The position numbers and the translations under genes were made by a program. A stretch of 64,000 nucleotides of DNA from Amoebophrya sp. A120 (lineage: Eukaryota > Protista > Dinoflagellata). The stretch spans positions 2,378,162 to 2,442,161 of the forward strand of contig CAJINV010000002.1 in NCBI GenBank assembly GCA_905178155.1, written 5' to 3'. The notes below the pieces were generated by a model, which saw nothing but the letters and a program-made list of their open reading frames with translations, did not search any database and was not told where the DNA came from. Shown here piece after piece: positions 1 through 64,000 of this stretch. Numbering within the stretch: position 1 is the stretch's first letter; each line of letters begins with the position of its first letter.

Positions 1-18
1 AGTATCGTACTAGTATAA

Positions 19-859
19 ACCAGCCATGCTCCGGCTGCCGCCGGAGCGCAAGGCTGTTGGGCCGGGGCAAGACTGTTTGCCGATCGGACCACAACCCCGC
101 GGGCCTATGCACAACGAAACATATTGCGCCGCGCCAGCCCGCAGGACCACTTGCGCGCTTCCCGCGCCTGTGGGCGCTCTGCGCAGGGAGCAGCTGCAAA
201 GAACACCGGGGGCGAACAGAAGCCGCCCGGCGGGAGAGGGTAGCGCGAGAGGGTGGCGCGAGAGGGTGCGCGAGAGGGTGGCGCGAGAGGGTGGCGCGAG
301 AGGGTGCGCGAGAGGGTGGCGCGAGAGGGTGGCGCGAGAGGGTGCGCGAGAGGGTGGCGCGGCAAGGCGCCGAACAAAACAGCTCCGCGAATGGCCTGCA
401 GTGCCAAATATGGGTAGTGCCATGCGGATTCGCGCCCGCTTCTTTGTGTTTTACCCTCTCGCAGACCTCTCGCAGAGCCTCTCTTTGACCTCTTTTGGGG
501 GTCCCCGCTAATAATCCGGCTATACTCGCTGGTAGAGGTCGACAGAGGTGGCCGAGAGGTGGCCAAGAGGGTCCGCGAGAGGTCGCCCCTTATTCGCGCC
601 ACCTCTCGCCACCTCTGTCGACCTCTCGCGCCCCCTCTTTTTGACCTCTCTGCGCCCTCTGTGCCACTTAGGCGGCGCCTAAGGGTGGGCCCTTACTGCG
701 GGCCTTATTCGCGCACCCTCTCGCGGACCCTCTCGAACGGGGTTCCGCGCCACCTCTCCACCTCTGTCGACCTCATTTCTACCTCTGTCGACCTCTTTTT
801 TACCTCTCGGCCACCTCTCTGGGACCCTCTGTCTACCTCTTTTTTCGCATTAATATAAT
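19..859. mobile_element. GC-rich repeat insertion nested in a family B introner
   Basis: Flanked by gtataa (13-18 and 860-865). Hairpin gctccggc/gccggagc at 29-48. Internal 12/13-mer tandem array. Confidence 0.6.
234..360 (+). repeat. Tandem repeat gcgagagggtg(g)c, about 10 copies
   Basis: Seen directly. Degenerate complementary units (cacctctc, ccctctcgc) are scattered over 450-840. Confidence 0.9.
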
Positions 860-987
860 GTATAAGTAATCGCATGACAAATTAGCTCAGCATGACAAAT
901 GGGATTTGTCATGCTGTTTTACCTTGGGATGAAGATTTGTAATGCATGACTGCGATTACTACGAGTGCGATACTTTTGCACAGGATA

Positions 988-3900
988 TACCAGTTAAAAG
1001 CGCAAAACTCAGGCTGCGGGTCCACCTGGTCGCACCGTTTTTTCCTTTTGCACTCGTACGCCAGCGACTTGTCCCGGTTGATGAAGACCCCCCGGCAAAA
1101 TTTGTTTTGCGTAGTGTCCCACGGGTTGATAAGTTTCGGGGCATCCGCGTCAGACAGTGCTAGTTCTCTGGTTTGATGTTTCTTGGAAAGCAGTGTGGCG
1201 GGCGCAGCTTCTTCTGTAATTCCTCCATCTTCCGTGGAGCTTCCAGTCGTCGTTTCTGTTTTGCTCGAAGCAGAGCCTCCTCCCCTCCCCCGTAAAAAAC
1301 ACTTTTGCAATGTCCCGATTACATCTTGACTCTGCCGGATCGCCAAACCCCCCGAATCGCCACTATCATCCTCACAGAAATATTCGTTTTGCACGGCTTC
1401 TAAATCCGCGAACAAATCGTCGATCAACTGCCCCTTCCAGGATTCCACCTTGGCGATGAACTTGTCTTGCTGTTTCGGCGTAGCTAAATGTTCTTTCTCC
1501 ACAATCTCCTCCCCCTCTTTTTCCACTTCCTTCTCCGCCGGACCGCGGTTCAATAGCTCCTGGTACGCGAGTTCCAACTTCTCCTGGTAAGACAAAGTCG
1601 AAGTGGTGGTCGTGGTAGTTGTCGTGGTTGTTGTGTTCATCTGTAGTTCCGCGTCCAGCATTTCCGACGGGTCTTTGATCTCCCTGGGCGTGGTATCGCA
1701 AGAAAAAACTGCTTCACTGTAAACTTGTAAAAATGCAGAAAATGCATCGCAGCAGTGTTTGTGTTGCTACACATGTTGCAAGACAAGTGATTTTTAGCCG
1801 TGTTTTCCCTTGGCATCCTCGCATGGCAAGTTTTCTTCGTCACGTGTAACGAACTTGTGATGCAAAACTTGCAAAATCATCACAGTGAAACACTGTTTTC
1901 GTACGATACGTGGCCAAGGACTCCGTTCCTTCCTCCGTTGTTTTCCGTACCAAAAACCACTTCTGCTTGCAGTCCGGCTGCTGCGCCCCGTATTCTAATT
2001 CGTACATCGCGCACTTCTTTATCCCTGGGGAGACAACCTCATCCAGTCCGTTTCCGCACTTGTAGCCGAGGGTCTTTTCTGGATTGACGAAAACCCCGCT
2101 GCAACCACTCTCGTCCAATAGACATTCGTGCATGAGAGCGCGAATGTTGGTAAAGAGGCTGGGGGCTGTACTGCCGAAGACAAAAGGCTTTTCGCAGTAG
2201 TATTCGCCCGTACTCGCGCCGGTGATGTTCAGTAAAGTTTCCACGTTGGCGAAGGAGGGAAGCTTGGAGGTTAAGTTGTTTGCCGTCACTGTGACGTTGA
2301 TTTGCTGCTGGGGAGAAATACTGGGAGAACTGTCAGGATCGGAGTCAGCTTCTGATGCTTCATCTGGAGACGCTTTATTTTCTGCCGGTTCTGTTCCAGC
2401 TTCCGCCGGTTCCTCTCCCGCCGCAGCGGGCGGGTCTTGCTTGCTCTTCTGGAGTTGCAGAAGTTTCGTGTTTGCTAATGTTCTACTTGATTTTCGTGTA
2501 GTTCTCTTTTTCCTTTCTAACTTTATCGCCTCTTCCCTATCTGCCTGCAGCAAGCTCAGCAATTCCTTTCTCCTTTTTTCCAAAGTGGCCACTTGGAACC
2601 GCAATGTCTCGGTTTTGTTTTGTTGGGCTGCTCCTCCTTGGGCGTCTGTAGGTGACTGTTGATCTGTTTTAATATTTCCTGAAGTTTCGTCATTTTTCGA
2701 AGCTGCAATCGCGGCTTTCTCCGCCTTTTCCCTCCTCTCCGCAGCGGCCTTTCTTGCGCTCTTCACAATGTCGTTCACCGCATCACGAAAACTGGCCCAG
2801 GCTTGCGACTTTTGCAACTCCTTTTCACTTTTTTTATTTGTCGCGAACCCCTTCGCGTCCGGGTCCGAGCCAGAGCCACTATCACCGTCCCCCATAGAAC
2901 TCATCTGCTCCAACTGCCCCGCTAAATCCGGGTTATCGAGCATGATCCCCGGGAGAAGAGTATTCCAAAACTGGTACTGCGCGTTGTGCGGCTCGAGCTT
3001 CGTGCCCGTTTCGGTGTCCAGGAGCACTTGCAGGTTGTTTTCGTCGTAGTCCATGGTTAGAATGGTCGCTTGTTTACTATCTTTGAAAGTTATAGGAGGA
3101 CCACCTGGGTCGTCGGACACCATCGTGAGGATTTTCGGGACTAAGAATTCGAAACCGCGGAATTGTTCGTTGAGATCCAGAGCCGTAGAGGTAGAAATTT
3201 TATCTCCGATATTTTGTCCTGGCTGTATCCTCTGCACCGCCGCCCGGAGAATGACCGTCAAGATGCTGCGCAACCGCGAGACGTGCAACACGATCTCGGT
3301 CGGGGGTTTATTTCCAGTAGTTGGTTCCGCGGTACTTCTTTGCCGATCAGTTTTTCTCGCGGCGAGTAAAGCAGTTGTTATCGGGTCGTCGGTACTCGAA
3401 GCCGATACGTCGCTTATCTCATCTCCTGCATCCTGCTCACCGGATATCGCTGTAGTTTCTGAATCTGAACCACTAGCACTCCTCGTCGCATTACTGACCG
3501 CCGCGGTTGAAGATGACGATGAGCTTTCGTTTCTTCCCATAAACCCGTGCTTTTTCAGATAGTCCTCCATTTTCGTGTAAAAAGGTTGGTACAGCTCCAT
3601 CATTTTACTCCCAATGTTCCGCTCTCCCGCGACAATCATTTGGTGCCGGTGCCGGTACACATGCACGTTGATCACCCGGTGATCTGGGATCGCCGTCGCT
3701 TTCACGGCGGAAAGAACCGAGTTTCGCAGGTGCTCGTTGACGCACGTGTTGAACTGTTCCAGCTGAATCGCTTGCGTGAAAAGGGCTAGTTGCTGCGTAG
3801 AAGAAGATTCTGCTTTACTACTACCAGGAGCAGGCGGGAGATCACGACTGTTTTCTTCTACATCACCCCCTTCCAGGCTGTCCACATCATGATCCTCTTC

Positions 3901-6900
3901 TTCATCAAACCCCGTTATCCGGTAGCAAATGTCCACATCCAAATCCCGCCCAAAGCCGTCGTTCCCCAGCCCCACCCGCGCGAACGCCGACTCGATGGCC
4001 TGCGCGGTGAGTTGTGTGGCCGGAGCGGAGTTCGCGGTGGCACTCCCGTCGATTTTTCGGCTGTACCCGAATAAGGGGTTCGGGTACATAGAATCCGGCG
4101 TGGGAATCAAGCCTGTCAAAGCGTTGCTGCCGCTGAACGTACCGCTTCCGGGAGCGGTTAGTGTACTGGGGAACACCTGACTCGGGTACCAGTCGGTACC
4201 AACCGAAGTTAGTCGCGCTGGCAACCCTTGCACACCGGCGATACTGGGGGGTAAATCCGCGCGAATGGAATCATATGCACTGCAAAAGTATCGTACTAGT
4301 AGTAAGCGCAATACAAATTAACTCAGCATGACAAATGGAATTTGTCATGCTGTTTTGCCTTGTGATGGAGATTTGTAGTGCATGACTGCGATTACTACGA
4401 GTACGATACTTTTGCACAGGATAAGTCCCCGTCGGAGCTGCTGTACGCTTCTTCGGAAAAGGGGCCCGGGAGTTCGTCGAGATCGGCTTTGGAGGTGGAA
4501 ACTGGGGAGAGAAGACCGTCGGTGAAATCGAAATCGGATTTTGAAGCGGTGGAGGATGAGCTAGAGCTTCTGCCTAAGCCTATCTCACTCCCAAATTGCG
4601 TTTGCATCTGCATCTGCAGAAATTGCAAGTACTCCGCGGGTGGTGGCTGGCCTGCAGCTGTCCCTGTTGCACCCACATCACTAGTATCTCCAGATGCGCC
4701 GGCCGACACCGACGCGTCATTTGGTGCTCCTGCACTGCCATCACCATCGCCACTGTTTGTTTTCTCCAGCGTCTCGCTTGCCACCACCGGCTCTTTGTCA
4801 CCGTTGTCATTTTTGGACATCTCCACCCCACAAACCGCCTGACCAATGCGGATTCTAGGACCGCCGGGGTTGTTGAGGGTGCTACTACTTTTCGTGCTGC
4901 CTCTTGATGTGCTCCCACGAAACTCCTGTTGCCTCGCATCAAACATCTGCATCAAAGCTGCTGGCGCGCCAGCAGCTGGATCTTGTTGATTTGTTTCCGG
5001 GAACCCAAAACTCGTTTTCAAAACCGGTTTTGCCGGCTCCAGCTGCAACTATTGAGAGGAAAAATCCTCCCTCCCCATATCGAAAGTGTATGTTTCCGAA
5101 AATTTGTCTTGCTGATTTGAGACCACAAATCACGTCTGTCTTGCAAGAAGACAACTCTACAGGCTCTGCCGCATTATGCAGGCGGTTTGTGATGTTGTTG
5201 GGCCTACAGCATAGACGTTTCTCTTGCTAAGCGCCTAGGCCGAAACCTCTCTACTCAGGCTTCGCAGGAGCTTGTAGTCCTCTACTGCAAGACAAGCCTG
5301 ATTTGTATACGCAAATCCAGCATCAGAAACTTCCGTTTGATATGGGGAGGGGGGATTTTTCCTTGTGATAGCAACCCTAACTTCTTCGACGGAGGTTTTT
5401 TACTTGCTGATCCGTTTTCGTTGTCCCCATTCCCCTTCTCCTGTTGCTCTTGGTAGTGCTGTGACAGAAACTTCTGCATCTCTTCCTGCTTTATTGCCCG
5501 ATCGAAGTTCTTCTCCATAATGGATCGGTGATTCACGTATGCATTGCAAATATGTCAGTCTGGGTCTGGAAGAGAGCGCTTGTTTGGCATGCATGTTTTG
5601 CATGACCCATGATGTCTGTGATGCATGCCCTAGCATCACAGATGTTTTGAGGGCTTCCTCATCCCTAATCCGCATGACAAATGCCCTCGTCTACTCCGCG
5701 TAGCAAGAACAGGACTTCGCTTGCTGCTCATGCAATACAGTTGTTCTTTGGAATCGAAACGCAGCATCACAAGTTGTATCCTTCCAGACCCAGACATATT
5801 TGCAATGCATATCACGTGCGTGCTGTTGATTTGGTTTTCGTTTTGGGTAAAATCAATCATCAGATCCCCCGTGATTATGACCTGCAAAAGTATCGTATTC
5901 GTATAAATGCATTACAAATTTCCTCAGCATGAGAAATAAAATTTGTAATGCGGATCCGGATTTGCCTTGAGAACAAGATTTGTAATGCATGATTGCAATA
6001 CGAGTGCGATACTTTTGCACAGGATAGTGATCTCGTCCGCACGATGTACGTCGTAGGAGCAGAAATCCACGATCGCACGGGGCTGTCGATTTGTAGCACT
6101 GCGCTGCATCGGTTCTCTCTGTACAAAAGCGTCCAACGCAAATTGCACCGCGAGAGAGATTATCAAATGTAAAAATGTCTGGGTCTGGAAAAGTGTAGAC
6201 TTGTCATGCACATTTTCCATGACCCATGAGGTCTGGAATGCGGGACTTAGCATGACAGACTCTGCGGAGTCTCTGTCATGTCTATCCTGCATGAGAAACT
6301 CCCTTCCAACTTGGTCAAAAGTGTACAGCTTTTGGCACTCATGCAACAGAGATTTTTGCATGCTTCAGATTTACCATGACAAGTTGCAATCTTCCAGACA
6401 TCCAGACATTTTTGCAATTCATAGAGATTTTTTCGCAGAAAATCCTCCTGTCGTTCGGTGCGTATCCTGATTAAAAACGTCCCCACACCAGAGTCAAGAT
6501 GGGGACTTTGCAACACAAACCTAGGAGTTTTGGGAATCACGCATGACAAGTTTCAGTCCGTAAGGTAGTGCAAGTTAGCAAGGAAAGCCGCATCACAAAT
6601 CGATCTGCTGATCCTGTTTACAGCATTACAAGTTCCCAAACACGATTGAAAATGCCTGTCATGGGGTTGCGCATCACAACTATTCCTGTCATGGCAAATC
6701 TGCATGACAACTCTGGGGTGGGGACGTTTTTACTCAGGATAGTGCGTCAGCGAGGTTCTGGATTTTCAGGGATAAAGCCCCCGTGAGCCGGTTTTTCCCG
6801 TCGTTTTTTGTGCATTGGTTCAGTTTCCTCTCCAGCGTAATAGCGATTCGGTCAATCGCGGCCTTGCGTTGGTTTTCCAGTCGTTCTTGCTCGGGGGTCA

Positions 6901-9900
6901 GGTAGTTGGTGGGGGTGATATTGTCCTGGTCTGACCCTGCCGGCGTCGCGCTCGTGCTTGTGGTAGGTGGTGGAGGGAAAAATATTTTCAACGACCGGGT
7001 GTCGTGTGGTGTTAGTGAGTCTTGCACTGACTTTGTCAACGCGCTTCAGGAAATAAGTACTTCAGCATGATAAAGGCGAAACCCAACTTCTCTTCTCCGC
7101 CGCACTGAATCTGCAAATTTTTGCAACACATGCAGGTGAAATATTAAACGTGCAACTAGTACTAACCCGCCTGTTGAACAAATTTTCCCATCCCATACAG
7201 GTGTCGTGAAATTCAACAGCAGTGCCTGCGCTGTCACCTGATCGGAGTTCACAGGCATTAACGGGAGCTGCACCGGATACTCCTTCGCTGTTGTTGACTT
7301 TTCTTCTCCTTGTGCACTGGTGTCACTTCCTCCCGCATCCTCTTTTTCACGTCCCAACATCTTCGTCCTCGTGGTCTCCTCTCGCAGATTCCGCAGTGCT
7401 TCGGTGAAGGAAAGGAGCGCTTGCGGTTCTTTATTCGGGTTAATATTTGGTACCGATGGTCGTACTCTTGATGCAACCTGCGAAGCAGTAGAATCTGATG
7501 CACCTTTCATCGATGCAGTATGAATTTCAGAAGCTTTATCCCCCACGCCCGCACTTGCTGGTATCGTGGTTTTCGTCCTCTTCGCAGCCAATTTTGCGCC
7601 TGCCTTCGGATCTGACACAGCAGCGTCCGTTGGTTGTGGTGGTATTTCGTTGCAAACAAACTCCCCTACCGGTGACACGGCGGAAGAATATGTGCTGTCT
7701 ACCGACGTTTTTGAGCTGTTAGTAATCTTCTCTGCCGTTGCGTTAGTACTGTCGGTGTCGCCCGACGCGCTACCACCGGTACTGCTACCCAAAACATCAG
7801 TATTCTGTGGTTTAAAGCTGCTACGGTCGAAAAACTGTTGTCTTTTTCTCACCGCGTTTTCCTCCAATTTTGCGTTTACCAGCGCCGGTTGCATATCAAA
7901 TGTAAAAATGTCTGGGCCTGGAAACTTGTGATGCTGGGTGGCGTCTCATGATGAGGCCACAAGTGCTGGCTCAGCATGACAAGTTTCTGAGCTTCTAGGT
8001 GTTGCCTACTTATTCTGCATGACAAACTGCGTTTCTGCATCACAGAAAAATGGAGCTCCTGGGTAACGTGCATGACAGACTTAAGAGTCATGCCAGACAA
8101 GCATGACAAACATGCACTCTTCCAGACCCAGACATTTTTGCATTTGATATTGCAACTTCTCGAACAACTCCTCATCCTCAGCACTCGCGGCTCCGTCTTG
8201 CGAGGAGTAGCTGAAGTCCATCCTTTCCTCCAGCTCGCAAGCGCTGCAGACCGCCGCGCTCTTCTGCCAACAAACGTTCTTCGCCCGTTCCGGGCGCAGG
8301 CCGCATATGAAATGTAAAAATGTCTGGGTCTGGAAGATTGCAACTTGTCATGCTAAATTTTTTTTTTTTTTGCTAGGCTTCTCGCGTGTCGATTTGAAAT
8401 TCTTTTGATTTTTCTTTTGGTTTTCTTTTGATTTTTCTTTTGATTTTTCTTTTCATTTTTCTTTTGATTTTTCTTTTGATTTTTCTCTTGATTTTTCTCT
8501 TGATTTTTCTTTTAATTTTTCTTTTGATTTTTCTTTTTGTTGATATTTTCTTTTGATTTTTTGGTATTTCTTTTCGTTTTTCCTTTGTCTCGACACACAA
8601 AAAGCGGTGGGCGATTCACGAAGAAGTGCGCGGGTGTGCTCGGCGTTCCCGTGGCCTTAGGCCCTACCTTTTGGATAAAAGCTGCCGCTCCTCCTCCCCA
8701 CGTCTCTTCCTTTCGCCATTGCCATCACTCCATTCATGGCCGACAGTTCCACTTCTCGCACGTCATCTGCATCCCTCCACAGAGATTTGTGAATCCTCTT
8801 CGGCCTGCGCAGTAGCAACGAAAAAGCAGTGTGCCAACCTGGCGGAGATTTACGCACTGACGCCTGCCCCCACATCTTGTTCTTGGAAGGATGTCCAATA
8901 TTTACACTTACATCTTGATATCATGGAAAACATAGAGAAATCAACTATTTATTTCTATGTTGGTAAAAATGAAAGCGGAATAGAATAGAAAGCAAACTAT
9001 ACTACTTTGGTGCTGCAGGCAACTAATAGTTCTGAAGACAGGGCAGAAAAAAGCTCTTCTGTAGTGCAAGGAGGTCAGTACTAAGTAACTTTCCTACAAA
9101 ATCCTTGGAAATTCAACTACTCAGGACTATATACGACTCATTTTTTTTGCTCAACAAGTACTACCTTTTCACTACTACCACCTCCTTTCTCCATCTCAGC
9201 CTGTCCCTGTTTTTATTTCTTTTTGAATGGAAAGTTACGAGCAACAGGCAAAAAAACGCCTGTATTTAGGACGAACAGCAAACTACGAACCTGTCTGCGA
9301 AGTTACCAGGTGCTACGATGACGAATTCACGAATGACGACTTATTTTCTTTCGCGCGACGATTAGGCTGAGGAATGGGTCTGCTTAAAAATACCAGGTCA
9401 CTGTCCATGTGTTTACTAGTACCAGGGGACCAGGCAGCCACGTAGCTCATTAGGTACAAGGTTACTCTATGCCGCTGATTGGTACAGTTCTATTCTAAAT
9501 CTTCAGCGATGAGCAAACGCTCCACCTAGGTCTGGCTTTATGGGGTTCCCTTTATATTGGTGCACGTTGCGGGCTTCGCAGCAGGGACCTGTTGTTTTAT
9601 GCATTTTTGATTTTCATTGAGTTGTTTGCTCGAGGATGTTATCTGACTTAGCATCATGATCTCAACTACCATCTATATGTTCATCATACACAAGCAGGCA
9701 CTAACAAAAAACACGAACCTCCGATCTGCAAATCTATTGCCATCAAATAGCTCCATAGTCATTATTTTTATATACCTGGTATCTTCCTTTCTTCACTTTC
9801 CCCCTCCTCAGCCCAGCTTTTCGCACGATGTAGTACTGGTCGTTTTTCTTTTTCTTTTGGGATCTCGTCGCTTCATAAACAAAAAGGAGAGGATTTGATT

Positions 9901-12900
9901 TGCAGAGAACCTGGGGAATTTAATTTTTTGTGACTCAAGGCATCTAGTGGCGCGTCAATCAAGATACTTCATCGGAATGGCATCAGTAAATACCTTCAAA
10001 TTGCTCATTCTATTTAGTTTCTTATACACATTGTCGATCTTGGTGTGCTGCTTTGGAATTCGTTCCATTGTGTGCCCTATTTCATCGACACATCCCTTCA
10101 CCCTATCTCGAAAGAACTCATGCGTTAACTTTGCCTCTTCGTCCACTATAAGACGCATGATTTTCTGCGGCTGTTTTAGTAAGCTGCGCCCGAACTTGTC
10201 ATGCTAAATCTGCAGCATGCAAAAATCTGTGTTGCATGATTACCAAAAGTCGCCCAATTTTGACCAAGTCGGGAGGTAGTTTCTCATGCAGGATAGGCAT
10301 TAGAAAGCTCTCGCAGAATCTGTCATGCTAGCTCCGGCATTCCAGACCTCATGGGTCATGGAAAAACTGCATGACAAATCGCGCATTCTTCCAGACCCAG
10401 ACATTTTTACATTTGATACCGCAGTAGTCAAACGCAAACAGGTCGAAGTCGTTGGAGTCGTAGGGGTTGCAACCGGAGCTGACGTCGTCGAGGGTGTGGA
10501 AATACTCGTCGCTGCATATGCAATACAAATTTCCCGTACATGTACAAAATGCATCACAAATTTCACCAACCTAGAAGAAGTTACTTGTCATGCTGAAGAG
10601 GTTTGAAGGAAAAGTTTGTCATGCGGAAGCCACATTTGTACGTCGTGTACAGGAAATTTACTGTGGATACTGCAGGCGAGATCTTCCTCCGGTTTGTTGA
10701 AATACCGGTACACAATGCTGTCGTACATGAAACTGCACACGTCGTAGCGTTATGCAGTGCAAATCTGTCTGGGTTTGGAATCCTGTGATGCTGATTTGCT
10801 GCTGATTGCAACGCTTGCCACGGCAGCCAAGCATGACAAGTTTTTGAAACGCTTCCTGATGTCTAGCACGCATTACAAATTGCGTTTTCGCATGGAAAAG
10901 GAAGTGGCTCTTCTGCTGCTCACGCAACACAGATTTTGATTTTCTAGGAATGCTGCAAAATACGCATATACAAGTTCAAGTTCCACTTTTCCAGACCCCG
11001 ACATATTTGCAGTTGATAAGCGTAGGCAATCCCGGCCCCAGTTCGAGCACTGCACCGACTTGGTGTCGCTGGCGATGCAGCCCTGTCCGCACCGGCCCAT
11101 ACAGGAGTTGTCGGAGAGAATCGTGTCGATTGCGAAATCCTGCACGTCCACGTCTTCGGGAGCAAGAAACTTTGTAGTCATCATGGCCCTTCTGCTCTCC
11201 TCCTGTTGCAAAAGAACCACGCCTTCAAGTTGATCACCACGACCTCCTGGCGCTCTTGTTGTATTAGCCGACGAGGACGAGACGCTGCTATCAAGTGTAA
11301 AAATGTCTGGGTCTGGAAGATTCTGACACTTGTCATGCACGTTTTGCATGAGCCATGATGTCTGTAATGCATACCCTGGCAATACAGATTTCTTCAGGGC
11401 TTCTTGATGCCTATTCCGCATGACAAACGCCTTCTCAGCGTAGCAAAAATTGCATTCCCTTTGGTACTCATGCAATACAGGTTTTTTTGGAATCCAACTG
11501 CAGCATCACAAGTTGCAACCTTCCAGACCCAGACACTTTTACAGTTGATAGCTACTTGTCGTCGTAGAATTGTTCGCACTGTCGTCTTATCAAATGCAAA
11601 AATGTCTGGGTCTGGAAGAATTTGTCGTGCAGATTGTACATGACATGTGACGTCTGTAATGCATAACCTCGCATAACAGATTTTTAGCGGGCTTTCTGAT
11701 GCCTATCCCGCATGAGAAGTACCCTCTCCATGTAGCACAAACTGGACCCCTCTTGCTGGTCATGCAATACAGATTTTTTTAGAATGCAGAGACAGCATCA
11801 CAAGTTGCAATCTTCCAGACCCAGACATTTTTGCATTTGATACGTCTGTGTCTATCTCCGCGCCCGCATCCGCCTCCGTCGGTGCCGGGGTTGTGATGCT
11901 GCCATTATCGTCATGTTCTTGGCGCGGCGGGGGAAAAAACTTCTTCGCGACTTGCACCGAGTTCACGGGCACCTCTTCCAGGCCCCAGCACTCTATCCTG
12001 AGAAAAAAGTGTTACAGTTTGTTACAGACTCTGATGGAAGACAGGCAAGACAGACGACCTTTGTCATGCAGGAAATGCTTGCCAGCTTCATTTCATTCGT
12101 GTTTTCCCTTATAGTCTGCGCATCACAGGTTTTCTTTGCCATGCCGGCGACTTTGTGATGGAGAAAGAACTCCAACAAATGTGTAACTGTAACACTTTCA
12201 TTTTCCTGTGATACACTCTCCGGCCCGCATGGTGACCTCGTAGCAGATTTCCGGGCAAGAGCGTCGAGATGAAGCAGCAGCGTCTTCTTGCTTTGCATCG
12301 GAAAGATCCTCCGTCGTGGTTCCACTTGGCGTGGAGGTCGTTTTCCCGAGTTTTCGCCCCGTTTCGATGCACGGCCCGTTGAGTTCGCCCAGGTGGGGCA
12401 GGCCCAACTCCGGCCCGGTGAATTGGACCACGTACTCCCGGTCATTCTCGTAAAAGTCCGTGAAAGGTTCTAACCGCTCGATGCTGCACACGGAGTTGGT
12501 GTTGGTATGTGATGCAGTGGTTCCATAATTATTTTGATCACCATCCCCAGATGAAAACTCGTTTTCTGAAGAGGAAGAACCCCCAGATTTGTTGTAGCTT
12601 GCCGGGATCAGAATCGACTCTGACGCAGAAGTACCGGAGGTGGTGGAGAAGAAACCACTAGGTGCTTGTTGCGCATTTGAACTTCTTCTTGATCTTCGAA
12701 ACCCGTCGAACAAGAACCCGCTGCTTCTGGTTTTTCTACTTCTCTTGTTCGAGTACGTGTGATCACCTCCAGCACCCCCATCAGCGAAGCTTCGTGCTTG
12801 CTGCAAAAGGCTCGTCTGTTCACCGTTCTGTTGTCCGCCTGCTTCTTCCGTGGCTACATCGTCGTTTTCTAACTCTTCTGCTGCTGGGTATGCGTTGGCA

Positions 12901-25100: not shown

Positions 25101-28100
25101 AAACTTGATGTCCAAATTGTCCCGGATGTTCACCTATGCATTGCAAATATGTCTGGGTCTGGAAACTTGTAATGCTAAAAAGGAATGATAGACGCACTGT
25201 AATACGCACCTATGCATGACAAATTTTTTGGCTGCCATGTGTTACGTATTTCGCATGGCAAACTGCGTTTTTGCATGACACGTAAGAGGACCTTTTTGTG
25301 CCCATGCAACACAGATTCTCGAGTCATGCCAGACAAGCATGACAAACTTGCAATCTTCCAGTCTCAGACATATTTGCAATCCGTATCAACACCTGCTCCC
25401 TCCGGTCGTGTTCCGACTGCGGAAAGACACCGCCCTCCACCTTTTATCCCAAGAAAAAAGTGTTAATACAGTTACACTCTACTAATGGAAGACAAGCAAC
25501 ACAGACAACCTCTGTCATGCAGGAAATGCATGCCAGCCTCAGTTCATTCGTGTTTTCCCTTATACTCTGCGCATCACAGCTTTTCTTTGCCATGTCGAGC
25601 AACTTTGTGATGCAGAAACTCGAACAGATGTGTAACCGTAACACTTTTTTCCTGTGATACCTTTGCGTGATCCGACACTGCCAAAAAAGTGAACCACGCG
25701 GCCTCCTCGAGGTACAAAATATCTTGTGCAAAAGTATCGTACTCGTATTGTAATCATGCATTACAAATCTTTTCGTCAAGGTAAATCAGCATTACAAATT
25801 TTATGTCTCATGCTGAGGAAATTTGTAATGCATTTATACGAGTACGATACTTTTGCACTGCATATAAAAACCAAAACAGCAAGTAGTGGTTCGCTGCACG
25901 GTTTTTCTGTCCCAGGAAAAAACTGTTTCACTGTGATGGCTTTGCAAGATCTGCATCACAAGTTTGCTACACATGACACTGAAAATTTGTCATGCGGGCT
26001 TCCAAAGGGAAAACACGCTTGAAAAATCCAATGTCTTGCAGGTGTAGCAAGACAAATAGTTCTGTGTTCCATTTTCTGCATCACAAGTTCACAGTGAAAC
26101 AGTTTTTTCTTGCGATATTTTCGCCAACGAAAGCAAAGAAGTCCGGGAGAGTTGAATCGCCGGGAGACGGCAGGACGGTGCTGCCGCTGCGAGGTTCTTT
26201 TCACCAGGATTTTTCCCAACACCCTGCCCGTGTAGTTGTTCCCCCTCTACAAGAACTTCTTCCGCAGCGAGATAGACGCAGTCCAGGGCTCTCTGCAAAT
26301 GCTTCAACACCAGATCCTCGGCCGTTTTTCCGTTGGTAAGAATCAAACTCCTCTCCCGCTCGGAGGTGAAGCTGATCTCCGTACTGTTCTGAAGATTTTT
26401 TCCGTGGTTTGTCGTGCTGTTTTCATCATCGGTTAGAGCCGATTGTCGCACGGATTTCTCTAGTTGTACACTGTCACCGCTAATAGAAGACGATGAGGAG
26501 AGCGAAGCCGTCGTGGTTGCACTAGTCGTACTTGATGTGGACGAAAATTCAACATTTTCGTCCAGAAACAATTTTCCACTTTCCACCACTCCGATAGCGT
26601 GATTGAGGTAAAATTTCTCATGGTCACGCGCCTTTTTCTGCAGAAGTGCCAGCTCCTGAACTTCATCTTCCGTGAGTGTCGAAGTTAGTACTTGCGACGT
26701 TTCTCTTGTTTGTGTAGCTGCAGGATCAACATCAGAATTCTCCTGCTCCCCAGTGGCCGCGCCAGCGTTAATATTTCTGCTTTTCATCATTTTCGCGGCG
26801 TTTTCTACCTCGAAATCGTGCAAATTCCGGAAGACGTGACAGGCGAACTGCAGGACATCGGCATTGTAGAGCTTATTCGCCTCTCCCGCTTTCAGCCATG
26901 ACTGCATCTCCCATCTGTCGTCGGTTACACGCTCGCGATGGTAGTTGAAATAGATCGGGGAGTATGCACTACAAATTTACCACGACACACGAAGAACACG
27001 TAGCAGGACATCCATCTTCACAAATTTCGCTAATAACGCAGTACAGAACCGAAGTTGTTTATTGGCACGCTCAATAACAGGTAGCAGAACAAGAGTGCTG
27101 TCATGCTTGTTGGTCAGCATCTGTACTTCGTGTGGTGCGGTAGTAAATTTCCTCTCGGTAAAAAGCCACTCGCGTCTACCAAATGCAATTCTGTATTCAT
27201 GCTTGGTTCCGTATCGTTGTTCTGCTCCTCTTTATGATCTTGGGAAGGAGAAGTACTTGTAGACGCAGAACCTGTTGCATCTGCCTCGTCAACACCGCCT
27301 GCTGACATCAACTTCTCAGAAGTCGCATTTGTGATCTTATCCCTCGTCTTCTTCGTGATCCGCTGCCAGCTTTTCCTATGAACTGCAAAAGCATCGTACT
27401 CGTATAAATGCATTACAAATTAGCCCAGCATTACAAATTGAATTTGTATTGCTGATTTACCCTGAGAAAGAGATTTGTAATGCATAAATGCAGTTACTAC
27501 GAGTACGATACTTTTGCACAGGATATTTCCGGTGCACCGCAGCAGTAGCGAGAAACATGGTGTAAAGATCGTCGCAAACGTTGTTCTTCACCATCATGTA
27601 TCAAGTGCAAAAGTGTCCGGGTCTGGAAAAGTGTAAACTTGTGATGCAGATTTTCCATGACCCATGAGGTCTGGAATACGGGACTTAGCATGACAGACTC
27701 AGGTGCGAGGTCTCTGCCATGCCTATCCTGCATGAGAAAGTTCCTTCCATTTTGGTCAAAAGTGGACAGGTTTTGGCACTCATGCAACACAGATTTTTGC
27801 ATGCTTCAGATTTACCATGAGAAGTTGCCACCTTCCAGACCCAGACATTTTTGCATTTGATATCATGGAAAAGTCTTCAATCTCCACAAAATCCCGCAGG
27901 TCCCGCTCATTCCAGGGCAAGAGGGCGTTTTCATCTACTGCAAAGGGATCATATGGAGGTGTAGGTGGAGTAGCACCAGCTACCTCAGAACCCCCTAATT
28001 CTAATTCATTCTTCCTGCTTGTGGTCGTAATTCTTGTTGATGTTGCTGCACCTCCTGCTGCGGAGTTGTGGTTTCGCACTGGTCTCGCTCCCAAGGTGGG

Positions 28101-28193
28101 AGCAGCATTAGAAGAGGCTTTGCTGCCCTTGGCCTTGCCGCTGTGGAAAAGCAGAAAGAAGAAAAACGAGGGGAGATGACAAGCGAACGACAT
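22166..28193 (-). CDS. Signal-peptide protein with C-terminal class I SAM-dependent methyltransferase (Methyltransf_24-like)
   Basis: After splicing: VAEIGVFSG, AAVDPW, FDLVFIDSDHSY, LRPGGLLVGHD. Twelve introners. Stop TAG at 22166-22168. Confidence 0.8.
22257..22514. mobile_element. Family A introner
   Basis: A-type TIR; TSD cgccc. Confidence 0.88.
22848..23150. mobile_element. Family A introner
   Basis: A-type TIR; TSD ggcac/ggcgc. Confidence 0.9.
23191..23345. mobile_element. Family B introner
   Basis: B-type TIR; TSD agtcg/ggtcg. Confidence 0.88.
23669..23818. mobile_element. Family B introner (opposite orientation to 4274-4423)
   Basis: Starts tatcctgtgcaaaagt, ends cttttgcaatgcata; TSD cgcaa. 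Confidence 0.9.
24836..25097. mobile_element. Family A introner
   Basis: A-type TIR; diverged TSD gctga/gttaa. Confidence 0.88.
25135..25385. mobile_element. Family A introner
   Basis: A-type TIR; right end mutated (ccgta); TSD tcacc/tcaac. Confidence 0.85.
25445..25659. mobile_element. Family F introner
   Basis: F-type TIR; TSD ccttt. Confidence 0.9.
25720..25864. mobile_element. Family B introner
   Basis: B-type TIR; TSD caaaa/taaaa. Confidence 0.88.
25908..26117. mobile_element. Family C introner
   Basis: C-type TIR; left end TGT instead of TAT; TSD ttttc. Confidence 0.88.
26963..27160. mobile_element. Family I-like introner (degenerate)
   Basis: tatgcactacaaatttac...gtaaatttcctctcggta; heavily diverged TSD gggag/aaaag; frame still restored. 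Confidence 0.7.
27377..27525. mobile_element. Family B introner
   Basis: B-type TIR; TSD tttcc. Confidence 0.9.
27599..27862. mobile_element. Family A introner
   Basis: A-type TIR; TSD tcatg. Confidence 0.9.
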
Positions 28194-28361
28194 GGTGTTC
28201 ACTTGATGCTAGCTTGTTACTTCTCGCTAGTCTGACCTTAAATTCGTGTCCAAATAAAGAATGCTGTAAGTAACGACATACAGGACCACGGCTTTTGCAA
28301 AAACATGTATTCCACACGGCACAGCGTCGGCTTCGAATCTCGAGCGCGACCGCAAAAGACC

Positions 28362-28366
<5 letters not shown>

Positions 28367-28396
<30 letters not shown>
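28367..28396 (+). repeat. (AG)15 microsatellite
   Basis: Seen directly, upstream of the methyltransferase gene. Confidence 0.95.
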
Positions 28397-28398
<2 letters not shown>

Positions 28399-29244
28399 TG
28401 AGTCGCGCATGAAAAATCTTCACAGAATCAAGATGCCACATGGGACGTAGAACAGCAGCGGGAATAGAACATCGCCATGCAATCATAAAAAAAACGCCAC
28501 AAAGGGTCGTACAGAGGCACAGCTGCGAAGCAAACGCAGACTTTCAATTTTCACGAATCTCATGACATTTATGCTCAAGTAGCAGTAAAAGATTCGTTGA
28601 CATCAATTCGATTGTCCAAACAATGGCACTTTGGTGGGTGAAACAGTGGCTGGAAATACCGTCTAAATCAAAAAATTTCCCACGACCACTCAATCGTCCT
28701 ACCAATTGCACATTGCTCTATATTACAGGGTCTGAGTTTCATGTTCGCTTCCATCCTTAGTCATCGAGGACGGTTCTTGCTATAAAAACGATTTACGGTC
28801 ACTGTCAAATGTCCCCGCGATCCCGAGCCGGGCCGGCAACATAGAAAACAAGCTTCTCTGATTTCTTAAAGATTCCAATGCCTACTGCTGTACTGTCCTA
28901 ATTTTTTTTTTCCCAGTCATGTGAAGAATGACACGAGTAGCTACGAGCTAATTTTTTCCTTACAGGAGCAAAGATTGGGTTTATGGGTACATACTAAAGG
29001 GAATTCAGAAGCAGGAACTACTTCCCTGTGCTTCGCTCCAGCAAAATCTTCGATGTCTTATACAGCTCCAGTTTGCAGCTGCTCAACAGCGGGCAGCTTC
29101 CTCTGCGTTTCTAAATTGATCGTAGTCGTCTGAGGGTTCTGCGGTGTGGTAACTAACGTCCAGACAGTTGTAAGTACATCCTTCGCCGTGTGGAAATAAC
29201 GCTGCAGTTCCAAGTATGAGTTTTCGCCCTCTGCTAGAAGAACT

Positions 29245-32200
29245 TCACTGCATTCCGCAACTCGACCCCAGCCCGCCGGTTTGGTTTTCGTTCTTCCCGT
29301 ATCAAGTGTAAAAATGTCTGGGTCTGGAAACTTGTGATGCTGGGTTGCGTCTCATGATGAGGCTACGAATACTGGCTCAGCATGACAAGTTTCTCAGCTC
29401 CTAGGCGTTGCCTATTCAGCATGACAAACTGCGGCTCTGCATCACAGAAAAACGGAGCTCTTGGGTAACGTGCATACCAGATTTAAGAGTCATGCCAGAC
29501 AAGCATGACAAACATGAATTCTTCCAGACCCAGACATTTTTACAGTTGATATCCCGTTCAAGCGCTTACCCCCGGAATAGCCGGCGGTGCAGGAAGAAGA
29601 TAGTGCGTGTTGCAGGAAAACTTGCTCGCCCATCTGATGTTCAGTTCGAGATAGAGTTTATTCGACCGCTCCATGCACTTGGAAGTGAAATTCGTATTTT
29701 ACAACTACAAAACGCATTCGCATAGCCAAGCATCTCGTCCCGCATGACAGAATAAAAGTAGCAAACCTCAGCATCAGAAGCAACAAAAAAAGTACGTGCT
29801 GCAGTAATCTCTTCCCGTCTTTTTCCAACGAGGGGAGAAATGCACAGTTCTGTTCGCTCGCAAACAGCGCCGCATTCTCCAGCGCGTTGTCCCTGCATTC
29901 CTCTCCGTCGGGTACAAACCCGATGACAAACCCGGGCGTGTTGTCCCCCAACCGCGGCGCGTTATCCCTCGCAACGGCGATCAGCTCTTTTTGGGCTAGA
30001 AACTCGTTCTCCTCCGTTTTCGCATCCGACAAGTCGACGGGAATCAGGAGAACGAGGGAAAACGCTTGGAAAAAAGACCGGGGCAGCGGGTTGGTGCAGC
30101 TTGGGGGAGCGGTTGTTAAAGGCGAATCTGCAGTTGTCTCTGGTGGTGCTGGTGTTCCTGATGTGTTTGTGTTACTACTGCTGCTAGAAGTCGTCGATGT
30201 ACTCCCGCCACTGCCTCCTAACATGGTCTTTGGCGTGGCCAAAATTTCCAGATCCACCGCTGTCGTGCCGCATTTCACTTCGATCACGCAACTACTTTCC
30301 ACCTTTTTCTTGTCGGATGCAGTAGTAGTACCAATCCCCGGAGAGGTAGAGGATTTATTATTTCCCGCTTTCAACAATTTCTCAACCACATGCTCCGGAT
30401 CGCTGGTGCCTAAAACCAACACCCGCCCGCGAATGTTCTTACTGGAGGAACCCGTCGAAGGTGCCCCGTCCTGATCAGTATGACTCGAAGTCGTGGCTGT
30501 TGTGGAACTACTACCGCTCTGCCCACAAGAACTTGCCGCTCCCCCGGCGCTCCCGAAAACATCAATCCCCCTCTGTTGCAAAAAGTCCCGTCCCTGCGTG
30601 CTGATCTGCAGTTGCGTCGCCAACCTTGCGCACACACTCGGACGCCGGGCGTCGATAATGGAGATGCTCGGGCGCCGGATGTCGGCCAGAGAAATGGAAG
30701 GCCGCCGGGCCTCGAGAAATTTCGCCTGCGAGCGCGGGGTCAGACAGTTGTTACCACTAGACGGTGATGTTGCACAGTTATCCTGGTTCTGTTGTTTCCG
30801 CGCTCCTACACCCATACTACTACTTGCCCCTCCTGTATCCAAGAAAAAAACATTGTAGGTGTAACTTTTTTGGAGGGACAGCATTACAAATCTGTCTGGC
30901 ATGACAGCAAAACCCTGTCATGCGCAGATAGTACGTGAAAACGCCCTTTAATGGACCATACGATGCATAAAAAGCATGACAGACGCAATCATCTTGCATG
31001 TTGCGCATCACAAATTTACACTAACAAGGTTTTTTTCCTCGATATCCTGCGCCAGCCCGCGTGCGCGGTTTGAAGGACGCAGACCCGCCAAGCAGACTCG
31101 CACTCGACGCGCTGGTTTGTAGGAGTTTTTGATTTTGTTCACCGGTAGATGGGCCTAGGCTTCGGTCGTCCGGAGGAGTACCCGGGCCTGTGAAAGTAGG
31201 TGCGGCCGTCGTACAACTAGTGGAAACAGCAGCTCCGCTCGCGCCTCCCAACACTGGTGGTTTGTTTTGCTTCCTGCGCAATGCGGAAAGGTTGACTGGG
31301 GCGGGAGCAACAGCAGCTCCCGCGGAATCTACAAGCCTCGCGTTGCTCTTTGCAGTAGAAGTATCAGTGCCCGCGCCGTCAGCTGTACTTTCCGCACCGC
31401 AACTCGTCGCACTGGATGATTTATTTTCCCCGAGAGTCCTGCTGCCCATGAGCTTTGCTAAGTTCGGGTTGTTGTTTCTTGGATGTTGCGGAAGATTTGT
31501 TTCATTATTTCCCGCGTTGTTACAACCCATTCCTGCGACCGTCTTCGCTGTCGCGCTTCGGATCCCGAGCGCTCGCAAAGCCTCCAGCGACTGTTTGTTG
31601 TCGTGCGAATATGACCCGCTCAGACGTTACAATCTCAACTGTTACAATAGAATCTGGAAAGCTGTGATGCAAGAACTGCAAGATTTAGCCTACTACCATA
31701 GGATTGCGCATGACAAGTTTCGGAGTCCCAAGAAACCCACCTGAAAAAATCCGGCGAAATTTGTATTGCGAAAAGCTCAATTCTCTCTGCGTTCCTCGTC
31801 ATGCTCTTCATGCAATACAAATTCCAGACTCTATTGTAACGTTTGAGATTGTAACGCTTGGGCAGGCCATAGCGAAATCGACCCGCGTCTCGATTCCAAC
31901 GAGAACGACCCCCGTCGGAGCTCGTTCAGCCGGGTGGAAGACGAAGCCGATGCAGGTCCTGATGTTGTAGCAGATATGGAAGTGTCAGGATTGAAATCGA
32001 CAAAGTTGAAATGATTTGTCATGCATAAAATGGATGCCAGTTGGGGCCCAGTTTCTAAGTGGCGCATGACAACTTTTGGTGGTGCCTGAATCCAGTTTGT
32101 AATGCTGTTTTCGTATTGAAGACGCCTTTTGTCATGCTACTTTAGCAGCTCTTCTCTACCCCTCAACAGGCTTACAATCTGCCTCCCTTGCCTACTCTGC

Positions 32201-34364
32201 AAGACAGGCACTTTGTGAGTTGCATTTTATGCATCGCAAACTATTTCAACTTTGACGATTTCAATACTGACGCCGCCATAGCAGAAGCAAACCCTTTAAT
32301 GCTTCCGTCAGTCATATCGTTCCGGAGCGAAGAGAGATTTTGCGGTAAACCGGTGGTAGAGGAGACGCAGACGCAGACGCGTCTCGATTCCAACGAGAAC
32401 GACCCCCGTCGGAGCTCGTTGAGCCGGGTGGAAGACGAAGCCGGTCCAGCAGGTCCTGCTGTTGTAGAAGTAAACCTGCTCCCGTCAATCACGCTGTTAG
32501 GGCGGCCAAGCGAAGAGAGATTTTGCGGTAAACCCGTGGTAGAGGAGACGCAGACGCTCCCGCGGCGCAAATCAACCACGGAACCACTGGAGGACAGTAT
32601 CAAAATGAAAAATCCCCCCTGCCCAGATCAAAACGAAAAATTTGTGATGCTGATTTGTGGCCACAGATCAGCTTTGTATTGCAGAGAGGCATGGCGGCCA
32701 GATCCCCTGGCTAGGTAGGGCGTATGGGCCGAGTTGTTCAGCATGGCAAACGGCTCCCCTTTAGGCCCAACAGCATGACAAACAGCTTCCATAATATGGC
32801 GGACACTTCTGCCCTTGTCTTCTTGCAAGACAGATGTGATTTGTGACCTCAAACCCGAAACACAAATTTTTGGAAACATACCTTTTCAATATGGGGAGGG
32901 GGGATTTTTCCTCTCAATAGACAGGCGGCCGGAGTTACTGCTGCTCGAGTTTTCCGCGGGCTGCGAGGGGTCTGGTGTTATTTTACTTATTTTTTCCATT
33001 TTCGTTTTATTGCGGCAAAAAATAAACTTGTGATGCGAAGGGCCGCAAGGCAGATCTTCCGGGTCATGCAAAACCTGTATGGCAAAAAAAAGTGCTGTCA
33101 AAATCATAATACCATTTCCGACGTTTCTCATCATCAGTAGCTTCTTTTGCATCGCTTGCCCGCCGGTTAACTCTCCTCTTTCTGTCGACAATTGCGTGGA
33201 AAGCTCCTCAATCTTGGCCTGCATCTGCTCCCGCTCGCGCTCCCAGATGCGGGAAACGCTATCTCCACAATCGATGTCGTCGATAACTGAGTGAGACTGC
33301 CCGCAGTCGGTTGTACTCAGGGTGTGAGAGTTGTTGCAGTTGTAATCACTCGGATCCAGGTGGAGAATTTTGGTGCCAAAAGTGGTGGTCGCAGAAGGAG
33401 TTGTTCCGGGCGTGAGTCTATGCATTGCAAAAGTATCGTAGAAGTCGTACTCGTACTAATCGCATCTATGCATTACAAATTTTTGTTGTCAAGTCAAATT
33501 CGCAATACAAATTTCATTTCTCATCCTGAGGAAATTATTTGTCATGCGATTTATACTAGTGCGATCCCTTTACAGTGCATACAGTCCCGCCTTGTGATTA
33601 TTTTCCGACGTCTCCTCGCCACTGCTTGGTGACTGCGGTCCAGAGGAAGAACTGCTGCAACAGTCGGCTCCTGAGTTAGCGCTGTTCTCACGCTTACCAC
33701 CAGGAGTCCCACTCGACACAGCAATCGCTGTGCCGTGGAAAGATTGGTAGCTTGTCCCGGCGGATGAGCCACTTCTGCTCGTACCATCTGCCTGCGGCAG
33801 CGCGTCGCGAATGAATTTGTTTTTCTTACCCCGATAAACAGGGACGTTGTTCATCTGCCTGTTTCCTGTGTCCGCGCTGCTCTCCGCTGCGGTGGTGGGA
33901 GTCGTAATGTCGTGGTCTACACCTTCGAGTAAATTCGTGACCCGGAGCCGCGTCTGGTCTGCATTCGGCGCGCAGAAAGTCATCCAAAATTGGTCCTCAT
34001 CGTCGTCCCCATTACCACCCGCATTGCTGTAGCAGCCGGGGCTTGGCGCCGAGCCGTAGAAGGCCTGCCAGCCGTCGCGAATCACCACGTCCTCCTCTGG
34101 AGAGGCCGGTTTTGAAGTGACAGACGAGGAGGAGGAGGAGGAAGGTCCCGACGTCATTGTAGTAACTGTAGTAAGGGACGCCGTTTGCTGTTGCTCTTTT
34201 ACTGGTTCTGGTTCCACTGTCCCCTCCCGAGAAATGGTTCCTCCATCATCGCCCCCCTGGTCCGCGAGCACGGCTCCGGATGTCATACGGGATTCATCTG
34301 ACTTTGTCGTCCTCGTCCCTCCTTCATTCTGGTCGCTGGAGGGGGCTGCAATTATAGCGTCCAT
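29245..34364 (-). CDS. Unknown membrane protein with internal repeats rich in RRxS motifs; 3' end unresolved
   Basis: ORFs 33570-34364, 32886-33425, 32241-32603, 31021-31578 and 29658-30902 are separated by introners. Coiled coil plus TM (GIMILTALFFAIQVL) and repeated RRGS/RRPS motifs. Confidence 0.65.
29300..29551. mobile_element. Family A introner (last exon or 3' UTR)
   Basis: A-type TIR; TSD tcccg; closely similar to 7894-8149. Confidence 0.9.
30836..31044. mobile_element. Family G introner
   Basis: G-type TIR, opposite orientation to 18282-18490; TSD tcctg. Confidence 0.9.
31610..31871. mobile_element. Family K introner
   Basis: tatgacccgctcagacgttacaatctca...tgagattgtaacgcttgggcaggccata; TSD gcgaa. 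Confidence 0.88.
31975..32280. mobile_element. Family J introner
   Basis: About 58-bp TIR tatggaagtgtcaggattgaaatcgacaaagttgaaat...; TSD gcaga. Confidence 0.9.
32598..32919. mobile_element. Family D introner
   Basis: D-type TIR, opposite orientation to 5050-5370; TSD gacag. Confidence 0.9.
33419..33581. mobile_element. Family B introner
   Basis: B-type TIR; TSD gagtc/cagtc. Confidence 0.88.
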
Positions 34365-34977
34365 CTTTATTCCGTTTCCTCTCGACGAACGTGGGTGGTC
34401 AACGGCGGTCGCAATATTATGTACAGCGTACTTAGGTTTTCATTTTGAACAACGGCGGCGGCAAAAGACCCTCCTTCGATAAGTCCAACTGACGAAGAAG
34501 TTGCAGCCACCTACACTTGATACTAGACGATCAAGAAATACAATTTGTTATCGGGCTTCGGCTTCGCGACCACTGCGAAACACATGAAACCCAAGCAAGT
34601 CGGGCTCAAGGCTGGTTTTAATTGAATTATCTTCCTCTGACACAGGTCGCTCTGAACAAGCCAACAAGAGAACTGAAAAACAAGACAGAATTTGCAAACG
34701 TCTTGAGGTGAATAAGTTTCGGCTGCTGTGGGCTCTTGATGACGTTGAAACAGTTCTTGTTCTTCTTTCACTTGTGCATTATCAAAGTAGAGCAGCGTCG
34801 TAATAGACTATGACCACACGAGACACGTTTCATTGGAAACAACGCAACGTTGAGGCCCTCGTACCGAACTCCGAAGAAGATTTCAGCACATCTACAAATC
34901 GGCAACGGGCAGAACAAGAAGTTCCTTACGTGGAAAGAACTTCATTTCCTCTCTTCAGACCAACACGCTGGAACAGC

Positions 34978-36151
34978 TAGCATGAGAAGTGGTGAATTTG
35001 TAGTGAATTTTGCATGACAGAGTGCAGATGAGTCCGCCGGGACATTGTCCCTTTTGCCCTTCTGGGAAGTGGATTCTGCACACCGCAGAAGTCAAGGCTT
35101 ATGCGGCGGGCAGCTTCTTCTAGACATGGCCTGGGTGCCGTTCTTTGCCCATGTCTATGCGCCTCCCTGTGCTTGCATAAGAGCACTGCAGCAGCCGCGG
35201 CAAAGACGCCAAAAAGAAAGGCTGCGAGCAAGCGCGTGCAAATTAAGCAAGAAGGCGAGAAAGCAAGGGCGAAAGGACCAGGCCGAGAGCTTTGACGCGT
35301 CTATCCGGCAGGCGCGTGAACTTTCCAGGCCACCTTTTCGGCAGAATATAGACGGGCTGAGTGCAGCAGAGGGCGCCTGTCCTTTCCCCTCGGCCCCACT
35401 TCCCAGGGCCTACCTGTGCACTTTTTTGAGCACTTTTCTGCTCTAAAGTTTGCTTATCACGATCGAAAAACGGGGCCCGGTGAATTTTGGGGCGAATTTT
35501 GAAAAAGCCGTGGGTGAATTTTGGCCCAAGGTGTCTATTCAAAATTCGCTAACGCACGAGAAACTCCGGGTTCTGGGGCTTCAAAAAAGTGTCGCCAAAA
35601 CAAAAAGCCCCAAAATTCCCTAAGAGAATTCCTGATCTGGGGGTCACGTCGAAAAGGCCTCGCTCCGGAGGCAAAAACACACCTGGGGAGTTGTAACTAA
35701 GCAGAGCACAGCAGGCGAAGCAAGCTAGCGCCCGCGGCCGAATCGTGCCTCCCCTTCCACCCGAGGCTGCTCCCAGATATCCGAGTCCAAGCCGAGCCAA
35801 CCACAACTCGCGAGAGCATACATGTTGAACTAGTGCCCCGGTGTTCAGGCGTCGTCCTCCCTTTCGACCATTCCAGAGAGGAACTTCTGAGGCAGACGCG
35901 CAGATTAACAAGAGCCCCACGAGCCGCCGTCTTTGGTTACATGTACACTACACAGTCCGGCGGACCCCCGCAAGGCCACTTCTTTCGGTGCTGCAAGTGA
36001 CTGTGCCACCGGGCGACGAGCAGCCCTTCATGCTGCGTGGGCTGCTTGGGCTCGTGTCCAGCCCTTTGCGCTGCGTACAACTTCTCTTTTAAAGCAATAA
36101 ATGCAAGTCATGCAATACAAATTCACTGCAAATTCACCCTTCTGTATGTTA
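34978..36151. mobile_element. Putative 1.2-kb intergenic TIR element with GC-rich interior
   Basis: Imperfect inverted ends (gaagtggtgaatttgtagtgaattttgcatgac / gtcatgcaatacaaattcactgcaaattcacccttc). A roughly 45-bp flanking segment occurs on both sides (about 34929 and 36172). Confidence 0.45.
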
Positions 36152-36611
36152 ACGACCGTCCAAGGCATAAACGTGGAAAGAACTTCATTTCCTCTCTTCA
36201 AAGCAAACCAACACGCCGGAAAACCTTGCGGCTTCTCCTTCTCAGCAGCTTCGGCTTCCTGAGACTAAAGAACGCAAGGAAATCATTTTTTCCTGCGAAG
36301 GCTCAATTTTATATTTATTTTCTGGTACTTACAACTGAAGGCGATCTGTACTCGCCTCACGAATCGCTTTCCGGTTCTTTTCTTTTGTCGTTTTCTACTC
36401 TACCGCACCGTTCCGCGCGGTCGCTTGATTTATTCTCGTCGACGTAGTTGATTTTCGGTCTACATCAGAAATCTAGGTGAAACGACAGCACACGCATAAT
36501 TTTTTAGTACAATACTTTGTTTATAAAATTACAAAACTCTATACCTAATTCAAATATATTCCAAGATGTGCTTCCACAGAGCAAATTTGCTCCGCTGCGG
36601 GGCATTCTGTA

Positions 36612-39600
36612 TCATTGGTCATACATAAAAGATTTAAGTAAACTTGATACATAAAAACAGCTGGGCGTAGGTAGGGGGGAACAGAAGCTTCCAAATCCTT
36701 CTGTCATAGTCACTCATGTTTGTTGAAGAATAAATCGATCATGCTTACACAGGGCCCGGGGAAGGTTCTTTGGAGAGGGTTTTACTCCCCTTCCGACCCC
36801 ACAGTGCATACCCCGCACTTTCGGCGACGTCGACGAAGAGGCCAGGGTGACCCAACAACGTCTTCAGCCGGTTGTACATTTCATTGTCTTATCCATTGCA
36901 ACTTTGTCTGGGTCTGGAAGAAGGCGAACTAGTGATGTTGTAGAATCAAGGTCATACAAATGTAGAATCAACGCGAAGGTGATGTTGTAGTTGCGAATCA
37001 AGGTCATACAAAAATCTGTGTTGCATGACTTGCAAATGAAAAACGTGCCTGTTTATGGCCATGAAGATAGGGTATCTTTCATGCAGAAGAAGCATCGCCA
37101 AGGGGCTGCAGAACCTGTGAAGATGCTAGGCGGCCGTGCATTCCAGAGTTGCTGGAGCCTGGAAAAACTGCAAACAAATCTCCGAAAAATCATCCAGACC
37201 CAGATACAGTTGCATTTGATACATCCGAGTCGCAGCGCAGCAGCAGGAGCGTGATGAGATCCGGATCGTGGCCGGGTTCGATCATTATGCATTGCAAATC
37301 TCGAACTGGGTCTGGAGACTTGTGACGTGGAGCTCCTGTGAATGCCTTGTTGACGGTCGCTGTGAGGACAGCCAAGCATGACAAGCTTGCAGAGCGCTCT
37401 ACTTTTTTATGGTGCCTAGTGCACATGACAAAGTGCGTCATTTCATTTGCATGACACGAAAAGAAAAAGTCGCCCTTTATCATAATTAAGTAGCCATGCA
37501 ATACTTGCAGATTTTCCAAGAGTTGCATGACAAGCTCCTCTTTTCCAGACCCAGAAATATTTTCAGTTGATAATCGTCAGGTACATCTTGCGACCGGCGA
37601 AGTACCAGTCCGAGGTATCCCGCGTAAAAACGTCCCCGCCCCAGAGTTGTCATGCGGATTTGCAAGAATGACAAGAACATTTACATTTGTGATGCGCAAC
37701 ATGGTCCCCATAATAATTAGGCACTTCCAGTCGTGTTTTGGAATTTGTAATGCAGTAAACAGGATAAACAGCTGGCTTTGTATTGCGGCTCTCCTTGCTA
37801 GTACCCTGCGCTACACTACGGACTGCAATTTGTCATGCGTGACTCCCAAAACTTTTGGGTGTGCGCTACAAAGTCCCCATCTTGAATCTGGTGGTGTGGG
37901 GATGTTTTTACTCAGGGTACCTGGGGTCTCCAGACTTCCCGCCGGCGTATTCCATTGTCGCGACGGGGCGGCTATGAACTGCAAATATGCATGGGTCTGG
38001 AGGAATGTTGAAAGACTTGTCATCCAATTCATGAACCATCCACATGGTCTGGAATGCACACAGTAGCATCACAGATTTTGCGAGACCAGACCGTCTTGAT
38101 ACTGATTTCGCATGAAAATTTCGGCTTTTGCGTAGCAATAAACGGGCAACTACTCTTGGGGTTTATGCAAGACAGATTTCGATTTTTTGTCGTCCAGGGT
38201 GTTGCATGAGAAGCTGCATCCTTCCAGACCCAGACCACATGTTTGCAATGCATAACGGCCAATCCGGTCTTCCACGTGCAGCACGGGGCGATGCAGCGCG
38301 CTAAACCAGTACGTTCCTTCACGCTGTTTCTGGAAAATGCGGTACACCCAGCTCTGCGGGTCTTCCGTTTCCGACTGCAGCTGTCCGTGCGATTTTCCGT
38401 ACCGATACCAAAACCAGCTGGCGGGGACCGACAGTCCCTCTGGCTTCGCCCATATGCATTGCAAATATGTCTGGGTCGGTAAGAGTCCAAGGTTTGTCAT
38501 GCTCGGCCAGCACGTCTCTCATGGGCGCTCCATTTTTCTGTCATAGAGAAAAACAGTTTGCCATGCAGACTGGGCAACCACACCTAGCAGCTAAAAAATT
38601 TGGCATGCTGGGCCGCCAATTGAGACATCCTCATGATTGTGCCACGACCCGCATCACAAGTTAGTTCCTACAGACCCAGACATATTGCATGCAATGCATA
38701 ACCCATTGCAGATAGCCAAAGCGGTACGCCTGTTTCAAGTCGTCAAACGATGCGCTCAGGTCTTCCCGCGAGGTCCGCTCCTGTCCCTTGAAGCTGGGCA
38801 CACTGGCGTAAAACTGCACGACGTTTCCGCGCCACCCCATGTTCCGGAGTGCACCTCTGACGACCACATCGGCGACCTTATCCAAATTTTGCTATGAGGG
38901 TGCACACAGCTCCCCCTTCCCCTCACTTGTACTGCAAAATCCTAAACATCTATTCGCTGCCTGTGCCTTGCTTGTTTGAATAAAAATAAATATAGCACCG
39001 CTCGCATAACAAATTCTGGATGAAGAGCCAAACAGTGTACATAGTATAACACTCGGCGCGTCAACTTGTCATGCGCACCAGCATACACGGCCTGTGCTGG
39101 TGTTTGACTTTGATTTTGAATTGCTATTCATGCCATACTACGTCAAATGAAGGGGACGAGGGGGAGTCCTTGCGCGGTCGGATACCTTGCCGCCCTGCGC
39201 CAGAAGCTTTTTCTGCGTGTAGACGAACGGTGGCAGTTCGTGATCCCCGTCCATCATGTACGCACGGGCTGGATGTCTCTGCAGAAACAGCCCGACGAAC
39301 GTCAACCCTTTCAAGAAATCCCCCGCAATCGTCAGCCGCTGCTTCATATGCATTGCAAACATGTCTGGGTCTGGAACACTGCAACTTGTCAACTTCATGC
39401 TCCTGGATGATGCAAAAATCTGCGGCGCATGACTACCAAAAGTTGTTCACTTTTGCACAAACTGAAGGGGAGCGTCTCACGCAGGATAGGCATGATAGAG
39501 ATCTCACAGAATCTTGTCACTCTAGGTCCCGCATTCGAGCCCTCATGGGAGGTCATGGAAAACCTGCATAAACAAACCTTGGCGTTGTCTTCCAGAAGAC

Positions 39601-41595
39601 CCAGAGAGGAACTATTTGCATTTGATACTTCAGGAAGATCTCGCCGTCGCTCCCGTCCTCCTTCTCGTAGCGCACGCTGTATCCCATGGAAAAACGTCCC
39701 CACCCCGGAATCACGATGGACAAGTACCTGCCGCACAAATGACAAATCAACAAACTTTGGTTGTTGCGCATGACAAGTTTGGCTCCGCAATGAAGTCGAG
39801 TTTCGCTAGTGCAGCAGCATCACAGATCTAGCATCCTCATACTGATTCGAGCATCACAAATTTCCAAACTGCAGTAGAAGACCAAGCTACTTCATCAATC
39901 TCACGCCGGTCCGCATGAGAATTATTGTAAGCATGCAGATCTGCATGACAACTCTCGGAAGATCTTGGGGACGTATTTATTTATTTAGGATACGTTATAC
40001 GGAAAGTTCATGCCATCCCCGGAGAAACCCGAGCGGGCCCGCTCGGAAAAGAGCAGGCGGTACGCCACTAGGGACAGCTTCTTGCTCTGCGGCTTTTCAC
40101 GATTATCAAGTGCAAATATGTCTACGCCGTCTGGAAGATTTTCATGCATCTCGCGGACCACACTCATCGTGGTCTAGAATGCACACAGAACCATCACACA
40201 TTTTGCGATCCCTTCCTCATGCCTATCCCGCATAGGAACAAGTCAGCCATTCTTTACCTAGCAGCAAGTGCGCGCCAGCTTTTGGTCTTCACATGTAACA
40301 CAGATTTTTTTTGTGGTCGAGACTTCGCATCACACGGTGAAGCTGCATCCTTCCAGAGACGCTTCAGACATATTTGCAAAAATGCATAACGATCCGGATT
40401 CACCCAAACTTGGTGGTCAAACTGCTGGCTTGCCAGGTTGTGCTCTTTCGTATCAACTGCAAAAATGTCTGGGCCTGGAAACTTGTAATGCAAGTCCGTG
40501 AACAATCAAGTGCTCTGTAATGCGCCGCCAAGCATGACAAGTTTTTTCGTGTTTCTGTGCTGCGTATTTCGCATGAGAAGCTGCGCTTTTGCATGACAGG
40601 CAAGAGGACCTCTTGGTGGCCACGCAATACAGAGTGCAGAGTCATGCTAGGCTGGCATGACAAGTCTCGCAATCTTCCAGACCCAGACATTTTTGCATTT
40701 GATATTTCGGGTACTCCAGCATCTTCTCCCACAGCTCCTTGTCGATCCCCGTCGGTTTTGCCACCGCCTCCGCTTCCTCCTGCTGCTCGGGCGACAGAGC
40801 CGGTTTGTTTTGCACCTCCAGCGCAGCCGATTCTTGCAGCATCTCCTCCTCCTCCTCTGCAGCTCCTCCTGCCGGCTCGTCCCCCACTTGAAGATGTTGA
40901 TGTTCCCCAGGTAGTAGTACAGCAGCAACACCCTCCTGTGCTTGTTCTTCTGCTTCGGCTCCTTTCTCGACATCGAGAAGATGGCGCACCTCCAGAAACC
41001 CGCTGGAGAACGCCGTGGAGGTGTTGTTGAAGTAGTCCGACACGATTTCTAGACCTTCGCTTGGCGTCGAAGTTTCTTGCTCGAGAAAAACATTGCCCTG
41101 CTCTTGCTGTACAAATTCCTCCTGGTCGTGGTCGTGGTCCAGCTTGGCATTCAGCGTACTAGAAGTTGCAGCCGCGACGTGTCTTGTTGTACTTGTTCGG
41201 TAGAAGTGGTTCTCCTCTCCTTCATTCCCCGGCTGCACATAGACATAGCCTCCTCGTAAGGCCCGCTTGATGTTCTTTGGACGAGGAAGATCATCTTCAG
41301 GCTCAGGCAGTAGACCCCCGTGGTCCGATGCGGCAGCAAGTCCACCATGCGCTCCGATTCTTAGCTCCTGCTCTTCGCACCGACCGAAAAGATGAACTAC
41401 GGGATCACCACGTCCTCGAGGGGTGGTTGTATGACTTGGAAAGAAGATGAGACAAATTTGAAACAGCTCCAGGCACAGGAAGAGGAACGCCAACGTCACA
41501 GCCTTGGAGGACGAAGACGGCGGACGGCACTCCGTGCGCGGACTACGAAACAAACTAGTACTAGTACAACACGCTTTCGGTTTATTGCGAAACAT
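36612..41595 (-). CDS. Unknown type II membrane or secreted protein
   Basis: N-terminal TM (VTLAFLFLCLELFQICLIFF). Many micro-exons join in frame across nine introners plus a conventional-looking intron at about 38890-39140. 3' end tentative. Confidence 0.65.
36890..37221. mobile_element. Family A introner (divergent, internal duplication)
   Basis: A-type TIR; diverged TSD tgtct/catcc. Confidence 0.8.
37286..37572. mobile_element. Family A introner
   Basis: A-type TIR; TSD atcat/atcgt. Confidence 0.85.
37616..37919. mobile_element. Family E introner
   Basis: E-type TIR; right end gggta; diverged TSD cgagg/cctgg. Confidence 0.82.
37973..38254. mobile_element. Family A introner
   Basis: A-type TIR; TSD gcggc/acggc. 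Confidence 0.85.
38453..38700. mobile_element. Family A introner
   Basis: A-type TIR; TSD gccca/accca. Confidence 0.85.
39347..39627. mobile_element. Family A introner
   Basis: A-type TIR; TSD cttca. Confidence 0.87.
39680..39992. mobile_element. Family E introner
   Basis: E-type TIR; TSD cgctg/cgtta. Confidence 0.82.
40104..40388. mobile_element. Family A introner
   Basis: Divergent A-type TIR; TSD acgat. Confidence 0.85.
40451..40704. mobile_element. Family A introner
   Basis: A-type TIR; TSD tttcg. Confidence 0.9.
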
Positions 41596-42882
41596 CTTGA
41601 GCAGGTCGCCGTGGGAATGAGATGCTAGATGAACTAGGCACTGCTTGTTCTACTCCTTCTGAACTAGATGTTAACCCTTGTTCTATTTGTATTTCATAAC
41701 TGAAGATATTTTAGCAGGTACTACTAGCATCTAAATAAAGCTTCTGCGGCCTCCACTGCTGTCTAAGTTCCGTCTCATCTTCGATTCTTCAGAAACGCAA
41801 ATTCTACGACGTGAGCTCAAATCTATTTCGAGGCGATAACGATTGTTGACTTTTGTTTCCTTGTTCCCCTGCGGCCCTCCCGAAGACGAGTGAGATTGTA
41901 CTAGATCGGATTTTAAGGTAGAAGTACTAGGAGCATCTTGTTCACCTTGAGCACGATTTTCGATTCGTCCATTGCTTCTCCATCGACGCGAACGCGATGA
42001 ACGATGCTTGATGAACTACCCCCTTCTTGCTTGATGAACTACATCCACACCCACAGGGGGACGAACATGAATTAGTACGGCAAAACTAGTTCGGTACACT
42101 AGAGTTCCCGTGCAGCAGCTTGAACACCGGCTTGCGACCTGCAAGCTGCACAGCGGCAGTCTTGGTTCGTTGCCGCTTCTTGGGCCAGTTGTTTTGCGAT
42201 TTTCTTTTCGACGATTTTTCCCTAATAATGTGCAATAGTACCTATTTTGTTTTAGGTTATAGGTTTTTTATGTACAGCGCACACTGTTCTTTTGCTCTAG
42301 AATATATACAGCAACAGCAAAAGCGATTTTTTCTTCATGAAAACATGTTACATTAGCAGCATTATCATATCTATTCAACATCAATCCATCCGCATGTGGC
42401 AGGATGGCAGTGCAACTGAGTATGTGTAAACTGAAAAACAATGTGGTGCAAAAATAATTAAAAGTGTGTATCATAGAGTCGTTGGAAGTCGTCCTGTGGA
42501 TATAATTTTTCTCATTTTGTAAATTCAATCGTGGTAGAAGTTTGGGAGATCGGATAAACGTTTTTCGGCCAACACGAGAATAATGAAACAGACGGTCCTC
42601 ACGGTCTCTGTCATAGGAACAATTGTGTGAGTCTTTTAGAAGTCAACAGTGTACTAGTACTGTTAGTCATTCTGTAATTGCATAGTGTAAAGTCTCAACT
42701 TCAGTGGTAAGAAAATCTTCTCTTTTGAACTGTCCGTGCTGTAGCTTAACAAGTCTCACTATAAATCTGCTCTGAAGCAATTACATAAGTTTATAAAGTT
42801 TGCCGCTTGAAACACAAAATTCCGTTGTACAACCTGTAAAACAAGATCATCTTCGTTCCTCCACAACATGCTGGATTCTCCC

Positions 42883-45800
42883 TCACTGGCCATCGAACAA
42901 CACGTCCTCCTCGACTGCGGGCGCGTCTTGTTGCTCTATCGTGAGGAAAAATCCCCCCTCCCCATATCGGACAGGAAATTCGTGACGCTGGACTTGCGCA
43001 CAGAAATCAGTTTGTATTGCTAGAATGGAAAGAGCCGCAGCTGCGGCCTTCATTGCAGGTAATTTGTCATGCTGTTTGCCACTTCCAGTTGCCTCCTGTC
43101 ATGCTGAAGATGCAAGGCTTTGTCACGCCAGCCAGCACGACAGTCCGCATCTTTTGTCTTCTAGCATGACAACATGATTTGCGGCCACAAATCAGCATCA
43201 CAAATTTCCAGCTTGAGTATGTGGTGGGGGGATTTTTCCTTTTGATATGCTCCCCGTTCAGCTCCAACATCGCCGAGAATTTGAGGTCCATCGCTATCGC
43301 ACGAAAAAATCATGGGTTTCACTCTCACTGCGATGCTCATGATTTTGCAAAATGATCTGCATTACAACAATTTCATCACCCTACATGACTCACAAAATCA
43401 GCTATGAGTGCCTCCTAAAGGAAAACAAGACTATTTGGTGCTACCCCGCTTCTCGCATTTCTAGCAAGATACAAAGTTTCGTCTTGCATGTCGAGTCAGC
43501 CCTGCATCAAAGGTAGTTTACAGCGGTGAAACAGTTTTTTCCGGCAATATTCTCATCCGCCGTACCCGCAGGCAACCCCACTCCCGCTCTCTCCGCTCCG
43601 TCGAAGGTGCCCGCCAGGGTGAAAACTCCGTGATCCCTGCTTGTTTTCCCGGTGTCCCCCGCCTGGTCGTTGTAGTTCTTCTTCTGGCCGGAGATCGTAA
43701 CCCGCTGGTTCAACATTTTCGTCGTGACAGCAGTCGAAGATGGAAGAGACGGTTGCTTGTCAAGAGCAGAGTGGTCTTCGCCGTCACCGTTTTCACCGTT
43801 CTTGTTCTCGCCGGCGGCGGAGGTTTGCTTCGTTTCTCCGATCCATTGCTCTCCGTCCGCAGTGGAAAAGTACTGGTCCGCCGTGGTGGTGGTAAAGGAG
43901 GATGCGCCACCGGAGGTGAGAGTTGCCGTGGCAGAAACAGTGGTCTTCGCCTGCGGGGGCACCGTCGCGGACAAAAGTTCTTGGAGCGGCGCAGTAGACG
44001 TGGACTCGGTTTCCAGTGTACTGGAGGATCGCGGAACCTCCACCCCTTTTCCGTCGTAATGTTCTTGAAGCAATTTTTTCAGGTGTTTGACGATCTCCTC
44101 CGTATGATGGGAGTGCGCGACAGCTTCCCCAGCTGCCCCTCCGACAATTGCCCCGGTCTCCATCAGATTGGTGAACCCGGGAATCTCAATCATGTGAGTG
44201 AAAAACGCGTCAATCACGTCCGTGTGGTGTTTCTGCGCTTTATGCGGGTTATTGTCCTTCTCGCGGTGACTGTGATGCTGATAGTCCAACAACAGGATTT
44301 TCTTGAGCAGTTCCCGTAGGACGTTTACCTTCCACTTATACATTTGAGCCCAGAATTCGCCGTGCGAAATCCCGTCCCGCATGCCGTTGTCGACAAAGAC
44401 AAAACGCGCACACTGATCGGATGGATCTGTCGGCTCACTGTACAGCCTGGCAACGAACGAAGTGATGAAGTTCGCAACGCGTATATTACAATGAAAAATA
44501 CCTCCACTCCCTATCAAAACGGAAATCTCTGATGCAGATTTGTGGTCACAGATCAGCTTTGTCATGCTAGAGGGAAAAAGATGCGGACTGTAGTGCTGGG
44601 TTGCGTGGGAAAGCCTTCCATCTTCAGCATGACAGGAGGCAGCTGGAAGTGAACAACAGCATGACAAATTGCCTGCAAACGAGGCCATAACTGCGGCTCT
44701 TGGCCTTCTAGCAAAGTCGATTTGTGTACTCAAATCCAGCACCACAAATTTCGTTTTCGATATGGGGAGGGGGGATTTTTCCTTTTGATAGCGCACGGGA
44801 ATGTGCTTGTTGTTGACATCGTGATCTATCGCGAGGTGGTGGCTCTTCACCTGCTTCAGCACCTTCTCCATGGTATGAAGAAACTTTTTCGGATCTCCTC
44901 TAATGTTCGCGTCGACAGCGTTCACGATCTCAATCGCCTGCGCCATCTGCTCGTCCGGACGTTCCCCGGCAAGGTGTTTACCCAAGAAGTAATTAGAAAT
45001 TTTTCCCGCATTGCCGTTCATGGCGTCGCGAAAGTCCTTCCTTGCTTTCTCGAAGAACGCCTCGGTCTTATAGAACTCGGCGAGTGTAGTTCCGTGCAGC
45101 GTGTAAGACACAGTATGCTTGCAAAACAACTACCACTACGTCACGTGGCCACTATTTAATCATATTTCTCCTGCTTCAGCTAGACAAAAAGAAAGGATGT
45201 TTTGACCTTAGCGTTGGCACAGCTGAGCCACGCATGACAAAGTCTAAATAGGCTCTTTGATCTTGATTCAATATGATTTTCTGATGCTCTACCGACGTTG
45301 GTTCGAATTCAAAAACATAAGTCCACATTCATACCCGTACCGAAAATGCAAACGACATTAACACAAGTTGTGAGGCGCTCATGCAATCCTGCACCCCAAC
45401 GGCTGTCCGAGTCCGCCCATTATATCGGAGTGGTAGATATGAGACACGAGTAAATGACGTACTTAAGTAGTAGACGTTTGCATTTGGTAAGCGACTTCAG
45501 AAAGCAATTTGTGTAGGTTGTCTTCACTGTGGGCGTGTTCCACTGCTTTGAGCTGCTGCTGATGATCGTGGTGCTGGTGCTTCACGTATTCCGCAACTGC
45601 TCGCAACAAAATTCCGTAGTTCTGCACTACCGCATCTGCGAGAACAGAGGTCGTTGTTGTCACACGATAGTAATGGTAGTCACCCTCCCAGGGCTTGCGC
45701 TCATTCCTCTCAAAGAACCGCAAAAAGGCGATGGGAATGTTGTGCCAGAGTAACTCCATCGGATTGCTTCGAGGTCTCGCTTTCCTACAGGTTGCAACTT

Positions 45801-47180
45801 CCCGTGATGCGCGAGTACCTTTTTAAATTCTTTCAACTGGTGGAGATGTGGGTTTCGCTCCTTATCGACCATCGGCATTTTGTGGGTTTTATCATGATGC
45901 TTTTGCTCGATTTCGTGTGCGCGTGTCCACAGTTTCCGTGCTAACTCCTTCAGATACTTTTCTGTCTCCCCGTCATCCAGCATTCTGTAATGCCATTCGC
46001 TGGTGTCCTGCTCATCGCCGGACGTAGCGTGTGGTACCAATTCCTGCTCACCGTCGGACGTAGCGTGCTTTGCCTTTGGTGGTGGTGCCAATTTCCAATT
46101 ACCGCTGAAGATGAAGTGCAGACAGTCTCGCGGAATTTTCGTGTCATCGCGGTCGGGATGCTCTGCGTCGAGATGCTCTGCGTCTTGGAACAGCCGAGCG
46201 ACGTACAATGTTTTCTTGTGCTTGTTATTTCCTTTTCCTCTAGTAACCGAGTGGTCCTCTTTGTTTTCCGCCCAATCGTTCTGGACACGGACTGGCTGGG
46301 GAGCATAGCCCTTAGCGTCGTCTTTGATGACGATAGACCCTTCGACGAGCAACTCATCGACCAACCTGGGTGGAAGCGGCCGGTGAATCTTGGCAGTCAG
46401 GCCGTCGTGTCCTTTTTCGTGCTTCTTCATGTACGCTTTCCACCACGCTTTCCACTTGTCTACAGTTGTCTTCGGCGCCGCCGCTGCCACTGCCTGCATC
46501 CGGTCCCTGAAGGCCGGGTCGTCATACTGACTCAGCCTCGCTTTGTCTTCGTCCGACCATGGATGCAGTTTCAGAGGAGCGTCGTCTGGAGGGTTGTCTA
46601 TGTCATAGATAGCCCCGAAGCCATCTTCGTCCTGTCCGTGCCCCTCAACACCATTGCCCGCTGTAACGCCCAGCTCCACAAACGCCGAACCCCCGTCCGC
46701 AAAGTAGTTCACCGTTCCGTTGTGCAGCACGACCGAGAGAAGCTTCCGCTCTTCCTGCTTGCCCGCCTGTACCAAGTTCTTCTCCTGTTCCGTCTTCCGC
46801 AGACCGAATTCCTCACCAGCAAAACCTTCCTCCGCCAGATCACTGGCTTCTTGTTCACCCCGACTAGCAGGATTTACTACACCATCGTCCTCCCGCGCAA
46901 CACCTTTCTGGAAGAAGCTTCCCGGCACGAGCTGGTACAACTTCCGGGGTTGCTGCTCATGCTTCCCCGGCTGTTGTTCTCCTTGCGGTGCCACTTTTCC
47001 TTGTCCGACACGACGAGCGTGTTCCACCCGTTTCTCCTTGTGCTGCTTCTTCCCCGTACCCTTCCGGCCAAGCGCGAAGAAATTTCCATCGGTCGTGGTA
47101 CCCGAAATCACAACAGCAATCAGCACCCGCGAGGCGCCGCCGACACGGCTTCCCGCTGCTCCACGGGGCGCGGAGAACAT
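42883..47180 (-). CDS. Unknown large protein (possibly secreted)
   Basis: ORFs 45660-47288, 45463-45759 and 43507-45129 plus terminal micro-exons. Three introners. Unexplained frame change near 45760. Stop TGA at 42883-42885. Confidence 0.55.
42937..43247. mobile_element. Family D introner
   Basis: D-type TIR; TSD tgctc. Confidence 0.88.
43295..43549. mobile_element. Family C introner (divergent)
   Basis: C-type TIR; diverged TSD atcgc/ttctc. Confidence 0.8.
44484..44790. mobile_element. Family D introner, in frame and stop-free
   Basis: D-type TIR; TSD gcgta/gcgca; 307+5=312 nt, read through by ORF 43507-45129. Confidence 0.88.
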
Positions 47181-47981
47181 TTCTTGAACGTACACAGTTA
47201 GTTGCAGATGTGAAAATCGTAAATTTTCCTCCCCGAAGTAAAATCGTTTTTTTTTTGTCAATTCTTCCTCCACACAGAAAGAGCGCAACCGGAGTCACGC
47301 TAAATGTGAGGTAGAAGAAAAAAAACGTAACCTGGTAGAAATTTGTGGAAATTTTGCTCGTCGTCGTATGTGCGAAAGGGAAAGAATCTGTGGTTAAATA
47401 TATTTGAAAGTTTGACGACAATTGTGCCCACGACAATAATGTTCTATCGATGTCCTTCTATTCCAGTCTACGACGTGCAGTGGTGCAGCGATAGAGCAAA
47501 TGCAAGAGCCAAAACGGCCGCCAGTGGAAAGCTTTTTGCCCATCGTCCGTGGCTGACGTTGACTATGAACATGAATTCAGAATTCCCACGAAGCGACGAA
47601 ATAAAAGCTTTCCAGACGAGCCTGCGACGATACCGATCTTCTACTGATTTTCAAGACGAGGAAGATGTTGACGAAGCGGTGAGGTGGAGCACATTTGAGA
47701 ACTTTGTTTACTGCGATGACTGTGAAGAAGCCGAAGCCCGCTGTTCTACTTCCAAACATAACGAGCTCTTCCTAATATGACGAGATGCAGTGTGGCTGCG
47801 ACGCCATGCACTTGTAGTACGACAAGGACGAAAATAATGATAATCCGCAGTGATTCTGTTTCTGCGGCTGAACACCAGCACTTTTAGTGAACTTCATACC
47901 GGCCAACAAAAATCGTGACCGGGACCGACCAAAGGTACAACCCGACAACACGCCTGTGGTGCTCGTGGTGCACCGTCGTCG

Positions 47982-50900
47982 TCAGTCGCCTCTGCCTAAA
48001 TATTGAATGGTGAGCGTGGCAGTGGGCCTTACTGCGGTGTAAACAGAAGATGTTGAATTTGAATTCTCATTAGCTTTCGACATAACAATTTTCGCCCTAT
48101 TACTCAAAAGTCTCTGCTGCTGAAACGCAGGATCTAGCAGCGACGCTGAACTTTGGAGTGGTGCGGGGTTTTGTCCTTCTGGGCGCTCTGGCTGCACCAG
48201 CGCACTCCCTGCATGATTTCTTGTCATGCTCATGCCTGCATGATTATGCGCGGCCAAGCGCCCACCAGCTGCTCCGCTGGGTTTCATGGTACTGTTGGAA
48301 GTGATCTTCATGGTCGTGTTTTTCATCATTCCGAAACCGCCCCCAGAACCTCGATTCGATGACGATGCCGAGGCCCTGCTCTGCGACAAAGCGTTCTCCA
48401 AATTGCCCACGTCCATCCGGGTATGCATTTCAAAAAACACTGTGGTGTACTGTGGTGCCCTCAAGCAGACCTGCGTCTGCCGACGTGCTAGTTGTTGACA
48501 TCCCGTGCTGATAGATTTAGACTGTGGTCTCTTTCTATATGCAACAAACTTTGACAAGAGCTAATACATGCTTCCTTCATTCTTTATTCGCCTTATTTTC
48601 ATTTTCATCTATTCTTTCGTGAATGCTACACCGCGAGAGCAAAACACTTAATTGATTGCCCCAGTGACAACATTACACAGCATTTTTTTCAGTTCCCGCT
48701 GATACTCTCGCGGATCCACTGTCAGCCCGAGCCGTTGTCCCCACTGCTATCGCACGAAAAAACCGTTTCACTGTGATGATTTTGCAAGATCTGCATAACA
48801 AGTTTGTTACACATGACAAAGAAAACTTGGCATGCGTGCTTCCTAAAGGAAAACACAGCTGAAAATCCAATGTCTTGCATGTGTAGCACGACAAACACAT
48901 TTGCGTTCCGTTCTATGCATCACAAGTTTACAGTGAAAAAGCTTTTTCTTGCGATAACTGCCGCTCATAGGTCAACGCCCGGCACTCCTTTTCGGCCAGG
49001 CTGTTGCAGTTTATGACTTGCTCATGTGCGTACGATCTCATGTTACGAATACAAATGGAGACTTGTGAGGCAAAGACTGAATGATCTGGCCGCCTCTCAC
49101 AGGACTTCTACACATGACAAGTTCTCGAGTCGCAAACCGCATGGGAATCGTCCGGCGAAACTTGTATTGCAAAAAGCGGAACCCCTGTGTGTCTGTCATG
49201 CTGCTCACGCAAGACATCAAAATCCAGATTCTATTGGAACAGCTGTTGAGATTGTAACTACACTTGAGCAGGTGATACAGTCCTGAAACAGTTTTTGGTA
49301 ATCCTGGAATTCCTGCAGCTTCTTCGAAAAAGTTGCGGAGAGTTGCGGCTCGTCACCCTCACTGCCAGAACGACCCTCGGAGTGACTATGTTGAAAAGGC
49401 TGTTGGTCTTCTTCACTGCTATTCCCCCCAAAAAGTACTTCCCCAACGTTGAGGTTTTCTCCCTTATCGTCGCTACCGTGACTGCCCCCCGAGGCGTCGC
49501 ACTTGATCTTTCGCAACACCGAGCTGGGCTGCAGGTACTGCGTCATGGAGGGATCCAGGGCGCGAAAGAAATCGTTCAGAAATTTGTTCCTGTCCTGCGC
49601 GACGCGTCGCGCCGAACTGGTGCCGTCGGCCTTCGCAGCGGTTGTTTCCGTCCTTTCCAACAGGAAACAAAACTCCTGGACCAGCTCTTCCCTATCGAAT
49701 TCAAATATGTCTGGGTCTGGAAGAGCGCAGACATTTGTGATGCAGTTCCGCCTAGCCCAGAACGTCTGGCATGCAAGCCCTAGGATCACAAATTCCGAGC
49801 AGGTATCCCAATGCCTAATCCGCTTGCCAAATGCCCCCTTTCTTCAACAGGAAATGGGACCTTTTGGTGACCATGCATGACAGATGTTGTCATGATGTAG
49901 AATTTGCATCACAAATTCGAATCCATCCCGACCACCCATATATATTTGCAATGCATACTCCCACAACTCGGCTGCTTCCGATTGTTCCCGCGTGGACACG
50001 AACAGAATTGCTTTTTCGACGTCCTGTAGATTCCGCAAAAAGATCTTCACGGCCTCTTTTGCGAGCCCCGCTTTGGACAACAAAAATACCAACGCGTCGT
50101 AGAGCTCGTGTTCCTTGCACAGCCCGATGGCGTGCTCAATGTAGGTCAAATTGGTCTGGTGATCCTGCAAGAAATCCAGAATTGCCTCCGAACTTGGATC
50201 CTCCTCGTAGTCTTCAGGAATAGCATTTTTGCTACTTCTTTTCCTGCTTCTATCGCTCGTATTCGCTGCGTTGCGCGAGCCACGGACGGGCTCAGGAACA
50301 GAATTATGCGTAACAGCTACTTGTTGCTCGCCAATTGTTCCCTTCTCTGGCAATTCATTATTCGCATTCTTAAACGCCGCCACGCTACCACTGGAAACGA
50401 CAACATCATGATCCTGCCCGATGCTTATTTTGCTGTCTTCCTCTATTTTCCGCGAAGGGGGGCGATTTTCATCCTCGGCAATTTCAATTTTCTTCTCCCT
50501 TATTGCCAGTTGTTTTTTCCGGCTTACACTCGCGTCGGCGACTAGCAACCGAAAGTGTTCGTCGTGGTATTCGCGAATGGCCGCGAAGTCCTTGACCTAT
50601 GGAATGCAAAAGCATCGCACTCGAACTCGTATAGATGCATTAGCATTACAAATTTCCTCAGCATTAGAAATAAAATTTGTAATGCGGATTCACCTCAAGA
50701 AAAAGATGCGTAATGCATGACTGCAATTACTACGAGTACGAAACTTTTGCAGTTCATATGACCCGCATCTGGTTGAAATACCGCAGTAAGAATTGGTTGA
50801 ATCCGTGTTTTTCTTCCTGATGTAGAATTCCACCGCGTCTGCTGCTCCCAGTTTCATCTACTGTCTTGGCGTCCTCCACCAGCCTCCTCAACCTCTCCAC

Positions 50901-53900
50901 GGTGTCTACCACCGGGAATAAACAAGCGGCACTGTCCACGAGAAACCCGACGCACAAGTCCGCGTCGAGCGTCAGCAGCGCTCGCAGATTCTCGAACACA
51001 AATCGGGTACACAGAGAAGTGGTTGTTGTTGTAGACCACGCCCTCGCCGCGCCATCCACGACACCAGCAGATGTTGTTGACCCGCCTTTGGTCAGCCGCC
51101 GGAGTAGCGAGAACACCCCGGTGACGGCCTGGTACTGCAACAGAACCTCCAGGGCGGGTTGAAACTGCTGTTTCTTCTCGTAAAGCAGCGCCAAACACTC
51201 CGCGGTCACCTGCGTGAAGTGCTGTGAGAAAATGTTGTCGCTTGTTGATGTTGCAGCTGTAGTACCAGAAACTGTAGTACTTTGAGTCTTGTCATGTGCT
51301 CCTGTTTTGTTCCCACGACCGCTCTGGTCCGGCTGCTTCTGCTGCTTATGCCGTAATAAACTAGCACTGCCGTGCTGCTCTAACTGGTTCTGCAGTAATA
51401 GCTGCAGCAAGTCGGTAGAATAAAGCTCGTCCACTTGCTCAACATTTTCTGCGCCATTCGGACCGCTTGCAACACCGACTTTTGACGCGCCGTTGGACTT
51501 AACCGTCAATCCCCAGGTAGAGAGCACCTCCAGCAGGGCCTTCGGGTAGGAAATCAGTCTTTGTAACACCATGTCGCACATGACCCGGTCCAGCTTCTCT
51601 GGATTGATCAAGGCTGCAACGCGGTGGATGCAGTTTCGCTCGAGGAAAATTTCCGTAATGGCTTGCTCCCAATTCTCCTCCGCACTAGCGGCCTCCTCGT
51701 AAATGTTTTGCGCGGTTGAAGATTCTGCTTCCTCTTCAAGATTTGTATTCACTGCCTGATTCAGATTCGACGTCGTGGTGCACAACATGACCAGCTGCTG
51801 CGCCCGTTCTTCGTTTTCGTTGGTGCCGCACCCGGCGAGGACCTGCTTCACCGCCTGGATTAGAACGCGGGACAGGCTCGGGTGAGATTCCTTCGCGAGC
51901 AGCAAGATCGCTTCCTCGTATCGGTTCTGCGCTTTTTCGCACAAGAAAAGCGCGTCTTCGAGTACGTCCCGGCGATGCACCCGGATGATGTCAGTCCCGC
52001 TTGTTCTGCTCGTCGTTTCAAAAGCAGTTGATGTTCTTTTCGATGATAAACCACCAAGAGTTGTCACCAGATCTGCAGCTTCTGTGTCGGTCACAAAAAT
52101 CACGCCGCAGGAAAACTCCTGCAGATGTGATTCCGGTGCGTCGTGGTGAATTATATTCGCAGCAGCTGCTCCCGTCTGGTCGTTCATCGTTCCATCAAAC
52201 ACCTGCTCGGATTCGTTCACGCAATACAGCACATTCACGTGGTGGCTCGTGCTCCCAGCAGAGTATTTTTTCGCGAGGTAGTTGTTCTGCTGCAACATCA
52301 TTTCCCTTGACCTTAACTCGGCGTCGCTGTGTCTCTCCTTGCAGAACAGCTTATCGGTGTGCAAGATACTCCGCGTTCGCAGGCTTACTAAATGATGGTT
52401 GACTTGATGCTCCTGGATTATAAACAGCGGGGAGCAGTCCTCGACGAGTGTTGTTCCAGCTCCTGCTGCTGCTTTTTGCGATGATCGCGTCGCCGAAACT
52501 GCTGGCTTATGCACGACTTGGCGTCCTCGTGAAGATGAAAAGGGACTGCTGCTGCTTTCTTCCACTTCCATCGAGCTTGCAGGAAACACTCCACGGTCCG
52601 CCTCCGCGCCATTCGTCTCGGCACGAGGTGGTGGACCACCCCTCACGGCACCAGTGGAGTCGCCCAGAATCTTGACGCAAGGCCGCTGCCACGGTGGGGG
52701 CAGAAGCGCAGTTGTTGTCCTCGTGTCTTTGAATTGCGGGTCCTCTACATCTGTTTTTCTGGTACTAGAACCGACTCCGTAAACGACTTCATCCGCCGTC
52801 AAAACCAGCAAATCGCTCCGGACCCGCGGATCCGGCGCCAGCCCGACGATCTTGCTAGAGTAGAAAGGCAACGACGGAGAGGACAACACTGAAGAGGACA
52901 TCACACACTGTGCCAAATAATTCGCCGTCAGACTCATGTTCACAACCACCTCGCAGAAGTAGCTCACCGCTCCCCCGGACGACGACCCGTTCTGCCCGTT
53001 CAGATGTATTACAGTGAAAAATGCCCCGACCCCCAGAGTTGCAAGCATTTGTGATGCGAAGTTTCCAAATGAAAACTTTTTGTCATGCATGAAAGGAATA
53101 CGAATCTTTGTGATGCAGAGTCTAGGCGCATATAGCATTGCTTGCATGACAAGCGCCGCTCTTGCTGGGATCTTTTGCAATACAAATGTTCGCTATTCAC
53201 GATTGGGAATCTGTGATGCAGCTGGATGCAAGAGGGCGCATGTTTCACCTGGAAAGGTTTGCAATACAAATGCTCTCAAGTTCGGGGATGGGGGCATTTT
53301 TCATTGTAATAAGATGCGGGTTCTGTTCGCGGATTTTCGCCACTTTCAACTCCAAATTTTCGCCAATGCACAAAGTCCACCCGAAATCCAGCCAGAGGAG
53401 CACGGTGGGCGGGGGGGTTGATGGTGGAGGTGCTCCTGTTGGGACCTGTTGTGTAGATGAAGAGCTTGTTCCCCCCGGAACTGGTCCTGCTCCTGCTCCT
53501 CCTGTCAATGGGATAAACGCGATCTTCTGCATGGTCTTCGTGTGCAGCATATGCAATGCAAAAGCATCGTACTCGTGTAATATTAAACGCATTACAAATT
53601 ATATCCTCAGCATGAGAAAGTAAATTTGTAGTGCTGATTTACCTCAAGAAAAAAATTTGCAATGCATGATTGCAATACGAGTACGATACTTTTGCACAGG
53701 ATCCAGCAGTTTCACGCCCTTCTCCGTGGTCCAGGCCGCGATCTGCAGTTGGCCCCACTTGCAACTGCTTTGCCGTGCGTAGCTATTGAACACCGTTTTG
53801 GTGGTTTCTTGGTCGAACGAATTATGTCGGGCGGGGGTTGAATTTGGTTTTGGATTGTCCACATTGATCATATTATGCTTTTTGTTCATCTTACTGTAGA

Positions 53901-55961
53901 TCGTATCCAACACCTCCACCGTCGGATTCCGCACGGAGTGTTTCTTGCACAGCAAAACCTCGACTTTCGATTTGGTTCCGGTGGTCAAAACAAACCTGGG
54001 AAAAGCCCGGTCAATCATCGGGTCGGCGGCGCAGGAGAGGCACAGCCCAATCACGTCAATTTTCCAGAGCTGAATCGAGGGTTGCTCCACGTTCAAAACG
54101 ATGCACTCGTACAGCCCGGCGACAATCAGAAACTTGTGGTTCACGGAGAGGCAGGAAACCTCCTGCTCCAGGATCCTTCGAGAAAGGGAGGATGAGCTCG
54201 TCGTCGTAGAAGGGGTGGTTATCGTTATGGTTTTGATATTATGGTTGTGATCACCTTTATTCTGATGCATGTTGCTGTCCAGCACCGGTGACGCCCCCGC
54301 CGCGGGAGATGAAGAAGCATCACCATAGACAGCAGCTCCTTCGTGTACTAGTTCCCCTGTAGTTCCTGTCACCGACCCTACTAGACCGCCACGCGGAGAC
54401 GAGGCGGTTGACGCGGACACGACGCTCGCAGCAGTAGAGGCCGCGTCGTGCTGCGAGAGTACTTCCCCTTGTGCTGATATAATGTGGTGTCCACGTGCAA
54501 TAGAAACAATTGATGTCCCTGTAGTATTTATCCCGACCCCTTGCTCCGACGCGGTTGTGGTTTTCCAAATCGAATCCACGAAGTCGGACGGCACCTATCC
54601 TGAGTAAAAACGTACCCACCCCAGAGTTGTCATGCAGATTTGCCATGACAGGAACATTTGTGATGCGCAACCCCATGAGAGGCATTTCCAATCGTGTTTT
54701 GGAATTTGTGATGCTGTAAACAGGATCAGCAGGTCGATTTGTGACGCGGCTTTCCTTGCTAACTTGCACTACCTTACGGACTGAAACTTGTCATGCGTGA
54801 CTCACAAAACTCCTAGGTTTGTGTTGCAAAATCTCCATCCTGACTCTGGTGTGGGTACGTTTTTACTCAGGATAGCACCGGCGTTTGGTTTTGCGAGGAA
54901 CTGGAACTCTGCTGGGACGCGGTTTCGGCGTTATAAGCGCCCTATCCTGTGTAAAAACGTCCCCACCCCAGAGTTGTCATGCAAATCTGCATGCTGAAAA
55001 TGTTTCTCATGCGGAGCCACATGAGAAGCATTTTCCAGGTGTGTTCTGGAATTTGTCATGCTCCAATCGGCATGATATAGTAGATCTGTGATGCTGCTGA
55101 GCTAGCTCAAACAGCACTACACTACGAGCCCAAATTTGTCATGCAAAACGGCCAAAACTTGTGGATTTGTCTAGCCGAGTCCCGATCTTGACTATGGGGT
55201 GGGGACGTTTTTACATAGGATACGCCCTGCTGCTGGTTCTTATTTGGGACGTCTTGCAGCACATGATCAGCTGGAGGCGTGGAAGACGACTCCAGGTTAG
55301 CAGTGCCCAGCCTTGTCTGGCGCTCTACTTGATCCTCGTCCTGCGCAAGCACTACATTGCCTGCCAGGTCACCACCACTCCCGACGACCCCAGCACTCCC
55401 AACCGTTGGGAAAAAAACTTGGTGCTCCCAGAGCATGCGAAACCGGGAGTGGGTTAGCAAGTGCTTCACGTTTTTGCTCGTGCGCTGGGAAGTTTGCGAA
55501 GTAGATGCGGCTGTTGTAGTAGTGGAGGTGGGAACAGCAGCTGCATTACTGGTGATTGTCGGTGTAATATTTTTATCCCGCTCCAAAACCACCGGACTTG
55601 CGCCCGGAATGAGCGACGTGTCTTCAAACAGCTGCACATGCCCCGAAGCGCGACCGACCGCGACGAAGGCTTTACCTCCCAGGCTCACGCAGGAAACGTA
55701 ATCAGGGCTGTTGAACAAAGGTCGCGGAGAAGTTGTGAGGTTTGTTCCCTGCCGATGCTCCTCCCGCTGCTGTTGTTGTGTTTCCGCAGCTGTAGGGCTG
55801 CTGGAAGCTGCGCCAGACGTGGCAAGTCGTATCTCGTTATCGGCATCAGTATCGTCTACACTTGGTCTCGCAATGTCCTTGATGCGCAGGTAATCCACAC
55901 GAGGCAGCGGGTCTTTCTCCCCCGCCTGGCTGTGTGCAGGGGGGGGTCGGGCGACGGACAT
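47982..55961 (-). CDS. VPS41: Vacuolar protein sorting 41 homologue (HOPS subunit; WD40 plus clathrin heavy-chain repeat)
   Basis: VSCVSLGGKAFVAVGRASGHVQLF, WGQLQIAAWTTEKGVKLLD, RRDVLEDALFL...YEEAILL, ECLALLYEKKQQFQPAL and YIEHAIGLCKEHELYDALVFLLSKAG...DVEKAILF...ELWE match Vps41 architecture. Eight introners. Last exon uncertain. Confidence 0.8.
48748..48956. mobile_element. Family C introner
   Basis: C-type TIR, opposite orientation to 1694-1908; TSD actgc. Confidence 0.9.
49012..49277. mobile_element. Family K introner
   Basis: Homologous to 31610-31871; TSD cagtt/cagtc. Confidence 0.85.
49693..49957. mobile_element. Family A introner
   Basis: A-type TIR; TSD ttccc/ctccc. Confidence 0.85.
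50598..50758. mobile_element. Family B introner
   Basis: B-type TIR; TSD tgacc. Confidence 0.9.
53007..53311. mobile_element. Family L introner
   Basis: tattacagtgaaaaatgcccc...ggggcatttttcattgtaata; TSD agatg. Confidence 0.9.
53550..53703. mobile_element. Family B introner
   Basis: B-type TIR; right end ATC instead of ATA; TSD cagca. Confidence 0.88.
54596..54874. mobile_element. Family E introner (reverse complement of 6463-6741)
   Basis: E-type TIR; TSD gcacc. Confidence 0.9.
54943..55222. mobile_element. Family E introner
   Basis: E-type TIR; TSD cgccc. Confidence 0.9.
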
Positions 55962-56539
55962 GTTGTAGTTTTGTGACGATTTACAGTTCCTCTTGTGCAA
56001 GAACTACTTTAGAGGTTTGGGACCGCGATTGGAAGTTTCGATATCTCTCAACCACCATTTTAAAACCGGAGAAGCGTCCTCCGTTCTTCTGTCTAGACCA
56101 AAGTTGGTGATAAAGATTTTCTGCCTAAGTAGATCTTCGACGCAGCTCGCTCCAAGCAAGGAGCGACGCACTTGATAAGATATCTGTATAGGAACTTTCG
56201 CAGTGTTTGGTCGGGCGAAAGGAATTGAAAACGTCCTAGATGAGCCACTGATGGTGGAAGAACACAAGCACACTTTCGCAAAAAATCAGTGCGCCCGGAG
56301 ATGGGAGTGCCTATTTTTGGTGCACTGTGGTAACGGAAACGAACCAGGTTTCATCTTGCAGTTGCGAGAATGGAACTTCAAACATGACCTCGCAACACAA
56401 AAAATACACTATGCGGCGACGTCGCCTCTTTTTTCATCTTCTACGGTGCGCAATAGTGCCTGGTAAGGAGGAGGACAAAATTACCCTCTGCAATGGATGC
56501 GAGAGCGAGTACAAAGGACCATAAACGAAGTAAGTAGCT

Positions 56540-58507
56540 CTATCTGTTTTTCTTCAATAAAGTAAAGCCATGGACCTCAGACGAAGTAGTTTTACCCAGA
56601 TGGACCCTGCTGGCTTGCGACGGTCCTCCTCGGGGGAGCGATTCTTGCTGTCCCTGATTTTGATTGCTATTACCACGCTGATGTCCTCCATCGTCTTTCT
56701 CGTCCTTCCGATTACCCCCACTTGCACCTCGTGCTCCACTTCGATCTCCCAAATGTTTCTCCTTTACCCGCAACTGCCACGTCAACGCGATGTGCTTGAC
56801 CGTGTGATGCAGCTTCTCGTGGTGGAAGTGGTAGCCGAGTAACGCGCCGACGACACACCCGATGAAGTGCGCCCCGTGGGCGGTTTGTACTTCCGCGTTG
56901 CTCCAGGGAATGTTGTCGGCAGAGGAGTTACCATTTCCCGACGAAGCGGAAAACCAGCTGTTCACATATTTCATGTAAAACCCCGTGTACAGGCCGGATT
57001 CCGCCGGCCGCGGACACCAAACGATGAACTGAATCACGAAAGTCAATGGTATGCGTCCCGCTTTCAGGTAGATCAAACTGTGCAGGATGATCAACGCAAA
57101 CACAAACCCGGAGCAACCTAATTGCCCGGCATCCGGATGTCCGTTGGTCAGGTGGTAAACGCTGCAGGAGACCGAAATCCAGAAGAACAGTTTCAACAAG
57201 CCATACGCGCCGAATTGGTGCTCCGCGGTCGGCCCGACCAGCATCAAATGCGTCAGATTTTGTCGCATGTGCTCCGCGTTGCCATGCGCGAAACTCTGGG
57301 TGAAGATGCGGAGGTAGGTCTTGTAATCTTTCACATTCGTTAATTCCCACGGGTAGAAGGTGAAATAGTCCATTTTTTGGTCGTCGTTCGCATAGTAGTG
57401 AACGAGAAGGCAGAGGAGAGAAAACAGCAGCAAAAACGGAATGTCCAGGTCCCAAACGCGAATCAGTGCCGCGAGGAATCGGGCGAGGAAGTTGCGCTGG
57501 ATTTGAGGTCTATGTGGAAGATGATGTTGAGCAGGATTTATTTCCTGGTCCAAGCCCTGTCGTTTCATTCTTTCACCGGAATCAACATAATTGCCTCCAC
57601 CGTTAGATGAACCGGACGGGAAAAAATCCAAGTGAGTCAAAACCCAGTCCGCGATCCTTTCCGGACTTCGGTGCGCTCGCTTCTCGGAGAACACGACTAT
57701 GTCTCTGATAAAATTGTGGTTGTGGAATTCCAGATGCTCTAAAAAAGCGTCCAGCTTCTGCTCCGCGTACCTGTGTGCTCTTTCTAACCGATAGTCTACT
57801 TCTGTTCTTGCGGTTGTCGTGGCTCCTGTGGTAGAAGTAGTAGGAGGCTCTGCGGCTGCTGCACTGGCATTTATTCTTGACACCTTCTCCTCTGCGTTAT
57901 ATTGAAGAAGGTCACGCTCTGTTGTAATTCTGGTCACGGAAACGAGAGTTTGCGCCTCCGGTAGCTCTACTGCGAGCTTTTCCCGTCCACTTGTTGCGTT
58001 TGCCCTATTTGCATGGTCCGCGATGCTGGCACTTGGTCGTTCATGTAGTTCCGGAAGATTTTCTTGAGAAAAAACCCCACCAGGAGGTTCTTGATCTTCT
58101 CCCCGCTGAACCTCGACTCCGGTGTTCTCTCCTTCTCCCGTTCGCAGGAACAAAACGTCCTCCTGGTTTATTTTCTCATCAACACCGTCGGAAATTTCCG
58201 GGGCGCGATTAAAATCTTCTTCCTCGTCCGGTGGTAACAGCTTCGGTAACTGCACCCTTTCTGTTTTCGAGTCGTCGCTATCATCCATGATATCCCGGGT
58301 CACCCGAATCCAGGCGTTCTCCGGCGGGGGGCGACTGCTGCGCTGCGACGTAGTTTTGAGCAGGCTTTTTCGCAGGGGGGTAGAGGGTCGATTCTCGTTT
58401 GAGTGGTCTTCACCGACTTCTTCTGGGGTAGAAGTTGTACCAGGCGCTGTGAGTGCACCTGCACTCGTCCTGCTGTTCGTTCCATGCGTTGTAGTGGGTT
58501 TGGACAT
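56540..58507 (-). CDS. Rhomboid-family intramembrane serine protease, intronless, long N-terminal extension
   Basis: 655-aa ORF with RIFTQSFAH, HMRQN, catalytic GCSG and AHFIG motifs and several TM segments. Confidence 0.88.
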   Translation of the reverse strand: MSKPTTTHGTNSRTSAGALTAPGTTSTPEEVGEDHSNENRPSTPLRKSLLKTTSQRSSRPPPENAWIRVTRDIMDDSDDSKTERVQLPKLLPPDEEEDFNRAPEISDGVDEKINQEDVLFLRTGEGENTGVEVQRGEDQEPPGGVFSQENLPELHERPSASIADHANRANATSGREKLAVELPEAQTLVSVTRITTERDLLQYNAEEKVSRINASAAAAEPPTTSTTGATTTARTEVDYRLERAHRYAEQKLDAFLEHLEFHNHNFIRDIVVFSEKRAHRSPERIADWVLTHLDFFPSGSSNGGGNYVDSGERMKRQGLDQEINPAQHHLPHRPQIQRNFLARFLAALIRVWDLDIPFLLLFSLLCLLVHYYANDDQKMDYFTFYPWELTNVKDYKTYLRIFTQSFAHGNAEHMRQNLTHLMLVGPTAEHQFGAYGLLKLFFWISVSCSVYHLTNGHPDAGQLGCSGFVFALIILHSLIYLKAGRIPLTFVIQFIVWCPRPAESGLYTGFYMKYVNSWFSASSGNGNSSADNIPWSNAEVQTAHGAHFIGCVVGALLGYHFHHEKLHHTVKHIALTWQLRVKEKHLGDRSGARGASGGNRKDEKDDGGHQRGNSNQNQGQQESLPRGGPSQASRVHLGKTTSSEVHGFTLLKKNR

Positions 58508-59498
58508 AATTGTACTTGTTCTCTTGAGAAGAAGAACTTCCCGTGTTATTGAACGCGATACTTTCGCAGAAAGTATGAGAGGCGGGCCGACAAATAAATG
58601 TATTAAATGGTATTATAAAAAAGTTGTTCAATGAATATAGAAGCGATTTTTGAGTGAATGAAGACATGAGGTCCTGCATTGAAGATGTAAAATTCCGGGC
58701 GACCAATAGTTTTACTTTCAGGAGACACGACCAATAGTTTTACCTTCGTAAACTGTCACACCGACACGACCGAGGCGAGCAGCTATCTAGTAGTACACCT
58801 CCGAGGCTTGTAGAAATAAACCGAACATTTTTCCGAAAATCAAAATAACTCGACCGAGGCGACCGAAAGCTATATCAACAAGATACATCATTTATTACCG
58901 AGGCCGATCGCAGTAACGGTGGAGCATTGAGGGTTACCAAATGTTGAGAATCTCCGAGTTTAGGTGTAGGAGACAAGCCGAACATCACTTCTGTAGTACT
59001 GACCACCTAGTGCAGAGAGATGCATCACAACCGACCAACACATTTTTACCTGAACAAGGGATAATGCACAAGAAAAACCGCACACCTCACGCCGTGTTCG
59101 AGGCACCGCTGGAAAAAACAAGCGCATCTAAAAATTTATCGTTAGATTTGATATTTCTCGCAACTACTGCGTACAGGTTGAATATCGACAAGGCCGATTT
59201 CGAAAGCGTAACATTTCGTTCCATAGTTGTTCTGTATCTGCGCTTGCAGCTTTGAAGTATTGTATTGTATCCCTCAGAGTTGTGCTGGTGTCGCATCAAA
59301 CTGTTTTAATATCGTAGGAGAAGGCCGCGCGTTCGTCGGGAGGGGTGGGAAGCTCGGGTCAACACAACACACGTTGTGTTTTTCATTTTCGTGGTGGGTT
59401 GGTACAAAATGAAAGGAGTTCTTATTTTTCGGCTGCTTTTGTACTGCTGGGCTGAAGGTTTAAATGGGAACAAGTATGCCACCTCCGACGCTGACAAC

Positions 59499-60445
59499 TT
59501 ACTCTTCTTCCGGATTCCAGGGCGGCAGATTGTCTTCGATCGCACCTGGTGGGATTGCGATTGGATTTGGATTGCACAAAAATAGCATTTGTTCGTGATC
59601 TTCATCCTCAGTCATGCATCCGCGACGGAAAAAAACTGTGTACTCAACAAATGCATGACAAAGACCAGAGAAACAAAACATACCCAAGATTTTTGGTGCG
59701 TCGCAGCCGAGGACCTCGCCCACTTGCTTGCCACCCATGTAGAAAAGAAACATTGGCTTTGCCTTTGCTTTGCACGCCAGGTATTTTTCTTCAATTGCTG
59801 GCACAACGGATAAATCCATCTGGTTTTTTTTTTAAAAAATTTGTCATGCGTACAACTTGCAGGTAAAGTCTATTGATATAGTGGAAACGCTACGTTACCT
59901 TTCATGCAGATGCAGATCGAGACATCAAATGTGATATCGTGTACCATGTAAAACTGCCCTCGCAGTTCCCAAAAATACACTATGCATTGCAAACGTGTCA
60001 GAGTCAGGAGGTCACGGCCAGATTCGATATTTAGTGGCATTTTCAGTACTGAGAGATCGTGCAAGACAAACGCAGCTCTCTGGGGTGAGACATAGATTGT
60101 AAAGCTAAGCGTAGTTCTGCACATATCAAATCTCGTAAAATCTCAAGCGCCCTGACAACTTCGCGATGGATATCCGTGTTTGCTGCCAAGGACTTGAATG
60201 TTGGTTCCATCTGTGCGCAGGGTCCGTACCATTGGTGGTACCTGATCATTTTTTTGTTGTGTCTTCATCTTCAATAGGCTTCTGGATGACAAAGCCGATG
60301 TCTCATGCGTCAATAATGCATCACAAATTCCCAGAAACAAAAAGTACACGTCCAGCACGATTAGCCTCTTCTCGCTGGCAATGACTGACTCGAAGTCTTC
60401 CTGCGTGGCGATGGCCTTGATGAGCTTTACCTCCTTGCCCGCCAT
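59499..60445 (-). CDS. Thioredoxin-like protein of the NME8/TXNDC3 / outer-arm dynein light-chain type
   Basis: Spliced: MAGKEVKLIKAI...LIVLDVYHQWYGPC...KPMFLFYMGGKQVGEVLGCDAPKIL...AIEDNL. Introns at 60242-60347 and about 59545-59683 are GT-AG. Confidence 0.8.
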
Positions 60446-61063
60446 TGTGGACGGAGTAGGAGTTCAAATTTAAAAGAGAAAAATTTATCGGCTGTCTTAG
60501 CCCCTAGCTTTGGCTATCGAATAGATGCTTCTCAGAAGATACGTGAACAAGAGTTTACGTGGCACAGCGTTGCGTTGAGCCGATCTAGTACAAACGAGAG
60601 AGAGGAGCTGCGGTAGAGAATTTCAAAGTGCAACACCGTGAAAGACATGGGATTAGAGTCGACAAAGACGCTATCGACCCGATGTTTTGTTCACTCATCT
60701 ATCTCTCCTCTCCGGGACGTCCCGTTCCTTCTCGCGCTCGTTTATTTATAGGGGTTTTCGCTCTCTCTATCTGCAGTTCGATTCGCAACTCTGCAACCGA
60801 GAATCAGTTTTCCTCGGACTCATGTTCGTCGGGGAGCTTAGTAGACCATCAAGATGGAGATGCACAAGACCATGCGTCATGGTGCTGACGTACTAGAAAA
60901 ATGAAGTCAAAATATCAGCCGACAGAAGACCGCATCTACGAAACCCGAACGCGAACACTCGAAAGCAGCAGGCTAGCCTAGGCGACGCAAGAAAGTCTTT
61001 CACTTCATTTTCGAGAGGGAGACAGAGCTCCCGAGGGACTACTTCGAGGGCTCATAAAGAGAT

Positions 61064-62110
61064 CTAGCAAGCAGCCTGCCCGCGGCCGGGCCCGTGCGGC
61101 ACCTGCGCGACCGACCGGAACGCCGCACGGCGAATCGCCCAGGCCGCGCGGGCGACCGATGTAAGGCTCTGGGGCCGAGGGGCTACGCAGGCGGCCAGCA
61201 ACTGCAGGAGGCACAGCAAGGGCCGCCGGAGAGCAGCAGGCGCATGAAGGGCGGGGGGGAGCAGCGGGCGCAATGCCAGCACCCTCCAACGCGCCGAGGC
61301 CGGCGGCCCCGCCCGCAGAAGCGGCAAAACTGCCGAGGGCCGCCCCGCCCCGGGCGCCCACTTTTGGGCCTCGCCCGGACGCCTGCGGCGCGCCCCGGAC
61401 CCTGCCGGCCCGAGGAGCCGGGGGCGCCCAAAGCGGTCGCCCAACTTTGAAACAAAGGGAGGCCGGGGGGGCCTGCGTTGCCGGCGGCGCGGTCTGTGGT
61501 CTCGCAGTTTTCCCCAGCACACTGCGCCGCCGGCCGGCAACGCTTCGCAGCAAAATTTTTGCAGCGGGGCCCCCCCCCGATGCACACCCGGGGAGTCTGA
61601 GGGGCGGGAAACCCGACGCACACCCAAAAGGCCCCCCGGCCCCCCGGCCATCTTGCTCGCCCCCCCCCTGCTCCTGGGTCTGCGCGCGCTCTGCGCGCGA
61701 AGCAAGGGGCCTCCATTCCCAGCGGCACGCCCGCCGCTGTATAGAAACAATTGGCCACGCCGCCCGCGCCGCAGGTACACGACACGGCCGAGCACCCGCG
61801 CGGCGGGCCTTCGGCGGGGGCGCGCACTCTTCCGCGGGCATCTGCCGCGCGACTCGGCGCGGCCGGCTGGAAACCGCCAGGCAGGCAACACCAAACGCGC
61901 CCCCTTCGCATCAGCTCGCGCGTGTGTCGCGGCGCACCTTTCTTGTCCAGCGCCAACAAAACCCGCGGCAGGTTCACACGGCGACCGCTACCTTGAACTG
62001 GAACAGCCACCAGCTCGCGGGCAGCTGGGGGGGGGCCAGTTCCTCTTGGTTTCCCACCCCCTGCCGGCTAGGGCGGGACTCGGATGCCCCAGAGCCTTTT
62101 CCTCGGTCAC
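61064..62110. repeat. Intergenic very GC-rich island, possible non-autonomous element
   Basis: Abrupt compositional shift. On the minus strand, a GC hairpin (gcccggccgcgggc) lies about 10 nt before CTAG at 61064-61067. Confidence 0.4.
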
Positions 62111-62349
62111 AATTTTACGCAGTAGCTTCATGAGCCTCTGTTCATGTGGAACGCGGCATTTACTTGGCCCAAAACAACGATTAGAACACAGATAGTCTAG
62201 GTCTCCTGCGCACTGCTGCTGCATGCGTACAGGCGTTTGCCGCACACTTTTCAAAGCACTTACATGCGTTATTTGCTGTCGCTTTCTACTTTCAGCATAC
62301 TTTTCGTTTTGGAGCTAGATTCTCTTTTCCGATGAATCAACAAACCCCA

Positions 62350-64000
62350 CTAATCCATCGCATTCACATCTTCGTAAGAACTCAACGGAATTTTTTCATG
62401 ACTACTCGCCTTCCCTCCCCCACCACCAGTACCTCCTACGACGGAAGCCTGCTTCACAAGCTTCTCCTTCTCTTTCACGACCGGAGGTGCGGCTCTAGTA
62501 TTACAACTTGTTCCGGTCGTGTCTTCTTCACTTTTAGAAGTTGACATTTGTACTCCCTTAGCGGTTGAATCCGAACCATCACCAACCTTCGCGTTCTCCA
62601 CGTCGTCCATATCGATTCCCCGTTCCTTCGCAACCTCTTTGATCCACTCGTCCATGGATTTTTTGTCGTCGCCAAACTGTTCGTATGCATTGCAAACATG
62701 TCGGCGTCTGGAAATATTGCGAGATTTGTCGTGCTAGTCTGGCATTTGACTCTGAGCTCTGTATTGCGTGGCCACAAAGTAGAGTTCCACTGGTCTAATA
62801 TTTATCATGCATCAACGCAGTTTCTCATGCGGACTACACAACACAGAGACACGAAAAAATCTGTCATGCTTGGCGGTGAATTAGTACAGTGTGCTTACCA
62901 AATATAGCCGCCGGGGCGGAGGTAGTGAGGTTGTGGGCGTTTTCTTGCCGGCCATCGCCTTGGCCGCGGCCTTGCTTTTTTTGGGCTCGCCATGCCGCCG
63001 TGAGTAACGTTAGGCCGCACGGTATGGCGGCCGCTCGATAAACGTCGCAGCCTTTGGCAAATCTCCGAAATTCCTTTCCGAAAGCTAGCCCCCATGCTAT
63101 GGAGCCGATCCGGGCGCCACGGGGGGCGCCCAAAAAGCGAAGGAAAATCGGGCCCATAGCATGCGGATTGGCTTTGCGCGTCCGGGGCGCTTTTTCTTTT
63201 TCGCGTTTCTATATTTCCCTCCGGCGCTTTTTGCAAAGCTTCCCAGGCTCTGAAACCGGCGAAAAGGCGGCCGCTTTCGCGGCCGCCCAAAATGCTCCAA
63301 AATCGCGGCCGTGCCATGCTGTTTCGCTGTTCTGACTTTGGGCGAGTTTTTTGCGCGCCCCTTTTTGGGCGGCCCAAACCGCCAGAAACCAAGGCGGTGG
63401 GCGCCGCAGAAGGGCGCCCCTTTTGCCGGCTCCCCTGCGTCGTTTTATCAAGTGCGAATCGATAGTTTTCGACCGGGCTTGTTTGACTTCAAAGCCCCGG
63501 CCGCTTAATAATTGGAAATCTTTTATGTCAAAGAACGCTTCCGGCCGCTTGAAAACTGCCGGTCGTTTTTCAGGGTATATGTCAAAAAAACTCCCCGGTT
63601 AGAACCGTTCGGTGACCTCACTACATACTATTCGCTGACCTGCATTACAAGTTTCCAGGCGCCGACCACATATTTGCAATGCATATTTCGTTTTTCAACA
63701 AATGCTCGTTTTCCGGATCCTCCTCCAACCGCGGGATGGCGATCATGTCCTGCAGTCTCTGCATCTCCTCCTTCGTTTCCTTGGTGAAAATCGTCTCCAT
63801 CTGCTGTGTATGCATTACAAAAGCATCGCACTAGCACTACGTAGAAATCGCATGACAAATTCTGTGAAGAACAAAAGTGGGATTTGTAATGCTGAATTAG
63901 GTACAGAAACTAGATTTGTCATGCGCGGCTGCAATTTATACGTAGTACAATACTTCTGCAATGCATACTGCGTCGCGATCTGCTTCCACTGGCCCTTGTA
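62350..64000 (-). CDS. 3' part of an unknown acidic protein gene (5' end beyond window)
   Basis: QMETIFTKETKEEMQRLQDMIAIPRLEEDPENEHLLKNE joins in frame to QFGDDKKSMDEWIKEV after removing two introners. Confidence 0.65.
62684..63685. mobile_element. Family A introner enlarged by a nested insertion
   Basis: tatgcattgcaaacatgtc...catatttgcaatgcata; TSD gttcg/tttcg; frame restored. Confidence 0.85.
62898..63628 (-). mobile_element. Helentron/HINE-like non-autonomous element nested in an introner
   Basis: Asymmetric sub-terminal inverted repeat gtagtgaggt (62922-62931) / acctcactac (63615-63624), plus a small GC palindrome at 62908-62919. Boundaries approximate. Confidence 0.55.
63809..63967. 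mobile_element. Family B introner (divergent)
   Basis: B-type TIR; TSD ctgtg/ctgcg. Confidence 0.85.

Follow-up and report, generated by a model that had tools for sequence, protein, structure and literature searches.

Short transposon-like elements interrupt gene after gene in the 64-kb stretch of Amoebophrya A120 DNA analysed here (the window). The initial annotation read them as non-canonical introns, like those known from Amoebophrya, that are removed with precision by a dedicated end-recognising system acting on RNA or DNA. The question that this locus raises is what defines the cut when such an element is removed, and which machine makes it.

Transposon-like elements in the genes of the window

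A scan for sequences of 100-450 nt bounded by TAT..ATA, with an exact 5-bp direct repeat and an inverted-repeat match of at least 11/20, gave 35 matches in the window and none in each of 20 dinucleotide shuffles. Sixty-four elements were curated and seven decayed ones were added from RNA-like joints and an ortholog, giving 71 elements. They fall in 10 of the 12 gene spans that were drawn by hand, and all genes are on the minus strand (Table 1). The phenomenon was thus as first described, with counts above the earlier figure of about 65 in nine of eleven genes. Element lengths extend from 145 to 376 nt, somewhat beyond the 145-330 nt given initially, apart from two enlarged copies of 1002 and 2113 nt. 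Clustering of 67 elements yielded nine multi-member families and 14 singletons; a dozen families, the number originally proposed, was reached when loci of a second assembly were added (12 families with at least nine members each).

The proposed boundaries were confirmed, including the six duplications that had been named, which were located at 1694, 5050, 5538, 6161, 14959 and 18775. The 5-bp target duplication is exact in 40 of the 64 curated elements; over the curated set the per-base match of the flanks is 0.90 at 5 bp vs 0.22-0.32 at 2-4 and 6-9 bp. Its mismatches have no clear position bias and its sequences no base preference beyond that of exons. At both ends TAT is found in 62-64 of the 64 elements at each position and A at positions 11-13 in 57-63. 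Positions 1-3 and 9-13 are kept and 4-8 are loose, a pattern to be read in light of an element finder that demanded TAT-like ends. Changes at the two ends are nearly symmetric (246/4858 vs 271/4840).

The elements are non-autonomous DNA-transposon copies and match the published introners of Amoebophrya A120, a system that was already known. Farhat 2021 (PMC7789003) described introners of about 240 nt in many families, removed in RNA-seq, with an end signature of TAT, seven loose bases and AAA and with border direct repeats of 3-5 nt, put the repeated introns of A120 at 29,850 and called the cut sites variable or unknown. The elements of the window likewise have TAT, seven less conserved bases and then at least three A, a border-overlapping direct repeat (here 5 bp), non-GT-AG removal (15 joints, in runs whose RNA status is a guess) and repeated families in which Pfam found no coding capacity in the tested long-copy frames, including the frame inside the 1.83-kb insert of 8306-10418. 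They differ from that description in a duplication of strictly 5 bp and a single cut register. Among the matches listed, the second-assembly loci held element sequence only, with no orthologous or empty sites, and an Rfam search of the window gave no matches.

Table 1 Genes, elements and introns of the window.
Feature	Position	Strand	Elements	Remarks
Gene 1	912-13215	-	14: 1694-1908, 4274-4423, 5050-5370, 5538-5811, 5876-6026, 6161-6423, 6463-6741, 7894-8149, 8306-10418, 10517-10669, 10751-11018, 11289-11550, 11588-11842, 11994-12213	frames open after removal; junctions by frame only
Gene 1, candidate GT-AG intron	7031-7198	-
Gene 1, broken element	ends at 987
Gene 1, enlarged copy	8306-10418	-		2113 nt; family-0 element split by insert of ~1.83 kb; matching 5-bp repeat at both outer ends
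Gene 2	14189-16281	-	4: 14648-14904, 14959-15243, 15519-15677, 15753-15966
Serine hydrolase gene	17006-20631	-	9: 17198-17523, 17689-17935, 17981-18233, 18282-18490, 19070-19242, 19277-19542, 19804-20015 and the nested pair
Hydrolase, nested pair	18516-~18770 (old), 18775-19025 (young)	-		young inserted in 5' end of old
Hydrolase, GT-AG intron	19600-19763	-		backed by A25 ortholog
Methyltransferase-like gene	22169-28193	-	12: 22257-22514, 22848-23150, 23191-23345, 23669-23818, 24836-25097, 25135-25385, 25445-25659, 25720-25864, 25908-26117, 26963-27160, 27377-27525, 27599-27862	1140-aa open frame
Gene 5	29020-34365	-	6: 29300-29551, 30836-31044, 31610-31871, 31975-32280, 32598-32919, 33419-33581	lower end hand-set; open frame from 29661
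Gene 6	36748-41603	-	10: 36890-37221, 37286-37572, 37616-37919, 37973-38254, 38453-38700, 38893-39184, 39347-39627, 39680-39992, 40104-40388, 40451-40704	658-aa frame; all 10 joints listed for X1, X3, X4
Gene 6, pinned intron	36886-37222	-		joint 36885-37223, no slide; mismatches between the two repeats at positions 1, 2, 5
Gene 6, pinned decayed intron	38889-39185	-		joint 38888-39186, no slide; duplication gone, same register
Gene 7	42886-45757	-	4: 42937-43247, 43295-43549, 44484-44790, 45114-45489 (last without duplication)	556-aa frame; removal read from where the pieces of X3 contig 12 end and how long they are
Vps41-like gene	47985-55964	-	9: 48422-48704 (duplication lost), 48748-48956, 49012-49277, 49693-49957, 50598-50758, 53007-53311, 53550-53703, 54596-54874, 54943-55222	1924-aa frame
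Thioredoxin-like gene	59880-60446	-	59981-60172 (decayed)	frame restored; weak Pfam Thioredoxin, E 0.019
Thioredoxin-like gene, candidate GT-AG intron	60242-60347	-
Gene 12, cut by window end	62353-64000	-	62684-63685 (enlarged, 1002 nt, GC-rich insert), 63809-63967	basis: sequence

Reading frames after removal

When each element is removed with 5 nt, long frames become open (among them 658, 938 and 1924 aa), and removal rebuilds the FDLVFIDSDH and FDWISR motifs, as first noticed for removal of an element with one repeat. Two of the functional assignments made at that time are borne out by Pfam matches above cut-off (Hydrolase_4 and TPR_Vps41); the methyltransferase match is weak (Methyltransf_24, E 0.16, one exon). 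The sole database match of the hydrolase is an A25 protein (61%), to which the 408-aa model aligns gap-free over all junctions; the match supports the genus, and the end signature points to the strain. Comparison with this ortholog showed that 19277-20015 contains an overlooked exon as well as a GT-AG intron, and an earlier division of that region into two elements, with 19277-19762 as one member, was rejected. The interval 8306-10418 is predicted to be a 2.1-kb intron: the frame is open across it, and X1 contig 1 has a length that would suit such an intron without proving it.

A single cut register

Junctions were mapped in four RNA-like runs (X1-X4), which are one sample seen as contigs only and were guessed from the data to be RNA. 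The elements are absent from these contigs and the junctions are tied to their ends; neither outcome that would have spoken against introns, retained elements or ordinary GT-AG junctions, was seen. Nineteen joints were found, and all 15 listed skip the element length plus 5 nt. Only one register is common to these 15: the intron on the transcript strand is N-TAY...ATA-NNNN, so that the 5' cut lies 1 nt outside the UAY and the 3' cut 4 nt outside the AUA. Two of the joints pin this register exactly, four bound it from below, five bound it from above and four are uninformative. The joint 33414-33583 of gene 5 was seen in four runs, as were the first four joints of the Vps41-like gene, and an X1 piece ends at 29294 in gene 5. 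Thirteen further elements are gone from X1 contigs with the right summed length; X1 lacks 935 nt (915 + 4x5) between 14063 and 16525 in gene 2, and 886 nt (866 + 4x5) and 1108 nt (1083 + 5x5) in the methyltransferase-like gene.

The register also fits where the duplication has been lost, as seen in joints at 38893 and 48422 and deduced from contig pieces at 45114. The role first given to the duplication was thus overstated. The family-3 copies at 37616 and 39680 are oppositely oriented and both exclude the mirror register. Since the register is kept with a decayed duplication and in both orientations, it follows the transcript and not the element. Among 67 introns, 42 terminal dinucleotide pairs occur, with GT-AG once, in line with the original statement that no fixed GT-AG or AT-AC pair defines the ends. 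The first intron base is G in 23, A in 18, C in 16 and T in 10, AG is terminal in 4/67, and the elements do not follow the GT/GC donor and AG acceptor rule of U2-type introns. The first exon base is unbiased and no exon base rule was seen. The element ends, and not the duplication or any dinucleotide, define the cut.

Other data sets distinguish the registers less sharply. A stop-codon test in the window gave identical frames from all six registers, and the hydrolase ortholog score hardly discriminates among them (registers 1 and 2 score 1108, the others 1102-1105). In the second assembly (60 of 134 loci, 346 elements), frames lengthen only when +5 or the equivalent +2 is removed (48.4k and 48.6k aa vs about 37k), and junction stops occur only with 0 or 1 upstream repeat letters kept (4 of 27 informative). 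The labelled RNA run X9 gave 78 partial reads, all on element sequence with no unique sequence, and is probably from another strain.

Taken together, we consider it probable that this is a splicing code without a fixed terminal base at either end, in which the machine reads UAU...AUA and measures 1 and 4 nt outward, cancelling the 5-bp duplication, so that insertions in either orientation and at any site are removed without a scar.

Comparison with known systems

Euglenid nonconventional introns work alike without sharing membership. According to Nomura et al. 2025 (PMC12501133), their terminal triplets are complementary and are set off from each cut by a free spacer of fixed length; they also have inverted repeats, direct repeats that can slide and a suspected MITE origin. 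Their signature, N3-CDG...CHG-N5-6 with a purine-starting exon and reported circles, differs from the N1-TAY...ATA-N4 found here, which has no exon rule and occurs in an unrelated lineage. In Fritillaria borealis, MITE-derived non-canonical introns prefer AG-AC/AG-AT, U1 is kept and the U2 spliceosome was shown to act (PMC11282704; bioRxiv 2025.08.15.670264); the Amoebophrya elements have no preferred dinucleotides, and U1 snRNA is reported missing. Fritillaria was counted as a precedent for spliceosomal removal.

Among transposons, IS3EU/GingerRoot has TA..TA termini and usually a 6-bp duplication, and IS481EU has duplications of about 4, 15 and 25 bp, with TNT..AYA termini in Trichomonas (Kojima 2023, PMC10045372). 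The elements share TA..TA termini with IS3EU, but have a 5-bp duplication and no transposase was seen; membership in IS3EU/GingerRoot was rejected, since none of 64 duplications is exact at 6 bp.

Candidate machines

That the genes are pseudogenes full of ordinary MITEs, or that the junctions use ordinary GT-AG sites, has a negligible probability: the density of inserts speaks for it and nothing more, and it is refuted by the spliced RNA-like contigs and the gap-free hydrolase alignment to the A25 protein, with GT-AG in 1/67. Programmed elimination from a somatic genome, with element-free contigs that are DNA or derive from edited DNA, is very improbable because the DNA-like run keeps the elements. 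Ciliate IESs are likewise short, of transposon origin and excised with precision from coding regions, and they leave somatic DNA. Here the elements are retained in the DNA-like run X5 and in both assemblies. The eight listed X5 pieces, all entering or crossing elements, show no differences and cross from element into exon with no change in depth (38-58); one of them is whole over 19000-22339, where an X1 contig departs from the genome at 20017 in the hydrolase gene. The transposon-like ends and duplication, the guessed RNA status of X1-X4 and the possibility of rare element-free DNA forms would suit elimination; an earlier joint table, distinct from that of the 15 register joints, gave 15 joints listed and 2801 others, but it mixed in DNA-like runs, and repeat chimeras fill its listed joints. 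Neither cut here is flush with the element end, as a cut by a DDE transposase would be. The register moreover tracks transcript direction in both element orientations, so the ciliate-like option of the initial annotation is disfavoured. More weakly, the contigs of X1-X4 end close to the gene borders, and none of the four runs covers 47325-47885. Precise excision of the piggyBac type was also rejected, as it would leave an intact copy of the repeat on each strand and not 4+1.

On the RNA side, our best guess, at about even chances, is that the removing enzyme is an adapted major spliceosome, because the local GT-AG introns begin G-TAY and Farhat 2021 reports U1 snRNA and snRNP27 missing from an otherwise nearly complete spliceosome (PMC7789003). 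The three GT-AG introns found, one ortholog-backed and two candidates, start GTATTG, GTATGG and GTACTT, which is N-TAY; T stands at +2 in each of the nine commonest A120 motifs and TT opens each of the nine A25 motifs (PMC7789003), and the A25 repeats start TTA. In yeasts, +4 U accompanies the loss of SNRNP27K. The elements were probably inserted by a DDE transposase. Under a spliceosomal mechanism, the 5' N-UAY would serve as an ordinary donor in which +1 is freed and U+2, A+3 and Y+4 lie against U6 without U1. The acceptor would be set by counting 4 nt from AUA, the A at -7 may be the branch point and the paired ends would hold the two splice sites together. New insertions would leave no scar after removal, because 1+4 equals the 5-bp duplication. 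Several points count against the spliceosome. G+1, A-2 and G-1 normally dock the 3' site and are all free in element introns. Even in Fritillaria AG-AC/AG-AT is retained, the Euglena code, thought to be non-spliceosomal, has similar symmetric ends and spacers of fixed length, and the conservation of the ends also suits transposase needs. Moreover, the canonical introns are few, the genes lie all on one strand and the RNA-like runs are one sample. U12-type introns have an RTATCCTT donor, a strong branch box and minor snRNAs; that type was rejected, since only +2 to +4 are fixed and +5 onward varies. No minor snRNAs are reported (Farhat 2021, PMC7789003).

Rather less probable than the adapted spliceosome, but a serious competitor, is a separate structure-guided endonuclease and ligase that recognises the paired UAU/AUA ends and cuts outside them, at 1 nt on the 5' side and 4 nt on the 3' side. 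Its logic matches that of Euglena (complementary triplets, fixed free spacers, inside pairing). Most ends fold into a terminal stem, the ends are brought together in 7/9 predicted folds, the terminal nucleotides are fully free, and old introns retain pairing at 1-3 and 11-13 (0.88-1.0, n=25). Against it, the stems have no G-U bias over A-C (67:68, 141:149, 100:95), in a test with little power, since most differences between ends are shared within families and the copies occur in both orientations. This result counts for the spliceosome as well, as does the bias of the variant triplets: TAC, more common at the 5' end, disrupts the pair, while the 3' variant that would preserve it is rare (10 5' ends vs 1 3' end of 291; p 0.012, one of many comparisons). 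Moreover, the last triplets of 38893 and 45114 are unpaired in the predicted fold, and the +2T/+3A register common to local GT-AG introns would be a coincidence. That the ends set the cut stands from the initial annotation, and the separateness of the system from the spliceosome was stated too strongly. It is unlikely that, during transcription, a protein derived from a transposase binds the ends or a repeated internal motif, whether on DNA or on the nascent RNA, and passes the sites to one or other of the two RNA machines. TTGT[ACG]ATGC is enriched in elements (139 matches in 19.1 kb vs 14 in 44.9 kb outside) and occurs in 58/67, spanning nearly all families, and the near-symmetric conservation of the ends would fit such a protein; the exact motif is missing from 9/67, including the six spliced elements at 36890, 37973, 39347, 40104, 48422 and 49012. 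The search suggested for a transposase with the same ends found none in the window or the 134 loci (crude motif scan of 142 long frames, Pfam on three frames), and Farhat 2021 found none in A120 (PMC7789003).

Implications

The end signature was published in 2021, and the single cut register, of which no published statement was found, is what the reads add. It replaces "variable, unknown" borders, could serve to re-annotate tens of thousands of introns and indicates where branch points or circle junctions might be sought. That 1+4 equals the duplication would explain the tolerance of these transposons in coding sequence. If removal is spliceosomal, Amoebophrya would have a spliceosome needing neither G+1 nor AG; if not, a pathway like that of Euglena would have evolved independently a second time and would process tens of thousands of introns.

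Elements and their placement

A strict scan found 35 TAT...ATA inserts with a 5-bp direct repeat in the window and none in 20 shuffles, bearing out what the initial annotation had described. An end-library scan followed by curation gave 64 of these transposon-like elements (introners), and seven decayed ones added from reads and an ortholog brought the total to 71, the finder being biased toward TAT ends. Among the 64 curated elements, 40 have identical repeat copies, no length other than 5 matches, and the repeats have the base content of exons. Element ends are alike on both sides: TAT, loose positions 4–8, then G and AAA. Element 25908 begins with TGT (ACA at the transcript 3′ end), its removal being supported by summed length, and element 53550–53703 has GAT at the transcript 5′ end. 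An internal motif, TTGT[ACG]ATGC, is common in both orientations to otherwise unrelated families (139 hits inside elements, 14 outside) and is a candidate protein-binding site.

All element-bearing genes in the window lie on the minus strand, and their fragments become open frames of 397–1924 aa once each element plus 5 nt is removed. The hand-drawn coding spans (30.7 kb of exon) contain 71 of 71 elements, and 13.3 kb of non-coding DNA contains none versus about 21 expected; this suggests targeted insertion and is partly circular, because the spans were drawn after element removal and one lower end (29020) was assumed. Gene 5 carries a tandemly duplicated coding segment (31926–32010 and 32379–32540), with element 31975–32280 in one copy only; its frame break at 29640–29800, with element-like remnants, is probably another decayed intron.

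Other features of the window
Feature	Coordinates	Evidence
Long frame without elements, rhomboid protein	56543–58510	Pfam
Long frame without elements	45663–47180	X3 contig 12 extends from gene 7 into the frame
GC-rich stretches containing short repeats, different from other parts of the window	240–830, 35000–36100, 60900–62200	31 nt alone matched in the fetched metagenome loci

Reads define a fixed cut register

Of eleven runs listed, none of those carrying the sequence is recorded as RNA; we infer that X1 is RNA and X5 DNA. Over 10000–29700, X1 contigs were short by 935, 886 and 1108 nt, the summed lengths of 13 elements plus 5 nt each. The eight X5 pieces listed there had no differences, ran into elements and had a depth of 38–58; one covers 19000–22339 whole, and X1 departs from the genome at 20017. 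Over 33300–50100, all 15 listed contig joints (of 19) of X1–X4, runs from one sample, skip element length plus 5. An extra joint in X3, 39569–40672, carries 13 foreign letters that look like sequence from another copy.

The two repeat copies of old elements are not identical, and the joints therefore limit where the cut can lie. Two of the 15 are exact (36890, 38893), four bound it from below, five from above and four are uninformative; they intersect at one value, 1 nt before the 5′ TAY and 4 nt after the 3′ ATA (−1/+4), the intron on the transcript being N-TAY...ATA-NNNN. What stays of the repeat is four letters from its upstream copy plus the final letter from its downstream copy. The register still fits 38893, 48422 and 45114 (the last from contig pieces), in which the duplication is gone, and the element ends therefore set the cut. 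Two family-3 copies in opposite orientation, 37616 and 39680, both exclude the mirror register, so the transcript gives direction. With the cut placed in this way, 67 introns have 42 different dinucleotide pairs at their ends, GT-AG among them a single time, as anticipated by the earlier claim that no fixed GT-AG pair defines the ends. The register's basis is contigs only, from one RNA-like sample, with two exact pins from joints and genes of one strand; about 34 junctions are backed by reads and the remainder by frames.

Independent checks and nested elements

The hydrolase model, with nine elements and one GT-AG intron, gives 408 aa and is gap-free across all junctions against an Amoebophrya sp. 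A25 protein, the sole match of a hydrolase exon among longer proteins (61% identity). One end pattern, used in a metagenome scan, yielded 134 loci totalling 620 kb (all 80 of those listed come from one assembly), with about 400 elements and exact repeats in 322 of 404. Sixty of these loci gave longer frames only with +5 or +2 removal, and stops arose at junctions only when 0 or 1 upstream letters were retained (4 informative of 27). The −1/+4 rule predicts T in second position, and T stands there in each of the nine predominant A120 motifs in Table S4 of Farhat et al. 2021 (PMC7789003).

In the nested pair 18512–19028, a young element (18775–19025) lies within the opening bases of an older intron; its removal restores the old 5′ end, cutting in a single step leads to an identical exon junction, and the net outcome is backed by the A25 alignment. 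Another element holds a ~1.83-kb insert (8359–10192) that starts with a T run and then a low-complexity tract; its 81-aa frame (9955–10200) had no Pfam match, and blastn found no copy among the fetched loci. A similar low-complexity insert lies in one of these (L042:10903–11398). The GC-rich insert 62860–63650 in element 62684–63685 is a separate repeat, because a 280-nt part has an 82% match in L042/L043.

Insertion and removal

A DDE transposase would copy the elements and create the 5-bp duplication, which −1/+4 removal, seen in contigs, cancels. IS3EU/GingerRoot transposons likewise have TA..TA ends, whereas their duplications are usually 6 bp (PMC10045372). A motif scan of the window and the 134 loci, with Pfam on some frames, found no transposase. 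Gozashti 2025 (PMC12130899) reports that one A120 family has inverted repeats together with integrase-like frames.

The removing enzyme would preferably be an adapted spliceosome, to which we give about an even chance. All three GT-AG introns found (one ortholog-confirmed, two by frame only) start with G-TAT or G-TAC. The A25 motifs all start with TT and the A25 repeats with TTA, giving T+2 and A+3 again if the intron begins there. Farhat et al. 2021 (PMC7789003) report U1 snRNA and snRNP27 missing, and we count in favour the association of +4 U with SNRNP27K loss described in PMC10581693. Pair-breaking TAC occurs 10 times at 5′ ends versus one pair-keeping change at 3′ ends (of 291), the end stems have no G-U excess, and Fritillaria offers a precedent (bioRxiv 2025.08.15.670264).

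Every terminal base is free, however, and the element design matches the Euglena code N3-CDG...CHG-N5-6, thought to be non-spliceosomal (PMC12501133; review PMC11282704); a system of that kind is a serious though less probable candidate. An adaptor derived from a transposase is unlikely, and elimination of the elements from DNA very improbable, although DNA copies lacking the elements may occur rarely.

Relation to known introners

A fixed register was not found in the accessible parts of the literature searched, including PMC12005148, PMC9860276, PMC11453091, PMC12621601 and bioRxiv 2026.07.09.736142; Farhat Figs 3 and S19–S25 and Roy et al. 2023 (Curr Biol) may bear on it. Farhat et al. 2021 (PMC7789003) describe A120 introners with a TAT start, seven loose bases, AAA and direct repeats of 3–5 nt. 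The window elements share this signature, and the system is therefore already known; the rule by which it is cut is likely new.

Follow-up and report, generated by a model that had tools for sequence, protein, structure and literature searches.

How the introners of Amoebophrya move is a question that published work leaves open: tens of thousands of them, in about 2,000 families, have no known transposase, and their splicing without U1 is likewise left open. We addressed it in a 64,000-nt stretch of DNA, hereafter the window, in which a short internal site recurs in introner families that are otherwise unalignable. The sharing of this motif among families is real, and the motif together with its helical spacing is likely to mark a candidate binding array for the protein that moves the elements.

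A motif shared by introner families

Elements were identified by inverted ends of the form TAT..ATA flanked by direct repeats of 5 bp; the motif was not used as a criterion. This motif-blind finder returned 55 outer elements (13,213 bp), and adding 12 elements recognized by end similarity and RNA joints, plus a half-element at the window start, gave a full set of 16,490 bp. The elements are MITE-like: short, non-coding, with inverted ends and a fixed target duplication, present in many copies and inserted in either orientation. They fall into the following families:

Family A, about 255 bp, 22 copies: 5538-5811, 6161-6423, 7894-8149, 10751-11018, 11289-11550, 11588-11842, 14648-14904, 17981-18233,
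18775-19025, 22257-22514, 22848-23150, 24836-25097, 25135-25385, 27599-27862, 29300-29551,
37286-37572, 37973-38254, 38453-38700, 39347-39627, 40104-40388, 40451-40704, 49693-49957
Family A element with a 1.8-kb poly(A)-tailed insert: element 8306..10418, insert 8358-10192
Family A element with a GC-rich insert: element 62684..63685, insert about 62885-63625
Family B, about 150 bp, 12 copies: 4274-4423, 5876-6026, 10517-10669, 15519-15677, 23191-23345, 23669-23818,
25720-25864, 27377-27525, 33419-33581, 50598-50758, 53550-53703, 63809-63967
Family B right half, cut by the window start: ends at 987 (family span 858..63967)
Family C, about 210 bp, 10 copies: 1694-1908, 11994-12213, 15753-15966, 17689-17935, 18282-18490,
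25445-25659, 25908-26117, 30836-31044, 43295-43549, 48748-48956
Family D, about 320 bp, 5 copies: 5050-5370, 17198-17523, 32598-32919, 42937-43247, 44484-44790
Family F, about 280 bp, 6 copies: 6463-6741, 14959-15243, 37616-37919, 39680-39992, 54596-54874, 54943-55222
Family G, about 262 bp, 2 copies: 31610-31871, 49012-49277
Single or decayed elements: 19070-19242, 26963-27160, 31975-32280, 36890-37221, 38893-39184, 48422-48704, 53007-53311, 59981-60172

By their TAT…ATA ends and 5-bp duplication, these elements match the introners of Amoebophrya A120, for which the available part of Farhat et al. 2021 (PMC7789003) describes inverted ends of TAT, seven variable letters and AAA, with short direct repeats. 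As in that account, they are non-canonical introns with inverted TAT ends and short direct repeats, fall into many families and carry no internal transposase. Clusters of elements from other loci also match published A120 families in size (about 106, 150, 210, 255, 278, 305 and 320 bp). The available description in PMC7789003 concerns terminal repeats and variable splice sites, whereas the elements here show a shared internal motif, phasing, a uniform 5-bp duplication and a fixed rule for the splice cut. The elements themselves are published; for this motif grammar, that is, a cross-family internal motif and its phasing, we found no published description.

The motif TGT[CGA]ATGC has 209 exact copies in the window, the first at 872 and the last at 63917: 107 of TGTCATGC, 57 of TGTGATGC and 45 of TGTAATGC, each counted with its reverse complement. 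The form with T as the middle letter (TGTTATGC or its reverse complement) occurs four times. Two further variants named by the sequence-only reading, TGTATTGC and TCTCATGC, are present in 25 and 18 copies, again on both strands. The motif-blind elements contain 168 of the 209 exact copies and the full element set 191 (11.6 per kb). The octamer had been described as rare in the long exons, and we count nine copies in the window's 29,990 bp of coding DNA (0.30 per kb), eight in its 14,784 bp of other non-coding DNA and none in its 2,574 bp of secondary inserts. Dinucleotide shuffles of the elements yield 4.3±2.2 copies (at most 11 in 200 shuffles) and four-letter shuffles 30±5 (at most 44), against the 191 observed. 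The motif is slightly above shuffle level also in coding DNA (9 versus 2.2) and other non-coding DNA (8 versus 1.4), and at least two matches outside the elements fall in decayed ones.

The enrichment is replicated in other loci, where 353 motif-blind elements spanning 88,340 bp hold 1,058 copies (12.0 per kb). Outside element-homologous DNA in these loci, with overlapping loci included, there are 96 copies in 425,510 bp (0.23 per kb), near background. The sequence-only reading described the octamer as repeated through every introner family, and nearly all elements carry it: 3 of 65 window elements, all decayed, have no inner site, and 351 of the 353 elements elsewhere carry a site, with two lacking one. 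With motifs and ends masked, families are indeed unalignable, as that reading had it, with cross-family local scores averaging 12-17 (maximum 28) against a null of 14 (maximum 24).

The site is longer than the eight letters first proposed, at about 12-14 bp, and reads AARYY-TGT-[CGA]-ATGC-[not C]. Because the CATG core is found in only 98 of 194 exact sites, or about half, the suggestion that it is a methylation target is weak. An Rfam search of the window gave no matches. Possible resemblances to the mammalian Sox-Oct composite site, apicomplexan AP2 sites, the RBFOX element and U6 snRNA segments were set aside.

Spacing, conservation and decay of the sites

Within elements, sites occupy set places relative to the ends, and their order and orientation vary by family. 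Family A elements mostly have 4-8 sites, the outermost of them usually at a distance of 33-35 or 40-45 bp from a tip, and in family F 29 of 30 sites point in one direction while the elements are inserted three in each orientation. Both orientations of the site had been reported, and do occur, but the facing pairs that had been emphasized are not the commonest geometry; this is instead a same-direction pair 31-33 bp apart, present in 13 of the 14 clusters from other loci. One such recurrent unit lies at 6671..6709, with same-direction sites at 6671 and 6702 (31 bp), the last of them 32 bp from the tip. When one element per lineage is drawn, same-direction pairs at 30-34 bp number 11.7 per draw in the window versus 2.05 expected (null maximum 8 in 600) and occur in 9 of 14 window lineages; in other loci the figures are 12.9 versus 2.5 (null maximum 8 in 500). 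In cluster c7 the count of such pairs is 0 of 8, and off-phase spacings of 18, 39 and 48-49 bp are also frequent.

A spacing periodicity, for which the earlier reading had proposed an analysis, is present, with a best period of 10.3 bp in the window (scan-corrected P 0.002) and 10.4 bp in other loci (P 0.012). It becomes weak once the 30-34 bp peak is removed (with the period fixed, P 0.017 and about 0.04; after correction for the scan, 0.14 and 0.45), and the four families new to the other loci, taken by themselves, show no significant periodicity (scan P 0.61). Spacers between sites are 34% identical between families versus 31% when shuffled, and 75% identical within a family slot.

The motif is also conserved beyond the rest of the element: within-family identity is 0.868 for the fixed motif letters and 0.795 for the terminal repeats, but 0.540 for the other interior and 0.509 for the middle letter of the site, which is free among C, G and A and excludes T. 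Site density declines with decay of the ends in the window (rho 0.55, n=65); in other loci the age trend is weak (rho 0.15), and in family A it is not significant. Copy-specific differences affect 2.5% of motif letters and 2.7% of terminal-repeat letters, about as expected from the 3.7% mismatch between duplications, a value summed over two copies (n=239). Some selection on the sites after insertion is possible, since even in the most diverged copies (n=17) motif letters differ at 5.8% versus 15.0% for the interior.

Element ends and splicing

In a family-weighted profile of the tips, whose TAT is imposed by the finder, A has a frequency of 0.69-0.91 at positions 11-14; this A-tract is missing from the tips of clusters c5, c7 and c10. 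The 5-bp flanking repeat is perfect in 39 of the 65 elements of the window and in 273 of the 353 from other loci, counts that come from finders favouring matches. Left and right ends agree above permutation in five of seven clusters (P up to 0.05), c1 and c3 being the exceptions, and outer sites extend the terminal stem in family B only. RNA-level selection on the terminal hairpin was not detected in 196 elements, where G-U pairs are not in excess over A-C (177 versus 165). Among the 353 elements none were duplicated insertions with common flanks. We considered whether the tip is itself a degenerate copy of the motif, which holds at a single end in family B and in cluster c12 but not generally; tip-versus-motif scores are 4.74 of 9 at offset 3, 4.57 at offset 4 and 4.47 at offset 5.

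Splicing was read from contigs of a single sample that are presumed to be RNA. At all 15 joints listed, of 18, the element plus 5 nt is missing from the contigs, and on the transcript the cut falls 1 nt before TAT and 4 nt after ATA. Under this -1/+4 rule the donors of 67 elements are GT (22), AT (18), CT (16), TT (10) and GG (1), and the acceptors are mixed. Of the 27 elements with RNA support, two lack an inner site and five have at most two. The features that bear on splicing are as follows:

39347..39627, minus strand: decayed family A element without an inner motif site; exact excision (element plus 5 nt) from RNA contigs
48422..48704, minus strand: decayed element without a motif site, inverted ends weak, TAT/ATA tips intact; exact excision from RNA contigs
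22169..28208, minus strand: host gene, a 1,140-codon frame once 12 elements (plus 5 nt each) are taken out; exon sums across nine elements are confirmed by RNA contig record 11
47985..56003, minus strand: host gene that includes a Vps41/clathrin-repeat region; its frame of 1,924 codons spans nine elements, with at least eight RNA joints within the span

The splice geometry provides a simple annotation rule for these introns. Moreover, setting the DNA-level motif apart from it allows the question of splicing to be tested separately. Relative to the transcript, all multi-copy families tested are inserted in both orientations.

Candidate readers of the site

That the families have an internal motif in common, and one with helical spacing, suggests that they use a common protein. 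Judging from sequence, we consider it somewhat probable that the motif forms an array on double-stranded DNA to which a shared transposase, or a partner protein dedicated to it, would bind in order to assemble both ends for transposition. This reading is supported by one fixed sequence in unalignable families, a free non-T letter, the 31-33 bp spacing, the set end distances and indifference to orientation. A single sequence-specific protein would read the site on DNA, where copies three turns apart face the same side of the helix; a multimer along the 110-330 bp element could then bend the DNA and hold the tips together, and an integrase-like (Ginger-type) catalytic domain would cut at the TAT tips, leaving the 5-bp duplication. 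With specificity carried by the tips and the internal sites, spacers and the remainder of the inverted repeat would be free to drift, so that one system would give many apparent families. After insertion the sites would be dispensable and decay, with splicing set by the element ends through the -1/+4 cut.

The sequence-only reading had offered both a binding array and a hairpin-forming pairing code, with either a transposase or a host factor as the binder of the array. A host-encoded DNA-binding or bending protein, acting as cofactor of several transposases or as a chromatin licence while each family has its own transposase, is the rather less probable version, although all DNA-level evidence fits it equally. 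Differing terminal repeats usually mean differing transposases, and here, apart from TAT and an A-tract at positions 11-15, they are strongly different from one family to another, so a shared host factor fits equally well. Host bending proteins may help end pairing (PMC10368747), and retroposon-like inserts often hit a site; one site is spanned by the 17-bp duplication of the poly(A)-tailed insert at 8358-10192. The near-background density of 0.23 per kb outside elements is unlike a general promoter or chromatin signal, however, and identical tips and duplication length in all families point to one catalytic system. It is quite unlikely that the motif instead works as a signal on RNA or during transcription, calling in the splicing machinery as a substitute for the missing U1 snRNA, even though U1 is not detected in these strains according to the available part of PMC7789003, motif letters exceed the interior in conservation at every age, and the GT-AG intron at 29634-29795 holds one copy. 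One strand form of the site is in slight excess on transcripts (332 versus 278 sites), but in family F element orientation decides which motif strand the transcript shows, with reversed copies confirmed by RNA (37616, 54596, 54943) and forward copies by restored reading frames only. The spliced elements with two or fewer inner sites or none also speak against such a signal, and it is not obvious what a B-DNA-like spacing would mean on single-stranded RNA.

The pairing code, in which a hairpin would join the intron ends, is very improbable. In its favour, in-register pairing with an opposite site is predicted for 92 of the 279 sites, among them 26 of the 43 sites of family B, predicted pairing is 0.66-0.80 for motif bases versus 0.53-0.64 for the interior, and in cluster c3 the free letters of outer sites match marginally more often than permuted (24 of 29 versus 22.2, P 0.04). 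The free letters otherwise do not co-vary, whether in the window (outer 20 of 43 versus 19.2 permuted, close 7 of 24 versus 6.6, all 86 of 274 versus 98.8) or in other loci (outer 93 of 240 versus 116.5, close 41 of 116 versus 38.7). In-register pairing is scarce in families C (4 of 39) and F (2 of 30); the outer sites of family A are often out of register, at 33 bp from one tip and 41-42 bp from the other; and a code would need complementarity, yet one fixed sequence occurs in every family. We rejected this explanation because there is no such co-variation, because family F combines one-way sites with two-way insertion, and because two elements without an inner site are spliced. Hardly any more credible is the view that the motif survives from a common ancestral repeat without any function, for which one could cite the lack of a known binding protein and tips common to all families that make shared ancestry possible. 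Cross-family spacers are at shuffle level while sites and spacing persist, fixed letters reach 0.87 identity versus 0.54 for the interior, and site order and orientation are family-specific.

Returning to the transposase array, no transposase Pfam family was found in 22 window frames and no autonomous or coding element in either the window or 554 kb of other loci, where only two distinct elements exceed 600 bp, both interrupted family A copies. No transposase is reported for A120 in the available part of PMC7789003, which also disputes a general mobilization by transposases. In the available part of PMC12130899, A120 introner family 38, of about 810 bp and with integrase-like frames, is annotated "Ginger; 5-bp TSD, TA/TA termini". 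The motif provides a signature for locating an autonomous element in the genome, and a phased site pair a defined double-stranded bait for fishing out the binding protein. A broader and doubtful proposal is that one system lies behind the roughly 2,000 published A120 families: a single protein would read the helically phased internal code and TAT tips, making any sequence with this grammar mobile whatever its terminal repeat, and the same protein, bound at the gene, would mark the element for removal by a U1-less spliceosome with the fixed -1/+4 cut.

The closest parallels in other systems are with hAT elements, where short repeated motifs also lie inside the ends in mixed orientation and differ between ends (Ac/Ds1 hexamers, PMC3260210; Hermes BED-domain sites, PMC10368747). 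hAT subterminal repeats likewise are precisely placed from the tips and common to non-autonomous elements otherwise little alike. Unlike the A120 elements, hAT elements have 8-bp rather than 5-bp duplications and motifs of 4-6 rather than 12-14 bp; Ds classes have one common 11-bp terminal repeat where A120 families have only TAT and the A-tract, and transposase binding is established for hAT motifs but only inferred for the A120 motif. In IS607-family ends (IS1535, PMC6188088), cooperative binding of the transposase is nucleated at helically phased direct-repeat motifs that lie 20-60 bp from the end, and terminal sequences are unrelated among members, as among A120 families. IS1535, however, has a bacterial serine transposase, one-turn spacing and no target duplication, in contrast to the three-turn spacing, inverted ends and 5-bp duplication seen here. 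The word "subterminal" is absent from the GingerRoot paper. IS3EU and GingerRoot share TA..TA termini with our elements (PMC10045372, PMC6839031, PMC12130899) but usually duplicate 6 bp, against 5 bp here (15 of 15 listed joints, and flanks). IS481EU termini (TNT..AYA) are like the A120 tips, but its duplications measure about 4, 15 or 25 bp. The 4-5 bp duplication of Ginger2/TDD (PMC10045372) resembles that of A120, whereas Ginger termini are TG..CA rather than TAT..ATA.

Finally, the best named homologue of the frame at 19900-20691, among three matches, is from Amoebophrya sp. A25 (56% identity), one protein that suggests placement at the level of the genus.

Spliced introner elements and their host genes

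Genes in the window read on the minus strand and are broken up by short elements. A motif-blind finder that looked for TAT..ATA inverted ends together with a 5-bp direct repeat, one tip mismatch being permitted, returned 61 candidates (55 once nested ones were dropped), and end similarity and RNA joints added 12, giving 67 elements in total. Removing each element with 5 nt opens frames of 1,482 codons (seven elements), 1,140 codons (12 elements) and 1,924 codons (nine elements). The ends agree with the A120 introner signature in the available part of PMC7789003, and one exon-encoded protein has its nearest named relative in Amoebophrya sp. A25 (56% identity, three matches); on both grounds, these elements are published A120-type introners. 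A Pfam scan of 22 frames, 18 of them without a match at E 0.01, named the following host genes.

Host genes identified by Pfam scan
19900-20691: serine aminopeptidase-type hydrolase
49847-50596: Vps41/clathrin-repeat protein
56543-58612: rhomboid-domain protein

Our transcript evidence (X3, X4) consists of contigs from one sample, presumed to be RNA, that skip elements and also a GT-AG intron. Among the joints listed (window 36885-55223), element plus 5 nt is skipped at 15 of 15, and a single cut fits them all regardless of dinucleotides: in the transcript sense, the intron begins 1 nt ahead of TAT and runs until 4 nt past ATA. Two joints, 36885 and 38888, fix this position exactly; elements 38893 and 48422 had their ends assigned partly from the RNA joint itself. 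In one presumed RNA contig (record 11), gaps of 681 and 179 nt separate listed pieces, which is what the exons should add up to (328+35+318 and 32+54+55+38) if nine elements are removed with 5 nt each. The elements are spliced, at a fixed place relative to their tips.

A shared motif in otherwise unrelated families

The sequence-only reading had described an octamer, TGT[CGA]ATGC on either strand, as repeated across introner families and rare in the long exons, and our counts bear this out. The window holds 209 exact copies: 191 in elements (16,490 bp), nine in coding DNA (29,990 bp), eight in other non-coding DNA (14,784 bp), one more in the GT-AG intron and none in secondary inserts. Shuffled elements give 4.3±2.2 copies. 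The octamer stands as a unit in sharpened form, the full site being AARYY-TGT-[CGA]-ATGC-[not C], where the A after the free letter may be T.

For an out-of-sample set, we scanned 16 of 64 parts of metagenome contigs with the family A end pattern, which yielded at least 144 stretches. The 141 loci used (554 kb including overlaps) are skewed to family A and young copies, include copies up to 95% identical to those of the window, and may come from a different species. Here the motif-blind finder located 353 distinct elements (88,340 bp) with 1,058 motif copies versus nine with T as the free letter. An inner site is present in 351 of the 353, including members of four clusters not in the window, and 96 copies lie in 425,510 bp outside element-homologous DNA. 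Motif enrichment in elements is real.

Window elements comprise eight singles and families A (22 copies), B (12), C (10), D (5), F (6) and G (2). Once ends and motifs are masked, local alignments across families score 12-17 on average versus a null mean of 14 (maximum 28 versus 24). Members of a family share an identity of 0.868 at fixed motif letters (perhaps somewhat inflated by alignment on repeated motifs), 0.509 at the free letter, 0.540 at other interior positions and 0.795 in terminal repeats. Judged by these alignments, the families are unrelated except for tips and motif.

In the window, 69 pairs of same-direction sites, from nine of 14 lineages, are spaced 31-33 bp apart (11.7 versus 2.05 per draw). 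This spacing recurs in the loci, where 13 of 14 clusters have it (12.9 versus 2.5); elements >360 bp, a single decayed element and all singletons were kept out of this comparison, in which two clusters had only one or two loci members. Cluster c7 has no such pairs. Spacers between paired sites are at shuffle level across families (identity 0.34 versus 0.31); it is therefore the distance that is conserved and not the spacer sequence. Measured from the tips, the outermost sites concentrate at 32-35 or 38-45 bp. Spacing is periodic, with a best period of 10.3 bp in the window and 10.4 bp in the loci (scan-corrected P 0.002 and 0.012), mostly from the three-turn peak, without which the scan-corrected P is 0.14 and 0.45; in the four clusters new to the loci, taken alone, it is not significant. 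Off-phase spacings of 18, 39 and 48-49 bp are frequent. Overall, the site arrangement appears to have double-helix geometry.

Pairing code, proposed protein binding and the mobiliser

Two explanations had been offered, a pairing code that folds the intron into a hairpin and an array of protein-binding sites. A pairing code would require the free letter to agree between facing sites. We rejected it because no excess of matches was found in window or loci: 86 of 274 facing window pairs agree versus 98.8 permuted, with outer pairs at 20/43 versus 19.2 and close pairs at 7/24 versus 6.6, and in the loci outer pairs agree at 93/240 versus 116.5 and close pairs at 41/116 versus 38.7. Cluster c3 in the loci is one marginal exception (P 0.04). 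Folding of the transcript strand predicts in-register pairing for 92 of 279 sites (26/43 in family B, 4/39 in C, 2/30 in F); in family B, outer sites lengthen the terminal stem, a local effect only. In family F, 29 of 30 sites point the same way, yet its copies are inserted in genes in both orientations, and two of 27 RNA-supported elements are spliced with no inner site. The binding array, in turn, is supported by the 31-33 bp spacing over unrelated spacers and by the conserved fixed letters. Most likely, a protein would bind the motif on double-stranded DNA, several copies along one helix face, and would help assemble a transposition complex around the TAT tips; the element ends would then determine splicing.

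In the window, site density declines with end decay: across 65 elements, rho is 0.55 for terminal-repeat score and 0.35 for duplication match; in the loci the trend is weak (rho 0.15, and 0.08, not significant, with duplication match). Copy-specific differences, scored at columns fixed in five neighbours (n=239), affect 2.5% of motif letters, 2.7% of terminal repeats, 4.6% of free letters and 5.6% of positions elsewhere, compared with a duplication mismatch of 3.7%. Motif letters stay below the interior rate even in the oldest copy class. These data are compatible with constraint during mobility followed by near-neutral decay; some weak selection on motif letters may act after insertion. The terminal hairpin has no G-U excess over A-C (177 versus 165).

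As to the binder, we somewhat favor the transposase or its partner, since the motif is confined to elements with common tips and duplication length; for the same reason a host cofactor seems less likely. No candidate was found by the Pfam scan of the 22 window frames or the element search in 554 kb of loci, and the available part of PMC7789003 reports no transposase in A120. One lead is the A120 introner family 38: it is ~810 bp long and contains integrase-like frames, and PMC12130899 lists it under Ginger, giving its duplication as 5 bp and its termini as TA/TA. In the portions available, hAT subterminal repeats (PMC3260210, PMC10368747) and phased IS1535 motifs (PMC6188088) describe arrays that would work alike, yet the introners belong to neither family; IS3EU/GingerRoot (PMC10045372, PMC6839031) is nearest by termini, but its usual 6-bp duplication is absent here. 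The mostly open-access literature searched contains no description of the internal motif: two core hexamers have no match in the supplement text of PMC7789003, whose Figs S19-S25 may show the motif, nor has the octamer in 12 of 14 supplements of PMC12130899. The motif offers a direct route to the missing protein that mobilises these introns.

Inserts, decayed copies and other observations

Outer sites of family A (window and loci cluster c0) agree in free letter below chance (43/141 versus 63.9). Outer-site offset is often unequal at the two ends (33 versus 41-42 bp); family A ends may be functionally asymmetric.

Six retroposon-like inserts within elements, with poly(A) or short-repeat tails, fall on or beside a motif site. 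This may be chance, as sites occupy a large share of each element. Inserts at L055 2532 and window 62885-63625 lie away from sites.

Inserts on or beside a motif site
Window 8358-10192, sharing an A-rich 3' region with the L064 insert
L062 6024-6995
L039 3862-4492
L038 571
L019 5314
L064 8961

GC-rich inserts inside elements at 20-856 and 62885-63625, with homologues in L075 (~6912-7771) and L062 (1183-1458), are probably other mobile elements. At 34928-36229, a 1.2-kb GC-rich segment without homologue in the loci lies between ~55-bp direct repeats (83% alike) and short inverted arms, which carry a same-direction pair of sites 32 bp apart (34980, 35012) and one at 36112. A further very GC-rich region, 61060-62200 (72% in 61001-62000), has open frames on both strands, with no Pfam match in the two scanned.

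Five probable decayed elements beyond the 67 (18515-18771, 19277-19676, 33026-33088, 45113-45430 and 59620-59880), two matching clusters c6 and c0 in sequence and the rest judged by eye, explain several motif copies counted as outside elements. The GT-AG intron at 29634-29795 (minus strand, from RNA piece coordinates) carries one exact motif, at 29742, with a weaker one 29 bp away, and could be an old introner that has become canonical. Next to element 31975-32280, at 32281-32530, there is a tandem duplication of a short exon segment.

Follow-up and report, generated by a model that had tools for sequence, protein, structure and literature searches.

The introners of the parasitic alga Amoebophrya sp. 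A120 are probably excised at a single constant distance from their TAT ends, as read from sequence and database gene models, and they share a spaced inner motif; we found no published report of either in the literature searched. The end motif is already published and by itself adds nothing beyond the 2021 paper: the available text of Farhat et al. 2021 (PMC7789003) describes A120 introners as non-canonical introns of about 240 nt in many families, with direct repeats of 3-5 nt and inverted ends made of TAT, seven variable bases and at least three As. At least 60% of Amoebophrya introns are spliced without GT-AG and without a detected U1.

The window, meaning the whole stretch of 64,000 nt analyzed here, carries elements that match this description by their inverted ends, by their direct repeats, by their use as repeated non-canonical introns (35/35 introns of four database proteins) and by their host, as 3/3 exon searches each gave one 100% match, to proteins named Amoebophrya sp. 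A120. Unlike in the published description, the repeat here is strictly 5 bp, one register fits and the elements share a spaced inner motif. The class, placed at 1694..55222 in a preliminary description, extends further, to 63809-63967.

Introners in the window (strand not assigned). Register 1+4 means cuts one base ahead of TAT and four bases past ATA; "informative" marks junctions with two unequal repeats.
1694..1908, introner, family C, CGTGG repeat on each side
4274..4423, introner, family B, repeat 3/5
5050..5370, introner, family D
5538..5811, introner, family A
5876..6026, introner, family B
6161..6423, introner, family A
6463..6741, introner, family E
7894..8149, introner, family A
10517..10669, introner, family I
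10751..11018, introner, family A
11289..11550, introner, family A
11588..11842, introner, family A
11994..12213, introner, family F
14648..14904, introner, family A
14959..15243, introner, family E
15519..15677, introner, family B
15753..15966, introner, family G
17198..17523, introner, family D
17689..17935, introner, family G-like
17981..18233, introner, family A
18282..18490, introner, family G
18775..19025, introner, family A
19070..19242, introner, family H
22257..22514, introner, family A, intron of P0002
22848..23150, introner, family A, intron of P0002
23191..23345, introner, family B, intron of P0002
23669..23818, introner, family B, intron of P0002
24836..25097, introner, family A, informative, registers 1+4 or 0+5
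25135..25385, introner, family A, informative
25445..25659, introner, family F, intron of P0002
25720..25864, introner, family B, intron of P0002
25908..26117, introner, family C, intron of P0002
26963..27160, decayed introner, found as P0002 intron, informative, 2+3 or 1+4
27377..27525, introner, family B, intron of P0002
27599..27862, introner, family A, intron of P0002
29300..29551, introner, family A
30836..31044, introner, family G
31610..31871, introner, J/K type, TCA or CCA at 11-13
31975..32280, introner, J/K type, TCA at 11-13
32598..32919, introner, family D
33419..33581, introner, family B
36890..37221, introner, A-like, decayed repeat, informative junction of P0003
37286..37572, introner, A-like, informative junction of P0003
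37616..37919, introner, family E, informative, 1+4 or 0+5
37973..38254, introner, family A, intron of P0003
38453..38700, introner, family A, informative, excludes 0+5
38893..39184, decayed introner, found as P0003 intron, informative
39347..39627, introner, family A, intron of P0003
39680..39992, introner, family E, informative
40104..40388, introner, family A-like, intron of P0003
40451..40704, introner, family A, intron of P0003
42937..43247, introner, family D, intron of P0004
43295..43549, introner, family C, informative junction of P0004
44484..44790, introner, family D, intron of P0004
45114..45489, strongly decayed introner, repeat 1/5, TAC/TAT-N7-AAA ends kept, informative, P0004
48422..48704, decayed introner, found as P0001 intron, informative, 1+4 or 0+5
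48748..48956, introner, family C, intron of P0001
49012..49277, introner, J/K type, informative junction of P0001
49693..49957, introner, family A, intron of P0001
50598..50758, introner, family B, intron of P0001
53007..53311, introner, family L, intron of P0001
53550..53703, introner, family B, gene-upstream end GAT, not TAT, still intron of P0001
54596..54874, introner, family E, intron of P0001
54943..55222, introner, family E, intron of P0001
63809..63967, introner, family B

Ends, direct repeats and inner motif

All ten terminal strings quoted in the preliminary description were found, each at the left end of an element (A 6161, B 4274, C 1694, D 5050, E 6463, F 11994, G 15753, H 19070, I 10517 and L 53007), and the TAT-N7-AAA motif was confirmed at 105/122 ends, with TAT-N7-AAAA at 84/122, in a 61-element catalogue built using a TAT/ATA filter. 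When inverted ends flanked by k-bp direct repeats were sought without requiring TAT, k=5 returned 36 hits, of which 33 begin with TAT, and TA starts were present at 128/130 ends. Across the window, matches with a 7-base spacer numbered 156, against 33 +/- 7 in 20 Markov shuffles; spacers of 8 and 9 were likewise high (131 and 91), which is expected because the A-tracts are longer than 3.

A family-weighted sequence logo of the window elements (15 clusters) gave 1.93-1.97 bits at positions 1-3, 0.09-0.69 at 4-10, 1.36-1.61 at 11-13 and 0.70 at 14. The claim of a fixed TAT and A-tract around variable bases was confirmed, with the two ends of an element agreeing in 56-60/61 elements at positions 1-3 and 11-13 and in 24-52/61 at 4-10. 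It needs amending at two points: the A-tract is conserved at 11-13, with A at position 14 in only 93/122 ends, and the N7 spacer is not free because position 4 is C or G in 114/122 ends and position 9 is G in 100/122. TCA at 11-13, ascribed to families J and K, was found at 5/6 of their ends, the end at 31871 reading CCA; these ends are without the A-tract.

Every element is flanked by 5-bp direct repeats, perfect at 5 bp in 39/61 elements and in 0-3 at every other length from 2 to 9, and other duplication lengths, TA duplication included, were ruled out by this fit at 5 bp only. The window elements showed no target-site preference or drift toward GT/AG except a mild G excess. Repeat mismatches at codon positions 1, 2 and 3 numbered 5, 7 and 14 (small counts). 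Old elements, with at least 2 mismatches in the repeat, retained TA at 20/20 ends, and AAA at 11-13 fell from 71/78 ends to 15/20 in these old elements.

The families had been taken as otherwise unrelated, which was not borne out; they are not wholly unrelated, as the motif GCAWBACA lies inside 60/61 elements (225 copies; 15.1 per kb within elements vs 0.8 outside) and its extension GCAWBACA(A/G) is common to all 12 clusters. Same-direction motif pairs 31-33 bp apart were present in 9/12 cluster representatives, a count that 0/2000 random placements equalled for any 3-nt window. Shared and phased, this motif is a probe for the missing transposase. End positions 4-13 seem to hold the inner 10-mer in eroded form, and at the left end of the family I element at 10517 TAT runs straight into an exact motif copy; against an eroded copy, the terminal fit was the best of 25 offsets yet negative (-6.4; background -17.6 +/- 7.1), and positions 1-10 read outward came nearly as close (-8.8).

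Host genes and the cut register

Elements lie within four genes of database proteins and two further open frames, all on the minus strand.
47985..55961, minus strand, host gene, P0001 (1910 aa, Vps41 TPR-like region), 9 introns, all introners
42886..45759, minus strand, host gene, P0004 (535 aa), 4 introns, all introners
36748..41595, minus strand, host gene, P0003 (640 aa), 10 introns, all introners
22169..28193, minus strand, host gene, P0002 (1135 aa), 12 introns, all introners
29661..34439, minus strand, open frame of 1164 codons, 5 elements + 5 bases each removed
912..7045, minus strand, open frame of 1482 codons, 7 elements + 5 bases each removed

Each of the 35 introns in P0001-P0004 is a TAY...RTA element, and the net removal is element+5. 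The same removal opened the minus-strand frame at 50/61 sites (element+4: 32; element+3: 28) and took the longest open reading frames from 825 to 1798/1482/1164/938 codons. Taking out element+2 or +8, a difference of one codon, gives the same open frames as +5 and was excluded by the 35/35 database-protein junctions. Because the elements are introns, splicing, and not transposition alone, may maintain their ends.

When we read the register from the database gene models, 1+4 was the only one that fitted all 13 informative junctions, and it fitted 34/34 scored junctions and the 35th, with five other registers fitting 24-31/34. Under uniform choice the probability of one given register in all 13 informative junctions is 1.3e-4, or ~8e-4 allowing for six registers (hand arithmetic); in 4/13 informative elements the ends were placed by eye once the protein was seen, and the other nine still intersect at 1+4 (P ~0.04, hand arithmetic). 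Both element orientations gave the same register polarity, and polarity of transcription is not separated here from that of the chromosome strand because all genes lie on one strand.

Unlike canonical U2 introns with GT...AG, introns in register 1+4 have the donors GT 21, CT 16, AT 16, TT 10 and GG 1, with acceptor AG in 4/64 and GT..AG together in 1/64. U at +2 is not absolute, because intron 53550-53703 starts GAT. A terminal stem forms in 52/65 predicted folds; G-U at positions 1-30 of the sense hairpin numbered 59 vs 60 for A-C, and this lack of G-U excess leaves selection on an RNA hairpin unsupported. Simulation under the aligner sliding rule in a random 5-bp repeat gave GT 28, GC 6, GA 4, AT 13, AG 31 and AC 22%, and published families 3 and 5 have GT 26-29, GC 5-6, GA 5-6, AT 15-17, AG 26-27 and AC 20%. 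Because simulated sliding gives such similar percentages, the published dinucleotide tables neither support nor oppose 1+4, and we dropped them as an argument against a fixed register. Farhat et al. (PMC7789003), whose gene models derive from transcript alignments and so lend the junctions indirect RNA support, treat the splice border as either variable or unknown, and the inner motif is absent from the available part of their text. A fixed 1+4 register is a rule that could be tested with existing RNA-seq on thousands of junctions and could mend gene prediction in the Amoebophrya A120 genome.

Spread and removal of the introners

On balance we favor, with some reserve, a reading in which one putative integrase-like transposase spreads the A120 introners and RNA removal takes place at a fixed offset from TAT. 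The putative transposase would cut at the TAT end, insert with a 5-base stagger and bind the repeated inner motif on one helix face, in keeping with the 31-33 bp spacing; end positions 4-13 would be a worn first copy of its binding site, whose 3' As would form the A-tract. Reading along the transcript, the host would cut the RNA one base ahead of TAT and four past ATA, which would restore the original exon exactly and leave every intron with an N-U-A start and a free last dinucleotide, and splicing would preserve the TA end of an inserted element while the rest decays. A shared mobilizing enzyme fits the 5-bp duplication, the shared ends, the inner motif at three helical turns and published family 38. 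To that extent the preliminary proposal of a bipartite site for one shared enzyme survives; that the elements are introns had been missed, and a simple two-part site is probably too narrow because positions 4-13 resemble a worn inner 10-mer.

Several observations weigh against parts of the favored reading. No transposase domain was found by Pfam in 46 of the 135 minus-strand ORFs of the window; Farhat et al. (PMC7789003), in the available text, report putative transposases in A25 only and argue against a general transposase-driven spread; and the available part of Gozashti et al. 2025 (PMC12130899) assigns A120 introners to several classes, namely non-LTR, LTR and diverse TIR types. The J/K ends without the A-tract and the GAT start at 53550-53703 also weigh against it. 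A more specific version, which is plausible though we lean slightly against it, has one end code serving two machines, an unclassified integrase-like transposase with TAT ends, a 5-bp stagger and binding sites in three-turn phase, and a U1-less splicing that measures 1+4, needs only U+2 and A+3 and pays no heed to G+1 or a terminal AG; the 'variable' splice sites in print would then be an aligner artefact. If so, each insertion would be exactly undone in mRNA at any target.

The end code could instead be mainly a splicing signal, with host RNA machinery reading TAT and the A-tract, so that elements of various origins that chance to carry both would survive in exons. The fixed and polar register would suit this, as would the survival of TA at all ends of old decayed elements (e.g. 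45114-45489), the published failure to detect U1 snRNA, which A120 appears to be without, the T at +2 in the predominant donors of both strains, and a comparable offset code in the available account of Euglena (PMC12501133). We nevertheless consider it unlikely, as conservation is equal at the two ends regardless of which one lies toward the gene start, the sense hairpin has no G-U excess, AAA at 11-13 drops in old elements, and the single repeat length in all families and the three-turn motif spacing would go unexplained. Simple homology, in which the ends are inherited remains of a single ancestral element with no present-day shared reader, draws on the merging of 47/61 elements into one cluster at a low threshold and on a motif lattice that could be inherited. 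With ends and motif copies masked, however, between-cluster scores were near chance (mean 17.0 vs 14.7, best 30; 11.7% above the null 99th percentile); short motifs survive where the sequence between them is lost, which points to constraint, not recent descent, and makes homology alone improbable.

Ciliate internal eliminated sequences have ends that resemble the TA-bounded ends seen here, and a comparable DNA-level removal in a life stage would accord with palindromic ends, exact exon restoration and the lack of visible selection on RNA pairing. We hold it to be very improbable, given a register that is asymmetric and independent of element orientation and elements that are present in the assembled DNA and published as RNA-seq-supported introns. 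Convergence of several unrelated transposon types on similar ends seems just as remote: it would agree with the classes of Gozashti et al. (PMC12130899), whose automated TSD calls run from 2 to 6 bp among the 38 of 58 rows listed, but in the window every one of the 12 clusters starts with TAT, has the 5-bp repeat and carries the inner motif.

Comparison with known transposons and introns

By size (145-376 bp), copy number (up to 23 per family), inverted ends and constant 5-bp repeat the elements resemble MITEs, non-autonomous TIR transposons; an Rfam search gave 0 matches. As described in the available parts of PMC10045372 and PMC2836005, IS3EU/GingerRoot elements have TA..TA termini and usually a 6-bp duplication, TDD-4/5 have a 5-bp duplication, both with an integrase-like enzyme, and Ginger1 and Ginger2 begin with TGT and duplicate 4 bp (Ginger1) or 4-5 bp (Ginger2/TDD). 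The window elements share the TA..TA termini of IS3EU/GingerRoot but none of the 61 is perfect at 6 bp; among Ginger1 and Ginger2/TDD their 5 bp fits only TDD-4/5, and TGT stands at 1/122 ends. TAT combined with 5 bp occurs in none of IS3EU/GingerRoot, Ginger1 and Ginger2/TDD as described there. A120 family 38 is annotated, in the available part of PMC12130899, as 'Ginger; 5-bp TSD, TA/TA Termini' with Copia/Gypsy-like ORFs and an integrase-like ORF; compared by description only, it is ~810 bp with ORFs, against the shorter window elements. The nonconventional introns of Euglena, as far as described in the available text of PMC12501133, resemble the window introns in their paired ends, fixed unequal distances to the exon borders and lack of GT-AG, and differ in lineage, which is unrelated, in motif (CDG/CH'G vs TAT/ATA) and in spacers (3 and 5-6 vs 1 and 4 here).

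Element ends and a shared inner motif

Scanning the window revealed at least 65 short elements with inverted ends (introners; 145-376 bp) that together occupy 16,003 bases. Our catalogue comprises 61 of them, with 55 found by scan (cut-off score 14, top score in shuffles 12, 2 nested false pairs removed) and 6 added by eye, and 4 further decayed elements beyond these 61 were recognised later as introns. Several fragments lie outside the catalogue:

847-987, 8306-8360, 10191-10418, 59981-60100, 62682-62883 and 63642-63685: truncated or one-ended copies of family A or B, partner end or repeat not found
19277-19542: probable extra decayed element with TAT ends, a 3/5 repeat and one inner motif

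The preliminary description had reported a TAT and A-tract code common to the ends of otherwise unrelated families, and this observation was confirmed, with TAT-N7-AAA at 105/122 ends of the catalogued elements, a count from a catalogue whose filter favoured TAT. The unbiased TAT count comes from a search for inverted ends between direct repeats that did not require TAT, in which 33 of 36 hits at 5 bp started with it. After family weighting, information reached 1.4-2.0 bits at positions 1-3 and 11-13 and 0.1-0.7 bits at positions 4-10, with C or G at position 4 in 114/122 ends and G at position 9 in 100/122. All ten end strings first quoted were recovered, as was the TCA exception of families J and K, and mismatches between the two ends of one element fell mostly at positions 4-10, as had been noted. 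The end motif itself is already known, because Farhat et al. (2021, PMC7789003) described it for the introners of Amoebophrya sp. A120, the class to which the window elements belong. Two testable additions go beyond it, namely a fixed cut register and a shared inner motif.

The inner motif, GCAWBACA, occurs in 225 copies in 60/61 elements, at 15.1 per kb inside versus 0.8 outside. Same-direction pairs within 100 bp were spaced 31-33 bp apart in 50/156 cases, and such a pair was present in 9/12 cluster representatives, a level reached by 0/2000 random placements for any 3-nt window. Terminal positions 4-13 were the top-scoring offset for this motif, with a weak average fit and an outward reading nearly as good; the match is exact in the elements starting at 10517 and 63809, and the spacing from the terminal copy to the next one is 30-31 bp in families B and I. 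Once ends and motifs were masked, clusters were barely more alike than shuffles, and they are therefore unrelated apart from the shared frame of ends and motifs. The families are thus "otherwise unrelated" in their masked interiors, but not in the inner motif that they have in common.

Introns, host genes and the cut register

The flanking direct repeat measures 5 bp, being perfect at that length in 39/61 elements versus 0-3 at other lengths, and removing each element plus 5 bases opened a minus-strand frame at 50/61 sites. The resulting ORFs reached 1798, 1482, 1164 and 938 codons, compared with a maximum of 825 in the raw sequence. Searches with three exons gave one hit apiece, at 100% identity and named Amoebophrya sp. 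A120, and a fourth gave an unnamed protein at 100%. Every intron of these four proteins (35/35) is an element of this class. All long reading frames of the window are on the minus strand, in agreement with the unidirectional gene clusters reported in Amoebophrya. ORFs at 19900-20691 and 56543-58612 (minus strand), which carry a serine aminopeptidase S33 domain and a rhomboid domain, contain no catalogued introner. Six consecutive elements at 17006-19242 show no restored ORF of at least 200 codons across them, and this stretch may be untranslated or may belong to a gene whose other introns escaped detection.

With identical 5-bp copies, any of six cut positions yields the same mRNA, and with unequal copies the protein reveals which bases were retained. 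Removal starting one base before TAT and ending four bases after ATA (register 1+4) was consistent with 34/34 scored junctions and with the 35th, compared with 24-31/34 for other registers. Among the 13 informative junctions, five ruled out 0+5 and four ruled out 2+3, with a joint chance of 1.3e-4 for a given register and about 8e-4 for any of six. The nine that are left without four elements delimited after seeing the protein still intersect at 1+4 (about 0.04, hand arithmetic), and informative junctions from families A and E occur in both element orientations. A fixed 1+4 register would add to the known description, with indirect support because the proteins are gene models, themselves built from transcript alignments according to the text of PMC7789003.

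Under this register the donor is N-T in 63/64 elements and the acceptor is free. The element at 53550-53703 has GAT in place of TAT at its gene-upstream end, yet is removed in P0001, one of the four proteins. The text of PMC7789003 marks the exon/intron border in A120 as variable or unknown, gives predominant donors (Table S4) as only N-T in A120 and TT in the second strain, A25, and mentions four bases of the repeat located upstream of the 5' end, a remark that may point to the same register. A sliding-aligner simulation on random 5-bp repeats roughly reproduced the published dinucleotide counts, so these do not argue against a fixed register. Neither the 1+4 register nor the inner motif was found described in the literature searched, including the text of PMC7789003 (its figures 3 and S19-S25 may show either; most subscription journals lay outside the search), nor in the portions covered of the review PMC11282704, of PMC12005148, whose strain has canonical introns, or of the reference-list matches in PMC9860276.

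Splicing, transposition and a candidate enzyme

After insertion the host would have to remove each element, and in Euglena paired ends are, by analogy, read at fixed unequal offsets (as excerpted from PMC12501133). Among ten elements with at least two repeat mismatches, four of them delimited by their TA ends, TA was retained at 20/20 ends while AAA fell to 15/20 and inner motifs halved, which suggests that TA may be held by splicing and the A-tract and motif lattice by transposition. RNA pairing showed no sign of selection (G-U 59 versus A-C 60).

The constant 5-bp duplication, the few invariant bases at the ends and the phased inner motif copies seen here are the traces expected of one DDE transposase, and a single putative enzyme shared by all families, as proposed in the preliminary description, is plausible, if incomplete as an account. 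Our best lead for the enzyme comes from Gozashti et al. (2025, PMC12130899; 38 of 58 A120 rows covered), who list one A120 family as 'Ginger; 5-bp TSD, TA/TA Termini' and report inverted repeats and Copia/Gypsy-like ORFs in it. Against this lead, Farhat et al. report putative transposases only in A25 in the text of PMC7789003, and none was found in the 46 of 135 minus-strand ORFs scanned in the window. Nor do the window elements fit cleanly into described groups, as Ginger has TGT rather than TAT ends and IS3EU/GingerRoot a 6-bp rather than 5-bp duplication (passages of PMC10045372 and PMC2836005).

The window also holds repeats of other kinds:

217-372: tandem array of a 12-13-bp G-rich unit
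8362-8589: tandem array of a 12-bp T-rich unit, immediately following a one-ended copy of family A
31884-31973 with 32378-32470: two-copy short repeat, not an introner
32326-32374 with 32509-32557: two-copy short repeat, not an introner
34928-34981 with 36171-36229: two-copy short repeat, not an introner

Follow-up and report, generated by a model that had tools for sequence, protein, structure and literature searches.

Genes, elements and opposite-orientation pairs

The window is the whole stretch of Amoebophrya sp. A120 DNA that was analysed (64,000 nucleotides). Its genes are interrupted by 64 curated inverted-repeat elements that start with TAT, end with ATA and carry 5-bp direct repeats (Table 1); the inventory is composed of detector hits minus one (36310) plus 12 added by hand. 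The detector returned 53 non-overlapping hits in the window, whereas two Markov-shuffled versions gave 2 and 4 raw hits. The signature TAT, 7 nt, AAA is present at 58/64 left ends and 51/64 right ends, and the terminal 25 nt are near-identical on both strands owing to the inverted repeats. The median length of 257 nt is too short for transposase coding, and copies of 1.0 kb and 2.1 kb also exist. For comparison, 327 unique elements were taken from 136 metagenome loci belonging to a related assembly; 210 of them were strand-called and 117, uncalled, were dropped. The 5-nt direct repeat is perfect in 40/67 cases in the window and in 263/327 elements of the metagenome loci, and its base composition equals background at all 5 positions. 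Families were assigned to 54 of the 64 window elements (10 families), and to 250 of 274 (15 families) once the metagenome loci were added. No real exon homology was found between the metagenome loci and the window; the match of locus L121 to the window was rejected as two neighbouring elements by coincidence.

Host genes had been described in an earlier note as all minus-strand, and restored open reading frames (ORFs), Pfam matches, a codon model and a GT-AG intron agree on this. Cutting out each element with 5 nt restores ORFs of 1482 aa (seven elements), 938 aa (nine), 1164 aa (five) and 1798 aa (eight), while cutting out the element with +0, +3, +4 or +6 nt instead gives no ORF above 942 aa. 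A Pfam scan of 57 pieces, 6 of them plus-strand controls, gave three matches above cut-off, all in minus-strand exons (rhomboid, hydrolase and Vps41). A homologue search with the rhomboid protein matched only the protein of the window itself. A leave-one-out codon model of the 64 elements called the host strand minus for 57 and plus for 0, with 7 uncalled.

Five families, E, B, C, D and G, had been named as present both ways round. Each pair lies where it had been described and consists of reverse complements that are 74-94% identical, with matches of 262/279 (E), 131/150 (B), 173/215 (C), 245/331 columns (D) and 186/209 (G). Same-strand alignment scores are far below the reverse-complement scores (122 vs 490 for E and 70 vs 326 for G). 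All ten copies start with TAT and end with ATA, 17-24 of 25 terminal bases are complementary, and the flanking 5-bp repeat is perfect in nine, the exception being the B copy at 4274.

Table 1. Features of the window, with the evidence for each; a slash separates the two sides of an RNA joint or marks a cut.
Feature	Position	Strand	Description	Evidence
Restored ORF, 1482 aa	912..7045	-	contains first copies of C, B, D, E	
Restored ORF, 938 aa	22169..26976	-	nine elements; two families present both ways round	
Restored ORF, 1798 aa	48651..56003	-	Vps41-like TPR region; eight elements	
Canonical GT-AG intron	19600..19763	-	starts GTAT; shares transcript with element introns	joint 19597/19762
Family C	1694..1908			sequence alignment
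Family C, opposite way	48748..48956		absent from RNA	contig-length arithmetic; 88-nt gap reproduced exactly
Family B	4274..4423		direct repeats diverged	
Family B, opposite way	23669..23818			RNA without element + 5 nt
Family D	5050..5370			sequence alignment
Family D, opposite way	32598..32919		in 1164-aa restored ORF	
Family E	6463..6741		repeat GTGCG; minus-strand intron predicted at 6459-6742	
Family E, opposite way	54596..54874		in 1798-aa restored ORF	DNA contig enters 28 nt
Family G	18282..18490			RNA joint 18274/18489 in 4/4 runs
Family G, opposite way	30836..31044			sequence alignment
Element, 2.1 kb	8306..10418		ends intact, CCGCA repeats; removed as one intron	RNA (X3) loose end 10419 = window 8271-8300
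Four mixed-orientation elements (14648, 14959, 15519, 15753)	14648..15966	-	removed in one transcript	
D-family copy	17198..17523		mismatched repeat gives register 1-5	joint 17193/17525
Decayed element	19804..20015		weak inverted repeat; register 1-2, cut N/TAT...ATA-N4	joint 19799/20017
Largest family, reverse	22848..23150		register 0-3, mirror register 4 excluded	joint 22842/23151
Largest family, forward	24836..25097		register 0-1, one-sided	RNA piece ends 24830
Largest family, reverse	36890..37221		register exactly 1, one-sided	RNA piece ends 36885
Decayed element	48422..48704		direct repeats lost; still removed from RNA	whole in DNA contig
Largest family, forward	49693..49957		register 1-5; sense strand without predicted end pairing	pieces end 49959, 49688

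Orientation and removal from RNA

Orientation relative to the host gene is 50:50. In the window, the majority orientation accounts for 37/54 elements (35.7 expected); with the metagenome loci it accounts for 146/250 in 15 families (145 expected), and a 65:35 bias is excluded (P(<=146 | 65:35)=0.0015). The count proposed earlier as a check for strong bias thus shows none among these 250 elements from the window and 136 metagenome loci.

RNA evidence consists of contigs and joints among those listed. Runs X3-X6 are one sample and were treated as RNA because the GT-AG intron is skipped and 43804-47123 is uncovered in X3; DNA run X1 covers this interval at 26-32x. The RNA comparison covered two window stretches, and the copies at 1694, 4274, 5050, 6463, 30836 and 32598 lie outside them. 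Among the ten named copies, removal is direct for 18282 and 23669 and follows from length arithmetic for 48748; the copy at 54596 lies within a compared stretch and has no joint among those listed. RNA contigs skip copies of either orientation in four families. For family E, one orientation is seen by joint and the other by contig end only, and for family D removal is seen for one orientation only. In the 938-aa gene, all nine elements, of mixed orientation, are missing from one 4352-nt RNA contig, whose gaps of 681 and 179 nt are reproduced exactly by removing elements with 5 nt. The four joints in 14648..15966 have the same depth, 206/129/55 in runs X3/X4/X5. RNA contigs of both orientations without the element and 5 nt bear out the earlier claim that removal is independent of orientation, and no retained copy appears among the joints listed. 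Raw RNA runs X9 and X11 gave matches at repeat ends only (11 and 210 reads). The 7638-nt X3 contig has an ambiguous end and was not used for elements 1694-7894, and joint 11829/25134 was excluded because its contig runs from element to element at a different locus.

It is improbable that copies of one orientation are retained or less efficiently spliced and that the symmetry is a small-sample effect. For this reading, contigs cannot gauge efficiency and the evidence covers the listed joints; the either-orientation introner classes of Polarella glacialis are biased (10.1101/2020.10.14.339549), and within the window the largest family here stands at 9:2 (p=0.065). With more loci, however, the same family stands at 43:34, and 50:50 is a good fit for all elements taken together. 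Single contigs, at depths of 206 and 22, lack elements of both orientations at once, and in-frame read-through is possible for just 4/64 elements.

In programmed DNA excision of the ciliate IES type, the excised sequence is absent from expressed DNA. Excision from double-stranded DNA, either programmed or transposase-driven, with the mRNA copied from a clean template, would suit the transposon-like ends and the exactly restored pre-insertion length, and a staggered double-strand cut could yield a strand-specific junction. The elements are, however, present in the one DNA run. Eight listed X1 contigs enter element ends for 24-127 nt, unbranched, at 23-31x, and X1 contigs hold four whole elements, two of which (48422 and 49012) are skipped in RNA; this contradicts the double-stranded DNA recognition suggested in the earlier note. 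Decayed elements that would be hardly recognisable to a transposase are still removed, and the polar end variants described below fit an RNA reading. The DNA evidence comes from contigs of a single run, and contigs drop rare variants, so a stage-specific event could escape. Since the elements are kept in the DNA run, DNA excision is very unlikely.

Cut register and signals at the element ends

Mismatched direct repeats restrict which cut register each joint allows. In register 1, N/TAT...ATA-NNNN/, the cut falls 1 nt outside the 5' repeat and 4 nt outside the 3' repeat. All 16 element-type RNA joints examined fit register 1, including those at 15519 (register 0-1) and 19070 (register 1-5), and the one-sided RNA ends at 23347, 24830, 48416, 36885 and 26958 agree with it. 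In the largest family, register 1 holds both ways: forward from 49693 with 24836, and reverse from 36890, with 22848 excluding register 4. If one shared register is assumed, no other than N/UAU...AUA-NNNN/ agrees with every informative junction. The behaviour described earlier as symmetric is therefore asymmetric at the cut, 1 nt outside the 5' end versus 4 nt outside the 3' end. The cut likely follows the direction of transcription, though all RNA joints are from minus-strand genes, where transcript and chromosome-strand polarity coincide. At 1/16 element joints, a GT-AG pair can be read in one register or another; element 50598 has an alternative GT-AG reading in register 4.

End signals were compared in 257 sense-oriented elements. 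G+1 (79/257) and terminal AG (20/257) are no more frequent than expected from the exon background (p=0.37 and 0.54), and the GT-AG pair occurs in 6/257, also at background. U+2 and A-7 are each present in 255/257, and three elements (53550, L123 and L019) are without U+2 or A+3. U+2, A+3 and A-7 are kept, and a change of U+4 to C is tolerated. U+4>C occurs 8 times versus once for A-7>G, and U+2>C never versus 4 times for A-5>G; for this polarity, a post hoc Fisher test on 13 variants gives p=0.007. At repeat position 3, the pair-breaking change is commoner than the wobble-keeping one. An exon-start purine is present in 153/257 (p=0.12), and at 7/16 RNA joints the exon starts with a pyrimidine.

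The U12 intron 5' consensus is RTATCCTT. The element ends match it at +2 to +4 and have C at +5 in 186/257; with +1 free and A at +6 in 129/257, the consensus was rejected. The C excess at +5 (186 vs 162, p=0.03) was lost over 25 tests. The bulge-helix-bulge geometry of tRNA endonuclease was also rejected, as a flank-to-flank helix is not above chance at six offsets. By inspection, the 3' ends hold no WCTRAY-like branch consensus, and mismatched repeats were not seen to drift toward GT-AG (7:5, 2:5 and 0:2).

Candidate splicing machinery and known introners

The elements are likely MITE-derived introners of Amoebophrya. For their removal, the best reading, to which we give about an even chance, is a relaxed major spliceosome with a fixed-distance 3' cut. 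A DNA transposase would insert the element at random sites, in either direction, with a 5-bp duplication; the element stays in the DNA, and the element and 5 nt are removed from the RNA. The 5' site would be N-U-A, taken from whichever repeat comes first, with U-A at +2/+3, positions that are invariant in a normal donor, and the 3' site would be set by distance, 4 nt beyond AUA. A-7 is the likely branch adenosine, and a T-run at about -15 to -20 may serve U2AF. Pairing of the repeats into a hairpin likely helps to bring the ends close to each other and is likely not the ruler. Because the terminal 25 nt are alike on both strands, a polar signal inside them survives inversion, and orientation independence would arise because the repeats are symmetric, not because the chemistry is. 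For this reason, the earlier inference that removal is not spliceosomal does not follow: inverted repeats give both strands the same end signals.

The neighbouring canonical intron likewise starts GTAT, which speaks for the spliceosome. U2/U4/U5/U6 are reported in A120, along with 83/89 spliceosomal proteins and U1 proteins, and T is the second base in each of the nine splice classes that predominate in A120 (PMC7789003). Minor (U12) snRNAs are reported absent in A25 and A120 (PMC7789003). U1 snRNA was not found in either strain (PMC7789003), which counts against the spliceosome and favours a separate machine. The ends, without a G+1/AG preference, are far from a normal U2 substrate, and a self-complementary triplet with unequal spacers parallels the Euglena code.

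The rival is a second RNA machine, Euglena-like, that would pair the UAU:AUA base of the hairpin, cut at the 1-nt and 4-nt spacers and release a circle; we regard it as possible but probably not the answer. It is the earlier idea of stem recognition moved to the RNA level. Background terminal dinucleotides suit it, a terminal stem folds on either strand in most elements, and N1-TAT/ATA-N4 parallels N3-CDG/CHG-N5-6, for which Euglena knock-ins give evidence (PMC12501133). The end variants divide: A-5>G, which keeps a wobble, occurs where U+2>C does not, but U+4>C, which breaks the pair, outnumbers the wobble-keeping A-7>G. Stem recognition as such is possible, though predicted TAT:ATA pairing is weak (<=0.2) in 8/26 folded RNA-supported elements and, for at least one of the three pairs, exceeds 0.2 in 18/26. 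Four of the 26 have fewer than 3 predicted end-to-end pairs and yet are removed, and removal is exact despite no predicted end pairing at 18516, 19804, 48422 and 49693. In favour of pairing, the arms of decayed elements duplex at -10 to -19 kcal/mol, versus -8 for the canonical intron. Against the rival, the motif is the one that the canonical intron nearby has at donor +2 to +4, and neither the Euglena motif nor its exon-start purine rule is seen here. A bolder reading, about as probable as the rival, is a second code, N/UAU...AUA-N4, blind to the terminal dinucleotides and read by a non-spliceosomal pairing-and-ruler machine that arose independently of that of Euglena. If so, an insertion would be silent at once wherever it lands and whichever way it points, and mRNA splicing would have a second, convergent route that serves tens of thousands of introns.

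Amoebophrya A120 introners comprise 29,850 repeated introns and 17% of the assembly (Farhat et al. 2021, PMC7789003), and are defined by an 8-20+ nt terminal inverted repeat, TAT, 7 nt, AAA, and 3-5 nt direct repeats. The window elements share with them the inverted repeat, direct repeats, a length of ~240 nt, families, RNA-supported non-canonical introns and co-oriented gene blocks, and judged by the element signature they are most likely the same. PMC7789003 calls the splice positions variable or unknown, whereas a fixed 1/4 register is found here; the text and supplement text searched do not mention element orientation.

Polarella glacialis and Aureococcus anophagefferens have either-orientation introners with spliceosomal sites (10.1101/2020.10.14.339549). 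In common with these are a transposon with target-site duplication, introns both ways round and a cut inside the duplication. They use G[TCA] and AG sites and particular targets and have an orientation bias (10.1101/2020.10.14.339549), whereas the elements here have a free target, background terminal dinucleotides and unbiased orientation. Their canonical site from the element or a constrained duplication is not found here. The elements themselves, and either-orientation introners in other algae, are thus already known; what is new is the fixed 1/4 register, the same both ways in the largest family, together with the polar end variants and the 50:50 orientation.

Euglena nonconventional introns share a self-complementary triplet near each end, direct repeats, unequal fixed spacers with the longer at the 3' end, terminal pairing and a proposed MITE origin (PMC12501133; PMC11282704). 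They have CDG/CHG, spacers of 3 and 5-6 and an exon-start purine, whereas the elements here have TAT/ATA, spacers of 1 and 4 and no purine rule. Their excision as circles is reported, and the authors favour non-spliceosomal factors (PMC12501133; PMC11282704). Two sets of known introns are precedents for the spliceosomal reading. The non-canonical introners of Fritillaria borealis need a modified U2 spliceosome (10.1101/2025.08.15.670264; PMC13326754); they prefer AG-AC/AT ends, whereas ends here are free and within the duplication. Yarrowia, Giardia and Trichomonas have a fixed branch-to-acceptor spacing (PMC2483917), and A-7 would lie between the branch positions of Yarrowia (-6) and Trichomonas (-8). 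These three keep ACTAAC and a terminal AG (PMC2483917), neither of which is present here.

PMC7789003 leaves open how these introns are spliced. A single transcript-polar register with free dinucleotides would explain how coding sequence was invaded at random sites and in both directions. If true, it would provide a rule for annotating junctions that direct repeats render ambiguous and account for the scattered NT-NN splice classes in Table S4 of PMC7789003. U+2, A+3, A-7 and the 1/4 spacers would then be the positions at which a relaxed spliceosome and a Euglena-like machine can be told apart.

Element catalogue and orientation

Removal of introner elements in either orientation is a real feature of an already known system. 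The headline inference of the earlier note, that this symmetry points to recognition of the inverted-repeat stem or of double-stranded DNA, is unwarranted because signals within an inverted repeat survive inversion. What orientation symmetry does show is that the interior of the element need not carry a polar signal. Following the inference up gives a splice code that is exact and can be put to the test. The preprint 10.1101/2020.10.14.339549 describes intron creation in either orientation, with spliceosomal sites, in Aureococcus and in several classes of P. glacialis, and notes orientation bias in P. glacialis classes 6, 8, and 10. The literature searched, including PMC7789003 (the published account of the A120 elements) and the text of its supplement, figures aside, holds no statement on Amoebophrya element orientation or a fixed 1/4 register.

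The five pairs of oppositely oriented copies in the earlier note align as reverse complements (E, 262/279; B, 131/150; C, 173/215; D, 245/331; G, 186/209). They are part of a densely packed set whose members start with TAT, end with ATA, and carry ~25-nt inverted repeats between 5-bp direct repeats. An element detector found 53 matches in the window and 2 and 4 in two shuffled sequences. After one removal and 12 additions by hand, the curated set comprises 64 elements (16,236 bp in total; median, 257 nt). The signature TAT, 7 nt, AAA is present at 58/64 left ends and 51/64 right ends, and it matches the PMC7789003 account of A120 introner elements; Amoebophrya as the source is inferred from this match. 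As the earlier note held, the host genes are on the minus strand. Deleting each element plus 5 nt restored minus-strand ORFs of 1482, 938, 1164, and 1798 aa, which other deletion lengths did not in the same test. Pfam matches over the cut-off and a canonical GT-AG intron are on that strand as well, and a codon model called minus for 57 of 64 elements and plus for none. No Pfam match at E 0.01 was found in 52 of the 57 pieces scanned.

The orientation count that the earlier note proposed was made on the window and on metagenome contigs of a related assembly, scanned with one repeat-end motif (136 loci, 411 kb). These loci hold 327 unique elements; host strand was assigned to 210, and 117 were left out. 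In the window (54 elements, 10 families), the majority-orientation count is 37, with 35.7 expected under 50:50. Pooled with the loci (250 elements, 15 families), it is 146, fitting the 145 expected; this excludes a 65:35 bias (p=0.0015) but not a 60:40 bias (p=0.09).

Presence in DNA and removal from RNA

Excision at the DNA level is unlikely, since contigs of one DNA run (X1, unique sequence at about 26-32x) cross element boundaries and contain whole elements. The eight contigs listed enter element ends by 24-127 nt, unbroken at the boundary; four elements are whole, two of which are skipped in RNA. Rare variants are invisible in this single run.

Between 8620 and 28340, 27 curated elements were compared with contigs of four runs from one sample whose RNA nature was guessed. 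Twelve are skipped in listed joints (18775 among them, as part of a longer 517-nt intron), one by adjoining pieces, and seven by exact contig arithmetic (gaps of 681 and 179 nt); one is backed by a contig end, and six are not among the matches listed. No retained copy of these 27 occurs among the listed RNA joints and pieces. Between 36500 and 56400 (20 elements), two are skipped by pieces, two by arithmetic (88 nt), and two are one-sided, with 14 not among the matches listed. Removal in either orientation is borne out: RNA contigs skip both orientations in the largest, second, B, and C/G families, and one 4352-nt RNA contig lacks all of nine mixed-orientation elements. That one orientation is spliced less efficiently than the other is unlikely. 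Raw runs X9 and X11 lack coverage of these genes. An RNA joint from 8300 to 10419 spans a 2113-nt element, so the ends function 2 kb apart.

Positions, registers, and side observations in the window and metagenome loci
Position	Feature	Observation
15519	two-sided joint	register 0-1
17198, 19070, 49693	two-sided joints	register 1-5
19277, 22848	two-sided joints	register 0-3
19804	two-sided joint	register 1-2
23191	one-sided end	register 1-5
24836, 48422	one-sided ends	register 0-1
36890	one-sided end	register exactly 1
26963	one-sided end	register at least 1
22257, 24836, 49693 vs 22848	largest family	both orientations removed (RNA contigs)
25135 vs 14648, 17981	second family	both orientations removed (RNA contigs)
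23191, 50598 vs 15519, 23669, 25720	B family	both orientations removed (RNA contigs)
15753, 18282, 25445 vs 17689, 25908, 48748	C/G	both orientations removed (RNA contigs)
14959 vs 54943	E family	one orientation by joint, opposite by contig end
17198	D family	single orientation seen removed
1-987	element	B-type end at ~987, likely mate just upstream of window start; interior of tandem repeats (10-13-bp units); contains apparent stop of 1482-aa ORF
8306-10418	2113-nt element	intact ends, CCGCA repeats; tandem array and degenerate sequence inside
18512-19028	517-nt intron	5' part is whole young element 18775-19025
19900-20691	serine aminopeptidase S33-like gene
26963 upward	decayed element outside catalogue	RNA piece stops at 26958, 4 nt beyond ATA, consistent with register 1
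31884-32557	exonic duplications	~90 and ~49 nt, on either side of element 31975-32280
48016-56003	Vps41-like TPR gene
53550-53703	B-family copy in Vps41-like ORF	transcript-5' end GAT, without U+2; no RNA contig across it among those listed
54835-54874, 55116-55165	E-family repeat ends	only these matched by reads of X11 (RNA, another sample)
56543-58612	rhomboid gene	no listed homologue
61000-62200	72% G+C	~300-aa open frames on both strands, no Pfam match
62684-63685	1002-nt element	good ends, expanded interior
L123 (301-562), L019 (4549-4793)	metagenome copies	without U+2 or A+3

From 54835-54874, 163 X11 reads continue into sequence unlike the flank here. Some transcript, from another locus or from a related strain, therefore retains an E-like end.

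Position of the cuts

The 5-bp direct repeat mostly masks the cut, and diverged repeats expose it. Register 1 (one upstream-repeat base inside the intron) is the sole value fitting all informative junctions, which gives an intron of the form N-TAT...ATA-NNNN; this assumes a single shared register, and the junctions behind it number about 12, of which five are one-sided. Of 17 joints examined, 16 are element-type and all compatible with register 1, and the other is a canonical intron. The largest family has register 1 in both orientations, so turning the element round leaves the register as it is. For element 50598, GT-AG in register 4 is another possible reading. The final joint of the 517-nt intron fits N-TAT...ATA-N4 through an outer TAT two bases upstream, and could reflect splicing in two nested steps or co-option of an end.

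PMC7789003 calls element borders variable or unknown. Its Table S4 has T second in all nine A120-predominant splice classes. This agrees with register 1, but part of it could come from aligner preferences. The classes predominant in strain A25 are all TT-NN, and A25 repeats start TTA. Such repeats would likewise bring U to +2 and A to +3 and leave the 3' end free; the A25 code may be this one, shifted to a different register.

Candidate machinery and end signals

A relaxed major spliceosome, our favored reading, has perhaps an even chance of being the agent. The first repeat would supply the donor N-U-A, the 3' cut would be set at a fixed distance, A-7 would be the likely branch point, and the hairpin would assist. 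Four points count toward this reading, all indirectly: the spliceosome is near-complete in Amoebophrya (PMC7789003), the neighboring canonical intron begins GTAT, the non-canonical introners of Fritillaria (10.1101/2025.08.15.670264) offer a precedent, and other lineages have branch points at fixed spacing (PMC2483917). A serious but somewhat less probable rival is a machine like that proposed for the nonconventional introns of Euglena (PMC12501133), reading a paired triplet plus spacers.

End statistics came from 257 sense-oriented elements (209 from the loci, 48 from the window with a relaxed symmetric detector). Among them, G+1 (79), AG (20), and GT-AG (6) show no excess over exon background, and intron length modulo 3 is even (97/74/86). 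The 5' and 3' repeats are near-identical, and U+2 or A+3 is missing in three elements (53550, L123, and L019). Terminal-triplet variants are polar: U+4>C occurs 8 times and its mirror A-7>G once, whereas U+2>C occurs 0 times and A-5>G 4 times (p=0.007, a post hoc test on 13 events). Strand mutation bias is argued against because the two contrasts run in opposite directions. In the first, the change that breaks the pair is favored and not the one that keeps a wobble, consistent with A-7 being read as a specific base; either model accommodates the second.

For bulge-helix-bulge geometry, no flank helix of that kind was found. Folding of 26 RNA-supported elements predicts a terminal stem for most, with predicted TAT:ATA pairing of ≤0.2 in 8/26 and fewer than three end-to-end pairs in 4/26. 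The arms of the poorly paired elements are still predicted to duplex in isolation.
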